DNA of 63,645 bases, the filler included, from Conidiobolus incongruus B7586 (taxonomy: Eukaryota): assembly GCA_000697335.1 (NCBI GenBank). It is 7 parts of 7 records of this genome, joined end to end, with 100 filler letters (N's around TTAATTAATTAA, not from the genome) between each part and the next. Parts side by side here need not be neighbours in the genome. Positions count along the whole stretch, not along the records: positions 1 to 19,582 come from JNEM01006524.1; positions 19,683 to 26,412 come from JNEM01006526.1; positions 26,513 to 32,767 come from JNEM01006527.1; positions 32,868 to 51,073 come from JNEM01006528.1; positions 51,174 to 58,454 come from JNEM01006529.1; 2 more parts are not named here. One strand, written 5' to 3'. The translations under genes and the position numbers were made by a program. This document shows positions 1 to 63,645 of the stretch, in pieces. Position 1 is the first letter of the stretch; the number at the start of each line of letters is the position of its first letter. The notes under the pieces are model-generated. The model was not told the DNA's origin, searched no databases, and saw only the letters and a list, made by a program, of their open reading frames with translations.

Positions 1-96
1 TTCACAGAAACACCAATAACACCCCCATCAGAAGAAGACGCAAGAAAATGTTTTAGACAAGAAATTACTCAAAATCCGATAGATATCGTTACGTAA
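1..96 (+). CDS. Possible 3' end of a gene entering from the window edge (…FTETPITPPSEEDARKCFRQEITQNPIDIVT*)
   Basis: Open frame from base 1 to TAA at 94-96 with coding-like composition; product not recognisable. Confidence 0.3.
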   Translation, partial: FTETPITPPSEEDARKCFRQEITQNPIDIVT

Positions 97-221
97 TTAC
101 ACGAAAAACATAACACAAGATAATGAATTCCACATTCTCTAAGCAAATAATTAATTAGCAAATTTAAATTAGTAATATATCACACTTGTCTATCAGACGA
201 AGTGACGGATTTATTACGTCG

Positions 222-230
222 ATCCCATAA
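222..230 (+). promoter_or_regulatory. ATCCCATAA promoter motif (moaC)
   Basis: About 77 bp before ATG 307; recurs at similar spacing before other genes. Confidence 0.65.
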
Positions 231-306
231 ATTGTCGAATAAATCCTTTCCTCATAAAAAAATTCGAAAATTTCAAATTGATTATTATTTTCTATAAAAT
301 GTCAAA

Positions 307-864
307 ATGAATGCTTTAAAATTTTCCAGAGCTTTCAAACCCACGTTCAATGTTTTAAACCTACGTCAATTCACATCAATTCCTAACGATGGAAAATTAA
401 GTCATGTTGACAGTGATGGAAAAGCAAAAATGGTAGATACGAGTCACAAAATCCCAACCAAGAGGGAAGCTATTGCAGAAGGTATTATCAAATTAAATAA
501 AGCTGCTTACACCCAAGTGAAGGAGAACACCCACAAGAAGGGAGATGTTTTGACAGTTTCTAAAATCGCTGGAATTCAAGCAGCTAAAAGAACTAGTGAT
601 TTGATACCATTATGTCATCCTCTTCCTCTGAATTACGTGGATGTAGAATTCAACTATTTGGAAAGTGAGTCTTCTATTAGGGTTGTAGGTACTGTTAAAT
701 GTAATTATAATACGGGTGTCGAAATGGAAGCTTTAACCTTAGTGTCTACTACTTGTTTAACGATTTTCGATATGTGTAAAGCTGTAGACCCCTTGGCAGT
801 AATTCAATCCATCAAAGTGCTCAAAAAGACAGGTGGTAAATCGGATATCAATCTTCAAAAATAA
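307..864 (+). CDS. moaC: Cyclic pyranopterin monophosphate synthase MoaC (MOCS1B/Cnx3-type) with mitochondrial-like presequence
   Basis: Motifs LSHVD…AKMVD, KKGDVL, AGIQAAKRTSDLIPLCHPL, TGVEMEAL, TIFDMCKA, KTGGKS; basic, acid-free N-terminus; intronless. Confidence 0.95.
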   Translation: MNALKFSRAFKPTFNVLNLRQFTSIPNDGKLSHVDSDGKAKMVDTSHKIPTKREAIAEGIIKLNKAAYTQVKENTHKKGDVLTVSKIAGIQAAKRTSDLIPLCHPLPLNYVDVEFNYLESESSIRVVGTVKCNYNTGVEMEALTLVSTTCLTIFDMCKAVDPLAVIQSIKVLKKTGGKSDINLQK

Positions 865-886
865 ATCTAATGTTTAATCCAATTTA

Positions 887-2030
887 CTATTGCTCATTAT
901 TGTCAGATTCAAAACTAAATAATTTTTGAAATACTCAAATTTGAACAACAGGAAGCTTTTTCATTACTTCATCAGCATACACTTTGAGAAGACCTTTGTT
1001 CACCTTATACCAGAATGGGATGCCGAAAATGTCATAGAGCATTGATGAATGTTCATCGAAGGGACCTTGTTTCGCCTAGCAATCGTTAGCAAACATTATA
1101 ATAATAATTTGAGGATGATTTGCATGTCTAATAAAATCAATGCAGCCCATTAACATAAAATCATTCTTTAATCTTTCTACGAACTGTCGGTGTATTACCC
1201 ATCTCATCCACAAACATCGAATATCACAATATAATTATAAAATAAAATTATTATCTTTAAGTTGAGCACATCTTAAAATATATAGTATAAATTGAAAGTT
1301 ATCTAATTCTCAAACTCAGTGACTGCCTGCTAGTTCCAATCGAAAAGTTAATTGCAATCTTCTGAATAATTTCAAATATCCAAACTTTTATCAAATCAAT
1401 ATAAAATGGTCAATAAACTTTTCAAAGAAACTATCAAGAATAACCGATTCCAATATTTTATACTCACTCTGTTGAAAGAATTCCAAGTACATCAAATTAA
1501 ACAAAAAAAATATCAAAATGATTAACTCTTGTTTGTTCCGTAATCAATTCTTGTAAAATTGCTAAATATATGAATTAAATATGGTGATGATTCAACTTCA
1601 GAAGATTTCGAATTGTTTGGTAATTAATTGAGAACGAGTTCAGGTACTTCCTAAAATTGTTTACATTTAATGAGTAAATATGTATTTGAAATAGTCTACT
1701 TCTTCCATAGCTTTGAACCAATCACTGTAACTAGTATTGTCAAATCGATTGGAAAATTCATTGATAGGAAATTGTTCAATTAAACTGTCTAAATAATCCA
1801 AAATATTGAACATTTTTATAACATTTGCATATTTATAAACCAATTTTAACAAAGCTCCAGCATAAATTACTTGTGATTTTTCTAGTTTCAATATCAAAGA
1901 TAGTTAAATTAGTATAATTTTCGTTCAATAGTTTTAAAAATTCTAGGATTTAGTTATAACCAGAAGATTTATAAAATTGGATCATATTACTTTCAGTTTT
2001 AATCTTTCTTTCGGGTGTTGTAAATTACAT
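887..2030 (-). pseudogene. Decayed PP2A phosphotyrosyl phosphatase activator (PTPA/Rrd1-Rrd2 family) copy
   Basis: Minus strand reads M*FTTPERKIKT…YN*ILEFL, SNRFDN…DWF, FSNFTRIDYGTNKEL, LELAGSH*V*ELDNFQF, KQGPFDEHSSMLYDI…WYKVNKGLLKVY. These are PTPA motifs with several in-frame stops and intron remnants. Confidence 0.88.
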
Positions 2031-4019
2031 TGTAAATTTAATATAAATTTTAATATAGGTTGTAATGATAATTGTGACAGGATAGATTTTGTTGTTTAAA
2101 CTCTGTTTGATTAATATAAAATTGTATGGATTGATCTAGCTTTAATCATTTTTATGTTCATTAAAATTTAACAATTGTATAAGTTTAAAAAACTGACAAT
2201 ATTATCTTAATAAATAATAAAAATAATAGAATAGTTTAAACTTCATTTCAATCATAGTTTACAAAATTAGTATTAATATCGATTTCTGAATATAGTAAAT
2301 TAAAAAGATTATATAAATTATTTAAACTAAAATATCCTTACACTGAGTTTTTGGATATTTATCAACCAGTTGGGGCCATTACACTAAAAACAGATCACAA
2401 ACGGGGTAAATAAACTTACCAGACAGTGATAGAGCATTCACCTATGCAATAAATTCGACATAGATCAATTCTGTCATAGTTGAACCAAGGATCTAAATCA
2501 TATAGTCAATAAACGAAAATATATCCATTAAATATATATATATATATTATATTGAATAGCTTACACAGCTAAAATCAACTAACACTCGTACTGAGGCCGT
2601 TAATAATCATTCAAAACCTATCAATCTCAATCAAAAGCATCATTCATTAATGAATACTTCCAACTTCTGATTTTTCATTGAATAAATAATTCGCTGTAAA
2701 TAATATGTGTTTTTAGGACTGAAAAAGGTACAGTTAACCAAGATTGACCAACTTGACGACTTCTGGAAATAATGCGAATTTTATACTATAATTATTAATA
2801 CTAAAAAGTAAAATTAATGTATGTTGTTGCAATTTACTTGTTTTAATTGACTACTAAATTGCTCCCGTCCTAATTGCTTGACTTTATTTTCACTTGAAAT
2901 GACTCCAGAATTCGCGAAATACAGCCTCTTGTGGAAGGCTGAAATATCAAGGCTTTTTAACAATTTAGTCATTTCTATAGAATTGTCGTCGAAAACTACA
3001 AAATAATGAATATTGATATTTGGTGATATTTACCTAATCTCAATATTCAAATACTCAATTGTTTCTTAGATCTTAGTATCACTATCCGTAATCTTAGTAG
3101 CCAAAGTATAATAAATGTTAGTAGTATTAATATTCAACAGGTAATCATTTTTAAATTATGAATAAATCTTAGTCAAAAGCTTATTTCGCAATATGTATAT
3201 ACACGGATTTTATCAAAATTATTATGGGTCAAACTCTAAGTTATAAATTAATTGAATTTTTTAGTTTGGAATATTGGTTGATATTGAAAATGATTTATAT
3301 TGATTTCACAACATGAATTTTATTATAAGACCTGGATATAGTGTTAATATTCTGAGTAAATAGCATTCAAAAATTGCATCTAGAAACTAAATTAATGCTT
3401 GTTTGGTTAATGTGAATTCATCCAATATATCATTAATTAGAAGAGGGGGAATTCAGAATCAATTCAACAAATTCATTTATACATATTTCAGTGGTTTCAT
3501 CATTCATTTAGCATGTATCATTATTACGTTGATTCAAAATCACTTTTGTATTATTAGTTAAAACAATTCTCTCAATTATCATTAGTGTGATCATTGACTA
3601 GTTCATTCAATACATTTGATGACTTGAATCATGATGTATGAGTAACAAATTGTGATATGGTTAATGCAATACAAGAAACTTGAGACCCAAACAATTAACT
3701 CAAGTGAGAATCCATACAAAATTAATAATTTCAACGATACGGAGTAATCAAACAAAAAATTTCCTTAATTACATATTGAATGAACGGAAGTGAGTTGGAT
3801 AGGAGGGATAATCAATCCAGAGCAATTTCCCCCTCCTGAATGAAAGATATCCCATCACTTCAATATCAAACACCAATAATCGTTATGATACTAATGTCTT
3901 CCCAATTCAATTGAAAATATTCCAATTCTGTACATTCTCCCTGACTTTATTTTTGTTTTTCACTCCCACTCGTTCAATATTCTTAGTGTTCTTTGGTTTT
4001 TATTCAAGTATTCAAGTTA

Positions 4020-5334
4020 ATGTCTTCTCCAGCAACTCAGCCCCATAGAATTCGTCTTAGACTGACTTTTGGGTCACCTACCACTATGAGATTGAACCGT
4101 TCTGAAGGTCTTGCGAACCGGTCAATGAATTTGCATTATGTAAATTCGCAACCTACTCCATCTAGTGCTACAAGTAATGCAAGTCATAGGAACTTACTCA
4201 ACTCAGCTAACGAAAGAAACTCCGAAGTTGGGTCGAGCTCAAACTCGGAACAGGAAGCATCGCCAACACCACTTTCAAATTCTTTGTCTAATGAAGGATC
4301 CGAAGATTCTAACCAGACTGCTAATTCCATCACTCTCAATGAGGCACATGAACCGAATAGTATTCCTACTATAACTCAAAGGCGTCGACTACTAAAACTT
4401 CCACGAAAAACCATAACTCAAACTGAGTCAGTATCACCTTCTAATTATTCACAAACTACTATATCCCAAATTACCTTAAAGTCAATCCCAATTCTGAGAA
4501 AGCTTTACATACCCAAAAGAAAATTCAGAGGTACCAAACGAAGTATTGTGAAAATCGAAAATTCTGAAAATATGTCGGATAGCCATATACCTATACCTAC
4601 TAGGGGTCTACAGCTCAAGACGCATCCAGTTTTTGGGTAAGTGATAATTTTTTTGAATTAATTTGTAATACTAATATACCTATTATAGGATTAGAGGGTC
4701 TCTAGCATTTAAGAATAAACATTCTAAAAAATGTAAGTTATTAATTATAAATCAATCAATACATACACTAACTTATAAAATCCAGCACGACGCAAGGGAC
4801 TCCAACCCTTAGTAAAACGAGTATTGCTAAAGAATGCGAATATGGCAGCATTTGAACGAATCAAGCTCTTGAAAGATGCCAAACCGCGGGGATGGAAATT
4901 AGAGAAAATTGACAAGTTATCTGACGAAAGTTCTGATACCTTTGTGAGAGCATGGAGACCAAGTAAGTAGAATCTATCAGTATAAACCCTTCAATATACT
5001 AATTCAATTGATAGCATCAAATAGAAAAATTCGACCGATCATTCCACCTTCTGCGATTCCAATCAGCAAAGCTCCTAAGATGCCAACACGCACAGTACAA
5101 CCCCACACAATACCACCACCTTCCAATGTTAGCAAAACTATTACCGCGAACCGTGGTGCAATTCCCGTCCTGTCGTTCATAGACGAGAATGGCAACAAAC
5201 GATTGCAATGTCCAGGTAAAGATTGTCCCAAACATTTTGCAGATCGGTGCGGTCTTAACCGTCATAAGAAAAAGTATCATCCAGAGTTGGAAGATGCGGG
5301 ATTGTCCCAATTATCCAAATCTAACCATCACTAG
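4020..5334 (+). CDS. C2H2 zinc-finger protein, paralogue A (4 exons: 4020-4636, 4689-4732, 4786-4962, 5015-5334)
   Basis: GT-AG splicing joins the ORFs in frame; C-terminal finger CPGKDCPKHFADRCGLNRHKKKYH; same intron positions as paralogue B. Confidence 0.88.
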
Positions 5335-5896
5335 GTCTATGTATAAATATAAAATGATGTCAAAATTGCTTGTTTTAATTTAATAGGATTAGCTCAACTA
5401 TCCAATTAGCTCTATTTTCATTACCATTGAAACGCTAAACTATATAATTTCAAATTTTCAATCCAATCCAATTATTTTTATAAACAATGAAGTATCTTAG
5501 AATCAATTCAATTGTTAATTCAACACATATTTAATGCTAAGTCATTAATTTTTAAATCACTTATCAATAATAAAAATAAAAATTAAAAAATATTTTGAGA
5601 ATAGATTTTAATATATTTGCCAAACCAATATTTAACCATGTTCATTGATCTTTTAAACTTTGGTGGTGATAATTTAATGAGGTGATTAAGAGTTGGAAAT
5701 GTATTAAAGCCCAAGTCGGGAGTTGATCAATCATATTGCAATTCTGAACAATGTAGGTCCTATTTGAGGTCGTTGGCATGAGCAATATTTTCCAATTCGT
5801 TTTTGTGTTTGCCACCAGGGATCTTAATAAAAACTATTTGTAATTGCAAGGAGTTAAAGTCTAAAAGTAATATAAATAATTGAAATAACTCTAGTC

Positions 5897-7264
5897 TTAT
5901 GATGAGAGTTGAATGGGTGGTAATTGAGCTCCGAGTGGTCCAATCTCGGGATGATGACGATTCTTGTGGCGATTGAGACCACAGCGGTCTGCAAAGTGCT
6001 TGGGACAGTCTTTACCAGGGCATTGGAGTCGTTTGTTGCCATTCTCGTCGATAAATGTGACTACTGGAATCATACCTTTGTCGTTTGTCGTGGGTTTGGG
6101 TATTGTTAGAGCCTTGGGTGCAGGAATGGTGTGAGGTTGAACAGGTTTTGAAATATTTGTCTTACGATGGATTGCCGACACTGGTGGTTGAATGAATGAT
6201 GATTGGATCTTGCGATTGGATGCTAGAATTTGGTTAGTTTCAGGAATTACCAATTCGTTAGGTTTAAACTTACTAGGTCGCCAAACGTAGGCTACATTGC
6301 CTTGAAAGTTGCTGTCCTGAGGAGTGATCGATTCCAACTTCCACTTTCTGGGTTTCAAGTCTTTTTGTGCCATAATTCTGTGTAATGCCATCATATTCGC
6401 ATTTTTAACTAGTACCCTTTTGAAAAGTGGCTGAGGACCTTTCCTACGACCTATACAAAATGTTGATTAGTAATTGAAAATCATTTCAAAATTCTTAAAA
6501 TGTTAATATTGCAAATAAACGACCATAGTTTTGGATATAATAATTTGGACTTACTCTTTTTATGATATTTAGCTTTCCAAGCCATTGAACCTCGAATACT
6601 AAGTTAAAACAGTTAGAATAATAAAAATAAATAGCCAAAATTTATCAACTTACCCAAATACTGGCTGAGATTTGATCTCGATCTTGCGAGTTGGAATATG
6701 CTCTTGATCAATTGTATTTTGAGCGCTGGTAGGTTTGAGTACACTTCGTTTAGTGCCACGAAGTTTGCGCTTAGGGGGATACAACTTCTTAGCCAGCTGA
6801 ATTTGCGTAGGGGTAGGTGTTGTGGTGGTTGACACAGTTGCTTGTGATACTGGTGATGTCGAATCGGAAGAAAATGTAACAAATTTTTTGCGAGCTGCTT
6901 TAAGAAGTCGGGGTCGGTATGGAACATGTTGAGTAGCTGTAAATTGATCAGCGGAGTCATCATTGGAAGGTTCAGGTAATTCGGTTGGAGTAGTGGCTTC
7001 ATCAGGTGAACTAGAGAGGGGTGTAGGAGAAGTAATTGGGTGTTGAAATTCTTGCTCATGTGCAGAAGGACTAGAGTCGACAGAGGGATTGAGAAGATTA
7101 GTGAGCTTGGCAGGTGATATTATGGTTTTAGTAGGTTGAGCTGTATTGAGGTAGTCTGTATCAGGTGAGCGCTTAAGGGAAGTTGGTACGGTGGCGTGAG
7201 CTGGAGGGTTGGTCGTATTGAGACGAAGCTTCACAGGAGATTGAGTGTAAGAAGGAGATGACAT
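5897..7264 (-). CDS. C2H2 zinc-finger protein, paralogue B (4 exons), convergent with paralogue A
   Basis: Finger CPGKDCPKHFADRCGLNRHKNRHH; shared blocks KKLYPPKRKLRGTKRS, PVFGIRGS, RRKGPQPLFKRVLVKNANM; matching introns. Confidence 0.88.
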
Positions 7265-9015
7265 AAAATAAATAAAAATAAAGCGTAAAATTAAAGGTAG
7301 AGAATAGGAAGAAGAGAGTTAAGAAATAAACGAAGAAAAGAAGTGGAGGCTAAGATGAAGCTGAATGAGAATTTAGCATAATTGAAAGCGCACAATATAT
7401 GGATTCCAATTGGATTGGATTAGTTTGTGATAAGTTGGCAATTGAACGCTTGAGGGGGGAAATAATTGCATCAACTGTAACCCAATGATATGATGAGACA
7501 GGATGGGAGGATAAAAAAAGATCAATTCGCAATTGCCCACAATTCTAAGCCTGTATGAGGTGGGCTAATTGCGGTGGGTTCATTCCAAGCATGCAATATA
7601 TCCAGGCATCAGTATCATATTCAAGCTTAAAACCCTTTCTAACCCTATTCTTTGACCCATCTCTCAAATATACAACATATTTAATCACAGTACAAAGGTA
7701 CTCAATACATAATTTTATTCAATAAGACCTTATCCATCGCTGAATATTTCATAATTACCATGAATCAACCAGTTCGGAAATATATCAAACTTATTAAAAA
7801 TTCACAACTCCTCATCATTCAACTTTCAATTCCATTTCTATTAATCAATTTAAATACAAATAAAAATAAAAGAGTAAAATATGAAAAAAACACAATTCAT
7901 AAACTTATATATTACAAAAATGTTATATTACTATTCAATATCTCAACTTGCGTTTTTGCATTTCAAAAATCTCATTTTCCTAAAGTTTTCGAACCTTACA
8001 ATATTATTTTCAAAAATTTTTTACTTTAAAAATCATTAAGTTTGCGTTTTACTATATTGGGAAATTTACAGTATTGATAACACTTTCCTAATTTTATTCA
8101 GGCTAAATCTCTAATTGCATAAATTTGTTAGAATTGTTGAGATTGAATTAAAATGGCAAGTTGGGAGTTTTGTTAGATAATTGGAAGTGATTAGTGATCC
8201 ATTTAAAAGTATAATATAATTTGTACTGTGTTTAACGGTTATTAAATTAACTATTATTAAAGATAAGATGAATTTAATGAATATCTAATAATTATTAGCT
8301 GATTCACTTTGATCACAAGTTTTGAATAGTTGAAATAACGTAGTAACAAAGCATAAAATAACTATGCAAATAATTAGATATGAAATAAAGATATATACTC
8401 TAGCATTTTCATTTCAACGAATATTATCAATATAAAATATTTAACTATATTGAAAATATTTTGATAAAAATAATAATAAATTATTTTTGTTTTAAATTTT
8501 GATAACTTATTAAATTTAATCAATATTGGTAATTATAAGTTATGATTAAAGTTGGTATGACAAATAATTTGAAACATTTTTGAATTCTGAAATAAAATTA
8601 AATAACAAAATATTTTTTAAACATGATTATTTACAATATATGTGATTCTGTGATTATGTTAGATATTTCATTAATTTTTTATTAAAGTATTATAAATAAA
8701 ATACTGCTGTTTAAATATTCAAAGTAATAAAATAAGCAATAAATATTCCTAAAAATTCCAAATAAATCCTTTGTTATATATAAATTAAAATTCCCTTCCT
8801 AAAATTAAAAGATAAATAATTGTGGCAAAATATCAATAACATGTCAAATAATACCAAATTTAAAAAACCAATGATTAAATCAAAATTTGTATCAAAATGA
8901 ATCGCTTGCCAAATTTCATAGTGAAACTGAAATAGATATTTAAATGCAATGGTATCAATATTCATATAATCAACTATGTTGATTATATTTAAAACATACA
9001 TTTAATAGTATCTAT

Positions 9016-9801
9016 ATGTTAAAATATAAATTATTCATTTTGTCTTTATTTTTTACGGGTCAATTGTCGAATCCTGTTGAGGCAAATGCTCCTCTAGGAT
9101 TTACTCAAAAACCTAAAGGTAATACAAGATACTCATTGAAAATAGAATTTGGCTTATAATATATTCAACAAATATTAGATTCCAAGGCAAAACTACTATT
9201 TGGTAAACCAATGACTGTAATGAGTACTACCAAAGAGAGCAAAACTGAAACCAATTCGAATTCAAGTTCTGGAACGGATGAAAAATACGAAAAGATGACG
9301 GATATACCAGAATTGAAATTTGATGTTAATGAAATGGTTTGTCTATTAAACGTTGAAAGAAAGCTAGTGGGGGCGCCTGGTCTGACCATCAGTAAGCCAC
9401 TATCCAAATTAGCACTCGCTCACTCTCAGGACCAGGCATTCCACAAGAACATGTCACATATCAGTTCCAACGGTAACACCTTAAAGGATCGTATACAGGG
9501 CATCAATTACGCAGGACTCGCATTCGGTGAAAATGTAGCTTGGAATCAGGAAACTGTGGAGGAAGTAGTCCGAGCTTGGGTTAACTCACCAGGTAATATG
9601 TATTCAACTATACTCTTTTAATCTTGTTAACCAATCTCTATAGGACATTATGCAAACATCATCAATCCTAAATTTTGTGAAATAGGAGCGAGTAACGCTA
9701 ATAAATATTGGACCCAAGTATTTGGAGCACTCTGCTCCAAAGATAACGTCGTACCAAACTGCAAAGGTTACGAAAATAGGCAGAGCTTAAAGAACAAATA
9801 A
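9016..9801 (+). CDS. Secreted CAP/SCP-domain protein, YkwD-like subtype (exons 9016-9118, 9179-9592, 9644-9801)
   Basis: Signal peptide MLKYKLFILSLFFTG…; LLNVER, AHSQDQA…MSH, GENVA, WVNSPGHYANI, YWTQVFG after splicing. Confidence 0.9.
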
Positions 9802-9881
9802 ATTTGAATTTTTCATTTTATTATTTAAAATTAACTTTAAACTATTAACTTTATATAAAAATTTAATGTTAATTTCCAAAA

Positions 9882-9890
9882 ATCCCATAA
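9882..9890 (+). promoter_or_regulatory. ATCCCATAA promoter motif (CDK10-like)
   Basis: About 84 bp before ATG 9974. Confidence 0.65.
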
Positions 9891-9973
9891 AATTTAAATA
9901 CACATTTTAAAAATTAAATTTAGGTGAACCTTTCGCCCTAGCCACAAAATTGAATTTAACATTTATTAAAATA

Positions 9974-11711
9974 ATGACATCCAATAATAATAAACCCACA
10001 CTATTAAGACTAAATAGCAAGGATCAGCCATCAGCAACTCATCTTGTGACATTTTCTGGAAAGACTTTAAAACGAAGTTTGGAGCGATACTATCCAATTA
10101 TCGGTACATCTCACTACAAAGACCAATTTCAATTCCTCGAAAAAATTGGCCAAGGTACCTACGGTATTGTCTCGTAAGTCTTCTTTAACCATTATCCTAT
10201 ATAGTTAATTAATCTTCAAATTATCTCTAGACGCTATCGCAATCTCAAAACCAATCAAATCCGAGCGGTGAAAAAAGTTAAAACTGAGGAAGACAACAAG
10301 GACGGATTACCTATCTCGAGTCTGAGGGAAATCACCATATTAAAAAATTTAAATCACCCCAATATAGTCAAGTTGACAGAGATTATGGTGGGTAAAAGGC
10401 TCGATGATGTGAATTTGGTAATGGAATTTTGTGATCAGGTAAGTATTATAATATTGAAAATATATAAAATAGTTTGTTAAATTCATATGATTAGGATTTA
10501 GCAGTAATTTTAGATCATTCGGAAACCAAATTTAGTTTGGAAACTAGTAATTATTTATATTCTAACATTATTTGAGTTTTTGTTAACTATTGTAATTAGC
10601 AAAAGGATTATTTTTACAATTTTTAAGGGGATTAAAATATTGCCATCATAGACAAATTATTCATCGGTAAGTAGTATTTAAAACAATGAAGGTTGTGAGC
10701 TGATGGTGGATGTAGAGATTTGAAATTGTCCAATTTATTATTGACTCATGATGGTATACTGAAAATTGGTAAATAATAAAATTTTGATAATATATTGAAT
10801 GATAGATTAAATAAATTGTAGCTGATTGGGGTATGGGCAGACGCTACCATCCAATCGATCAAAATGGAAATTTGACGCCGAGAATTTGTACATTATGGTA
10901 TAGAGCTCCAGAATTAATGTTCAGTGATCAACCCAACTATGGTGCGGCTGTCGATATGTGGTAAGTTTTGTTCTTTCTAATTTATTGGATTCCCTCTCAT
11001 TCATTCACTTATTTAGGTCTGCTGGATGTATTCTTGCAGAATTCCTGCTTAAAAGACCCTTGTTTCCTGGTAGGACAGATGTCGACCAAGTGAATCTCAT
11101 GGTCAAGTTGTTGGGATCTCCTCATGAAGGTATTTGGAGTGATTTCCATACATACAAATATCATGATGCTTTCCCCACTATTTACAATGAGTAATACATT
11201 AATTTAACTGTGAACTTTGAATATTAATTTGATTACATTTAGATATAATACACTGGACGAATTATTCCCAGAAGCTTCTGAAGCGACCCTCCATCTTCTC
11301 TATGGACTTCTCACCTACGATCCCAAATTAAGAATGACGGTAGAAGAAGCATTTTATCATCCCTACTTTGTTGAAGATCCCCAACGTAATAATTATTTCC
11401 TTAATTTTATTTAAATTGACTTAATAACTTTTATTTAGCACTTCAACCCAATCAACTCCCAAAATTCCCTGACTATCGCAAGAAGCTAGGCACCATTCAC
11501 CTGTAAGCTACACTTATGTAACCCATTTCAATATATTAATTTGGTATTTTATAGACATCGCAGTAAACTCTATTGTGCACCTTTAGAACCTGCAAATAAC
11601 CCTCAATCTCAGGATGAAAAGGACCCCAATGCTAATAATAACAACAATGCTGCAGCTGGTCAACCTGCTGAGGAAGCTAACAATCTGCCACCAGTAGCAC
11701 CAAATCCTTAA
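9974..11711 (+). CDS. Cyclin-dependent kinase, CDK10 (PISSLRE)-like, multi-exon
   Basis: [69 protein letters not shown]; about 11 exons. Confidence 0.9.
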
Positions 11712-12149
11712 TGATAATGCTAACTGTTAAATATATTGTTTTAATCTTCAACTTCATTTGGCTTATTGGTTAATTTTATAAATTATATAAATAATACATC
11801 ACTCATTGTGCATGCTAATTGATTACACTATGTAACAGCAAAAAATCATTTCAACCCAAACTAAATTTTTATGAACAATTTAATGTTTGCTAGTTCTATA
11901 ATATTGTTGAAAAAAATTTAGCTTTAGTTTTCAAAATGTTTGGAAAATATATTACAGTAATGCTTAATTTGATGAAAATTACATAATTAAAACAAAATTA
12001 TTTGTATATTTTAATTAATTTAAATCAATACTGTATATAAATATATATTTTGGGATTTATTTACTAATAATCACTGATCAATATATAATTGAATATAACT
12101 TATAAACTGATCACACTAAACACTAATAGAAAAATCAATTAAATAATCA

Positions 12150-13300
12150 ATATTAGTGTAGAAATTAAGTAATGGAATAATTTTAAAATTAAAATTAAAT
12201 AAATTAATAAATAATATAAAATTAATAGTCTTTATTATTATTAATAACTTTTTTCTATACTTTTAGTAAGCTTCTAATATTTAAATAATAGTTTTTTTTA
12301 TTAAAGACTAAAATTTAATATTTTACAAATTAATTTAATTTATGGTAAATTTTTTTATAAGCTAATTTTTTAATTATTTAAATTAATTAACATTACATAA
12401 GTTATAATTAAGTGAGTATACTAGATATAATAATTCTCTTTAGTTTTTTATATAAAAATTTTTTTATAGCTTTAACTTTATATATTTTATAATTATTATA
12501 TAAAATAATAGCTATCTTTAATTTATATTAAGAATATTATTTAACAAATATTTTATTTAAAAAAATAATATATAATTTACTATTAATTAATTTTCCTTAA
12601 AATATTAAGAAAATTATATACCATTATAATTTATTACAATAATTAACATTTATTTATATTTAAAGTATTTATTTATTAAAATTTATAAAAGGGATTAATT
12701 TAACTTAATATTTTATTTTATTTTTAATTAAAGGATTATATAAAAAAATTTAAATTTATTAATTATAAATATCTATTATAAAAACTTTTGTTTTTAATTA
12801 TACTTTAATAAGTTTAATTTAACTATAGCTATTTTATTTTTTTTAAGCTTTTATTAAATGATAAGATATTTATTTTATATTTTTATTAATTAAACTAAGT
12901 TTAAACTTAAATAAATATAATATGCTTATATAATTAGTATTAAATTACTTTAATAATTCTTTAACTAAAATAAAAAAGGTATTTTTTAATATATATTCTT
13001 ATTTTATTAGTAAGTAAAAAAATAACAGTAGAAATTAATTTTTTAGATTTTAGTAAATTTTAAATAATGTCCCTTTTAACTTTAAAATCATAAAGCTAGT
13101 GATATATAGTAGTTTTAAATAAAATACCATCTTTATAAGTTATTTATAAGTTTTAAATGATTTTAAAGGGTTTATAGTTAAGTTTTAAAGATACAAAAAT
13201 AAAAATCTTTTGATAATCATTATTTAGTTTAAATATAATTAAATTGAAATATAAATTTTAAAATCAAAATATTTTAATAAAAAAAATAATTAAAATTCAA
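12150..13300 (-). mobile_element. Heavily mutated mariner-family DNA transposon relic
   Basis: Minus frame gives …YKDGILFKTTIYH*LYDFK…K*ISYHL, restorable by transitions to a Mos1-type HTH and WVPHEL-like motif; homologous (inverted) to 57600-57800. Ends approximate. Confidence 0.65.
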
Positions 13301-13984
13301 TATATATATATATATATATAGTTTGAAAATATTTATTTTCCTATATATTTTATATATAAATAATTCTTCAAAATGTATAATATGTTTGAAAGATCAGAAA
13401 TTAAAAAATTTGCCATTTTTTAATTTTTATACTAATACTTCAAATAAGCTAAAGGTTTGTTTATATAATTAACATTTAGTATAATTAATTCAGTATAAAT
13501 CATTAAAATATTCCAAATCATATTCAATATCAATATTAATAGAAATGATCTTCAAAACTTATAAAATATTTAATAATTTGATTAATTTTAAAATTTATTT
13601 ATTATTAAACAAAATGACTTAAGTTTTTCTCTTATAATAATTAAAATTTCTGAAATTAAATTCGATATCAATTTTTATAGTTATAATTCTAATAAAATCA
13701 CTTCAATTAGAAAATGAAATAATTTAATTTGTATATTTATATGTATATTTAGTTCCATCTAAAGGTATTAGATTTTAGATTTTTTATATGATTCTTAATT
13801 ATATATTTGTAATTGTTTGTCTTAAGTTAAAAAAATGCAAAATCCCAATATGCAAGATTTTCTCAGAGTGTATTAAAGCCAAGTGAATTTTATAATCATT
13901 GTAATAATATACTTATATATATATATTATAGTAATAAATTTTAATATTTGATATTTTCCTTAGTTTATGAAAAGGGTTTTTGAA

Positions 13985-15316
13985 AGACTTTGAGATAAAG
14001 GAGTTTTTTGCTAAAATATTAAAATATTTTTATAATAAAGTCTGTGGTTTATTGGACATAAATAATATATATAAATATTGCTATTTTGTTTCAAAGTCCT
14101 TAATTAAGAATATATACTGTTTTATATTTTTAAATTATTGATAAATTTGATCAAATATCTTTTCTCAAATATTATCAATTTTGAAATCAATCTTAAATAA
14201 TATTTACTATAATTTGGTGAAAAAAAAGTATATAAAAAGATTTTTCTTTTGAAAATTTATATTATTAGATAAATAAATTTAATTAAGGACAATATTTTGT
14301 TAACAATAGGTCTAGATCTGATTTCCAAAGAATAATTATTAATGAAAAGTTTAAAATATTCAAAGATATATAAAAAGTCATGCTTAATTTTCATTAAAAA
14401 AATATTCCTAGTAATTTATTTATTAATTATTCAATTTATACTATACCTTGAAATATGAGTTAGGATTAAAAAATTATCAAAATAATATCTTATGAATTGT
14501 CAATATATCAAAAAAATAAAGAGAAAATATAATAATTGAAAATATTGGCTAATATAGAGTATATCACAGATTAATATTATAATATATTGATATTGATATT
14601 GATTCAAATTGTTATTCAGTATATATACCATTATTTTATATGAAATCTAGATTATATGCTCAACTTGAAAGCCTAATTTTAATTTTTCTAGAGTCAAAAA
14701 TTTTATGGAAATTTTTGATCTTTATATATTTTGATGATATTTGCTTAAAATTATTATTACATTAAAACTCCATGAATTGTTTTAATATGTTTTTTGAGAG
14801 AAACTTAAGAAAATAGTGATCATTTCATCAAGTTCAAAGGTCTCCAAACATTCTTTATAATGCCAAACTCCATAAAATAAACATTGTCAAAAACCTTATT
14901 AAATCAAAAATATGAACTCTATTGCCACACCTACCATATTCTCCAGATAAAAATCCCTGTGATTTCAAGGGTTTTGGGCTATTCAAGGATCATTATATTA
15001 GAACGGTATTTAAATATCTCAATGATGTTATATAAAATTAAATAAGGCAATTGAATTGCGTAACTATCATGGGGTTTCTAATATGATTAGGTGATTTCCA
15101 TAAGTTTCAACGTGTATTATATTAAATAAATGAAACCATATATTTGGTTATATTATTGTGTTTGTTATTGTTATTTATTAAATTGATTTGAAAAAAAGAT
15201 AATTTTTTGACAAATTATTTCACAATTTAATATTTAAAATATAGTTATTTTAAAGCTAGTTATTATTTCAATAGCATATACTCAAAATTTATCAAAAACT
15301 CATCGGTTCAACCCTA
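13985..15316 (+). mobile_element. Degenerate mariner element (~1.3 kb)
   Basis: About 14850-15000 reads LYNAKLHK…LLPHLPYSPDKNPCDF (cf. HDNARPH…HPPYSPDLAPxD); weak inverted terminal similarity between ~13995-14025 and ~15275-15316. Confidence 0.7.
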
Positions 15317-15615
15317 TTTCATTATCAAACAAAGATAAGATGATCCGATTCCACAAACCCTTGAATCCAAATATCCATCCAAATACCTGTTTATTTAAAA
15401 TTACCTTGAGAAATTGTGAAAACATAGCATCAAGACAACTATGGCAACTTTGTAACTAAAAATTGTGAAAACTCAAGAGTGAAATATTGATCCTGAGTTA
15501 TCCATCCACAATAGTTTAATGACTGAATATAATTTGATAACTCCTACACTAACATCAAAATAATATGAGAAATTTTTGTTTGATTATAATTAAATCACAA
15601 ATTTATTTACTATTT

Positions 15616-15624
15616 TCCCCATAA
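15616..15624 (+). promoter_or_regulatory. CCCATAA promoter motif variant (RKI1)
   Basis: About 80 bp before ATG 15704. Confidence 0.55.
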
Positions 15625-15703
15625 TTAATTTCAATTTAAAAGGGTATAAAACTATGCCAATCCCTAAAAGTATCCTTAAACTAAATTTAATCAACTTTAA
15701 AAA

Positions 15704-16610
15704 ATGGATTTAAATGCTGGCAAATCTGTAGCAGCTCATAAAGCCGTCGACGAAGAATTGTTACCTTTGCTAAAATCCGCCCAGAACGAAGGTCGATCCC
15801 TTATAGTAGGAATTGGTAGTGGCAGTACCGTAGTATACGTGGTGGAAGCTATTAAGAAATTGGACAAATCACTCACTCAACCTTGTACTTATGTACCAAC
15901 ATCCTTCCAAGCCAAGCACTTGATTCTTGATGCCGGATTAAAGTTAGGAAGTATTGAGACGTAAGCTCTATTTTCAAAAAAATAGAATTTTCATTAATAT
16001 GACGTCACTATTATAGAGTACCCTACGTAGATATCGCAATTGACGGAGCTGATGAAGTTGACAATAACTTAAACTCCATTAAGGGAGGTGGCGCCTGTCA
16101 CCTTCAAGAGAAGTTAGTAGCTAAAGCTGCTAAAAAATTTGTCATTGTAGCAGGTAAAATTCTTATTTTTACTTTAGTATTCCATAAAAGTTTAATGCTA
16201 TTTTTTTGTTAGATTACACTAAAGATTCTGAAGTATTGGGACAACAAGTAACCATAAAATAGCTTATATCATATACTTTTTTATTAAATATTTGTCGTTA
16301 GTGGCATAAGGGTATTCCTTTGGAAGTGGTTCCCATTGGTGTGAATCCAGTACTCAACTCCCTAAAAGCCATGGGTGGCGAAGGCAAACTCAGGATGAGT
16401 GGCGGTGGCAAAGCCGGTCCCGTAGTGACTGACCATGGCAATTTGGTAGTAGACGCTCACTTCAATGATATGAGCAATCCGGTGGATCTTGAAAAGCAAT
16501 TAAAAGGAATTTGCGGAGTGGTAGAGGTTGGATTGTTTACAGATATTTGTAACGTAGCATATTTTGGAAATTCTGATGGTAGTTTCGTGAAAAGATCACC
16601 TCCTCAATAG
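15704..16610 (+). CDS. RKI1: Ribose-5-phosphate isomerase A (4 exons)
   Basis: [55 protein letters not shown]. Confidence 0.95.
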
Positions 16611-17219
16611 ATTTTTATATTACACAAATAGTTTATGTTTTATAGACACAATATGATATGACTTAAAATAAAAAATATTGAATAATTATTATTATGTTCC
16701 TCTAATGATACAAATTTAGTGAGCACAATGACACAGTTATAATTACTATATTATCAATTGTTAATAGAATTAGAGAATTAATTTCAATATTAATAATATT
16801 AATAATATTAAATTATTTTAATAGATAATTCAATTATTGAAAAATTGAATTTAACAATGTAAACATTTCCAAGCACATCATATTAAACCTATGATCACCT
16901 AAATCAATTGAAGATATTTTGAATATATATTCATTTAACATTATTTTTTATCACTGTTATATTTTTGATGAATTTGATATTTATCCAGATGCTTATTTTA
17001 ATTTATATGGAAGTCAGTAATTTACTTATATTGAGAATTTTAACAGGAAATTCTGTAATTTTTATATGTCATATTGATAATATATTGTAAAAGAGTTTTT
17101 TATCTTCAAGTTAATTGGAGCCACAATTCAATTGGCTATTAGAAGGAAATTAAATGTTCAAACTCTGTATAATATTATGTATAATGAATTAAATATATTA
17201 ATAAATATATTCTACATTT

Positions 17220-18640
17220 TATTCAGCGCTTGTTTCTAAAACTACTTTCTATTAAATAATAGCTATAAATATCCTATCAATGACTGCCTTGATCCACTAT
17301 CCAATTTCTAGATTTTATAGAATATGCACTCTCTTTGTCTGATGCAATACCCATATCGAACTCGCGATCCGAATCAAATAAGATTCGTTTGTTGTACTCT
17401 GTTCCATGAGATAGTCCACATAATCTCCCATAAGTACACCTATTTCTTAATAATGTTGTCATGAGCCAGGTGACTCCCTTCTACCCAGGTATTCTTACAT
17501 CAACCTAATGTTAAAGTCATTTTCTCCTTGCATACTATCTGCTCCCGCTCTATCTTTTAATTGGCCGATGATGCAAGTCACAGAAGAATCTCATGAATCA
17601 CTTTACCCAACTTACTCTATATAAAACCTGGAATTAGAGCTATCCTCAACAAGAAGAGTTCGATCTGGGTCCTCCCAGCTTTTTGACTTAAACCAATAAA
17701 CCCCCTATCTCCCTAACACTTATATGGAATTCCCCAGATCTCTCTTTTATCTAAACTACTCTGGACACGGCTTTCTCAAGACGTGTTAATATATTGATCT
17801 ATATTATTAATGTTATAATAGATTACCTAATGCCATTAAATCATAGCAACAATTTCTCTCATAAGTCAGAGGATGAGCGTTGGATGCTTGGTAATAATTA
17901 GAAGCTATTTCGATTAAATTTTGGACAGCACCCTAACCAATCGTTAATAATCTTATAATAAAGTAATAAATTCATACTTATAGGTTTGGAAGCTTCAAAT
18001 TCTAATACTCTGTGAGCCAAAATGTCAATTAATACACCATTAGATTTAATTAAATATAATATCACCTCTAAAGTCCCAATAATTATGATATTTCTTGGTA
18101 TTAAAGGATCATTTGCTCAATTTAGTGTCTTCTCTAACACTACGTTTTATAGTTTGTTGAAATTTACTCTCGTATTTCATCATCGTAACTAATTCGGGTA
18201 CTTCTGCTGAATTTAATGCATATAACAATCTATTACAACTATTAGTTGGGACATCATAATAATGTTTAGCAATTTACCATTTGCACATCAGTACATCCCT
18301 ACCCAATTTCTTCCTACATTGCTGGAAGCTGGGTCTTTCAAATAATCCTTTGGGATTTTCCAACTCTTGAAATACCAATTCTCTAGCGATTATACTCTCT
18401 TACATTTCGTCTATTGAAGAGTCGTTATCTACCTCCATTTGATTTTCGCCATAATTCATTTCTCTTTGGCTTTCGCTATGTTCTTTGTTCGAGGCAGAAT
18501 GGTTATCTTCAACTTCATCGGAAATATCCATCTTGAAATTTCTGCGATTTATTTGACCCAAACTCAAAACTCTGTTCATCCTCTTCTTCGTCAACCTCCA
18601 ATATCAATGGTAAATTGAACGACATCACCGACTTAAGTTG
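17220..18640 (-). pseudogene. Decayed multi-exon gene of uncertain identity (weak resemblance to the Nup155/Nup170 C-terminal region)
   Basis: Higher-GC island with splice-like boundaries and stop-interrupted frames, e.g. EY*NLK…GAVQNLIEIAS…ERNCCYDL; family assignment is only a guess. Confidence 0.35.
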
Positions 18641-21600
18641 TTATACCCAAGTATCTGCACTTAGTCGGTAGGTAGTGACAAACTACTGCTCAATTTGTTA
18701 TTCCTCAAGGAATTCAAGTCTCCAATCTCTATTAATTCATCAAAAATGTCGAAATCCATAATTTGAATTATATATATATATATATTTACTCCATAAAGCT
18801 AAAGTAAACAGATTAACATTATTCCATTTTATTCAATATCATAAATATATCTCGATTTTTATAAATATATTGTTTATTTTTATTCCTTTATTGTTGATTT
18901 CCATTTATTATCAAATATAAATTATTAATTTTTTGGGAAGATTAATTTCAAAAAACAAAAATTAAGTCTTTCGATATATTATATTATTACATTATTAAAT
19001 TCTTATATTAGCTATCATAAATTAAATTATTAATATTATAATCAATTAATAATTTATTTAAAATAATATTCTTTATATGAGTAATTAATCAATGATGTAG
19101 AGAATTCTCTTCGTTTTTATTTTTTTAATAGATCATAAAAATTAAATAATAATTCTTTTTCTAGTAACAATATTCACACTGTTAAACATTTGATTATATT
19201 AGAAAAATTTAAACATATTGAAATACATTATTATATAAATCAATTTAAATTAAGTATATTAATATTATTGATTTGAATTTTGGTTGGTATAAAAATGTAA
19301 ATATTATCTATATTTATTTAAACTCTTAAATATTTTGAAATATTTACTCATAGTTCGAGACAAAAAAATCTTTTAAAATTTTTGATAATATATAAATTTA
19401 TCTATTATATTATGATTGGATAGATTAAATTAATTATATATAAATATATATTTTAATTTATATAAAACTATTTATATTTAGAGAATACAATAATATATTA
19501 CTTTATTTTTGATATTCTAAATATATAAACGATATATTATTTAGTTAAATTATTTTTTATAGAATATTATAATAAAATTATTNNNNNNNNNNNNNNNNNN
19601 NNNNNNNNNNNNNNNNNNNNNNNNNNTTAATTAATTAANNNNNNNNNNNNNNNNNNNNNNNNNNNNNNNNNNNNNNNNNNNNTATTTTTAATAACAATGC
19701 ATATTAGAGTATTTATTATCAAATTACAAATATTATTGAAATTATAAATAAATTTAATATTATAATTAAAAAATTCCAAAATTTAATTTATTTTTTAGTA
19801 TTATATCTATTATAATAAAATTAATTTAATAATATTATTTATAATTATTATATAATAATATCTCTCTTTTTAGCTAGCTAAATAATAAAATCACAAAGCT
19901 ATAACATTATAATATAATCAAGCTAATATTCACAAATCTTAAAAATTCAGTGTGTGAAAAAACATTAATAAATACTATATTATTATATTATTTAACACTT
20001 TAAATTAATAATATATAAAAAAAATAAAAAATTTTAACTATTTGTGAGGGTAATCAAAATGATATAGCTCAAAATAAATTAAAGATAATTTATCAATAAT
20101 TTAGTATTTAAGTATATAATTAATTGGAGCTAAATATATTTCCTTTAAAAATATCATTGTCTGAGTTTTAATTTATTTTCAGCAATTTACTATTTCTAAA
20201 ACAAAACAAATTTATTTTGAAGTGCTTGATTATATTCTAATATTACTGGTAATATAAATTGTGTCATTTTTCAAATCATAAAATTCATAAAAATCACTTT
20301 TTGAAACATGAATGTTTATAAATAAATTGATTAATTTATTCTATGTTAATATTACTTATCTTAATTTAAACAGCCAAGCAATATTAAAATCTAAGCTTTT
20401 GTTGTGATTTATATGATTTTTCAATAAAGATGCTTGAGAGTAAAATATTTAAATAGTTGATTTGGTAAATGTTACATCTAACAAAGAGCATTGGCTTAAC
20501 TATCCAATCGAGAAGTACGCTTAATTTTGAAATATAACACATTGCAAAAACATATTGATCGCTCTGATATAATAAATTAATGTTTATAAAATAATATCAT
20601 AAATATAGTTTAAAATAAATAATTAATGCATTATTTTATATAGTAACAGAATATTTTTTTTGTATTTGAGTTAAATTATATTTTTTAAATTAATTAATTA
20701 ATTTAAATTAATAGTTTAATTATTTTTGACTAATAAATTTAGAAAATTGCATATATTGCAATATATATTTTACGTTCATGCTTTTAATAATAGAAAAAAT
20801 CATAATAATTCCTAGTGTAGAGAATTGCCAATTACTGTTAAAATTTGATAGGTAGATAGTATTTTATTTATTCAATCGTAAAAATCACAATAGTATCAAA
20901 TTTAAACTATACAATGAAATTTTTCAAATCAAAGTAACAAAAAATGGAGCCTTTATTCCAAACAATAAATAATTTGTATAATTGTCAATTCCCTCGAATT
21001 CCTACGTTGAATTATTTCTATTTTATATGCCAAACTTCTATTTAATTTTATTAGATATACTCTTTTAATCCAAAATATACTACAATTTTTAAATTTTAAT
21101 ATGATATTTTAAAACATTTAATATTTCATAATATTGAATTTCAATAATTAAGAATCTAGACAATAAAATTAATTGTTAATTTATTCCATTTGAAAAGTAA
21201 ATATAATTTATTTATAGAAAGAAAATAGTCATTACTTTCAAAATAATTTAGGAGATAATATAGTTAATAATCTACTTTCTTTAACTTTCACTAATTTTAT
21301 TTCAGAATATTTGAATCTCAGATAAAATTTGTTTAACATACATGTACTTTGCAAATTAAATTAAATTAGCTTCAAGATATTTAATAAAACCTTATGTAAA
21401 TATGGTATTAAATATAAGAAATAAATTTTAGATAGACTTCAATGAAGGTAAAATAAAATAATCAATAATAGAAAGCAATATTGAGTTGAATAAAGAAAAA
21501 AACATATTATGGTTCAAACTATGAAACTCAAAGGAGAAAACTTGATATACTTGATCATTTAACTGAAAAAATAGCTGATTATCTCACAATGATATTCTTG

Positions 21601-21966
21601 GTTAAATTAATATTATATGGAATCACCATAAATATAAAATATGAAAATAATATTTAACCAAGTTATATTAAATCATAATTATTTATCATTATATTTTATT
21701 TTATTTGGTTACGAATCATCTATTATTGAATATATTGTTTAATAATTTTGATACATTTTTAATCGGAAAAACTTAATATTATATATTTGCTTGATACCTT
21801 AATCAATAAATTATTATATAAATATATAACTCTATTATGTATTCAAATTCTCAATATTAAGCTGGTTTTTAAAATATAATTTAGAAATTAAGTTTGCTAT
21901 ATATTTAGACTGAAATTTTAGATTATTTAATAGTCAATATAGAGAATAATCATACTAAAGTATATA

Positions 21967-21971
<5 letters not shown>

Positions 21972-22001
<30 letters not shown>
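21972..22001. repeat. (AT)n microsatellite
   Basis: Direct reading; similar tracts at ~13300-13320 and 37771-37800. Confidence 0.9.
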
Positions 22002-22004
<3 letters not shown>

Positions 22005-23582
22005 TAAATATATTATAGATAAGTTGAATATTAGTTTAGTATGTTTTATTAAATTATTTATAATTTTTAATATCTAAAACAAATATCCAAAGGAAAAAGA
22101 ATTTTGTACTAAACTCTATCAAGAAATTAAAGTGATTGGGATTTGTCAATTGATTTTATTCTCCAGATGATGTGTATAATATGGCTACTTGAAAGATGAT
22201 CTCATTGGTTTAAGTAACTTCCTATTTTTTATTATTTCGCCCCTTACATCATTTTGATTCTTATAACCATTTCATTTGAAAAAGCTCTTTAAACGGTTAT
22301 CAAAATTGATTAATAAAATTGTTAGATTTAAGTAATTTTACCGATATTATTAAACTTAAAAGTATGTAGAAAATGTGGTACCGCTATATTCACATTATAT
22401 TTCAAATTAAATTAAATACAATATATCAGAATTAATCATTATATTCAAGCTAATCAAACTATCGATGAGAATAGAAAAATAGATTAAAATAATTCATTTA
22501 AAGAATGTAATTATTCATTTAGAATAAAATTTTGATTCAAATTAATTAATTGTCACTTTTCTAAATTTTTTGATTAACAAAGAAAATCAATTTTATTTTT
22601 AAAAAGGAGATTTTTCTAAGATAAAATTGATTCAGTTATAACTCATCACCTAATGGTCTATTTTAATAAATGAGATTTGGTTAATTGGGATTCATGAATT
22701 ATATCTCTATCAAGTTTAGTATATCATCCTTAGTGTGTTTATGGTATTAAATTGCCTAGATCTTCGATATACACATCTTTAATCAAGTCCCCGTTATTAT
22801 TTGAATATACAGTCTAATATTGCGATGCTAAATTATGGATCAATATATCCACTGATAGTAGTATATATTTTAGGATCATCTTGGTGAAATGAATATAATA
22901 TCAAAAATTTTTTTTCTTAATTCTTATTCAAGAGATTCAGAGTATTTAATAATTGAATAGAAAGGGTAATAAAATTGTTCGGAATATTCCTTTAAAAACG
23001 CCTCTATTGGAGAATAAGGAGTAGGTGAGCACCACTTCCCAAATCAGATATTAACGAAGAGTTCAAACTTTAAAATCTTTTTTATTGAATATTAAACTTT
23101 ATCAAACCAAATATTTATAAGAGTGTGAAAGGAGACTCTAAGCCAATTAAAATTATCACGTGACTTTGGTCGGTTTTTAATTCATTTTTATTCCTTGACA
23201 TATTTGGAAGTACACTAATCAACTCATATTGAATCTCCTTAATGGGATAAAGCAAATCATTTATACAAAAAATTTCAACATAAGCTAACCTGACCAATTC
23301 GCTCCTCAATATTTGCAAATTTCTTATTGAGTTAAATTCATCATCTACATTTAACGATATTTAGATAAGAATTGTTAACCTGTTTCAGAAAATATAACTG
23401 GAGTCCATACTCCCTTAAAGTGCACCCTCCTCTTATCTCCCTCCAAAACCTGGCTCATTTGGTCCCTATTTTCAGGTTCTAATTATAGTTAAACTATTAT
23501 TGGCCCAGCTCATATAAATATATCTCACCTATCTTATTTTCAAGTATCAACTCTTCTACTGCTTTCTAGCTCACCCTTCGCA

Positions 23583-24245
23583 ATGGATCCCTCTCAGTCT
23601 AATCCTCATGTTCAAATGAACTATACTATTGATCATCAAGTTGCTTATCCAGTGATGAATACTGCTCTTGAGCAACAACGCCATATGCAAATCGAACCTC
23701 TTCATCCCCCACTCCCTAATCAACTTCCTTCCCTCTCTCAAGTCTTAGGTAATATGCTTATTTCAAATAAGCAAGTCACACCTATTCCTCAGTTAGATTA
23801 TTACCCACGACTCACTGTCCAACCAAACACCTATCCAGCTGCCTTCCCAACCGCTCTCCGCTCCCCATACGACCCAACAACAATGAGAGCTTGGCCCAAC
23901 ACTCTTTTCCCTAACTCCATTCCTTCTTCCACTCCCCTTTCTTTTATCAGCCACCAAGACCCTAGTCTCAAAAAGCGACCAAGACGTCGTCATCACGAAG
24001 TCGAGAGGCTGTACCAATGCAATTATCCCCGCTGTCCCAAAGCTTATGGTACATTAAACCATCTAAATGCTCATGTACTTTCGCAGAACCATGGGCCAAA
24101 AAGATTACCAGCAGAATTTAAAGAAATTCGCAAGCTCTGGAAAGCTAAAAAAGAGAAGGCTGCAGCCGCGGCCGCTGCGGCAGCAGCAGCAGCAGTTAAC
24201 TCTCAGCAAATAACGGCATCTCAACCACCAACTCACCACGTATAA
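23583..24245 (+). CDS. Con7-like fungal C2H2 transcription factor
   Basis: KRPRRRHHEVERLYQCNYPRCPKAYGTLNHLNAHV…HGPKRLPAEFKEIRKLWK matches the Con7 family signature; Pro/Gln-rich N-terminus; poly-Ala tract. Confidence 0.9.
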   Translation: MDPSQSNPHVQMNYTIDHQVAYPVMNTALEQQRHMQIEPLHPPLPNQLPSLSQVLGNMLISNKQVTPIPQLDYYPRLTVQPNTYPAAFPTALRSPYDPTTMRAWPNTLFPNSIPSSTPLSFISHQDPSLKKRPRRRHHEVERLYQCNYPRCPKAYGTLNHLNAHVLSQNHGPKRLPAEFKEIRKLWKAKKEKAAAAAAAAAAAAVNSQQITASQPPTHHV

Positions 24246-26512
24246 TATTTTAGCCTTGAGCAGTATGTAGTATTAGAGATTCAATTTAACTGATGAATAG
24301 CACCCTGAATCCACTCGCTACCCTTTTCCAATCCCATTATTAACATCACCAAAATCTATAACCCATGCAATTTAGTAAAGTCACCACATCGGGACTCTGA
24401 TGCACTCGGCCAACCAGCATTCAAATCTTTAAACTCATAATTAATTTAAATCTTGAAAATCATTTGATAAGCGACAAGATTGACTCTGGATTCGCATCAT
24501 ATCATCATTTTATATTATTCAATAGACAGCACTTATTTCACTGTATTAATTAATTCTATCCTTTATGTCTCAGAACCCCTTTAAAGACGCTCATAGTGAC
24601 CCTTTTCCCTTAAAATAATGAATATTTAATTCATTTTTTATTAAAAAAAAGTTGAATACAACTGTTTTATTTTCTATTTTCATAAAAATAAAAAATATAA
24701 ATAACAATTAATTATAATAATAATAATAAGGGTGTATGTATTTGAATCTGCACCATATGTTGTCATTTATTGGATTTAGGAATTAAACGTCATTAAAATT
24801 ATCATGTGGTTATTTTTTTGTTTCAATTTATAAAAAGTGGTCAAATTTAAAATTTAAAAAATTGTTTATTATTATTACAAAAGATATTAAACTTAACATT
24901 TATTATCAATTATTTTTTAAAATTATTTTTATATAATCAATTTACAAATTGTAAATATTAAAATAATATAATTTATTCAAAAATTAAATAATTTTTATTT
25001 AATTATATACATAACTTAATTTACAATCTATTTTATAATATTATTATAATAATATTTCAATATTTGAAAAAGGATAATTGATCTCGATGTTATTCCTGTT
25101 TAATTTATAATAAAATAAAATAATTAATAATATTTGACACTCCTTATTAAATTCAAAGAATGAAATAAAAAAACATCATCAAATCCCCATATTTACCTAT
25201 TGTTACTTCATCTTTACATTGAAATCTTTCAATTTAAATAAAAATTTTCATTTGCAAAATCTCAAATTCATTAATTTTTCCACCCTCACCCCCTCACTCT
25301 TCCCCCTCATTACCTCCACAACTTACCTCGGTCAAATTTAACCACTTCAATCATTAACATTTATTTCTTAGCTCTCAACCAATATCTTATCCTTGATTAC
25401 ATTCTGAATTGATTTATATTATAAATAAATTTTATACTCAAATTATAATAAACATATAACTTTGTCAATAATTTATAAATTATTATTATTAATTTTAATT
25501 AATTTTTATTTTTATTAATTTTATAAAAATTTAATTATATTATTATAAAAATAACAATATGAATTTATCCGAATTTTTCTTTTTTTTATTATGCAAAAAA
25601 AATAACCTTATCAAATATATATACATGTATATATGTGTGTATATATATATATAAGAGTAAACAAATATTTTTCTTATTAATGATTGGTATATTATTTTTT
25701 TATTTCAATTCAACTATTCTATCTTGATTAAAATAGGGTTAAATCTTTTAAACCCCTTTTTAAATTTTATATATAATACCCCACTAGAACTTAGTTCCAA
25801 TTCATGAAACTTTAAATCGGAATCAATACCAAAATTAATAAAGTTGGATATTATTAGTATGATGTTGCTAATAATGATCAATTACTCTGTTAAGCTAACC
25901 ATAAATAAAATTCTTATGATTGGAGTAAAATGTTGATTTAACTAGGATTAATTTTTTAATGTACAACCATGTGCTAATCATCACTAATATAGCCGATTCT
26001 CTAATTCTAAATTAGAATAGCTCAAAATGTCTTTCTTTATCAACATTACTGTATCATTACCTACATACTTTCTAGTTTATGATACTGTATAATTATGCTA
26101 TATTATATATTTATATAAAATTCTACATTGTAGAGTGATATTTAATTATTAATCTATTATATTGCGATAATAATCAAAAAAAATTTTTAATTTTGATGAC
26201 TTCATTAAATAATTGATTAATATAATATACAAATAATAATTTTAACAAACATATATATATTTATATATTAATTTATCCTTTTTATTTAATTTTTACATTA
26301 TTAATATTATTAAAATATTATAATTATAGTTTTTTTTTTGATAAAATTATTTTATATTATTTGATTATATATTAAATTTTTTTTTAAAAAAATATCATAT
26401 GAAATTTTAAAANNNNNNNNNNNNNNNNNNNNNNNNNNNNNNNNNNNNNNNNNNNNTTAATTAATTAANNNNNNNNNNNNNNNNNNNNNNNNNNNNNNNN
26501 NNNNNNNNNNNN

Positions 26513-26649
26513 CAAATTTATTTAATTTAATAATATAAAAATATATTTTAATAGATTTAATATAAAAATAAATATATTAAAAAAATTAAAAAATTACTTT
26601 ATAATTATTATATTATTATAATTTATAAATATAATAGTAAATTAATTAT
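26513..26649 (+). mobile_element. Tc1-like transposase relic, left part (interrupted by the Gypsy element)
   Basis: Joined to 32257 onward it reads KYNSKLIIV*R, restorable by transitions to KHGGGSIMVWG. Confidence 0.6.
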
Positions 26650-27023
26650 TATAAATATTATAATAATTGCTACTTAATTGATATTTTTCTTTACTCTAAT
26701 ACACTACTAAAGACCTAATTATTTAAATTAAACTTTATCAATATTTTACAAATCCCTACATCTGAGTAATTTTACTATTACTTAACCTTATATACTTATA
26801 TATATATATTCTACTTAACTATAAGAAAAACTTAAATTTTTCTCTCTAGCTGGGATTTTAACTTATATTACTTCTTACACAAATAAACCTTTTGCTTAAC
26901 TATTAATATATTTCTTATTATTATTAGTTAATACCTTAATATTAAAGGATTTATTTATTATATATTTCTTAAAGTATTAAAAAACTTGCTTCTTTTACCT
27001 TTAACTATTGTTATTTATTTATA
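26650..27023 (+). repeat. 5' LTR of the Gypsy element
   Basis: Colinear with 31878-32251 without indels; followed by a PBS-like TAATAGC (restorable to TGGTAGC). Confidence 0.9.
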
Positions 27024-30000
27024 TAATAGCAATAATTAAAAAAATTTAAAAGTACTCTTATTGCTATAGTTGAAGATTTTATAATTATAACTTATTATTC
27101 TATATATAACTAAAATAAAATAAACACTTAAAGTTTTAGTAATAATAATTATTATTCTATTAGTTAATAAGATTTCATTAATATTGATAGTATCTTTATT
27201 AAATATAGATTGAAATTAAAGTAAACTTAGTAAATTAACTATATACAATAAATAATAGCTGAATTAAATAGTTATAAAATTCTATTATTTATTTTAAAAA
27301 GCTTTAACAAAGTTGAGTTTTTTGTAAATAACTTAATTACTTATAATAGCTTAAAATCTCTTGAAAAACTAGAAGAATTTTTAAACAAACTAACTAAATT
27401 CTTTAAAGAAATCAAAACTCTAAATTTATATAATTTAGTAAAAATTTTAACTTTTAAATTAACCTCTTATGTTAAACTCTAGTAGTATATACACTTAAAA
27501 AACACACTTAATCTTACTAGTAGTTTTTTTCATCCTAATAAAATCTAAACATTTAACTAATTTAAATAAGCAATTAAATAAAGGTTTTACCTATTAAATA
27601 TAGTTATTCTAGTTTAAAATAAGCTAGCAAAGATTATTTAAAATCTTTAGTTAGAAATTTTATAAAAGAATTTACCTAGCTTAAATTAATGATTTTTAAA
27701 TTATCTAAAAGTGAAAAGAAAAATAAGTTTAAGAAAAAACTTAAGCTTAATATTTTTATAGTTGTCTACTCTAAGATTAATATAAAAACAGCTAGTTTTG
27801 CTATTTTAACTAAAATAGCTATTAAGATAAAAGATGATTAGAATTATATTAAAAAAATAAATAAGAGTTTTTATACAAACTTTAATAGTTCTTTATTTAA
27901 ATCATCTAATCCTAATATTATAAATATATCTGTGATATAGAAAAAAGAGTATCTAACTATAAAAAAAATTATACTTTAGAAAAAATAAAAAATACTTTTA
28001 TTATAAATAAATTAATATAGATTATCATTAGAATAAATATCTTAAGAAGTTATTTAATAGTAGATACTTTAGTAATATAGTTTTAAAAAATAATATTCAA
28101 GTAAATAATAAAAAAAGTAATTAACAGATTAATAATTAATTTAGTTTAAATTTAACCTAATGTGGTTAAAATAATAAAGAGAAATCTTTGTTAAAAATTC
28201 TTTATAATGAACATTTAAAATTATATTTAAATGATTAAAAATTATTTTAAAATTTTTTAGAGAAGAAGAGTAATATCTATTTAAACCTTGATTTATTAAA
28301 TTTTAATAAAAATAAATTATGTTCCTTGTAAATCTTTAAAGATATTTTAAATAAACACCTTATTTTTTTCTTATTTAACTTTAAATATAATAGTATACTT
28401 ATTAATAAAAATATTGTTAAGAGATTTAAACTATCTTATAATTAAATAAATATAATATTAAATTATACAAATAATACTTAATAAACTATTAAAAGATTTT
28501 TATATTGTAATATTTTATTAACAATAAGTTATTTTAAAAAAATCTAATTTATAATAAGTTTTATAAAATAAAACACTATTATAAGTTTTAGTTGGTTTTA
28601 AAAGTATTATCTAATTATCATAAATAAAAGTTTGTTTAATGAGTATATTTTTTTGTTTTACTATAATAATTTAAGTTATAAATTAATAACTAATTTTATT
28701 ATAGAAGAAGGTACTAATAATATTTTTTTTAATATTATAATAATTTCAAGAATATCTTTTGTAAATTTAATTAAGAAGTTAAAAAATTAATCTAATGTAA
28801 TTTATATCAACTTTAACACTATCTCTACTTTTTTAAAAAATCTAAAAGATGCTTTAAATATTAAAAATTTATTGTATAAGGTTATTAATAAATACAGAAA
28901 TATTTTTAAAATTTTAATTATTTTATCATTAAAAAAAATATATCCTATAAAATTAAACTATTATCTAACACTTAACTTTATCATAAATTACTTTATTATA
29001 TTTCTTTTAAATAGTGTAAAATTCTTTGTAAAGAAATAAATAAGCTATTAGAATTAAGTTTTATATAACTTTCTATAAACTTTTAAAGTTTGCTAGTTTT
29101 TTTTGTTAAAAAATTTAATAAAGGTTGGTGATTTTATATTGATAATAAAGTTTTTAATAGTAAAATAATTAAAGATAAAACTTTTTTACCTAATTTAAAT
29201 AAAATTAGAGATAGATTTATAAGTATAAACTACTTTACTAAAATAAATTTTAAGAATAGTTATTATAATATTTTAGTTGATAAATAATATATCTTTTTAA
29301 TTGCTTTTAATTATATATTAAAATATTATAAGTTTAAAGTTATAAATTTTAAACTTTATAACATACCTGCTATATTTATAAAACTTATAAATAGTTTATT
29401 TAGCAAGTATTATAATAATTTTATTTTGTGCTACTTAAATAATATTTTAGTGTATTCAAAAACTTTAGATGATTATATTTTATATATAGAGATTATCCTA
29501 CAGATATTTAGCTAAAATTAGTTGCTAGTAAAATTCTCTAAATATGTTTTTATTGCTTTATCTATTTTATTTTATAATTACATTATCTTTTCTAAAAGAA
29601 TTTTTATTTACTTAATAAAACTTTAAAAATTATATAATATTATAATCTTTGCTAATAAATATTAAGTAATAACTTTTCTAAAATTAGTTATATATTTTAA
29701 AAACTATATTCTTATATTTGTTAAGTTTATTAAATTTTATCTAACTTATTAAAAAAGGATAAACTATTTACTTAAACCTTTAATGAAATTTTTTCTTTTT
29801 ATATACTAATTTACAAAATTGCTAAAGCTTTAATATTTGCTATATTTAACCTTAAATTACTAATAATTATATTTATAAATGTGTCTATCTATACTATAAG
29901 TAATTAAATAGTATAAAGCAAAATTATTAAAGATTTTAAAATGTATAACTATTTTAAAACTTTAAAAAGGGTAATTAAACACTAAAAGGTTTTTAAATAT

Positions 30001-31877
30001 TTAAATTTAAAACCTTTAATATTTTCATTGAGAAAATTAATACCTATTAAACAAAATTATCATATACATAAGTAAAAAATGCTTACATTAGTAGAAATCA
30101 TAAAAAAGTTTAGTCTTTAGTTGTTTTATTAAGAGTTTTTATGCTTAATCAATAATAAATTATTAATTTACTTAAATTCACAAAGTATTATCTAAAAAAT
30201 AAATTAGATAGATAAAAACTATCCAAGAGTATTAATTCTTAATTAAATATTTTCTTAGTAAGTAAAATAAAGTTATAGATATATTGAGTAGAAACTTAAT
30301 TTATAAACTAGTATATAATAAATATAAAAAACTAATTAAAATTAGTTTAATAATTATTAACTTAAATAATAAAAACTTTAATCAGACTTTAAAAGAAAAA
30401 CTATAATATAATAACTTTTATTTGATAATTAAAGCTAAAATAGAAGAGAATAATAAGAAAAAACTTTCTAAATATAAAAGATTTTAAATATTAAATGGTT
30501 TGTTATATAAATATAATAAATTATATATTTTAAAAATCCTTAACCTCTAATTAATAATTTTAAAATAATATTATAATTATAAATTAAATAGACATTAAAG
30601 TTATATTTAACTTATTGATAAAATTCAAGTAAAATATTAAATACTAAAATTAATTAAGTTGGTAAGAAGTTACTACAAATTTTATAATAGTTGTTAAAAA
30701 AATAAGTATAATATAAAAGAAATAGTTGGTGAATTAAATTCTTTATCTTTATTATTTAAACCTTAAGCTTAAATACAACTCAACTTTATAAAAATACCTA
30801 AGTTAAAAAAGGGCTATGATAATATTTTAATAGTTGTTAATTTATACAATAGATTTACTTATTTTTTTATAAAATAGTTATAATGTTTAAAATAACTAAC
30901 TTGTTAATTAAGAAAGTAATTTTATTATATAAATTACCTATTACTATTATTACTAATAGAGATTTAAATTAACTTTAAAATTCTAGAAAACTTTTATATA
31001 ACATATAAATATTAATATAAAGCTTAATATCATTCACTATTATTAATTAAATAAATTAGTTAAAAAAGTTATTAAAGCTTTAAAAAAGATGGTTAGAAAT
31101 TATATTAACTTTAATTAAGATAATTAAGAATCTTTCTTACTTTATTTATAATTTACTTATAATAATTTAATTAATTAATTTAGTAATTTAACTCCTTATT
31201 TTATAAATTATAAATAATATCCTAACTTATTGATTAGTTTTAACTTAGATATTATTACTAATAAGTTTATTATGGATAAATTAGTAAGATTTAAATTAAT
31301 CCACCAAATAATTTTAGAATTAACTAAATTGAAACAAATATACATTGAAAATTATTATTTAAAATTCTATAAAACTCTATTTAAATATAAATCTAAGTCC
31401 CTAGTCTTTTTAAATACAATAGATATATTTTTCACCAAGTAAATATCTAGAAACAACATAAATCAAAAGCTTTTATTATGTTAGATTAAACTATTCTATA
31501 TTTTTAAAACAAGCTCTAAACTTAGAATTTTTAAATTAAAGTTATTAAAAACTTATAAATATTATTTAGTCTTTTATACCTTACTATTAAAAGTATACTA
31601 TTATCTCAAAAACAAGTTTCTTAATTAAAATTTTGAAGAACTTCTATTACCTATTATTAAAAATTAAGGGGATAAAGATATTATATTAATAAAATTTTTA
31701 CATATAAAATAAAATATAGAAAACTTTATTATTTTATAAAATGGTTAGGCTATCTTAATTTTAAGTTAATTTAAAAACCACTTGAAATAATTAAAGATAC
31801 TTATATTTATTTATCTTATATCAAAAAGATTAAAAAGAATAAAACCATATTAATAGCTTAATATAGTTTAAAAGGGG

Positions 31878-32251
31878 TATAAGTATTATAACAATTACTT
31901 TTTAATTAATACTTTTCCTTATTTTAATTTATTACTAAAAACTTAATTATCTAAATTAGATCTTATTAATATTTTATAAATCTTTATATCTAAGTAACCT
32001 TATTATTACTTAACCTTATATATTTATGTGTATATATTCTACTTATCTATAAAAAAGACTCAGATCTTTCTCTCTAGTTAAAACTTTAGCTTACATTACT
32101 TTTTACACAAATAAACCTTTTACCTAACTATTAATATATTTTCTATTATTATTAGTTAATATTTTAATACTAAAGGATTTAATTATCATATATTTCTTAA
32201 AATATTAAAAAACCTACTTCTTTTATCTTTAACTATTATTATTCACTTACA
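31878..32251 (+). repeat. 3' LTR of the Gypsy element
   Basis: Follows the PPT, ends in …TTACA, followed by TSD ATTAT. Confidence 0.9.
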
Positions 32252-32767
32252 ATTATAGTTTAAAGAAATATATTATCTTTAGATATAAAGTATTTTTATA
32301 AGGTTAATAGAAAAATTAATATTGAGATATTAAAATATTTTAAATAATAAATTAAAAAAATATTAAATAATATAAGCTAAGTAAATTAAATATAATTTTT
32401 TAGTAAAATAATACTTTTTTTTATATTATAAACTTTATTATCAAATGGCTTAAAAATAACAAAATAATTATTATAAAATAACCTTTTTAATTTTTTAATT
32501 TTAACTTAATTAAATATCTTAAAGATTAACCAAAAGAATTAATTAAATTAATTCCCCCTAATAAAAAATTTAAATTAATTTTAAAAATATATTTAAGAAG
32601 CAAAAATAATATTAATCTTATTTAATATAAAAATTTAATTAACTTTATACCTTATAAATATAAAGAGGTTAAAAAAGCAAAAAATAAATATATTCAATAT
32701 TAATTTTTCTATTATTATTAAAACTTATAAATTTTTAACTTATTTTAAATATATTTTTAATTTTATA
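32252..32767 (+). mobile_element. Tc1-like (DD34E) transposase relic, right part
   Basis: Homologous to the reverse complement of ~58830-59270 and ~62910-63250; restorable to FQQDN…H and WPPQSPD.NPIE motifs. Confidence 0.75.
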
Positions 32768-33645
32768 NNNNNNNNNNNNNNNNNNNNNNNNNNNNNNNNN
32801 NNNNNNNNNNNTTAATTAATTAANNNNNNNNNNNNNNNNNNNNNNNNNNNNNNNNNNNNNNNNNNNNTTTATTATTAATTAAATTTATTAAATATAAAAT
32901 AATAAATAACTTAATAATATACAATATTTAAAAATAATACAAATATTATCAAATAGACAAATCTATTTGGTTTTTAGTATTTTTTTTTTATAAATTTCAA
33001 TATATTTATACTAAATCATTATTAAATAATTAAAATTAATATTATAGATTAAATTTTATCCAATCAAAATTAATTTTAAATTTTTAAATTAAGCAAGTAT
33101 CTTATTTCAAACAATATATTTATTATTTACTTTTGAGATTTTTGATCCATTTGGGTAGAGGTTATAAATATTTATTTTTTTTAATAATTTAACCATTTCT
33201 GTTTAATCATAAAATATTTAACCTATTAACAGATAAAATTTTCATTTATTAAAAATATATAAATTAATTCATAATTTTAAATTCTTGTAGCTTAATCCTA
33301 AAACTTTTGATATTATCATCAGAGTTAACAATCTTGTTATTTTTATTTGATAGCTTTCAATCATGATATAACTAGAATTTTGCTTGTTAAACAGAAATAT
33401 AAACAAACTTTATTCTGTTAAAGTTCGATTATTAGCATTTATTTAAAAAATAGATGTATCAATCGATGATTTAACATCATTATATTCAAATAACTTGATT
33501 TTGTTATTTTTTTGTATCCTTAAAAATAATTAACATTTGACAGTGCATTATAAATTGTATTGATTAATACAATCAATTAAAGATAGGCATTTAGATTGAA
33601 TATTTATTTTAACTCTTATTTAATTGAATATAATAATTAATGAGA

Positions 33646-34320
33646 TTAATTTTTCAATAATTTAGAAATTCTGTTCTTACTAAATATTTCAAGACCTAAT
33701 CCTCTCACTCTAATTTTCATATTTTTATCCTCGGTAATGAGTGCAATAAATTTATCTGGATCATGAACTGCTAAATTATGACACAGTTCAAGGATTCCAC
33801 CGCTAATAGAGTGTTATCTCTGATCCTGAGGTAGTTGTTCCACAGCAAAGTCCAGATGATAAACTGGATTCCCTTTAACAGTCAAGATTTTGATATTCTT
33901 GGGAGCCCCAGGCGGAGTGTATAAATAATTGAGAAGAGATAGAATTTAAATACATTTGGAAAAAGTGTTGCAATCGAGTGATAATCTTTTGAGTTTGCTA
34001 ATTGCTAAATAAAATTAGTGAAAATCAATTAAATAATTAGTCTAATAGAATATTACCAACAGTACGAAATATGATTTTTAAATTATAATGATTAATCAAC
34101 TTTTCGAGAAATGAAAATTGATTAATGATAAAAATTGGTATCAAATACTAAATTAACTTCGTCTGGATTTGATTTATCAAAGTTTTCCTTTAAAATTGAA
34201 TCTGTTTGAAAATATACATTCAATGCTGTTATTTGCTTTTTTAGCTCTAAAATGGTGTCATTCAAGAATTGAGGCGAAGCGGGGGAAGAATCCTTATTAT
34301 TCTTTTGTATTAATTATACA
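33646..34320 (-). pseudogene. Decayed PIN-domain nuclease gene fragment (SMG6/Est1/Swt1-type PIN)
   Basis: LVFDTNF (frameshift follows), intron, ISKLKRLS, LTVKGN…FAVEQL, ILELC, ALITEDKNMKIRVRGLGL; in-frame stops. Confidence 0.75.
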
Positions 34321-35093
34321 TATATAATCATTAATTATGGTTGTAAAACACTATTATTTTTGCCAATACAGTTATTTAATAAATAATCAATATGGAATCT
34401 AAATATATTTAATTGTAATATTAATATAAGTTTAGAGTTAATGATGATAAATTATTTAATTTTTAGTTCATCCAAGGTATACCAATTTATAAAGTTGAAT
34501 GATTTTCTCTAAATCTTTTTAGTTTATTATGATATTTTATCGAATATCTACTTCCATTACCTTAAAATGTAATTAAAAAAATTGAAATTCCTCACTAATC
34601 AATTTTTATATTCCAAGAAATTCATTTGTATTTAAAAAATCAATATATTTTAGAATCTTTAAGAGAAAAAATCAACTTAAAGAATTCAGCAGCTTTATGC
34701 CTTTGATATTGTTCTATGATGTGAGTAATAGTCCCTAAGTAACTTAACTAAATATAATATAAACTACACGAATGCAGAAATTCAATTGTAAGAAATAATA
34801 TATGTGATCATTTTGTTGATTCAGTAAGCTATCAATGGACTATAAATAAAAAACCTAATAGAAAAAAATAATTGGCTTATATGTGTTTTGGTAGAATTTA
34901 GCAGGATATTAATTCAGTTGATATATACTTGGTATTATTCATAATGGGGAATTTTCTATAATAATGATTTTAAACTATGATTTATAAATGACCAAATTAT
35001 TGAGTATTATAATAATATGGAATACTGATAATATTAAGTTTGGATAATACACAAATTTTTGAATAATTAACTATTATATTGAAATTAAAATAC

Positions 35094-35425
35094 TGTTGTG
35101 GATCGGGAGGTCCGCTCGCCATTCAACTTAACCGTCTGTCATGATTCCGAATGTAATCCACTGACAAATACCAGGCACAATCCTTGCACAATAAAAAGTT
35201 CCAGACTATAACAGTAATTGGAGTTTCAACACATTGGCAAAGGACTAATCACACTATAAAATAGTCACTGGGCACCTATTCGCTCAAGGATCATCCCGAT
35301 CAAGGCCAAGCACTACACCTTGATATTTTAATAAAACCATTTAAAGTATCTCGTTAGTTGTCCTTGACTCGTTTTATCGAATCTACGTGATCTTTATTTC
35401 AAGTTTACTTTCTAGAAGACATGCA
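35094..35425 (+). mobile_element. Probable solo LTR (332 bp)
   Basis: GC-richer island starting TGT and ending CA, flanked by ATAC on both sides (35090-35093, 35426-35429), with internal TATAAA (~35255) and AATAAA (~35330). Confidence 0.5.
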
Positions 35426-35544
35426 ATACTATCATTTATTGTATGTATTTAGAGTAGGATAATAAGTGTTTTCAACATTATGCTCTTGTATTAAATAACA
35501 AACGTCGAAATCATATATCATTATGTTTACAGACAGAAAAGTAT

Positions 35545-35976
35545 CTAGCAGGGTTTAAGTCCTGTCGATCTCACAATTCCCTTGCATTCTCCAAGTTTGC
35601 AAGGATGATTGGCGAAAGTTGTTATCTGTTTTAAAACCGCATCCGTATCCTGCATATACAATCCACATTGACAGCATAATCCTTCAACTTTGAGATTATA
35701 TTTGTTTTCAACAATACACTGACAAGTTTCTTCTTTCATTGAATTCGCCAAAAATGGACATCCGAATGTTCCCTTTCTGTGACATGCATTTATCACTGCG
35801 CTACATAGAAACGATCTTGTATGATTAGGAGCTTTGAGTGCTTTAATTGCATCTGCTGTTGCAAAGTCAACTACTATCTCAACCGGATTTATTGGAAGAA
35901 TACTGTGACTCTCATCAGTGCTCTTTTGTTGATAAGTTATCAATCTTATCAATAAAAATAGAATTCTGATAATCAT
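35545..35976 (-). CDS. Small secreted cysteine-rich protein (143 aa)
   Basis: Hydrophobic N-terminus MIIRILFLLIRLITY; 11 Cys in the C-terminal ~90 aa; intact ORF in AT-rich surroundings. Confidence 0.7.
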   Translation of the reverse strand: MIIRILFLLIRLITYQQKSTDESHSILPINPVEIVVDFATADAIKALKAPNHTRSFLCSAVINACHRKGTFGCPFLANSMKEETCQCIVENKYNLKVEGLCCQCGLYMQDTDAVLKQITTFANHPCKLGECKGIVRSTGLKPC

Positions 35977-37767
35977 TGTATAAATATTATTCTTACGTTA
36001 AAAAGACAAAAGGATATTTAATTTGATCGAGATTAAATAGTGGTATATATATTTCAAATCAATTCTTTTAATTATTGAAATTTACACATGTCAAATTTCC
36101 CAAAAAGGATCTATCAACATATATCATCACGGGTTCTACTCATTATGGCGCTAACCTAAAAATACTAAATTTTGAAGTTCATATATTTAAAACAATAAAT
36201 TCCTATGATATTCATAGGATCTATACCTTGGATATATATAAAATTTTATCAGGAATCCATGTCTCTACTTATTAAATTAAAACAAATATCATATATTTAT
36301 ATATTCTATTTGACCCAACTCTGTGTAATAAAGGCCATAAATTCAAATATATCAGGACAATGTATTTCAGAAAAGTCTAAGTGATGTGAACAATATCCCG
36401 AAATAGAATAAAAGAAATTCTTTGGAGTGTTATTTAAGAAAATGGATTATTATTTGCTTTAACTTCAAATCTATTAGGTTGTTCTCCAATCTGCATCTAT
36501 CCTTTTGTTTTAATCTCCATAAATTATGATATTTGAGACTTTCAAAACCAAAAAAAGTTTAAAATATTTTAATTTCTAGTTATATTTTTACACTTGTATC
36601 ATCATAATACAACTGACTTCCATATAAAATTTCTTTAATTTACAAACCATATTGATTTAAAATATAATAGATAACAGTAATAATTATCGATTTATATTGT
36701 TTTATGATAATCATTCTCAATATCAAATATATTAATTCAATCTATTTAATATTATATTTTGCATTCATTTATGAGTAACATTTCATCAATATATAATGTT
36801 GTTTTTGAATACATGGAATTCTATATTTCTCCTATAATACACTAAACTATACATATTTATAATATTTATAATATTTGATTGATTCATTGATAAAATTATA
36901 TGATTATATCAATTCATAAATATTTATATCAAAAATAAAATATTGAAATATTTATTTTTTTAAATTAATAGCAATTGATATTATTTGAATGTGATCCTAT
37001 CAATCCTAATTACTGCAGTCTTGAGTATAAATTTCAGGGTAAAAATAATTGTATTATATATTTAATTCATATAAGTTATTGTAACTAAAAAAAATTTAGA
37101 TACAAATTTCATTAACTATTGTTATTCATGTTAATGAAATTGAAATATACTAATTGAATAAATATATTGAAATTACAGAGTTATCAAAAGTTATTCAATG
37201 GTAACCTACAAGAATGGAATTATCAAAATATTGTATAATATATTAATTATATAAACTATCCCTTTTCGACTTATCCACGTATATTAATGTCAATGTCAAT
37301 TTCACTCAATTTTTAGCGATATTAATTTTTTGAAGGTTGCTTCAATTAACCTGAGGTTACAACTGTATTTTCTCTAGTCCTTTTCTTCAATCAGAATTAG
37401 TTTTATTTGTGTTATTGGGGTGCCTTGCCTGTGATCGCTCTGAAACCGATACCCTGTCCTTGCATGCATTTCCCAAATTTTGCGAAAAATTGTTCTAGTG
37501 CCATTAGTTTGTGTGAGCGCACCATGTTTTATGGAAGAAGCTTTAGCCTAAGTTACTAGACTTTATAATAAATTCGAAAAAATTATCTGTACACGAAAGG
37601 TTTAATATTAGTTTATTTTGCGATTTAACCAAAATTTTAAACACTGCATTGTTTATTATGAATATGATTTTTATAGTTAATTTACTTTAGTAATCTTACT
37701 ATCTTTCATACACTTAAATTTCAGAATAGAATAATATAAATTATATGGATATTATAGTATAAATTAA

Positions 37768-37802
<35 letters not shown>

Positions 37803-38707
37803 AATTTTTACATATATTGAAGAAAGTAAATTTTTTGAAGTTATATTCACATTTTCGCACTGAAAAAAGTATAGCTTGGATCAAATACGTTATAAGCCAT
37901 ATTTGATAGGATTATAATAATTTTTAATTGATAAATTTTTTTGTGGTTTTTTATTAGCCCGAAATGAGTGTGTGTTTAAATTAAATTTCCATATCTCAGA
38001 TATTTAATGACATCTATGACTTATGTAATTGATATATAGATGAGCTATATCAGGCAAGATAGCTTAATATTTCAATTTTTTACTATTTTCATTTTTCTAA
38101 TCCCCACTATAAATTTTGTTAAACTGGTTTTTAGGTTGATAAGTGTCGGCAATAACGGATAAAATTCTTTACTATTAAGTGAAATAATATACAAAATTTT
38201 AGCTCAACTTATATATATATATATAGGAGGACTACCATAAGGGTAAATGATTAATGATTTTCGGTCTAAATAACTGATGTTGTATTGAACTCAGTTAATA
38301 TTAATATTTTTTTCAATCAAAATTTAATATAAATCAATAAGTTACAAAATGTAATAATTTAATATTAATTAATAGTTATACAATTAAAATAAAGCATTAT
38401 ATCATAAATTTCATCACAATTGAATAAAAGGATAAATTAAGGATTATTATAAATGTGAGATATTGTTTATATCAAGTCAATCAAAGGAAATTAAGATAAT
38501 AAATTCATTATGATAATGTTGAGTTTAAATATAATGAACTTAAAGTTTTGATGAGATTGTATATAAAGGTAAAGTGAAATGAAATGAAAATCATAAAATT
38601 TATTAAATCAAAAATAAAAATACTAATAAAACAGTGTGAGAACATAACAAAATTAAATGTCAATCTCAAATATATGGAAAGTTAGGTTAATATAAGATAC
38701 ATAGTAT

Positions 38708-39259
38708 TTACTTGGATATTCTGGTCGATCTTCTGGGTTTCGACGTATCGTTCTCTTGATTTTGGTCGTTGTCAAGTTTAGCTTTCTTAGCGGGTTGCAT
38801 TTTGGTACTCTTCCTCTTATTATTTTTGTTAGTATCTTCGGATTCTTCCTTGATTTCATCATCCTGCTGTTCTTCTGAGTCCAACTCCTCAGAATGACAG
38901 GGTACTACTGGTTTAGGAATTTGAGGATCTGGAATAGGCGTCTTTCCAGAAGATTGTCTAGGTCCAACATACTTGCGAAACATTAAGGACTGAGGTTCCG
39001 GTTCAAACAGTTGCCAATGTTCCCAGCTATCTGACATAATAATGCCAACGGACTGCCACTGTCTAGTGGTTAACAGGGTTTTAGAAGGTAAGTATTTCAA
39101 AAGTTTCTTAGGAACGGATACGATTCTATAATTCCAATCGCCGTGTGTATAGTAGGGAGAGTAATTAATATCCATTATTAATTCATTGGGAATGTCTTTT
39201 TTGATTAATTTTTTATTCTTGTATTCGTTTATCATAGCTTCATACTCTTCATCTGTCAT
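38708..39259 (-). CDS. Divergent CDK regulatory subunit (Cks1/Suc1 family) with acidic/basic C-terminal tail
   Basis: INYSPYY…YRIVSVPK…LLTTRQWQSVGIIMSDSWEHW…EPEPQSLMFRK follows the Cks pattern; intronless. Confidence 0.85.
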   Translation of the reverse strand: MTDEEYEAMINEYKNKKLIKKDIPNELIMDINYSPYYTHGDWNYRIVSVPKKLLKYLPSKTLLTTRQWQSVGIIMSDSWEHWQLFEPEPQSLMFRKYVGPRQSSGKTPIPDPQIPKPVVPCHSEELDSEEQQDDEIKEESEDTNKNNKRKSTKMQPAKKAKLDNDQNQENDTSKPRRSTRISK

Positions 39260-39416
39260 TGTGAATATCTGGTTTTGATAATTAACTATTAAGATTAAAT
39301 AATGTGAATAGTTATGATTTCAATTTTTAGTGACAGTTATTTTTTGATGATAATGATTTTGATTTAAATTTCAAATTAATATGAGTAAATATATAGATTC
39401 TAATTTGAGGAATTTA

Positions 39417-39425
39417 TTATGGGAT
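39417..39425 (-). promoter_or_regulatory. ATCCCATAA promoter motif (CKS1-like)
   Basis: TTATGGGAT on +, about 158 bp before minus-strand ATG 39259. Confidence 0.5.
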
Positions 39426-39470
39426 AATATTTAATTTTATCCTTTAATTTAAAATTATCAAAATTAAAAT

Positions 39471-39472
<2 letters not shown>

Positions 39473-39514
<42 letters not shown>
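39473..39514. repeat. (TAA)n microsatellite
   Basis: Direct reading. Confidence 0.9.
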
Positions 39515-39516
<2 letters not shown>

Positions 39517-40331
39517 CTATACCTGAAATTAAAATGAAATGTCCATATCTAATACAGAAGTAATTATATATTTAGCTATAAATGATATTCAGGTAAATTT
39601 ACAGTTACATCTTAAAACATGCGCTATCTCAGCATAAATATATAGTATATTGTTAGATTATATCATCAATTCGAGTTATATTAAGTTCAGGTGAAATTCT
39701 AAAGTACATTTAATGTTAATAATGTGTTTTTTTTGAATAATCACTAATAACCTATTTAAGAAATGGTATTTTTGAATTTTCTGATAATATGGATACATTA
39801 TCTGTAATAATCATTATCAATTTATCATATTTCAAATGTGAATATCGATAATATATTATTGTGTTAATATCGTAAAATCCAATTAATAAATTAATATATC
39901 CAAATATCTTATATGAGTAATAAAATGTTTTTTGGAAGGAAAATCTATTATAACTTTAACAATATTCAAAAACATTGATATTATTTTAAAATCCCTTGGT
40001 ACAATATTGAATTTGCAATTTTCTTTAAATATATTATAGTTCATTTTTTAAAATTAATATATAGTTCTATAGTGTAAAGCTTGATAAATATTAATTAATG
40101 TTTCTAATGCCTGGTTGAAAATTAAATAAATCCAAGTAACTTGGCGCCAATTTCAAGTCTATACTCACTTATAAAAATCCCCAATAATTAAAATAATTTA
40201 ATCATTATGAGAAAAAAGGGCTGAATCAATTACGAATTTATCTATAAATTTGAGTAGTGATATCATTTAATCATTCATTCTCTTTAAGCCATTCATAATT
40301 ATAATAGTTCAATTTTTTAATCAGATAGAAT

Positions 40332-41919
40332 ATGTCTCCAAATCAAGATAATATTGAAAACAATGAATTAATTGATAATAACAAGATTCAAGTAAGTACT
40401 AGTACAAAGTTTGTAATATTTGTGACTCGTAATCAAGTTTACGTTTGATAATTTTATACAATTGTCATCATTTATTTATTATTCAATTTTATTTTCAATA
40501 GGATAAAGATATACAAAAACCTTCCGAATCCTCAACTGATAAGGTAATAATTTGATATATCCATATATATTCTTTAAAAGTGTAATTAAGCTAAAAAATA
40601 TTAGACCGAAAAAACTTCACCGGAAGTAAAAAAATTCTTAATATTATATTTCAACACATAGATAGATTAAAGGTTATTTTAGGACATTTTAGCAACTAAA
40701 CCTGAAACTGACGAAGAAATTAAGGTAAGCAGATTTATCAAAATTAATATTATTCAAATATTATAAAATTTTACATTTAGGTTGAAAATGTAGATAACAA
40801 AACCGATAAAGATGAAACTGAGGTAAATGAAATAAAATATATTCGATATATTTAAATTAATAATTTTAATTATTTACTTTGAAAGGGTTCAAGTGATAAA
40901 ATCATAAAAGATGTTAATGAAGTTGAAGAAAAAGTAGAGCTTAAAGCTCAGGTAAAGGGCGACGAAAAGGAGGAAGTCGGAGTTAAAGAAGACAAGGGAG
41001 AAGAAAAAGAAATTAAAGACTCAGAAAAGGACAAAGTTGCTGAAGAAGTAAAAGCAGACAAGAAAACAGACGATATATCATTACCTACTTCTGACGTCAA
41101 GCAAGAAGAAACATCTACAGTTAAAGACAAAGTAAATTACTAGTAATTAATTGTTTTTTATACCAAAATCATTGATCTATGAGGAAACTAGGAATCAGAA
41201 ACTGTAAAAGAAGTAGCTTCTAATAAAGAAAAGGATGAAGAAGTTAAGGTAATTAAATGATTTATATTGCATTATATCTATTCTGCATTATTCACAATAC
41301 ATTATAATTTTTTCATCTTTTCGAATTTTAACAATATACATTGATAAAGTAATAAATGGTAAATTTTTATAGGAAACTGAATCTAATGAAGAAAAGAAAG
41401 AAGTTCCTACAAAACCTGATATTGAAGTAATGGTTTTATTATATTGATATTAATCGCAATCTAATGCAAATTCACTTTGAATAGGAAGAAACAATGAAAG
41501 AAACACTCAAACTCAACAAAGATAAAGCATCTAACCTTCTAGACGAATTGGAAGCTGAGTTAGGTAACTTAAAATTGACTGAAGAGGAAGCCAAAGCACT
41601 CGCAGGAGAAGATGACGAGGAAGGCGATTATCCACTTATCGAACTATTTGCATCATCAGTGAGTGGTAATTTCAAAATCAAATCTCAAATCAGAAAGATC
41701 GAAAATTGGTTCGAAGAATTTGGAATTGAATACACTTATAGGGATGTAGCCTCTGATGAAAGTGCTAAAATGTATTTGAAGAGGAAGAGTCCCCACCAAG
41801 GAGTCTTACCTCAAGTGTTTATGGATGGCGAATTTTTAGCCTTATTCGACAAGATCAACGACGCTGTAGAGCATGGCGAATTGTATGATCTTTTTGGAAT
41901 TGAACCTGATTATGATTAA
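40332..41919 (+). CDS. SH3BGR/glutaredoxin-like domain protein with long Glu/Lys-rich N-terminus (9 exons)
   Basis: Last exon IELFASSVSGNFKIKSQ…YRDVASDESAKMYL…LPQVFMDGEF…DAVEHGEL; eight upstream GT-AG exons splice in frame. Confidence 0.8.
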
Positions 41920-41997
41920 ATGAAATATATTTTAATATCCATATTTATATCTATAATACCCTTTACTCTTTATTACTAAAATTATTATATATATAAT

Positions 41998-43208
41998 CTA
42001 ATCGTCAAATGTTATTTTTGTTCCTTTAAATTCTTCGCCAATAGTACTAGGCTGATCTTTGAATTTTTTAGCTTGTCTGTCGTTGTTAAAATCTCTTGAT
42101 AATTCTTTAGATTCTTGATTTTCACTGGCTCTCTTCTTAGAATATTCTTTAGCTTGATTAGGTTGTAAATTTCTACCTCTTTTAGTAGCTTCCAATGAGG
42201 CGTATTCGACCTTAAAACGATCTTTAAGAGCTAATAAGGCTTTGGTAGCATCATCTATTTGTTCAAAATCAATATAGCCAAATCTATTATTAGATTATTA
42301 TTATTATTATTATATAATTCATTTAAATATAGTTTGTCAATATATTACCCTTTACAGCGATTTGTATCTTCAAAAGTAGCCAATCTAACCTTCTTAACCT
42401 TACCATATACCTGAAACTTTTCCATTAAAAACTCAGAGGTGCATTCAAAGGGTAAATTTCCAATAAATAGTGTAGCACTAGGAGCATGATTCTGAGACTT
42501 AAGGAATGCAGCTTGTTGTGTTTTACTATTTTTAGAATCCTGTGGAGCCTGAGTTCTACCCTTCTTGTTAAAATCCTTAGCATCTTTAATTAACAATGGG
42601 CGCTTAAAAAATACGGATTCACTTAAAGCGATAGCTTTATCGCGTTGTTCTGGAGTTTCAAAATCGATAAAAGCAAAGCTGAAAATTAAATTAATTAAAT
42701 ATATTCAATAATACATAAAATAATATTACCCTCTATTCTTGTTACCCAACATAGGCATTTTAAATCTAGTTATAGTACCACAATCCTTAAAGAAATTTCT
42801 AAGCTCTTCCTCAGTAATATTAAAGAATAAATTACCAACCCAAACACCATAAGTTTCGGGTTTAGGAGGTTTTTCAGCTTTAGTCTTTTTGATTCTGGGT
42901 TCAATGACTTTAATGGGATCTTCCTCATCGGAATTATCATCCTTCTGAGCTAACTTTTCACGATCTTTCTTACTCTGGAAGTTTGAATGATATTGGAAGA
43001 AGTCATAAGCTTCGTCCTCCTCTTTTGATTCAGCTTTAGTTTCTTCAACTTTAACTTCATTAGTTTCAGGTTGAATTTCTGGCTCCATCTCCTTATTTGA
43101 TATTTGTTCAAAAGGTTCAGGAACTTCGTCAGTAGTTACAGTTTCATTCTTTTCTTTGGATTTTTTTGGTTTTTTATCTTTTTTATCTTTTTTGGAACTT
43201 TTACCCAT
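41998..43208 (-). CDS. Nucleolar two-RRM protein, Nop13-like (3 exons)
   Basis: Start MGKSSKK; RNP motifs VWVGNL/NRGFAFIDF and LFIGNL/CKGFGYIDF; LLIKDAKDF linker; KGTKITFDD tail. Confidence 0.85.
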
Positions 43209-43299
43209 TTTTGATAGTGTATATTCAATGTCAAAATTAATCGAATTGAATAATTTTTGTTTAGGATAAACTTTTATATCCCAAACTTCAGTGATCATT

Positions 43300-43308
43300 T
43301 TATGGGAT
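43300..43308 (-). promoter_or_regulatory. ATCCCATAA promoter motif (NOP13-like)
   Basis: About 92 bp before minus-strand ATG 43208. Confidence 0.65.
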
Positions 43309-43609
43309 TGAATCCAAGTTGACTAAGGAAATTTATTAAAGATAATATGACAATAAACAAGATTTTAAGGATCAATAGTTGATATGTTGATGTAATTTTA
43401 TGTTAAACCAAATTAAAATTTTGTGAATAAATTGGATAATCATGATATCGATTATACAAAGTAATGAATTTTATTTGAAGAATATTTTAAGAAATAAAAT
43501 ATACAACTTTTGAACAAAATAATAGATAAATTAAATAATAAAATTGAATTATAAAATTCTATAATATTTTTAATCATTAAAAACAAAATACATTAACATT
43601 ATAATATAA

Positions 43610-44711
43610 TTATTTAAAGATAGCTCTAGGTCCAACTTTCGTTTGAGCAGCTTCGTTACGTATGAAGTTGATAGCTGGTCCAATTTCTTTGCGACTCATA
43701 TTCAAAATTACTTTTAAATCATTAGTAAATTAGAATGCATAGTTGATGTAGATAATAAATACCTGGAACTCTAGATTTCTTCTTATACAAATGTTTATGT
43801 AAAAAGTGTAAAGCTCTACCATCCAATCGGAGTGAGGGGTATGGGTTGGCATCTTGATCTAATGAAATAACTTTGAAGCCACTAATCAAATGGATCAATA
43901 TAAGTGCAATAAATCTTATTATTATATTTACCTAACATCCTTTTCAGCTTTTTGGATTAAATTCCAACGATCTGGATTGACAGGAGGTTGAAAATCTGAA
44001 AACTCTCTGATGTGTTGACTATATTGAAAAACAGTTAATAAATACTATTGATGAAATACTATTTCTAAGAATTACTTTGTGGAGGATTGATCCTTTTCTT
44101 CTATAGATTCCAACAGGGTTGAAGGCAAAGGAGCAGGAGCATCATTAACTTCTTCATCTTCCTGTTCCTGCTGTTTTTGTAATTTCTGCTTCTTGATAGA
44201 TTGCTGTTCCTTTAAGAATTGATCTCTATGTCTTCTCTTTTCCTTTTCAGCTTCCTTTAACCTATTTGATTGATCAACATAGTATTCATCAATTATGATA
44301 TATAAATACAATACTTTTTAACAACTTTTTGAGCCTGCAATTGAGTTTCCTCAGCTAATTGTTTGCCAATTTCTAACGATACCACTTCTGGAGCTTCGTC
44401 ATCGGAATCTTTTTCGGGTTCTTCAGATTCATTGGGTTTAGGATCTATTAATTAATAGAAAATTAGTAATTGAATTCATACAGACAAATCGAAAATTATT
44501 ATTACCTTCTTTGTTTAAAGCTTCTTCAACTAAAAAAACACAAAAGTTAAAAAAATAATTTAAATGAATAAATTATAATACCTTCAGGAGCATATCCTTC
44601 CTCGTCAAAAATAACCTTTTTGTTTACTTTTTCCTCTATAGCCGGAGTTTCTTCAACATTTTCAGGTTTTGAAAATTTTTTAGGGGATTTTTTGATGGTT
44701 TTTTTAGGCAT
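43610..44711 (-). CDS. Charged, probably nucleolar protein, Bud21/Utp16 (U3 snoRNA-associated)-like, multi-exon
   Basis: MPKKTIKK start, SDDEAPEVVS, EKRRHRDQFLKEQQ, PLPSTLLE; gene structure is clear, family is inferred. Confidence 0.6.
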
Positions 44712-44803
44712 ATTAATTTTAAACTATTTTATTAATTTGCTATTATTCGGATTATGGTGTGGAATGTTTGTTCATTTAAATTTTTGTATATGGATAAATT
44801 GAT

Positions 44804-44812
44804 TTATGGGAT
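44804..44812 (-). promoter_or_regulatory. ATCCCATAA promoter motif (BUD21-like)
   Basis: About 93 bp before minus-strand ATG 44711. Confidence 0.65.
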
Positions 44813-45227
44813 AGAATCTACAATAGTTTATTGTAATTTTTATTAATTATTCTAATAGATATTGAGTAGATGAATTTCAAAAAATATATATTTATAAAAT
44901 GTAATAAATCAAAAATATTTTCTTATATTGACTTGAATTTATAATATAGTCTTATATTTCTCTCATTCTAATACAATGGTAATAGAATTTAATACCTTAT
45001 TAGGGTTCCCACAATTTACTACTCATTTTAAACGAGATAAATTAATCATAACTTTTGAATTTGATCAACTTCAATTATTCAATTTTCAATAGTCTCCCAG
45101 AATATAAAATATTATAGCCATTGAAAAACAAAATAATTCAACCTATCACCTTAAAAATTTTAATATAAAATTATAATTTCTAGTTAAAATATTTTCAACG
45201 ATTAATAAATTTATTATACAAAATAAA

Positions 45228-47257
45228 ATGTCTTCAACTCAAGAGCAACCCCTAAAAGAATTCAGCGAATTTCATTTAGATTTTCGATTGCTAAGAGCTA
45301 TTGCTAAAATGGGTATTACCAACCCTACAGAAATTCAAACTCAAGTGATTCCATTAGCTTTACAAGGCAAGGATATCTTAGCTAGAGCTAAGACGGGTAG
45401 TGGTAAAACTTTAGCTTATGGCGCTCCTATTATTCAGAGTATTTTGACTAAAACAGTAATTTAATATATTTTATTTAATATAAATTGTATGATATTAATG
45501 TTTATTTAGAGCAGCAAAAATGGAGAATCTAACAGTGGAATTCAAGCATTGATTTTGGTACCTACATCGGAGCTTAGTTTTCAAGTTGCTGACCATTTGA
45601 CCAAATTAACTCTGTACTGTCCAGAAATTAAAATAGTCAATGTTATTAGTAAAAATCAATTGGAAAATAAACAGAATAACAATCAGTTAGATCCTGCTAT
45701 TAAGTAAGTTTTATTATTAAAAGACAATTATTTTATGTAATATTAATTCAATTTGTATAGATCACAATTAAAAGAAATTCCTCATATTATTATTGGTACA
45801 CCAAGTAAAATTTTAGAATTGGTTAATTCAAAGGTAATTAAACATACAATATTATTATAATAATATATTTAACATTGTAATTTTAGATAATTGAAATTAA
45901 AACATCATTAACTCACTTGGCCATTGATGAAGCTGATTTGATCCTATCATTCGGTTATTTTGATGATCTTAAAAACTTAGTCCCTAATTTACCCAACCCT
46001 TGTCAAACCTATTTGATGAGTGCCACTCTTCCCCCTGATCTCAAAGAACTCAACTCCCTTATTCTCACTAACCCTGCCATTGTCCACCTCAAAGATTCTG
46101 AAGATCGCGGTCAATTGACAGAATACCAATTCCCATGTCAATCTGAAGATAAATACCTGTTGTTATATGTTATTCTTAAACTCAAATTAATCAAAGGGAG
46201 ATGTATCATATTCGTCAATTTAGTCGATAGAGCTTACCAAATCAAATTATTCTTAGAAAAATTCGGTATTAAAACCTGTATTTTAAATTCAGAATTACCT
46301 TTGAATTCAAGGTATCATATTATTCAAGAATTTAACAGGGGTAAATACGATTATATTATTGCTACTGATGAGTATAAGCCCAATACCAATACTCAAAATG
46401 AGCAAGCTAATGATACTGAAAATGATCAAACTAAAAATGATCAAGATGAAACTACTAAAGATGATGAATCTTCAGAATTGCCAAAAGTTGATGAAGTAGC
46501 TCCTAAAGGGGAAGAATCTGCAGAAGTCCTTAAAGATGTCAAGATCAAGAAGAATAAGAAGAATAAGAAGCCTCAATACGATGCTGTCACAGGAACTTAT
46601 GGTGTAAGTCGAGGTGTGGATTTCCAAAATGTTGCAGCTGTCATTAACTTTGACTTCCCTCCATCTGTCGAAAACTACACCCACAGAGTTGGTAGGACTG
46701 CTAGAGGTGGCAAGAAGGGTATGAGTTTATCACTCGTCGTCAACGACGATCCCGAAGAATTGATGTTAGCTGCTCAAGTTGAGCAAAGTCGTGAAAAGTT
46801 AGGCGCCAAGGTCCAACCCTTCAAATTCGATCTAAGTCAAATTGAAGGTTTCAGATATCGTGCTCACGACGCCTTGCGATCAGTCACCAAGACTCACGTA
46901 AAGGAAGCTCGATTAAACGAACTCAAAGAACAAATTTTGAATAGTGACAAACTCCAGGCACACTTCGAAGATCGTCCCCAAGACTTGGAATTCTTACGTC
47001 ACGATTTGCCTCTCCTACCCAAAACTGTACAAGCTCACTTGAAGCACGTGCCCCAATACCTTCTCCCCAAGATCCAAGAAGTGACATCGGAGGGAGCATC
47101 TTTGGGCAAGCGCTCCAACGATGATGCCACCTCGCTAGGACCCATCCAGTTCAACAACAAGCATTTCAAGAAGTACAAGCAGAATAGAGGTAAGAACAAG
47201 AAGCTGGACCCTCTCAAAACTTTTGCGAAGAAGATAAATAAGAAGGGCAGGAAATAG
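45228..47257 (+). CDS. DBP9: DEAD-box RNA helicase Dbp9/DDX56 (4 exons)
   Basis: [71 protein letters not shown]. Confidence 0.95.
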
Positions 47258-49059
47258 ATTCATATTAATTTTGATAATATTACACTGGTATTGTTATAGA
47301 TTATTACATACATATATATTATAAAAGAGTTTTTAAATTAATAAAAGTTTTATTTTCAATATCCTATTTTTTTTAATAATTTTCCAAAAATTGATCATAG
47401 TTATATTTAATTTATTATAATTTTATTTAATTTTGATCCATATAAATCAATAATATAAATTTACAATATTAATTTAATTGAATAATTTACAATTTATATT
47501 CAATATCATAATATATTACAACATTATGCTAATTTAAAAATCAATTATTATCTTATTTTTTTATTATTTTATATATCACTTATAGTATAGTCCATATAAT
47601 TCATAATTTTATGATATTATTCTATATAATCATATTATTCTTATATTTTACGTTTAATGTTAATTTGAATCCAAAAAATTGTTTTATTATTTAAAAGATA
47701 TTTTAAAAATATCTATAAAAAACTATAAAACATAAAGAATTAAATGGTAATTGATTATATTCTCATTTGATTGATACAATTTTGAATGGAATTTATAATT
47801 TTATTTTTTGAATAATATCATATGTTTAAGTATATTTAAATGTTCAAAACTTTTTTCACTATCAAATTTGTTCAATTAAAATATAAATATTGGAAAGACA
47901 TAAAATATACTCGGTATCATTGGTGTATAATTTTAATCAAAATATATTGACACACCTAACAAATTTTGTATTAACACTAATGCATTTCAAACTAAAGTAT
48001 TAAGAATTAATTCATAAATTCTAAAATATCTACATTGTCAAATGATCTCACTAATTTATACATTTTTATATTATTTTTTTTATCAAAAACACTATCCACC
48101 AATAATACGAATGGAATAACATTAAGTTCTAATAAGTTTTTTAGATTTAGATTTATTAAAATACAGAAAATTTCATTATATTCATTAGTTCAATATGATA
48201 TATATACCTAATACCTTGATAAATTTGAGAGTGTGAATTGTTAAGAATTAATTACATCTATTCTTTTAAATGAAATGTAACAATTACCAAGATAGGTGTT
48301 ATTTAAAGTGAGTTCATTTTACATAAACTTGCAGCTTGTTACAATGCTACACTTTAATTCCTTTGTATAAGTGAGGTGAAATTTGAATTATCGCATTTAG
48401 TCAATTTTTATTTATTTTACACATTTTTTTCTCATATGTCATTCAGATTCTATTATGTATAAGAATTTAAACTTAGAAATAGTTAAAATAATATTTAATA
48501 ATATTCAAAATATTGAAAAGGTCTAATATATTATTATATCCTTTATAAACTGATTATAAGACATGACCTTAAAATAAGTCCCAAATTTGATTTTAAAAAA
48601 CTAAATAAATCATTGAATTGATTGAAATTAATTATTATTCATTTCTGATTGAAAATGATTCTCACATGAAAATTGCTAATTTCACTAAATTCGAACATAT
48701 GATTATTGATTGATTACTTGTTTGTTTATTTTTGGATGTTGACAAGTTGTTGGAACCTGTGTCAATAATATTTTTGAACGGTGTATATAATTTTATATTT
48801 CTATAATATTCTTGATAGCAATTCGCATACTCTAATATTTTCAAGAGTTAACGGTATACAAACATTATCATTAATCACCTCTTGAAAAAAAGGTTACTTA
48901 AGAACAATACAAAATTGTATTAAGTGTTTAGTCATTTTATAATCAGAAACTATTGATTGTAATTAGGAATATTCAGTATTCATGATATATCGTCATCAAA
49001 TGGTATAAACATTAAGTAAATTAATACATTTATTAAAGGTAAGATTTGGAGAAGATCGC

Positions 49060-49455
49060 TTATAAACCAGCCTTGACACGAGCTTGCTTTAATACGTTAT
49101 CTAACTTTGTAGCCAGAAGCATTTGACCCTTGAGCTTAATTTTGCCTTGCATAAAAGCCTTCTGAGCGTTGAGCTTACCCTCAGCAAGACCTACCATAAT
49201 GTCGTCGTTGGTAGAGATGACTACATCGGGCTTAACTTTGGAAGGACCTTTGTAAACTTCACCCTTGTCAGCCTTAGCGTCAACTGTCCAGCTCTGGGTC
49301 TTACCATCTTTGTTCTTGATATCGAATTGGAAAATTCCCTTGACTTTATTAATCATAGCCTTCATTTCAGCTTCTGGGAACGCTTTAAACCCAGCATCGA
49401 TTAATACAAAAGCTTCAGAAGCGTTAAATCCGTCAGCAACGAGAGGATGAGACAT
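49060..49455 (-). CDS. SCP2 sterol/fatty-acid-binding domain protein
   Basis: GIFQFDI, WTVD, GKLNAQKAFMQGKIKLKGQMLLATKL; C-terminal AGL resembles a PTS1 variant. Confidence 0.92.
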   Translation of the reverse strand: MSHPLVADGFNASEAFVLIDAGFKAFPEAEMKAMINKVKGIFQFDIKNKDGKTQSWTVDAKADKGEVYKGPSKVKPDVVISTNDDIMVGLAEGKLNAQKAFMQGKIKLKGQMLLATKLDNVLKQARVKAGL

Positions 49456-51173
49456 TTTTTCTTATATTTAATACAGATTCAATGAAAAATTATCTTACTT
49501 TGTGCAGTTAATAATTCTCATGCTAATAGCACATGTGCCCTTTTTATACTGCAAAATATTCATATGATGAGACGATTTCTGAAACCTTAATTAACTGAAT
49601 TCGCATTGATAGCATTAATAATAAATTTCATTTTATCACAACTGTCGATTTGTGTGTTTGAATGTCAAAATAAATCAAATTGAACTATTTAATTAAAATA
49701 ATTTTATATTACAATAATGTAATATAAATCCTAAAAAATAGTTCAATTTATTCAAATAAATTTGGATATATATATATATATTACAGATGACAACCCATAA
49801 CCTCTACGACTCTATTGTTTTGTACATACAATTATTAATATTAATTCTTATATGAAATCAAGTCAAAATCTATCAAAATATTTTAGTTTCTTCATAATAC
49901 AATTCTCTATTGCTTCCTATTTGCATCGGATTTGAGTCAAATTTTTATTTCCGAATTAAATTTCATTTTTTTTGATTCAAATTTTTATGTAAAGTTTGGA
50001 TAATTATAATTTCAAAATACTAAACTATTTGGTAGATTAATAAACAGTTTATTCAAATAATCAAGAAAAATTAGCTTGATGCATGCTTGTTTTGATAAAA
50101 TTTGTAAATATATATATAAATATTTAGATATAGACTGGAACAAGTATATTATGATAATGTTTTTGGATCATTTTTTGACATTCAATCCAAGGTTGATAAG
50201 TAATCGTTCATTATAATTTTAGAATTTTATATTATCTATGGAACAATATTTGCTCATTAATTGGTTATTGGAATATATTAATCATTACTAAAAACCAATA
50301 ATTACAATGCTTACTATTAATAATAGTAATAAGATCTATATATAATGATTAACAATTGACTTAATATATTGTAAATATATCTTAAAATGCTCCAAAAATA
50401 TAATATATATGTTATGAATGAATAATTTTGATTTCAAATCTTTAAAATAAATAAAATATAGAAAGTTCATTATACTCTAGTTAAAAAAATAATAGTATTT
50501 TGTATAATTAAATGATTTATAAGTTTGATTAAATATTAATCAATCAATAACTTTGTTTTTTTTATATTTATATTTAATATTAAAAAGTCTCTAAATATAC
50601 ATTAAAGTATAATGTTTATTAATTTGAATTTATAATATATAAAATATTTATTATTAAATTAATATATAATTTAAAATTATATTTAAAAAAATTTACTATA
50701 TAATAAATCAATAATAATTCTTTTTAAATAGAATTATTATTTAATTATAAAAAATCAAAATTATTTTAATTTATATCTCAACTATCTTATATATTAATAT
50801 TTTAATTGACTAAAAAAATATAATAATAAAACTAATATAATATAAATAAAAAATAAATCTATTATTTATATTGCAGGTTAATATATAAATAAACTAAGTT
50901 TTTTTAAGCTTTATAAATAAATAAATAAATTTAGATATATAAGATTATATATCAAATTATTTCAATATAGTATAATATTGATAAATACACTTTTGATCTT
51001 AAAATTGTTAATTATAATGAAAAATTAAATAAGAAAAAATAAGATATATAAATTTAACTTTTTTAAGAATTTANNNNNNNNNNNNNNNNNNNNNNNNNNN
51101 NNNNNNNNNNNNNNNNNTTAATTAATTAANNNNNNNNNNNNNNNNNNNNNNNNNNNNNNNNNNNNNNNNNNNN

Positions 51174-51445
51174 TCATTGTATGTGCTAAGCTTGACTGCT
51201 CTGTGAAGATCTATTAACCTCCAAGTCACTTTTCTTACATAGTGGCTGCCCACACTTTGTATACCTGTGTCCTCTGGTTCTTTCTCGTTTTAAGATCACC
51301 ATCTCATGTCTGTTTACTTTTGCCTACATCTGTTTTATATACTCCTTTAGCGAGAAATTAAGTGAATTGGGTCCTGTCCCAGGAATTACTACGGTTATCC
51401 ACTTGGATGAATTGGAAATATACTATATGCTTTGTAACTATTACG
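51174..51445 (-). mobile_element. Possible LTR fragment abutting a gap
   Basis: GC-richer non-coding island with a minus-strand TATATAA; other end lost in the gap. Confidence 0.25.
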
Positions 51446-51488
51446 TATACTTGGTAATTACTAAGTGATACGGCGGTTTTATTATGTC

Positions 51489-51497
51489 ATCCCATAA
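51489..51497 (+). promoter_or_regulatory. ATCCCATAA promoter motif (p2-like)
   Basis: About 84 bp before ATG 51581. Confidence 0.65.
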
Positions 51498-51580
51498 GTT
51501 GTCGAATAAATCCTTTCCTCATAAAAAAAAAAAAAAGAAATATATGAATATTCAATACTAAAAAATAATAACAATAAAAT

Positions 51581-52207
51581 ATGGTAGATCCCATAGACCC
51601 TAACTTGAATCAACAACTTGAAAAGCAAGAATGGGTAAAACAAATGCGACTAAAATTTTGTAAACGTCCTAATTTACCCTCTACCCATACCATGATTCAC
51701 GAAGATGGAACATTAAATCAAGAGTAATTAAACAACTAAAAATATACTCAACTTATTAATATTCCAAAATAGTTATTTTAGACCTAGTATCAAAGATCTT
51801 AAAAAAGCGAAAATTGATATGGAAGATACAAATAAAAAATTTAATGAGGAAGATAAAGAAAAATTAATTAAAGGTATTGAAGAATATGGTATCGGTAATT
51901 TTAGAGAAATTTCGGAGAAATTACTACCAGATTGGGTACTATCTATTAATTTGAATGTGATTGTTTTCATTAATGATGGTTTTAGGCACCTCAAGAACTC
52001 AGAGTACGTACTATGAGATTGATAGGTAGACAGAATTTGCAATTATACAAGGATTGGAAGGGGGATCACGAAGCGATTTTGAAGGAGTACGAATTTAATA
52101 AGGAATTGGGTCTTAAGTATAATATGTGGAAGAATAATACACTAGTTTATGATGAGGAAGGTTTGGTCTTAAAGGAATTGAAGATTCATCACAATATTCA
52201 AGATTAG
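51581..52207 (+). CDS. Myb/SANT-like small protein, probable p2 subunit of the MTA1c/AMT1 DNA 6mA methyltransferase complex (exons 51581-51723, 51773-51935, 51986-52207)
   Basis: Spliced product WVKQMRLKF…IHEDGTLNQDYF…LIKGIEEYGIGNFREI…ELRVRTMRLIGRQNLQLY resembles my recollection of ciliate p2 (EDGALN..YF, GIELFGVGNWKEI, ELELRT). Confidence 0.75.
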
Positions 52208-52335
52208 TTGAATAATTCAGCGTTTTATTGATTTTGTTAATAAATTTAAAGAATGAATAGATTTATGATGATTGGAGTATCATGATTTATTTTTATTTAT
52301 GATTTTTGGATTTATCAAATTAACAAAAATATTAT

Positions 52336-53213
52336 TCATTTACCGTTCCTCTGTTGTGTCGAATTATACACCTTCAAAGCGTTCAAAAACACTGGGTATA
52401 TTAATCGATCGTTAAAGGGGTTTGTACTAGATCCAAATATTAACAAATATTTTTCTTTGAATAATCAATAATATTTACCTTATTTCAGCCGATTTCAATC
52501 CAAGAGGAGGGAAATTCCTAAATGTGAAAGGATATTGAGGTGCTATAATGAGATTGGGGCCTTGTAGTAAACCTTCATCCACTAGCGTCTTATGAATTGA
52601 TTCCACCTGATTATCCAACTTCTGGTCAATAACTCGACTGTCTATCAATTGGTTCAAAACATTTGTCAACTCCGTCTTAGTATGGTGTAAACAAATTAAT
52701 GTAATAGTCAAAACTGAAATAAAATATTAATATTATATATAATAAAGATAATTATAAAATTTAATACTTACTCAAGTTATCATCCTTATCAAAATAAAAG
52801 AACTTATTACCGTCTTGTTTAATTTCAAAGGTACCCAAACTGTAATAAGGTTTTTGAACTCTCTCCCTACTTTCCAGCATCTGTTTCAAACTCAACTCAA
52901 TTTCTTTTTGGTTTAAAAACATAGTTAATTTGGGAATTTTTGCTATAATACACCAATTCGCCAACTTAGCCAACTGATAGCTGAATGTGGGGTTAGAATC
53001 CAGAATAACTGCGAGGTGTTTTGGCAGTTTCTGGATGGGGATCAGGTCTTGAGTGATGGTATCAGTGTTGTGGTAATTGTTAGACACTTCCAACAGATAT
53101 GTGAGTCTTTGGAATGTGAGGTTCAGGTGGGAATATATGAGATGAGTCCATCTCAAAATTTGCCAAATGCTGTAATAGACGAAAGTTAAAGTGGTCGTTA
53201 TTATCAAACTCAT
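52336..53213 (-). CDS. NUS1: Cis-prenyltransferase subunit Nus1/NgBR (3 exons)
   Basis: N-terminal hydrophobic segment, KLPKHLAVIL, GPNLII, NFPP…AEI, C-terminal QQRNGK (RxG motif). Confidence 0.85.
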
Positions 53214-54177
53214 TGTAATATATTCAATTTAGGATAATTCTCAATACAGTTAATTTTAAAATATATATTTACAGTTAAATTAGATAATTCTCAAAGAAAT
53301 AATTGATTCTTTAAAAAAGGATCAACTTTTCAAAATTCGAGGAGATTTTCTTCGAATTTATACTTCGGTATCCTTTTTGATCCAAATTATTCATATTTTC
53401 TCATTTTTAACTTAACCCAGTTTGTTACTAATTTCAAACTTATCCCCAATTAGATATAATTCAGCCAATTGTATAAAATTATATTATACAATGAGGGGAA
53501 CTTGTATCATTCTGATTGGTTATAGATTCATTTTTCAAATTCTTTGATAAATCCTAAACTCAGTGAATAAAAATGATATCACTATTGAATTAAATTTATA
53601 AATTTTCAATTTAATAAAAATTCGCCATGAATTTACTAGAATTTGAACTAGTTCATTGAAAGTACACTGATAGTGAATGTAGTATAATAATTTTTTCTGA
53701 TATGATAGTTCATTAATATAATTCAAAATAGACTAAATTAAAGGAAAAGTCCAATGATTCAATAGTTGAAATCATAGACTAATTTTTTAGTATTGAATCT
53801 AATTCAATAAGGTAATTTTATACACATTTTCAATAATGTTCATTTTTTAATTTTTTAACGTTATTTTATTTAGTTATTATGGAGGCTGGTGGTGTGATGT
53901 CAATAAAGATAACACAGTACCTATCAAAGGATCTAACTGATTTGGATTTATTGATTACAATTGTAAATTTTACATTTTTGGGTTAACTTTTCAATAAATT
54001 TGTACTGTTTGTAAATTTAAATTTTAATAATCAAGATTTTTCAAATTGATAACAATAATTTCTAAATATTACTTGAAATTAATTCATAAGGAGTAATCAA
54101 TTTGACAATGTAACAATTCCTATAATATTAAACCATATCTAAATATCTATTACTTTATTAAATACATTCAAAAAAAA

Positions 54178-55060
54178 TTAGCTTTGCATCTTTTTAGCTT
54201 TTAACTTTCTGTAAGCTTCTATTACTCTCAATCTTTCATTCTCCATAATACGCTTATCAGCCGCTGATTGGTTGGGATTTTTAACCTATAACAATCAATT
54301 AATCATACATTATAATTGTAGTAAATTAATTTACCTTGAATTTCTGTTTAGGCACCACCAACTTGGGAGGCTCTTGAACTACTTCGCCAAATTTGACTCT
54401 GTCATTCAATTTGTTGAAATCTTTGATCTGGTTCTCCTCCTTCACCAGCTCTTTTATGATTTGCTTTTGTTCTTGACGCATTTGTTTCCTCCTATTAGTT
54501 TTATTAGTATTTTATAACAAAATATAGCAATTATTACTATTACTTTTGAGCTTTTGTTTTCAATTGCTTATTATTATGATTGAGTTGTTGGTATAGTGTA
54601 TCATTCACTCTCCTAAAAATAGAATTAGAATTCAATTAAATATCTAATAATACTGTTGATATTTACTTGTTAAAATCTTTCAAGCTTTCGTGAGGTTGAA
54701 TCTTCAAGTCCGATAATTTTGAATTCTAAAACTAATTAATTAATATTCCTTATTTATTATGAAAATTATTTACTTTATTATTATTATTATGATTATTATC
54801 ATTTTTAGTATCTTTCTTTTTATTTTTATTATTTTCATCTTTGTTATTATCTTTATTGATGTTTTTCTTATTATTCATATGGTTCATTAACCTCATAAAC
54901 TTTTTGGGAGTATCGCTGTCTCCCTGCTTGATGGTTGGTGCTAAATCAATACTAATGAATAATGTTAGAGATTGAATTTGATTAAATTTGTAATAACATA
55001 TTACTTGGTGGGTTCTTGATTAGCAGCTTCTCCAAATTTAACTCTTTTACGTTTTGTCAT
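54178..55060 (-). CDS. CCDC137-like nucleolar protein (6 exons)
   Basis: Spliced SDTPKKFMRLM, KIQPHESLKDFNKRV, VKFGEVVQEPPKL, ERLRVIEAYRKLK. Confidence 0.75.
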
Positions 55061-55145
55061 TTTATTTTATTTGATTTTTTGTTATTTTTTTTTTGAATTA
55101 AAATGAATTATTTAACCCTCAAATCGATGTTTGATTAAATGATTA

Positions 55146-55154
55146 TTATGGGAT
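55146..55154 (-). promoter_or_regulatory. ATCCCATAA promoter motif (CCDC137-like)
   Basis: About 86 bp before minus-strand ATG 55060. Confidence 0.65.
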
Positions 55155-55289
55155 TAATGTTTTATTTTGAAATAATTATTGTTTAATAGTGTATTACAAT
55201 TATTTATGTAAAATTGCTCTTTAAATAAAATCGTATTCATTTATATAATATGATTTTAAGATGTTGAATAACAATTAAAACAGAATTCT

Positions 55290-57480
55290 ATCTGTTCCTC
55301 CTCCAAATTGGGATCATTACAGTTTATCCTTATAGTTTTTATTAAATGGTACTGAAATGATCTTCCAATTCAATAAAATTATCATATATAGACTTTAGAG
55401 AATTCACGATCAATACAGTATTATACCATTCCCCTGCTAAATTGGGCATATATTGAATGAGAGTATTAAAATTATTGTGAATAATGACAAACAGGGCATT
55501 GAGTTTAGTAAACTATGAAATTTCTTTCATTTTTGTGGTAGGTAGAATTTGAATCATATTGAGCTAAATTGATCCCAAACTGTTGAAGAGTTCCACATTG
55601 AGATTGATTTTGGTTCGCGCCTTATTTAGCGTGGATTGGGGTTGGAAATCTTTAAACTTAGAGAATTGATAAACCTCTAGAAGTCTGATTATTTCTTTCC
55701 CAAATCCTAATATGCTTTGGATAAGTGGTCAAAGGTCCATGATGTCTAGGGTAGAACTATGATAAATACCATAATGATATACTTTCATACAAATTTCAAG
55801 CATCTTTTGGTGTAAGCTGAGTTGTAATCGATTGATGGATAGCTTTTGAATAATGTTGGGATCGAGATATACGGATTGGAATTTCACACCGGGTCCTAGG
55901 CATTCCTGCCACTTGCGGAACCTTTCTAAAATACCCAAACATGTTTGAACTTTGACAAGGGAAGGCTGGAAGCTCAAGTCTTGATCAATAATACCAAATG
56001 CAGGAATGACCATTCTTGCAAATTGGGTGCATGCTGCGAACAGTTGAAGATAATCTTGCGTAACGAACTCTTACAACGCTGAACTACAGCCTGATTGTCA
56101 AAGGGCTTACAAGTTGGAACACCCCAATCATCATCCGTCTTGATCATAGGGAGACTGTTCGTGACCTTGGTCATTTCCCAGTTCATGGTCCTTACTAACA
56201 CCCATAACTTTTTAATAGTTTGTTTCGATACATTCATAAAGTGATCGGACATAAAATCTTCGATCAATTCTTTTTTGCGAACTATTCTCAATGTATGAGC
56301 TAGTTTCACAGTGGTTGTTACTTTTCTAATTTTTCTTGGAATGGACGATTGCATGCTTGGTCAACGTCGCTTAATATTATTAATGCTTGAATTATATAAA
56401 TATAGTGATTGTTCAATTGGGAGCTCATTTGATACACATCCATCTTGTAATAGTAGTCGCTATAACTTACATTCTGCAAATAAAGCAGAGGAAGAGGCGA
56501 ATTCAACCAAGCGGGGCTGATAATTGCACTCTTCAAGTAATCAGGCAACGAGTTAGCAAAATTCTTAACACATCTGAAGAATTCGCCCTGATCCATGACT
56601 GGCGGAAACGTACAGCAAGGATGCAAAGTAAAATAAATCTATATCATATTTTTGGGATAGTCTTAATAATCCAAAACAATAACATTATCACTATACACCA
56701 CAATCTCGTCCTTATGGTTCCCATACTTCCACTTAGATTTGACCATTAAAATATATTGACTGTCTATTACTTTATTAACAGTTGGAAGTGTCTTACTCAA
56801 CGCTGCTTCGATAACGTTAACCTTCGATTAATTTTGCTAATGGATGTCCATTTGATGTACTATTCCTCATTGATTACATTGGAAATAGCATTGGAACAAT
56901 TGTGGTTTCTTGATTTAGATTTTTTTTAGCATTTTCTGTAGATTCATTATTGAATTTTAATGGAATTTCTCAATTATTATTGTAATTATTTAAAAATGAT
57001 TGAATAGTTGGAATAATACATGGGTTTATTCTCGTAGAAGGACTAGGGATGAAATATTTACTGTGGTAATAAGTATCATATGTTCAGTAATTATTGATAT
57101 ATTCAATATTTTCAGTTTTGATAGGGTTGGTCTGAGATTGCTGTTTTGAGTTAGAGATTAAATATACTCCCATTAATTCAGACTATACTATTATTGATAT
57201 TATCGTTTTATATTAAATATTGTTGTATTTTAAAACTAACCATCCACCCCAGTTTGATAGTTAAACCAATATTATTTTTTTAAGGTGATTTTGTCAGTCT
57301 ATAATTGAAGGATACTCTTTGTTCTCTTTGTTTTCTTTATTAGATTCTATCCAAATCCCATATCATTTATTGATTCAATTATTTAAACTAAACAGTGATA
57401 AAGATAGAGGAAGTTTTTCTTTTGGATATTCTGCTACAATGCCTCAATAATAAGTTTTCAAACCTACAGTCCTAATACAT
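55290..57480 (-). pseudogene. Frameshifted fungal transcription-factor gene (Zn2Cys6-family middle homology region-like)
   Basis: Consecutive overlapping minus-strand ORFs with frameshifts and stops; MI*IYFTLHPCCTFPPVMDQGEFF…YLKSAII…IIQALIILS resembles a fungal TF MHR. No intact Zn cluster seen; ends approximate. Confidence 0.5.
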
Positions 57481-58454
57481 TAAAGAGCAGGATTAATAAA
57501 TAATTTATAAATCATATTTTAAGTACTTTTCTAACTACAATCTTTATTTATAAAACTTAATATAAAAACACAACATTTATACTAAATATTATTGATAAAA
57601 AGTCTTTTAATATTACTAAAACTTAACCATAAACCTTTTAAAATCATTTAAGATTTAAAAATAGCTTATAAAGATAATATTTTATCTAAATTTACTATTT
57701 ATTGCTGGATATATCTCTTTAAAGCTAATAAGGTAATTATTTAATATTTATTTGAATTTAAAATATTAATTTTCATTGTTAATATTTTATTAATAAAAAA
57801 ATATATTGAAAAATATCATTAAATATCAATAAGAGAATTATTTAAATAATTTTATATTAATTATAAAATTATTTTATATATATTGATATTTTAACTTATA
57901 TTAGTTAATAATATATTAAATAAATACTTAATAATTTAACAAAGGCTAAAAAAATTGACAATAGCTATTGCTAAATATAAACTATTAAAATATTATTTAA
58001 TATAAAAGATTCTATATTATTATATTATAATTAATAAATATGTAATTCTTATATATATTCTATTATTTAAAAATATATAAAATATTGGTTTTTGCTCAAA
58101 TAACTTTTTATATTATTTTAAATAAATAAAGATTTAATTAATAATATAATATATATTATTATAATGAACTATAATATTATATATAATCTTTTTGCTTAGA
58201 TCTTAAAAGTGAATTAATTAATTTTAAAATTAATATTGATTTTTATAAATTATATTATCAAATTAAAATACATATTATAAATTAATTATATCTATTATTA
58301 TATACCTATATTATAAATCATTTAAAGCTAAACTTATAAAAAGTTGTCTAATTAAAATATAAAAACTAATATATCTTATATATTTACCAAATTATAACCT
58401 ATATAAATATAATTATTTTGAGTAATTAAAAAATATATTTATAAGCATAAAAAA
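57480..58454 (+). mobile_element. Heavily mutated mariner relic, same family as 12150-13300
   Basis: 57615-57720 aligns with the reverse complement of 13100-13190; Mos1-type HTH restorable; truncated by a gap. Confidence 0.65.
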
Positions 58455-58589
58455 NNNNNNNNNNNNNNNNNNNNNNNNNNNNNNNNNNNNNNNNNNNNTT
58501 AATTAATTAANNNNNNNNNNNNNNNNNNNNNNNNNNNNNNNNNNNNNNNNNNNNAAAGTATTAAATATCAGATTTTAATAAAAAAAACA

Positions 58590-59876
58590 ATATTAACTTA
58601 TAAAAATAATACATAAAATCAAAAACACTTATATTTTTACTAATAACTTGATTAATATTTAAAGAAATAAATTTAAATTAAATAATTAAAGTTTATTATA
58701 TTTATTAATAATATATATAATTAAATAATGGTATTTAGTTATTAATTGTTTAAAATATAAACTCTTAAATTTTATTTAAAATAAGTCATAAATTTGTAGG
58801 TTTTTGGTGATAAAAAAATTAAAACTTAATATATCTATTTTTAATTTTTTTAATTTCTTTAATTTTATAGGGTATAGAATCAATTAACTTTTTATATCAA
58901 GAAAAGTTAATTTTGTTCTATATTTCTTAAATATATTCTTAAAACTGATTTAAATTTTTTATAAGGGGGAAAATTTTAATAGTTTTTTTAACTAATCTTA
59001 AAGATATTTAATTGGGTTATAGTTAAAAAATTAAAAAAGCTATTTTATAACTATTATTTTATTATTTTTAAACTATTTGGTAGTAATAGCTATAATATAG
59101 TAAAAGATATTATTTTGTTGGAAAATAATATTAGATTTGTTTAATCTATATTATTTAATAATTTTTTTAATTTATTATTTAAAATATTTTAATATATTTT
59201 AATATTAATTCCATTATTAACTTTATAAAGATATTTTATATTTAAAGACAATATATATTTTTAAACAATAAATAACCTATCATTATATTTTTAAATAAAA
59301 TTAATATAATGTTTATAAAGTAGTTTTATATCTTTTTTAAAGTATCTAGCTTTTTTATCAAATTTACTAAAGTATATTTTTATTTCATTAAATTAAATAA
59401 CCTTACTCTAATTAATTTTAGTTCAATATTAGTAGTGACATTTAAACTCTTACCTAGCTTTATAATGGGATTTTTTTAGTTAGGGGTGTTTTTTCTTAAA
59501 ATATAAGTGGTATCTATGCTAATGTAAAATATATATAATAATATCAGTGCTAACTAATATTCTTATATAGTTTTATAGTTCTTGCTATATTTCTACAATA
59601 ATATTATATTTACCTATATTAATTAACCTATAGATATACTTCTTATCATATTCATCTATAATTTTAACACACTTAAATTTAAGTTTAAATGTTTTTTTAT
59701 TACTATTCTTAATAGCTTTAGCTATAGTAAACTAGCTAACACTAGTAATTCTAACAATATTATAAGGTAATTTACCTTCTTTATAAAGTTGATTAATATA
59801 CAAGTAGATTTTTTTAGAGAGGGATTTAGGTATATTAATACTAATAAAAAAAATTTAGTATATCTGTAAAATATAA
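58590..59876 (-). mobile_element. Tc1-like element with eroded near-full-length transposase and one long TIR (~58590-58815)
   Basis: N-terminus mirrors 60166-60315; C-terminus restorable to FQQDN…WPPQSPDCNPIEHLW; TIR homologous to 59879-60105. Confidence 0.8.
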
Positions 59877-59878
59877 TA

Positions 59879-60315
59879 CACTAACCTGCAAAAGTGAGTC
59901 ATAAAATCAAAAATATATATATTTTAATTAATAATTAAAACAATTGTATATATTAGATTACTTGAAACTATAATATATAATTAAGGTATATTATTTAATA
60001 ATAGATAAATATATTTAGATATATTTAGTAAACTATTAGCAAAAATATTAACTCTTAATATTTAACCAAGGTGAGTTATAAATTTGTGGGTTTTTGAGAT
60101 AAGGGGATATATTTAACAATATATAACCATATCTTTTTTCTCTCTTTGTTATTATTTTATATAATATTTTACAGATATACTAAATTCTTTTTATTAGTAT
60201 CATTATGCCTAAATCCCTCTCTAAAAAAATCCACTTGCACATCAATCAACTTTGTAAAGAAGGTAAATCAACTCATGATATTGCTAGAATTACTGGTGTT
60301 AGCTAGTCTACTGTA
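59879..60315 (+). mobile_element. Left end of a second Tc1-like copy (TIR plus transposase start at 60205), inserted at TA
   Basis: TA|CACTAACCTGCAAAAG terminus; MPKSLSKKIHLHINQLCKEGKSTHDIARITGVS*STV is a Tc1-type HTH; cut by a gap. Confidence 0.8.
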
Positions 60316-60415
60316 NNNNNNNNNNNNNNNNNNNNNNNNNNNNNNNNNNNNNNNNNNNNTTAATTAATTAANNNNNNNNNNNNNNNNNNNNNNNNNNNNN
60401 NNNNNNNNNNNNNNN

Positions 60416-60573
60416 GGTACAAAGCCCCATTTACAAGTGATCAAGGCCGAATAGCCAGAGATCTGATCATTGGTAGTTTACCCCAGCTGGTAGGTATCAT
60501 GTTTCACAATCTGGCCTACAGAATGGCTGTGTCAGTGTCCTCAATGACGCTCCAAGAGCTAATAACCGTGACA
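60416..60573 (+). mobile_element. LTR-like cassette A (3' part only, cut by a gap), ends CCGTGACA
   Basis: Homologous to cassettes B and D in opposite orientation; followed by GTACA. Confidence 0.7.
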
Positions 60574-60578
60574 GTACA

Positions 60579-61111
60579 TGTCGCTGTTATTAGCTCTTGG
60601 AGCGTCATCGATGATACTGATACAGCCATGGTGTAGGCTAAATTGTGGAGCATTGTGCCTACAAACTGAGGTATGTTATTGATGATCAGTTCTCTGGCCA
60701 TCCGTCCATGATTAGCATTGAATGGAACATTAAAGAGGGAGACTAGATCAGCAGCAACAGTGGCAGTATGAGGGGTTGACATGCTAAGGCAGCAGGTCAC
60801 AGAATATCAGTGGGAATGGATGTAGAACGATTAGTGGGGTAGATCTCAAATAAGCTTTATGTGGCTCTTTGAGTGCGCTCGGAAAAACGGGGTTTTTAGA
60901 GTAGAAAAATATGATTTATTTGTAGAATAGCGTTGAGAGAGGTCTCTGTAGAATTGAGGGAGCAATATTGGTATAAGTAGGTCATGATAGATTAGGAACA
61001 TGATTATAAGAACACATTTGGTTCTCGGAGCATGTGGAAGTTGGGAAATCTCGGGGTTTTGGTAGTGATGTATGAGGGAGAGAAGGTGTCAATAATATAG
61101 CAATTGTCACA
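60579..61111 (-). mobile_element. LTR-like cassette B (533 bp)
   Basis: TG…CA termini (minus strand TGTGACAATTG…CAGCGACA), flanked by GTACA at 60574-60578 and 61112-61116. Confidence 0.8.
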
Positions 61112-61116
61112 GTACA

Positions 61117-61423
61117 TGTCACAGTTCTCAGTGGCATCACCACTGAAATCATGATCTACTGCGAGTTGACACCAATCTATTACCTGCACAATTAGACCTG
61201 TACCATACACTGGTAGGTAGGTCTCTAATAAACAGAAATATGTTAAGAACAAGTATAAAGCTCACTCTAGATGTTGCACACAATAACAAGCCAAAGCTCA
61301 GTTATTGTACCAAAGGTGTTATTTATACAATAATGTTAGTAATGAAATAGCTTTATGAACGCAATATGATTCTATTAGTAGAGTATTATGAGACTTAGGA
61401 AAAATGGAGCCAGATCCGTCACA
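61117..61423 (-). mobile_element. LTR-like cassette C (307 bp, different family)
   Basis: Minus strand TGTGACGGATC…CTGTGACA; flanked by GTACA (left) and ATATA at 61424-61428 (right). Confidence 0.7.
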
Positions 61424-61428
61424 ATATA

Positions 61429-62000
61429 TATCGCCGCTATTAGCTCTTTGTGCGTCATCTTGGACACTGACACCGCCATTGTGTGAGCCAGATTGTGAAG
61501 CATGGTACCTATGAACTGAGATAGGTTACAGATGATCAGTTCCCTAGCCATCCAACAATAATTACTGGTAAATGAGGGGTTGAAGAGGGTGACTAGACCA
61601 GTAGCAACAGTGGCAGTGTGAGGATCTGACATGCTAATGAGGCAGTGTCACAGAATATCAATAGGAGTGGATGTAGAGCAAATAATGGAATATGCCTCAA
61701 GTGGAACTATAGGTGGCTACTTGAGTATGTTCTGATGCGGACTTGGGATAGGAAAAAATATTTGTTTGTAAAGAAGAATAGAGAAAAAGTGCTTTTAGAA
61801 TTGAGTGGAAAGTGTTGGCACAAGTAGGTTATGAGGAGAAATAACATGGCTGTATGAACATGTGGATATTGGGATGTCAAGGGATTAGGACCTTTAGTCG
61901 CAGCTGGTTGGGATTATTTATATGGCTTAACGGAGGTGATTGGTGATTTGGTAGTGGTTTTTGAGTGAGAGAAGGTATCAATTAAATAACAATTGTCACA
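61429..62000 (-). mobile_element. LTR-like cassette D (572 bp), diverged homologue of B
   Basis: Minus strand begins TGTGACAATTG like B; flanked by ATATA at 61424-61428 and 62001-62005. Confidence 0.75.
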
Positions 62001-62466
62001 ATATAATTATTGAAGTTCTTATTCAGTGCTTTTATACATAACTCTCAATTACAATCTCTATTTACCTTAAATCATCAAATTAATAAATCGAAACTTTTAT
62101 ATTTTATTAATAGTTTACTATTTCTCAACTTATGTTATTATTTTGTCGGAGTTTAACATTTATTATATTAGCAGGTTGTAATCAATGTTTTTAAACACAA
62201 CATGAAACAATCATGATTTCTATTTTGTACTTCAATCGCCAACAATAATAGATCCATATTTATATACAAATATATAATGATTTTAATAAATACCTTAAAT
62301 GTATAAATAATTTAGACATACTCTCTTGAATCAATGCTTATTCTTTATAAAACTTGATATGACATGTAATAAAATATCCATAGCTTAAAGTTTATATACA
62401 ATATAATCTATACAATAAACATATTGAAATAAAACCATCTTATCATTAAATCGAATTTTTAATTCT

Positions 62467-62828
62467 TCACTGAAGTGTTCTTCCTTCAGAAATTTTCTTA
62501 ATTTTGAGTCGTTTCAACTTCCTCGAAATTTGATTCTGACTCAAGTTCAATTTCTTGGATAATTGGACTGTACTGAGATTGGGAAGCCCTTTCACAGCCT
62601 TGATCAATTCATCATCTGAGACCTCCCTAGTCACTACCCTCTCATTAAATTTATCATACAAACTCCTGTCATCACTGATAAGCCATTTATATCAGTAATA
62701 AACAATACCAATTTTTAGAGAATCTTTGCCATATAAGGTACAAAGTTGATTGTGAGCTTCTTTCACTGTCACATTACTGTTGAATAGGAATAGTAAAGTA
62801 CTTCGATTGCAAATTTGTCTAACTCCAT
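62467..62828 (-). pseudogene. Short Mos1/mariner HTH-only gene, disrupted
   Basis: RSTLLFLFNSNVTVKEAHNQLCTLYGKD…VYY*YKW…SLYDK…VSDDELIKAV…LSTVQLSKKLNLSQNQISRKLK; frameshift near the ATG and a TGG>TGA stop. Confidence 0.75.
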
Positions 62829-62879
62829 TATTTTGATTATTTAATAATTTAAGCTTTATTGAAGAATTTTGTGGATGAA

Positions 62880-63645
62880 TTTAAATTTTGATTTGAAAAC
62901 TGAGGAAAAGATTTTTAAATATATTCTTAAAATTGATTTAAATCTTTTATTACAGGAAAAACTTTAATAGCTTTTTTCAACTAATTTTAAAGATATTTAA
63001 TTAAAATATGGTTAAAAAATTAAAGAAGCTATTTTAAACTATTATCTTATTATTCTTAAGTTATTTAATAATAGAAATAATAATAATTTAAGAGGTATTA
63101 TCTTATTAAAATATTATTTTATTTTTTAACTTATATTAGTCAATAGTTTTTCTTAATTTATTATTTAAAATAATTTGATATATCTCAATATTAATTTTTT
63201 TATTAACTTTATAAAAACATATTATATTTAAAGATAATTTATATTTTTAAATTTAAATAATATAATGGTCTTAAAATAATTTTATATTTTTTAAAAATAT
63301 TTAATTTTTTATATTATCCTAATATTAAAAACTAGAGTAGTTATTATGTTTTTAAAAACCCTTATTATTTAAATTAAAGAAAAAACTATTTTTATTAATA
63401 TAAGATTTATGATGATATAAACTAAATAGATTAAAAATTAATTATAAAAGAGTTTAGATAAAATACAAAAATATATCATGTAATTAAATCAATATATGAC
63501 ATTTTTTAATTAAATTTATTAAAATATATTTCTATTGTATTAAATTAAATAATTATATTTTGGTTAATTTTAATTTAATTTTAATAGCAATATTTAAATT
63601 TTTACTTAAGTTTCAATAATTTTTCTTTAATTAAAGGTTTTTTTT
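62880..63645 (-). mobile_element. Tc1-like transposase relic running off the window end
   Basis: 62915-63250 is homologous to 58930-59265. Confidence 0.7.

What the first reader, a model, noticed from the sequence alone, without database searches (positions are those of the whole stretch)
222..55154. Oriented, position-fixed promoter motif ATCCCATAA before housekeeping genes
Seen: the exact 9-mer on the coding strand at 222, 9882, 43300, 44804, 51489 and 55146, about 77-93 bp from the ATG, plus a CCCATAA variant at 15618 (~80 bp) and one copy ~158 bp from CKS1. It flips strand with the gene every time. I did not find it before the TF, secreted-protein, SCP2, NUS1 or DBP9 genes. It does not match TATA, PAC or RRPE as I know them. 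Inference: a lineage-specific core promoter element or general regulatory factor site.
Basis: seen in the sequence. Interest (0 to 1): 0.7.

Follow-up and report, generated by a model that had tools for sequence, protein, structure and literature searches.

The report
snRNA-type promoter signal before housekeeping genes
In this Conidiobolus-like fungus a short DNA word sits, always pointing the same way, about 75-90 bases before many ordinary protein-coding genes and often 20-22 bases before a TATA box; it matches the signal that other eukaryotes reserve for small nuclear RNA genes, so the snRNA factor SNAPc is likely, though untested, to be starting housekeeping genes here.

Summary
All 7 exact ATCCCATAA copies lie sense-oriented 76-157 nt before an ATG and none is antisense. 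Two CCCATAA variants do the same. Three things are new.

(1) Two of the 7 copies (222, 51489) are not independent. They are the A-tailed end of a repeat that is 130-170 times deeper than single-copy DNA. The signal survives without them (5 of 5, P about 1e-9).

(2) TATAWA begins 20-21 nt after the core at 4 of 7 unique-DNA sites (1 of 10,000 permutations), but at only 2 of 5 exact sites.

(3) The word matches published snRNA-promoter elements (USE/PSE, bound by SNAPc): CCCRTAA in Ostreococcus, RTCCCWTA in Stentor. The spacing matches insect U6-type promoters, and Zoopagomycota retain SNAPc subunits.

Best reading (0.5): a USE+TATA core promoter read by SNAPc at Pol II housekeeping genes. It is not lineage-specific as a word, but unusual in its use. 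Not shown: this fungus's snRNA promoters, its SNAPc genes, start sites, binding. Against: human PSE+TATA selects Pol III, and human SNAPc binds fewer than 100 promoters.

The parts
222..230 (+). ATCCCATAA, repeat-borne, 76 nt before the MoaC ATG (307)
1..262 (+). 3' end of a dispersed repeat (depth about 12x single copy over 110-197, about 130-170x over 231-252); AATAAA at 238-243, A7 run at 256-262; class (non-LTR-like) inferred
   Evidence: start lies outside the window
3222..3230 (-). GACCCATAA variant, 73 nt before a candidate ATG (3148) of a broken PTPA gene; start uncertain
3196..3201 (-). TATATA, 20 nt after the core
9882..9890 (+). ATCCCATAA, 83 nt before the ATG (9974) of a protein kinase gene (CDK10/11 label recalled); no TATAWA at +20-22
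15616..15624 (+). TCCCCATAA-type variant (core 15618-15624), 79 nt before the ribose-5-phosphate isomerase ATG (15704)
15645..15650 (+). TATAAA, 20 nt after the core
39417..39425 (-). ATCCCATAA, 157 nt before the ATG (39259) of a CKS-family gene
39390..39395 (-). TATATA, 21 nt after the core
43300..43308 (-). ATCCCATAA, 91 nt before the ATG (43208) of a three-RRM gene (NOP13 label recalled)
43273..43278 (-). TATAAA, 21 nt after the core
44804..44812 (-). ATCCCATAA, 92 nt before the ATG (44711) of a multi-exon gene (BUD21/NOL7-like label recalled, no Pfam support); no TATAWA at +20-22
51175..51536 (+). 3' end of a second subfamily of the same repeat, next to an assembly gap; last 24 nt before the A run identical to 232-255; A14 run at 51523-51536
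51489..51497 (+). ATCCCATAA, repeat-borne, 83 nt before the ATG (51581) of a Myb-like gene whose family profile matches the p2/AMTP2 subunit of the ciliate 6mA methyltransferase complex
55146..55154 (-). ATCCCATAA, 85 nt before the ATG (55060) of a multi-exon gene (CCDC137-like label recalled, no Pfam support); no TATAWA at +20-22

Best explanation
ATCCCATAA is an oriented word before about half of the genes in this window, often 20-22 nt before a TATA box, and is likely a USE/PSE-type core promoter element that the snRNA-activating complex SNAPc would bind to place TBP and start Pol II transcription of housekeeping mRNAs. Shown: position, orientation, spacing to a TATA-like box, and identity to published USE consensuses. 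Inferred steps: (1) a three-subunit SNAPc binds the CCCATAA core in one orientation; (2) it positions TBP about two helical turns downstream, on a real TATA box at some genes and on A/T-rich DNA at others; (3) Pol II starts about 30 nt after the TATA box, which would put the core near -58 to -52 and give 5' UTRs of about 25-40 nt (about 105 for the CKS gene); (4) an A-tailed retroelement carries the same word 25 nt before its tail, so a copy that lands at a core promoter supplies a replacement element at a working distance and is tolerated.
For: Position and strand: 7 of 7 exact copies and 9 of 12 CCCATAA lie in sense -200..-60 windows, 0 antisense; without the repeat-borne pair, 5 of 5 (P 1.3e-9) and 7 of 10 (P 4.7e-11). 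No 7-mer with at least 3 G/C reached 7 of 16 promoters in 3000 shuffles. TATA register: TATAWA at +20/21 in 4 of 7 unique sites, 1 of 10,000 under both shuffle and shift nulls with the offset left free; composite pattern 6 vs 0.22 expected, 2 of the 6 repeat-borne. Word: ATCCCATAA fully satisfies 2 of the 8 USE consensuses in PMC8287931 Table 1 (Ostreococcus CCCRTAA, Stentor RTCCCWTA) and differs by one letter from the other 6 over their first 8-9 letters (comparison by eye). Human SNAP190 reads CG pairs at -62/-61 and GpT at -60/-59 of the U6 PSE, a CC-purine-T core (PMC9652321 section 9). Geometry: the insect PSEA spans positions 1-21 with conserved positions 5, 6, 8 and the TATA box spans 34-41 (PMC1761439); laying CCCATAA on positions 6-12 (my alignment, figure not seen) gives a 21-nt gap. 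Factor: SNAP43 is in half of 12 Zoopagomycota, in all Mucoromycota and in no Dikarya; SNAPC3 has average copy number 1 in Zoopagomycota (PMC10406608 supplement; column order of the SNAPC3 sheet inferred from other sheets). The organism groups with Entomophthorales (SH-aLRT 97, quick tree). Precedents: SNAPc co-opted for worm piRNA genes; U6 promoters can drive mRNA in reporters. Repeat: both ends in the window are sense-oriented with the motif 76 and 83 nt from an ATG; random placement gives about 1e-5.
Against: No snRNA gene of this fungus was seen (Rfam 0 hits in the window; no genome held), so the defining comparison is missing. No SNAPc gene was shown for this organism, and half of the Zoopagomycota surveyed lack a detected SNAP43. 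In humans a TATA box after the PSE selects Pol III, not Pol II (PMC6004067), and SNAPc occupies fewer than 100 promoters (PMC3499247). The 20-22 nt gap is about 4-6 nt shorter than the human and Arabidopsis Pol III gaps. The TATA register rests on few sites: 3 of 6 without the PTPA remnant (22-77 of 10,000) and 2 of 5 for exact 9-mers (539-1410 of 10,000, not significant); 3 of 7 unique sites have none. The match to the USE is only 7-9 letters, with no conserved second half of a PSE visible. 0 of 3 informative orthologous promoters from other organisms have it. Four housekeeping-type genes lack it. A review reports fungal U6 promoters as TATA/A-block/B-block types, with no PSE named. The window start and a gap adjoin both repeat copies, so their frequency here may be biased.
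Confidence: 0.5

Rival explanations
1. The word is the site of a general regulatory factor unrelated to SNAPc (Reb1/Abf1/Tbf1- or M1BP-like in role). It opens chromatin and fixes TBP position at constitutive genes, and the likeness to the USE is convergent.
For: Explains orientation, distance and housekeeping bias (9 of 13 housekeeping-type vs 0 of 7 other genes, Fisher p 0.005; classes assigned by me after the fact) without overturning the polymerase rule. The USE match is short. Recalled, untested look-alikes: CSL/LAG-1 RTGGGAA, posterior homeodomain CCCATAAA, Tbf1 CCCTAA.
Against: Needs two coincidences: the same core as protist USEs and the insect snRNA spacing to TATA. No CCCAT/ATGGG string appears in the main text of the Rhizopus 58-TF DAP-seq paper (motif logos not visible).
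Confidence: 0.35
2. All copies descend from the A-tailed repeat, which inserted at promoters and decayed except for the core (transposon-seeded motif, later exapted or neutral).
For: 2 of 9 upstream copies are repeat-borne and sit at the same distance as the rest. One unique site (3228) shows weak likeness to the repeat end (52 of 2000 shuffles).
Against: 6 of 7 unique sites show no likeness to the 30 nt after the repeat's core (346-1964 of 2000; the repeat pair itself scores 0 of 2000). Bins over 39417, 43300 and 44804 have ordinary depth, 19-41. Unique sites have true TATA words, whereas the repeat offers only CATAAA made from its tail.
Confidence: 0.08
3. The motif is itself a divergent TATA box (CATAA core) bound by TBP.
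For: CATAA is followed by A or T at 8 of 9 sites; orientation is fixed.
Against: A separate TATAWA lies 20-21 nt downstream at 4 of 7 unique sites. The invariant part is CCC, which TBP is not known to read (own knowledge).
Confidence: 0.05
4. Chance pattern in A/T-rich DNA, picked after looking.
For: The 7-mer is not enriched window-wide (12 vs 9.67); ATGs were chosen by eye; it is one window.
Against: Look-elsewhere tests give 0 of 3000 for 7-mers and for 9-mers.
Confidence: 0.02

Closest known systems
USE/PSE of type-3 snRNA promoters bound by SNAPc (green algae, Stentor, Blastocystis, plants, insects, human)
   Same: Core word (CCCRTAA, RTCCCWTA), fixed orientation, fixed distance to a TATA box; the gap equals the insect Pol III geometry by my alignment.
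   Different: Sits before intron-containing protein-coding genes, at 9 of 20 genes in the window, whereas human SNAPc serves fewer than 100 promoters, essentially snRNA-type. The gap is shorter than in human and Arabidopsis. No conserved 3' half was seen.
C. elegans piRNA promoters (SNPC-4/SNPC-1.3)
   Same: SNAPc co-opted for thousands of non-snRNA Pol II units (PMC7884074 passages).
   Different: Those units are short non-coding, germline and clustered; these are dispersed housekeeping mRNA genes with a canonical-looking USE core.
Microsporidian CCC-like motif
   Same: A CCC word before most coding genes in a fungal relative (PMC2803860 passages); 43% of the Rozella-Microsporidia clade retain SNAP43.
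   Different: It lies within 15 nt of the ATG and downstream of the A/T-rich element; here the order is reversed and the distance is 73-92 nt. No factor is named in the passages seen.
Housekeeping promoter factors such as yeast Reb1/Abf1/Tbf1 and Drosophila M1BP/DREF (recalled, no call)
   Same: Position-constrained, often oriented sites at constitutive genes.
   Different: Different words; no recalled fixed 20-22 nt link to TATA.
Promoter-targeting or promoter-donating retroelements: S. pombe Tf1, Drosophila HeT-A 3' promoter (recalled, no call)
   Same: An element at promoters that carries an outward-facing promoter at its end.
   Different: Here the end is A-tailed and carries the host's own core word; element class and targeting are untested.

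Membership tests
USE/PSE (SNAPc-dependent promoter element) | Core sequence matching known USE/PSE consensuses | tested here: met
   Full match to 2 of 8, one mismatch to 6 of 8 USE consensuses
USE/PSE (SNAPc-dependent promoter element) | Fixed orientation and fixed spacing to TATA box | tested here: met
   7 of 7 sense; TATAWA at +20/21 in 4 of 7 unique sites, but only 2 of 5 exact sites
USE/PSE (SNAPc-dependent promoter element) | Same element upstream of the organism's own snRNA genes | not testable with these tools
   No genome held; no Rfam hit in the window
USE/PSE (SNAPc-dependent promoter element) | SNAP190, SNAP50 and SNAP43 encoded by the organism | tested here: inconclusive
   Phylum-level only: SNAP43 in half of Zoopagomycota, SNAPC3 present; SNAP190 and this species not checked
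USE/PSE (SNAPc-dependent promoter element) | Lies about 50-70 nt upstream of the start site | not testable with these tools
   No RNA run was available; compatible by distance to ATG only
USE/PSE (SNAPc-dependent promoter element) | Bound by SNAPc and needed for transcription | not testable with these tools
   Needs ChIP, EMSA and reporter mutagenesis
Classical type-3 snRNA promoter (as a gene class) | Downstream unit is a small non-coding RNA gene | tested here: not met
   Downstream units are protein-coding ORFs 73-157 nt away; Rfam 0 at gathering score. It works like one but is not filed as one.
Non-LTR retroelement 3' end | Dispersed multicopy end with a variable A tail and poly(A) signal | tested here: met
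   Depth 130-170x over 231-252; A7 and A14 in the window; unrelated flanks after 259-263
Non-LTR retroelement 3' end | Reverse transcriptase ORF and target-site duplication | tested here: inconclusive
   5' parts are cut by the window start and a gap; no Pfam or Atlas assignment for the short frames present
Microsporidian CCC-like motif | Within 15 nt of the ATG, after an AAATTT-like signal | tested here: not met
   Gap 73-157 nt, with the TATA-like word downstream

The most novel reading that the evidence does not exclude
In Conidiobolus-type fungi SNAPc is a general core-promoter factor for a large share of housekeeping mRNA genes, using U6-like USE+TATA geometry with Pol II. A young A-tailed retroelement carries its own USE at its 3' end, so that it can insert at core promoters and rebuild them.
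Probability: 0.35. Interest if true: 0.85.

Novelty: new variant of a known kind. Interest (0 to 1): 0.66.

Why it matters
SNAPc is regarded as a specialist for fewer than 100 snRNA-type promoters in humans, and one core subunit (SNAP43) was not found in any Dikarya. A eukaryote that runs bulk housekeeping transcription from USE+TATA promoters would break the split between mRNA and snRNA promoters. It would give a natural system for the open question of how SNAPc promoters choose Pol II or Pol III, and it would define a core promoter in a fungal phylum where my searches found none described.

Tried and rejected
Genome-wide histogram: no genome held.

Expression and start sites: no RNA holder listed.

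Footprinting against the diverged second gene copy in run X1: its contig aligns at 43156-43225 and again from 43426, but not across the promoter at 80% likeness; none was captured at MoaC. Runs X5-X7 hold next to none of the stretch.

Metagenome scans: DBP9 gave 0 confirmed of 595 candidates. The Myb-family scan gave 10 loci, only 3 with more than 300 nt upstream, and no sense-strand CCCRTAA in any of the 10. The repeat core gave 0 hits in viral contigs.

RNA genes: Rfam gave 0 at 49500-51600 and 3 chance-level hits at 1-400. The copy at 49794 (AACCCATAA, no coding gene after it) therefore stays unexplained.

Hairpin idea: the copy at 222 folds with the core in a loop (-6.2 kcal/mol) but the copy at 51489 does not (-1.0). 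Rejected as general.

6mA link: no methylation data; ApT counts show no peak at the motif.

SNAPc search in Entomophthorales proteins: not run, because no SNAPc protein was available as a query. BRF2 is not listed in the supplement searched (file cut when stored). The Canzler 2016 survey of fungal U6 genes is not held, and the supplement of PMC8287931 with USE alignments could not be read; both may bear on whether early-diverging fungi have USE promoters.

My recalled label 'p1' for the Myb gene was replaced by the PDB match p2/AMTP2. The single-exon PDB searches had missed it. Earlier scan findings: four look-ups empty, four unrelated notes.
Full report
Organism and genes. The window is A/T-rich, intron-containing fungal DNA. 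The DBP9 exon's best named relatives are Zoopagomycota and Basidiobolus proteins at about 48-51% identity. A quick tree of 26 rows (25 of the 120 listed hits, chosen for taxonomic spread) groups it with Neoconidiobolus, Entomophthora and Massospora at SH-aLRT 97, on a long branch; the careful tree did not finish. 'Conidiobolus-like' is my inference. I annotated 20 genes by eye. Pfam supports MoaC, a kinase, RpiA, CKS, three RRMs, DEAD, SCP2, SH3BGR/glutaredoxin, CAP and Myb. The labels CDK10, NOP13, BUD21-like, CCDC137-like and NUS1-like are recalled and lack Pfam support at that level. No genome was held.

The observation. The exact 9-mer occurs 7 times against 1.52 expected. All 7 lie on the sense strand in the -200..-60 windows of 18 genes, which cover 1.9% of positions; none is antisense (the CAP gene and a GNAT-like gene with no clear start were left out of this count). 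Gaps to the ATG are 76, 83, 157, 91, 92, 83 and 85 nt, with variants at 79 (15618) and 73 (3228, before a PTPA gene broken by stops). The 7-mer is not over-represented overall (12 vs 9.67), so the signal is positional: 9 of 12 copies are in those windows, and the other 3 are at 17427, 49794 and 56201. A look-elsewhere test on the 16 promoters without repeat found CCCATAA in 7; no 7-mer with three or more G/C reached 7 in 3000 dinucleotide shuffles. By my after-the-fact classes, 9 of 13 housekeeping-type genes and 0 of 7 others carry it (p 0.005; 7 of 11 and p 0.013 without the repeat pair).

Two copies ride on a repeat. Sites 222 and 51489 share about 60 nt ending in an A run. Contigs of two DNA runs of one sample, which may be the window's own source, were laid on 110-430. 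Summed depth is 168 and 990 over 110-175, 2135-2367 and 10,859-12,185 over 231-252, and 14 and 84 over the MoaC coding region. Summed depth is a rough measure, but the ratios (about 12 and 130-170) agree between the runs. Matches stop at 259-263 and continue into unrelated A/T-rich flanks; upstream loose ends include the 51489-type sequence. AATAAA lies 12 nt before an A run of 7 or 14. This reads as the 3' end of a poly(A)-tailed, non-LTR-like family (inferred; no reverse transcriptase or target duplication was visible). The positional result stands without these two copies (5 of 5, P 1.3e-9). The other sites are not this repeat: 6 of 7 show no likeness downstream, and three covered have ordinary depth. 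Both repeat ends are nevertheless sense-oriented with the motif 76 and 83 nt from an ATG, inside the 73-92 nt range of 6 of the 7 unique sites; random placement would give about 1e-5. That points to targeting or selection, on n = 2, with both copies beside assembly breaks.

A second element at fixed spacing. Aligning the sites on the core showed TATAWA starting 20, 20, 21 and 21 nt after it at 3228, 15618, 39423 and 43306, and CATAAA at 22 nt in the repeat; three unique sites have none. With the offset left free, 4 of 7 unique sites is reached by 1 of 10,000 shuffles and 1 of 10,000 circular shifts. Without the PTPA remnant it is 3 of 6 (77 and 22 of 10,000). For exact 9-mers only it is 2 of 5 (1410 and 539 of 10,000), which is not significant. 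The register is probably real but rests on four sites.

What it resembles. An oriented CCC word at fixed spacing before TATA is the layout of type-3 snRNA promoters. Table 1 of PMC8287931 (passages and section 20 read; supplement unreadable) lists USE consensuses including CCCRTAA, ACCCATAA, AACCCRTAA and RTCCCWTA, and states that SNAPc binds the USE. ATCCCATAA fits 2 of 8 fully and 6 of 8 with one mismatch over their first 8-9 letters. PMC9652321 (passages, section 9) shows SNAP190 reading two CG pairs and a GpT in the human U6 PSE. PMC1761439 (passages; figure not seen) puts the insect PSEA at positions 1-21, its invariant ATTC-CAA in the 5' half and the TATA box at 34-41; my alignment gives a 21-nt gap, as here. 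Human and Arabidopsis Pol III gaps work out about 4-6 nt longer (plant USE consensus from PMC9845283 passages). The supplement of PMC10406608 (rows of file 3, cut when stored) has SNAP43 in 0.5 of Zoopagomycota, 1.0 of Mucoromycota and 0 of Dikarya, and SNAPC3 at one copy in Zoopagomycota.

How it most likely works. Shown: position, orientation, TATA register, likeness to the USE, and SNAPc subunits in the phylum. Inferred: SNAPc binds the core, sets TBP two turns downstream, and Pol II starts about 30 nt further on, leaving 5' UTRs of roughly 25-40 nt. The repeat's end would then act as a portable promoter that spares a gene whose promoter it interrupts. I put 0.9 on a functional core-promoter element and 0.5 on SNAPc as its reader.

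What argues against SNAPc. In humans PSE plus TATA recruits Pol III (PMC6004067 passages), and SNAPc occupies fewer than 100 promoters (PMC3499247 passages). In plants, spacing rather than TATA presence decides the polymerase, and U6 promoters can drive mRNA in reporters (bioRxiv 10.64898/2026.10.23.761446 passages), so the rule is not universal. A review describes fungal U6 promoters as TATA/A/B-block types (PMC5855946 passages); the survey behind it was not held. No snRNA gene or SNAPc gene of this organism could be examined. Of 10 metagenome loci with orthologues of the 51581 gene, 3 had enough upstream DNA and none had the word; the window's own copy there is repeat-borne, so this test is weak. 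A general regulatory factor with a convergent site remains at 0.35.

Comparison and novelty. It works like a USE; it is not a classical snRNA promoter, because the downstream units code for proteins. The nearest precedents are SNAPc co-option for worm piRNA genes (PMC7884074 passages) and the microsporidian CCC motif, which differs in place and order (PMC2803860 passages). I found no description of this element in a fungus in ten searches. I saw listings only (for example 30 of 256 papers containing the 9-mer), and most subscription journals are not held. PMC12638772, PMC5415576, PMC9841428 and PMC11258239 (passages) added nothing on the motif; the last reports high 6mA in Zoopagomycota.

Verdict. 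One look at the snRNA genes of this genome would largely decide it.

Noticed in passing
window 51581-52207 (+): Myb-like gene; all 23 homologues found are from early-diverging fungi, and the family profile hits p2/AMTP2 of the ciliate MTA1c 6mA methyltransferase complex (E 2e-9). This suggests the organism has symmetric 6mA machinery, and this gene's promoter word is supplied by a repeat.
   Followed up: partly
window 38600-51000: Run X1 holds a second, diverged copy of several genes (contigs with clustered substitutions), and an unnamed protein is 83% identical to DBP9: possible hybrid origin or genome duplication.
   Followed up: no
window 935-3150 (-): PTPA-family gene with in-frame stops (pieces hit PF03095); probably a pseudogene that still has a variant motif and a TATA box.
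   Followed up: partly
window 49792-49800 (+): AACCCATAA (equal to the Blastocystis USE) with TACATA 22 nt later and no coding gene downstream; Rfam found nothing. A possible unannotated small RNA gene, or chance.
   Followed up: partly
window 45006-45014, 45094-45102, 40177-40187, 3849-3857 (all +): Near-variants of the motif before genes lacking the exact word: TTCCCACAA and CTCCCAGAA before DBP9, ATCCCCAATAA before the SH3BGR gene, ATCCCATCA before a C2H2 gene. They lie at 130-220 nt, and no TATAWA register was seen for those scanned.
   Followed up: partly
window 43539 (loose end): A contig from elsewhere in the same genome carries the exact motif in another A/T-rich context.
   Followed up: no
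window 3987-5334 (+) and 5897-7318 (-): Two paralogous C2H2 genes face each other tail to tail as an old inverted duplicate.
   Followed up: no
window 12000-14000, 26500-33000, 57600-60000, 62900-63645: Very A/T-rich (10-16% GC), CpG-free decayed repeats, one with a weak reverse transcriptase remnant at 29291-29512; suggests strong C-to-T mutation of repeats.
   Followed up: no
window 299-310 (+): An out-of-frame ATG (three codons, then stop) overlaps the MoaC start codon.
   Followed up: no
window 60420-61700: Tandemly repeated 230-nt segments (76% alike) with unassigned reading frames, next to an HTH-bearing transposase-like remnant at 62467-62691.
   Followed up: no

Follow-up and report, generated by a model that had tools for sequence, protein, structure and literature searches.

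RIP-like C-to-T mutation of a Ty3 chromovirus and other repeats in a probable relative of the Entomophthorales

Are repeats mutated in the manner of RIP in a fungus outside the Dikarya? To our knowledge, repeat-targeting C-to-T genome defence has so far been firmly shown in ascomycete moulds only, and RIP is regarded as an invention of the Dikarya, mainly of the Pezizomycotina. The question is raised by a 63,645-nucleotide stretch of the Conidiobolus incongruus B7586 assembly GCA_000697335.1 (the window), one piece of which (26513-32767) carries a retroelement with two unusually diverged LTRs. RIP outside the Dikarya is already in print as a suggestion, made for Entomophthorales from indices alone and with stated caveats (PMC11105155), and that index-based study was all that a search of non-subscription papers for an earlier alignment-based report in Zoopagomycota turned up. 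The window adds alignment-level, polarised evidence with internal controls, and so opens two questions to test: the identity of the enzyme that mutates repeats in lineages not known to have RID, and whether sex is needed.

The element is a dead Ty3 chromovirus nested inside a Tc1-like transposon, copy E3 (Table 1). As in other Ty3/gypsy chromoviruses, LTRs, a 5-bp target duplication and a polypurine tract are all present, and the order reverse transcriptase-RNase H-integrase with a C-terminal chromodomain is collinear with that of P0277, an intact protein relative. TG..CA are the canonical ends of an LTR. Pfam searches gave no match for the gag region or for the chromodomain relic itself; the part of P0277 aligned to the latter is covered by a Chromo match (E=3e-10). 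At 29432-29443 the reverse transcriptase relic reads YLNN where P0277 has YLDD, as the first-pass annotation had recognised. Among the best 120 matches, P0277 and P0135 were the only relatives of this family with more than about 39% identity across the whole region; P0135 was found by exhaustive protein search, a word-based search with the reverse transcriptase relic having returned three distant matches only.

Table 1. Positions of the element, the other mutated repeats, the controls and the taxonomic marker in the window.
Feature	Positions	Strand	Evidence
Target-site duplication, left, 5 bp, ATTAT	26645..26649	+	
5' LTR, 374 bp, TA start and TA end	26650..27023	+	
Probable gag region, many stops	27024..28415	+	assigned from position only
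N-terminal pol (protease side)	28416..28913	+	alignment to P0277 residues 1-166
Reverse transcriptase relic	28934..29710	+	RVT_1 E=7.5e-6; P0277 174-432, 44% identity
RNase H relic	29737..30183	+	RT_RNaseH E=6.5e-4; P0277 alignment
Integrase relic (zinc finger, core, SH3), 3 frames	30188..31709	+	P0277 alignment, P0277 domains
Chromodomain relic and pol end	31679..31879	+	aligned to P0277 1093-1158
Polypurine tract	31870..31877	+	
3' LTR, 374 bp, terminal CA retained	31878..32251	+	
Target-site duplication, right, 5 bp, ATTAT	32252..32256	+	
Tc1-like copy E3, left half, split by Ty3 element, 2% GC	26513..26649	+	aligns to 59267-59400 inverted
Tc1-like copy E3, right half	32252..32757	+	aligns to 58767-59271 inverted, 70 Ts/25 Tv
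Tc1-like copy E1, transposase heavily mutated	58579..59880	-	HTH_Tnp_Tc3_2 E=4e-4, below curated cut-off
Tc1-like copy E2, 5' end only, lightly mutated	60131..60315	+	
Tc1-like copy E4, contiguous with unmutated mariner-like fragment	62912..63645	-	
Repeat S1, CpG-free, CpA-poor island in unbroken host-gene contig	12116..13309	.	
Repeat S2, inverted relative of S1, end of host-gene contig	57388..58444	.	
Control: diverged GC-rich duplicates, 71-75% identity, without signature	60416..62010	.	
Control: mariner-like HTH_48 fragment, normal CpA/CpT, adjoins E4	62500..62900	-	HTH_48 E=1.8e-5
DBP9 last exon, taxonomic marker, different piece from element	45887..47257	+	

Because of the mechanism by which LTRs are replicated, the two copies were identical at insertion. 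Aligned over 374 columns without gaps, they now differ at 62, comprising 39 C/T, 19 G/A and 4 A/T sites (Ts:Tv 58:4), in agreement with what had been estimated by eye; that both copies carry both kinds of transition was also correct, since, measured against its partner, the 5' LTR has lost 19 C and 7 G, and the 3' LTR 20 C and 12 G. This ratio departs from those of other diverged pairs, namely the GC-rich duplicate elsewhere in the window (98:50; Fisher, p=1e-5), a hairpin pair (24:14; p=3e-4) and paralogous zinc-finger genes (150:166; p=7e-13). The first-pass annotation had described the contexts as broad and the mutator as relaxed. Its examples (GGGA/AAAA, CC/TT, CT/TT) are present, and 39 of the 58 visible transitions fall at CpT/CpC, but a relaxed context is not supported. 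Sites surviving in both LTRs number 2 for CpA vs 33 for CpT/CpC, which gives a per-copy loss of 0.83 at CpA, 0.38 at CpT and 0.33 at CpC (p=0.002), with CpG absent; the broad look is thus partly an effect of saturation. Scaled to the transversion rate, loss per copy is about 330-fold at CpA (95% range 129-1216) and 75- to 90-fold at CpT/CpC. In the element as a whole CpG is nil against about 30 expected, the composite RIP index is 0.80, and loss follows the order CpG (~100%), CpA (~85%), CpT/CpC (~35-50%), close to the context order of ascomycete RIP with CpG loss added. Loss fractions by preceding base (ApC 0.42, CpC 0.60, GpC 0.33, TpC 0.46) reveal no 5' TpC preference, and by eye no strand-coordinated runs were evident in the LTR pair.

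The direction of change was read against P0277, using 850 of 1146 aligned codons and excluding the 296 that lie in poorly matching windows. Among the 708 codons that differ, 337 are explained by C>T/G>A alone and 27 by the reverse, while 200 shuffles gave means of 102 forward and 8 reverse, with maxima of 128 and 17; the change is therefore directional on both strands, as had been proposed. Where the codon leaves CpA as the sole possibility (Gln/His, Met, Trp and Cys), 54 of 65 sites were lost, and where it leaves CpT/CpC alone, 48 of 100. CpA/TpG is preferred (87% vs 49%, p=1.5e-17), with CpG loss at least as strong. Ordinary decay of methylated CpG would have confined changes to CpG and raised TpG and CpA; instead mutation reaches well beyond CpG, and the o/e for CpA+TpG is as low as 0.53, contrary to what decay at CpG alone would leave.

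The same signature is common to the Ty3 element, the Tc1-like copies and the S repeats, on both strands, so that at least two repeat classes are affected, and the mutated segments have sharp edges. E2 is lightly mutated: it has no CpG (0 vs 2.9 expected), retains most CpA and carries one in-frame stop. Compared with E1 it shows 15 forward changes and 1 reverse, with losses at 12 of 17 CpA, 3 of 21 CpT and none of 6 CpC sites; a separate set of pairwise loss fractions, limited to 0.5 by construction, was used for context comparison only. The E2/E1 Ts:Tv ratio alone did not differ significantly from the control (p=0.19). The intervals 59723-59907 and 60131-60315 had been considered as inverted ends of one element, which was rejected since their translation gives two inverted transposase starts. 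None of the 12 frames of the S1/S2 family (none of 6 for S1 alone) had a Pfam match.

When a two-state model was trained with the element, it marked four segments, 17% of the window; all four are repeats and none lies in a listed gene ORF. Five of five other repeat copies were significantly CpA-poor vs none of eight AT-rich control stretches, so unique AT-rich DNA does not share the bias and confinement to repeats is borne out. The earlier statement that adjacent single-copy genes are untouched is right in that genes are spared, and wrong as to adjacency: the window consists of seven pieces with 100 N's between each and the next, and the element has a piece to itself, without contiguity to those genes. 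The duplicates at 60416-62010, with a flat context spectrum and Ts:Tv of about 2, are spared today, as are old paralogues; the identity threshold for recognition by RIP is about 80%.

What could have produced this pattern? Our preferred reading, to which we give about even chances, is a mutator that is linked to a cytosine methyltransferase, targets multi-copy DNA and acts as RIP does, in a fungus that likely belongs to the Entomophthoromycotina. Copies of similar sequence would be recognised, and a DNMT1-family enzyme would then mark or directly deaminate their cytosines, with a preference for C before a purine. Repeated rounds would remove CpG, then CpA, then CpT/CpC, creating TAA/TAG stops and converting YLDD to YLNN, and element and genes would belong to one genome. 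No mutator or pairing step would be needed if transposons were densely methylated at CG and non-CG sites by a DNMT1-type enzyme and 5mC deaminated spontaneously under poor T:G repair, an explanation that we consider possible, though rather unlikely. It would account for CpG being lost first and completely, even in E2, and for the graded loss of the other contexts; this order, together with an E2 that has no CpG and keeps its CpA, also fits passive deamination of DNA methylated to different degrees by context. If left unrepaired, deamination could in theory outpace transversions 100-fold or more, and ordinary CpG decay is likely in this genome given that the duplicates have a CpG o/e of 0.39 and raised CpA/TpG. 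Entomophthorales do encode DNA_methylase-domain proteins (PMC11105155). However, passive decay requires near-complete methylation of CpA and heavy methylation of CpT/CpC, whereas reports usually give low values for non-CG methylation in fungi, 0-5% genome-wide (PMC7862722), and fungi with Masc2-type enzymes only are described as having CpG-only signatures (PMC4352252). Moreover, the mariner-like fragment adjoining E4 is unmutated.

The RIP-like reading also depends on whose genome this is. DBP9 groups with Neoconidiobolus, Entomophthora and Massospora (Entomophthoromycotina, support 99/94) and branches outside these three, in a tree of one gene that has a long branch, uses 33 of the 120 matches and contains no ascomycete row. 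No ascomycete occurs among the named matches within the best 120 for the window genes, consistent with the non-Dikarya host that had been suspected. The host is likely a fungus of zygomycete grade with kinship to the Entomophthorales, which kill insects; an atlas search with SCP2 identified the protein family only, with no useful taxonomic signal. None of five window proteins looked up by exact sequence was present in the protein collection. The element, with no host gene on its own contig piece and a spectrum like that of ascomycete RIP, might nevertheless derive from a contaminating ascomycete, or owe its presence to chimeric assembly, and show ordinary RIP. Its words were present in four runs of one sample only (40-44%), whose assemblies are about three times larger than those under the same label from two other studies, in three runs of which next to none were found, although that scarcity is weak evidence because a few percent of divergence removes most 31-mers. 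We regard such an origin as improbable, since the signature is seen again on three further pieces and meets host-type or unmutated DNA without a gap at four junctions (S1 on both sides, where host genes flank it on an unbroken contig, S2 and E4), and the Tc1 family into which the element is inserted is present on two other pieces too. Furthermore, the amino-acid make-up of P0277 is more AT-coded (2.21) than that of all 119 other Ty3 matches examined and resembles host-lineage proteins, and its few named matches include no ascomycete. Neither metagenome_contigs nor viral_contigs yielded DNA loci for P0277 or a close DBP9 relative. An APOBEC-like deaminase acting on reverse-transcription intermediates, or a general AT drift of this overall AT-rich genome, is very improbable and largely refuted by the Tc1 copies, given that both strands and DNA transposons are affected, no TpC preference exists, AT-rich unique DNA retains CpA and the diverged duplicates lack the spectrum.

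Among known systems, RIP as found in Neurospora crassa and other Pezizomycotina (RID/Masc1, DIM-2) is the closest in kind: here too, changes are C:G to T:A in large excess over transversions, prefer CpA/TpG, and strike both strands of duplicated DNA only, whatever the repeat class. In Botrytis, Sclerotinia and Magnaporthe CpA is likewise preferred and CpT secondary (PMC4352252). Unlike in these fungi, the host is non-Dikarya according to DBP9, and CpG was lost completely and apparently first. Transposons of Tuber melanosporum share the two-tier loss of CpG and CpA, but Tuber is an ascomycete that carries genes for RID and Dim-2 (PMC4352252), whereas CpT/CpC losses are also substantial here. 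In Zymoseptoria tritici, Dim2 offers a precedent for a methyltransferase-dependent CpA mutator during vegetative growth, producing C>T in transposons, and such a mitotic mutator would suit a largely asexual fungus; however, more than 98% of its C>T changes lie at CA and CG is spared (PMC8016269), while in the element CG has vanished and CT/CC are heavily affected. The TpCpG/CpG hypermutation of the basidiomycete Microbotryum resembles our case in its loss of CpG from non-ascomycete transposons, but is described as CpG-only, in contrast to the CpA losses at never-CpG sites (54/65) of the element (PMC4352252, PMC3318451). The index signal of Entomophthorales concerns the same order according to DBP9, with Ty3-rich repeats and 24.2% in Zoophthora radicans, obtained there from dinucleotide indices in windows and here from polarised alignment counts with internal controls (PMC11105155).

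RID is documented in Pezizomycotina only (PMC5751038), and in a kingdom-wide screen of 1,239 genomes all 8 Zoopagomycota received the score no_rip (PMC12543289, supplement file 12). We tentatively raise, as a rather doubtful extension, that Zoopagomycota may possess a homology-sensing, RIP-type defence that works without RID, either ancestral to terrestrial fungi or built independently on a DNMT1-family enzyme, and possibly operating without meiosis. Whatever the agent, dating by LTR divergence fails at this locus, where the two copies differ by 16.6% overall and by about 1% from transversions.

The C>T signature is real and well controlled, the controls being other DNA of the window. The two LTRs of the Ty3 element differ at 62 sites, of which 39 are C/T, 19 G/A and 4 A/T. 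The direction of change was read from P0277, an intact relative of the element (metagenome protein, 1158 aa): of 1146 aligned codons 438 are identical and 708 differ, and C>T/G>A changes alone could produce 337 of the differing codons against 27 for the reverse changes, compared with 102 and 8 in a shuffled control. Context counts used 850 codons, leaving out 296 in poorly matching windows; within them C was lost at 171 of 197 sites before a purine and 122 of 248 before a pyrimidine (p=1.5e-17), and at codon-fixed sites 54/65 CpA and 48/100 CpT/CpC were lost, figures that natural divergence from P0277 may inflate. The LTR pair agrees with this comparison (loss per copy 0.83 for CpA, 0.38 for CpT and 0.33 for CpC). 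Set against the transversion rate, CpA loss is about 330 times as high (129-1216) and CpT/CpC loss 75-90 times; the element holds no CpG, where about 30 are expected, and its CpA+TpG o/e is 0.53. The first-pass annotation had described a broad context, and the breadth stands, whereas its apparent flatness is a saturation effect: because CpG and CpA sites are mostly lost in both copies, the visible LTR differences lie at slower contexts.

The element is a Ty3 chromovirus relic, because traces of RT (RVT_1, E=7.5e-6) and RNase H are present in its interior and because it is collinear, from the protease side to the final residues of pol, with P0277, which bears RT, RNase H, integrase and chromodomain. 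An exhaustive protein search with the RT relic gave a single outlier, P0135 (46% identity; runner-up 35%), the cluster mate of P0277. A 5-bp target duplication, ATTAT, lies on both sides of the element, a purine tract lies just upstream of the 3' LTR, and the two flanks are halves of one Tc1-like transposon.

Features of the window, with the basis of each call
Feature	Position	Strand	Basis or remark
5' LTR	26650-27023		LTR pair alignment, ungapped
3' LTR	31878-32251		LTR pair alignment, ungapped
Further Tc1-like copies (the last is E4)	58579-59880, 60131-60315, 62912-63645		alignment; Tc3 HTH match under curated cut-off
Mariner-like HTH_48 fragment	62500-62900	-	frame almost open
Model segments	12116-13207, 26554-32910, 57388-60054, 62900-63637		two-state model
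N spacers	starts 19583, 26413, 32768, 51074, 58455, 60316		filler between pieces

Within the window, the signature is confined to repeats. A composite RIP index was positive in 11 of 64 one-kb windows, with repeats under all 11, and training a two-state model on the element and applying it to the window gave four segments (17% of the window) whose borders match repeat edges. All five other repeat copies tested are CpA-poor relative to unique DNA (p 7e-4 to 1e-9). None of eight AT-rich control stretches showed significant CpA depletion; the closest was 50400-51073 (p=0.075), and one was CpA-rich (p=0.04). The former, a contig end with 10% GC and without CpG, may be an older island. The mariner-like fragment is unmutated and directly truncated by E4, and the edge of the signature is sharp to about 50 bases. 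Diverged duplicates have a flat context spectrum, with Ts:Tv of about 2 (60416-62010) and about 1 (zinc-finger paralogues). The zinc-finger-like paralogues are convergent, at 3987-5334 (+) and 5897-7318 (-), with the motif at the gene ends, and have diverged without hypermutation. The region 60416-62010 comprises three diverged copies of a unit of 41% GC without a Pfam match, one inverted to give a hairpin (60427-60725); since its CpG is low (o/e 0.39) and CpA/TpG raised, ordinary CpG decay is suggested alongside the RIP-like tier. The window joins seven pieces; the 100-base N spacers between them are all alike and carry, at their centre, a motif with stops in every frame. The element's piece (26513-32767) holds no host genes, and the genes earlier called adjacent and untouched are indeed untouched, but lie across gaps from that piece.

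Between a lightly and a heavily mutated Tc1-like copy, 12/17 CpA, 3/21 CpT and 0/6 CpC sites changed, with CpG in neither copy, which shows an early phase of the process. Because transversions decrease from the older pair S1/S2, mutually inverted members of a third family (133 in 927 columns), through the Tc1 pairs (about 5%) to the LTRs (1%), activity over a long time span is suggested. Direct repeats of ~230 bp (66%) at 58579-58806 and 59867-60096 are probably the long terminal repeats belonging to a pair of Tc1-like copies that lie in opposite orientation.

Repeats may be the target of an active mutator linked to a methyltransferase, a reading that seems to us an even prospect; it is favoured by how large the excess is, by the preference for CpA and by the sharpness of the edges, with precedents in RIP and in a Dim2-dependent mitotic mutator of Zymoseptoria (PMC8016269). 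From its signature the process would work like RIP; it is classed as RIP-like and not as RIP, which involves RID, premeiotic timing and pairing. In PMC12543289, RIP signatures are reported in ascomycetes alone, with no_rip scored for 8/8 Zoopagomycota and for all of the 22 Mucoromycota rows covered here out of 30. RIP indices have previously been given for Entomophthorales (PMC11105155). Other work ties CpA/CpT signatures to RID and CpG-only ones to Masc2 (PMC4352252), has RID in Pezizomycotina alone (PMC5751038) and supplies methyltransferase background (PMC7862722, PMC13297926). No earlier alignment-based report for this fungal group was found in the literature searched, whose coverage was limited. 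A RID-independent homology-sensing defence outside Dikarya can be proposed tentatively.

Less probable than the active mutator is passive deamination of cytosines densely methylated in CG and non-CG contexts, which would fit the graded context order and early CpG loss and, at spontaneous deamination rates, is possible if T:G repair is weak. It is improbable that the mutated elements are foreign DNA. In favour of that reading, the element's words occur in four of seven listed runs, all from one sample, and next to none in the other three, which come from two further studies under the same species label and have assemblies roughly one-third as large. Against it, the S1 island lies within the unbroken first contig with host genes either side, S2 ends a contig carrying host genes, E4 is joined to unmutated DNA, P0277 exceeds all 119 other Ty3 matches examined in AT-coding, and its named neighbours among the best 120 matches comprise algae, one arthropod and a record with a bacterial label, with no ascomycetes. 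CpG-only decay is ruled out by CpA being depleted rather than enriched, and editing of reverse-transcription intermediates by changes on both strands, mutated DNA transposons and absent TpC bias.

The host is probably a Conidiobolus-grade fungus. The best named matches of its DBP9 are Zoopagomycota (47-51%; one partial match 61%), with no ascomycete among those named in the best 120. In a maximum-likelihood tree of this one gene, on a long branch and built from the window exon and 33 of the 120 matches without ascomycete rows, the exon and P0001, a database protein, are sister to Neoconidiobolus, Entomophthora and Massospora (99/94; 94 in a quick tree).

Two minor features were also observed. 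The stretch 13400-15500 is CpG-poor (o/e 0.29) without CpA depletion, and the translation of 14700-15100 (+), which has no Pfam match, includes a stretch similar to the Tc1/mariner catalytic motif. A 57-bp repeat (93% identity) at 206-262 and 51474-51529, on separate pieces, is possibly a small RNA gene.

Follow-up and report, generated by a model that had tools for sequence, protein, structure and literature searches.

A stack of four likely solo LTRs from two families, joined by single 5-bp duplications, in Conidiobolus incongruus, and what may set its insertion points

The window, the whole stretch of DNA analysed here, comprises 63,645 nucleotides (filler included) of Conidiobolus incongruus B7586 (GCA_000697335.1), in which seven parts of seven records are joined end to end. 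It is AT-rich and carries a DBP9-like helicase at 45.9–47.3 kb, with best named relatives in Zoopagomycota (~46–51% identity), as well as an inverted pair of related gene models, 3987–5334 (+) and 5897–7318 (−), with a common zinc-finger-like end that is 80% alike over 117 bp. Near its right end lies a stack of four LTR-like cassettes with 5 bases only between them, in the order A(+)-GTACA-B(−)-GTACA-C(−)-ATATA-D(−)-ATATA (Table 1). To the left, two Tc1-type relics stand back to back at 58594–60315, one on the minus strand and decayed, the other on the plus strand, less decayed and cut by the gap; more Tc1-type fragments occur at 32257–32599 and at 62912–63645 (very high contig depth). A single-copy Mos1-type HTH_48 relic with stops (62452–62850, −; E-value 5e-6) lies 450 bp beyond the right end of the stack. 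To the left of A, the gap is one of six identical 100-base placeholders, whose length need not equal the true gap size. The idea that the left contig stops within a left GTACA duplication, after its first 3 bases, was rejected: this contig ends inside a Tc1-type transposase relic, and the sister copy continues with GCT, not CA. The right flank is not Tc1, with scores of 74 and 96 and shuffles reaching up to 116.

Table 1 The stack, its left-hand gap and the full-length relative, in window coordinates
Feature	Coordinates	Strand	Description
Assembly placeholder	60316–60415		44 N + 12-base linker + 44 N; hides the 5' end of A and the left flank
Cassette A	60418–60573	+	3' 156 bp of a putative solo LTR of the A/B/D family; 5' part hidden in the gap
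Spacer GTACA	60574–60578		Left target duplication of B
Cassette B	60579–61111	−	533-bp putative solo LTR, young
Spacer GTACA	61112–61116		Right duplication of B = left flank of C
Cassette C	61117–61423	−	307 bp, multi-copy, second family, likely solo LTR; flanks unequal
Spacer ATATA	61424–61428		Left duplication of D = right flank of C
Cassette D	61429–62000	−	572-bp putative solo LTR, older; 3' end decayed to GCGATA
ATATA	62001–62005		Right duplication of D; then single-copy DNA
Element E, full-length decayed Ty3/gypsy retrotransposon	26650–32251	+	LTRs 26650–27023 and 31878–32251; ATTAT as TSD at either end; lies within a Tc1-type relic

Exactly 5 bp separate the cassettes at 3 of 3 junctions. 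B, C and D start with TGTGAC; A and C finish with GTGACA, B with GCGACA and D with GCGATA. In pairwise comparison A, B and D are 74% alike, and this likeness stops at the terminal hexamers. C has no match to the other three beyond the ends. The spacer is repeated at the opposite flank of B and D, but not of C, whose flanks GTACA and ATATA differ at 2 of 5 positions; with the composition of the window, the chance of the repeated second flank is 8e-4 for GTACA (B) and 7e-3 for ATATA (D). The bare motif ACA-N5-TGT, weak evidence alone, occurs eight times in the window, two of these in the stack. Coordinates and ends confirm the four-cassette anatomy drawn in the earlier note, with its lengths, its termini and no other spacer DNA. 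Among the 24 of 802 loose contig ends listed, those before 60418 run on as family interior. A and B together form an inverted repeat with 156-bp arms and a 5-base loop (60418–60736), a likely cause of instability or of the assembly break. B shows 6 differences in 437 bp to a multi-copy contig, and the nearest listed relatives of D show 78 in 456 and 70 in 396; D is far older than B.

A full-length relative, element E, lies 30 kb from the stack. Its LTRs of ~374 bp each are 83.6% alike, a purine tract precedes the 3' LTR, and the coding order is that of Ty3/gypsy: reverse transcriptase, RNase H, integrase zinc finger. The reverse transcriptase matches RVT_1 with an E-value of 5.8e-6, below the curated cut-off, and the structures 4ol8 (2e-13) and Ty3 polyprotein 7q5b (2e-12); RNase H matches at 6.5e-4, and the integrase zinc finger weakly, at 0.079. 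A chromodomain-like end was seen by eye only, and the Pfam search of E found no chromodomain, protease or integrase core, with 3 of 5 segments giving no match. Scored in a decay-aware manner against the two E LTRs, the first base of D aligns to position 10 of both and D beats 200 of 200 shuffles each, while the score of B is reached by 10 of 200 and 4 of 200 shuffles. Taken by themselves, the first 120 bp of D reach scores of 108 and 92 against E and 110 against B, with a background of at most 62. Nine extra bases, ending (A/G)TAT, precede the B/D-like start in the E LTRs (26650–26670, 31878–31898), which stop ~350–395 bp into B/D; the LTRs are related, with termini shifted at both ends.

Judged from these alignments, A, B and D are likely to be solo LTRs from a Ty3/gypsy family to which E is related. 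They have TG…CA ends with short imperfect inverted repeats, decayed in D and hidden at the 5' end of A; B is flanked by GTACA/GTACA and D by ATATA/ATATA, and A-type 3' ends elsewhere have 18–23 unlike flanks. The kinship to B and D lies at the 5' end; with other termini and no A-like 3' part, E is not the direct parent. On its ends, size and copy number, C is probably also a solo LTR, from a second family: it has TG…CA ends and is multi-copy, with flanks unequal at 2 of 5 positions. The decay-aware comparison of C with E gave no match, and no full-length parent of C was found in the window. A search of metagenome contigs with a 23-base family motif gave 0 matches.

Repeats in the window are strongly decayed by C>T/G>A changes, with a GC content of 10–16% and CpG near zero. 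In the E LTR pair (26.6/31.9 kb; LTR GC 16–18%), 57 of 61 differences are transitions. The stack is much less decayed: 80 of the 138 differences between B and D are transitions, GC is 36–46% and CpG is kept. The dominance of transitions claimed for the repeats thus holds in the AT-rich relics and is much weaker in the stack itself. E, with 12–16% GC, no CpG and an intact TSD, bears the marks of RIP-like hypermutation, which the solo LTRs at 60–62 kb largely escaped; a RIP-like signal is described for entomophthoralean fungi in the cited part of PMC11105155.

Contigs from one sample, which may be the source of the window, were taken from four runs and aligned to 60416–63000 at 80% likeness. The results given here cover 15 of 47 joints, 12 of 53 joint-letter rows, 24 of 802 loose ends, 32 of 4954 pieces and 40 of 338 variant places. 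The runs used contain 0.76–0.81 of sampled words, and runs X5–X7, with next to none, were left out; contigs resembling human DNA were filtered out, which may remove tRNA-bearing contigs. One contig carries D from 61598 via ATATA to 62943 with 0 differences. The residual depth, calculated as the depth of all letters minus that of the other letter, agrees between position 61383 (C) and position 61461 (D), with 43.0/43.1, 91.0/91.1, 96.7/96.7 and 15.8/15.8 in the four runs, so one contig likely bridges C|D; the native letters of 61265–61461 are carried on one contig. At 61169 and 61197, also in C, the residual is zero in 4 of 4 runs and the letters of the window occur in no aligned contig, so that the native 3' part of C is missing from the aligned set. 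The A|B and B|C joins are neither supported nor refuted by the contigs listed. The matching GTACA flanks of B argue that the A|B and B|C sides belong to one insertion.

The same contigs point to joins at other loci. Four of the 15 joints listed (of 47) connect element end to element end, the other 11 being switches between A/B/D homologues or internal indels. The join 60570→61117 links an A-type 3' end to a C-type 3' end through 8 letters, read as a decayed 3-base end plus TTCTC, and the join 62002→61117 links a D-type 5' end to a C-type 3' end with the spacer ATCAG. In 60568→62002, listed without spacer letters, the copies stand head to tail, the 3' end of an A-type unit meeting a D-type 5' end. 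In 61331→60429, 483 letters separate a C-type copy from the A-type 3' part that comes next, in agreement with 92 + 5 + 386 and an A-type copy of 531 bp. All four joins have approximately single-copy depth in 4 of 4 runs and are 12–21% different from the window where listed, and thus represent other loci. A further piece of 468 bp with 54 differences extends 15 bases beyond the 5' end of B and may be a fifth join.

A-type 3' ends were found in 18–23 contigs with unlike AT-rich flanks, most of those listed having free flanks, and a multi-copy B-like contig ends exactly at 61111. These observations indicate that GTACA is not part of either terminus, in keeping with the earlier note. The spacing is exactly 5 bp in 5 of 5 joins with letters listed; the other 32 of the 47 joints may have other spacer lengths. 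By chance, 0.0001–0.5 exact abutments are expected (assumed copy numbers 100–1000, target spaces 2–80 Mb), and three were observed here plus at least two more. Since the 5-mers differ between loci, a preferred 5-mer is excluded, and stacking is recurrent in the genome rather than the property of a single memory locus. The idea of one constant 5-bp repeat has to be given up: the stack has two 5-mers, the flanks of C are unequal, and TTCTC and ATCAG appear at other loci. Joins of the same families do occur at other loci, though with no constant 5-mer, and the data support repeated integration of two solo-LTR-like families, in both orientations and in register with a 5-bp duplication.

Because the position is not fixed by the 5-mer, which is locus-specific, a host anchor or the resident end remain. 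We tentatively favor the resident end, at somewhat less than even confidence: a resident LTR end and the 5-bp duplication beside it would repeatedly set the next insertion point, giving a stack in which four likely solo LTRs represent two Ty3/gypsy-type families. A self-targeting rule, as raised in the earlier note, is thus plausible. From what LTR biology suggests, each cassette would have arrived as a full element. The integrase would have cut 5 bp apart at the old TSD, which would be recopied and turn X-old-X into X-new-X-old-X, and LTR–LTR recombination would afterwards have left a solo LTR. That a 5-bp staggered cut at an old TSD has this X-new-X-old-X outcome is established for LTR integrases and is described in the cited part of PMC5014426. 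C would have come first, at GTACA, and its right GTACA copy would have decayed to ATATA via two transitions; D would have followed on the right, and B and A later on the left. The site may be chosen by tethering of the integrase to resident LTR ends, or by ends that complete a preferred target motif or structure. Such end-directed insertion would be a side route, because most A-type 3' ends listed have free flanks.

End-directed insertion fits two-sided growth, exact spacing and cross-family joins, the ends being common to the families (TGT(G/C)AC). Against it counts that E is not stacked at either end. Moreover, its prior is low because no LTR integrase with such a rule was found in the literature searched; there is a precedent in IS30. 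Its strongest form, in which a fungal Ty3/gypsy integrase targets resident LTR ends of its own and a second family, in either orientation, reusing the old TSD and with no host anchor gene, we consider rather unlikely.

The role given to the resident end could instead fall to a host gene. A Ty3/Tj1-like integration, with a Pol III gene (tRNA, 5S or U6) in the gap left of A and with new copies entering the gene-proximal TSD and pushing older ones away, is possible, although we hold it doubtful. Such a rule is known for several Ty3/gypsy lineages (cited parts of PMC5911963, PMC5006619, PMC4600332 and PMC5014426), and it would cover with one principle both the locus-specific 5-mers and the many free ends. 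The age trend from young B on the left to old D on the right fits it as well, and the 3' ends of B, C and D face left, as the Tj1 orientation bias would have them. Given this age order and no gene on the visible right flank, such an anchor could only lie in the gap. ARAGORN found 0 tRNA genes in the window, and a tRNA search with introns and a lowered threshold returned three weak calls, none flanking the stack and one inside C/D. Rfam gave three chance-level matches in the window and two in 61990–62500, so that neither a tRNA nor another Rfam gene was seen on the right flank, and a scan with A-box/B-box patterns found no B-box. The spacers also speak against an anchor on the left: two-sided growth needs 2 forward transitions, while left-anchor growth, if C is no chimera, calls for 4 parallel transitions or 2 reverse ones and is 4.5–10 times less likely with the rates assumed. 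Growth from the right was rejected; it would make D the youngest, yet D is far older than B. A weak further point against a Pol III gene is the AT-rich majority line behind the A-type 3' ends (18–23 free flanks, agreement 0.45–0.47), the simulated chance of which is 0.002–0.17 if half of the ends met a gene of 55% GC, 0.07–0.64 with a gene at a quarter of the ends and 0.56–0.98 with none. Finally, the related E, with its chromodomain-like end by eye only, sits in a Tc1 relic with no tRNA adjoining.

Should C be a chimera, the argument from two-sided growth falls. Two shorter stacks, A-B-C' at GTACA and C''-D at ATATA, would then have been fused via C, by recombination between C copies or by misassembly, and stacking would still be real. 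The unequal flanks of C are consistent with such a fusion, as are the absence of the letters at 61169 and 61197 from every contig of the four runs, set against the native 61265–61461 on one contig, and the merely partial word content of the runs. We regard it as improbable: a random second 5-mer has a chance of just 0.013 of lying at most two forward transitions from GTACA, and a hole proves nothing, since contigs drop rare variants and records were filtered. Still more improbable is a hotspot, a strong site of local chromatin or DNA shape that takes repeated hits independently of the LTR end. P elements, hobo and jockey behave in this way and keep the TSD in the junction (cited part of 10.1101/158386), but the same source ascribes LTR tandems to shared-LTR recombination. 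Target motifs extend beyond the TSD (cited part of PMC3276498), and the flanking part of a motif would be lost after a first insertion with a 5-bp TSD; three re-hits here together with the joins elsewhere would require very large enrichment. A host trap or memory locus of CRISPR- or integron-like kind, entertained in the earlier note, is scarcely credible. The inverted A|B pair, which folds into one long hairpin (−187.5 kcal/mol, z −19.8), would on that account yield hairpin RNA silencing the family, but any two homologous LTRs in inverted order trivially give such a hairpin. The spacers of the recurring stacks are unrelated, with two 5-mers here and others elsewhere, and the stack has no dedicated site, leader or host recombinase gene and no adjoining integrase ORF; its cassettes are the elements themselves. 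A shared-LTR tandem from unequal recombination was rejected in view of the 74% identity, the inverted A, the unrelated C and the internal 5-mers. Unequal crossover and concatemer integration were ruled out on anatomy, and so were MITE-like TIR elements, the ends being 6 bp and imperfect only.

The targeting rules known for LTR elements draw on the host, through the Pol III machinery or chromatin marks, or on weak motifs. If insertion is directed by resident ends, TSD-LTR-TSD arrays would arise by a self-made safe-harbour rule, a eukaryotic retroelement counterpart of IS30 end-targeting, and the stack would preserve dated insertions in the form of a CRISPR array. Targeting that is exact to the base and governed by the ends of the element itself would represent a new safe-harbour strategy, common to two families. 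If the anchor is instead a Pol III gene, Ty3-like targeting would extend to a fungal lineage that diverged early, which would be a lesser result but still a real one.

Among known systems, the Ty3/gypsy elements Ty3, Tj1, Tyl3 and DGLT-A, aimed at Pol III start sites, resemble the stack in their 5-bp TSD, near base-exact position and leftover solo LTRs, and the Tj1 ends TGTCA…TGACA resemble the 3' ends here (cited parts of PMC5006619, PMC5911963, PMC4600332, PMC5014426 and 10.1101/2022.12.06.519325). They differ in that the stack has no Pol III gene on its right flank, its left flank being in the gap, and in that its spacer history fits two-sided growth better. IS30 inserts beside its own inverted repeats, and targeted insertion of IS911 is likewise cited (cited part of PMC9333248). 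As in the reading we favor, a DDE element enters beside the end of a resident copy by a second route besides ordinary insertion; however, IS30 is bacterial, uses single-strand transfer and is orientation-specific and limited to IRL–IRR, whereas both orientations and a full 5-bp duplication are seen here. Tandem casposons, which have a common TSD between them (cited part of PMC4779613), share the repeat-element-repeat form through reuse of one target and provide a formal link to CRISPR arrays, but they have a sequence-specific target and a Cas1-like enzyme, while the 5-mer here varies by locus. Tandem LTR arrays likewise line up LTR sequence at one locus. In plants they are described as shared-LTR products (cited part of PMC11899658); they alternate LTR and internal regions, in one family and one orientation and with no internal TSDs, and the stack shows none of these features. 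The open-licence literature searched yielded no paper on stacks of solo LTRs from several families in which single TSDs form the joins and a Pol III anchor is lacking.

In architecture, the stack corresponds to the element-TSD-element tandems of P, hobo, jockey and R1 (McGurk and Barbash, cited part of 10.1101/158386). These too result from repeated insertion at one site, with spacers that vary by locus, although the cases covered there are same-family dimers of DNA transposons or non-LTR elements, whereas up to four solo LTRs of two families stand here in mixed orientation. The structure, which the earlier note did not recognise as a described one, cannot count as undescribed, given that tandems of this form from double insertion are on record. 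The architecture is of a known kind, and it is the targeting rule that may be new.
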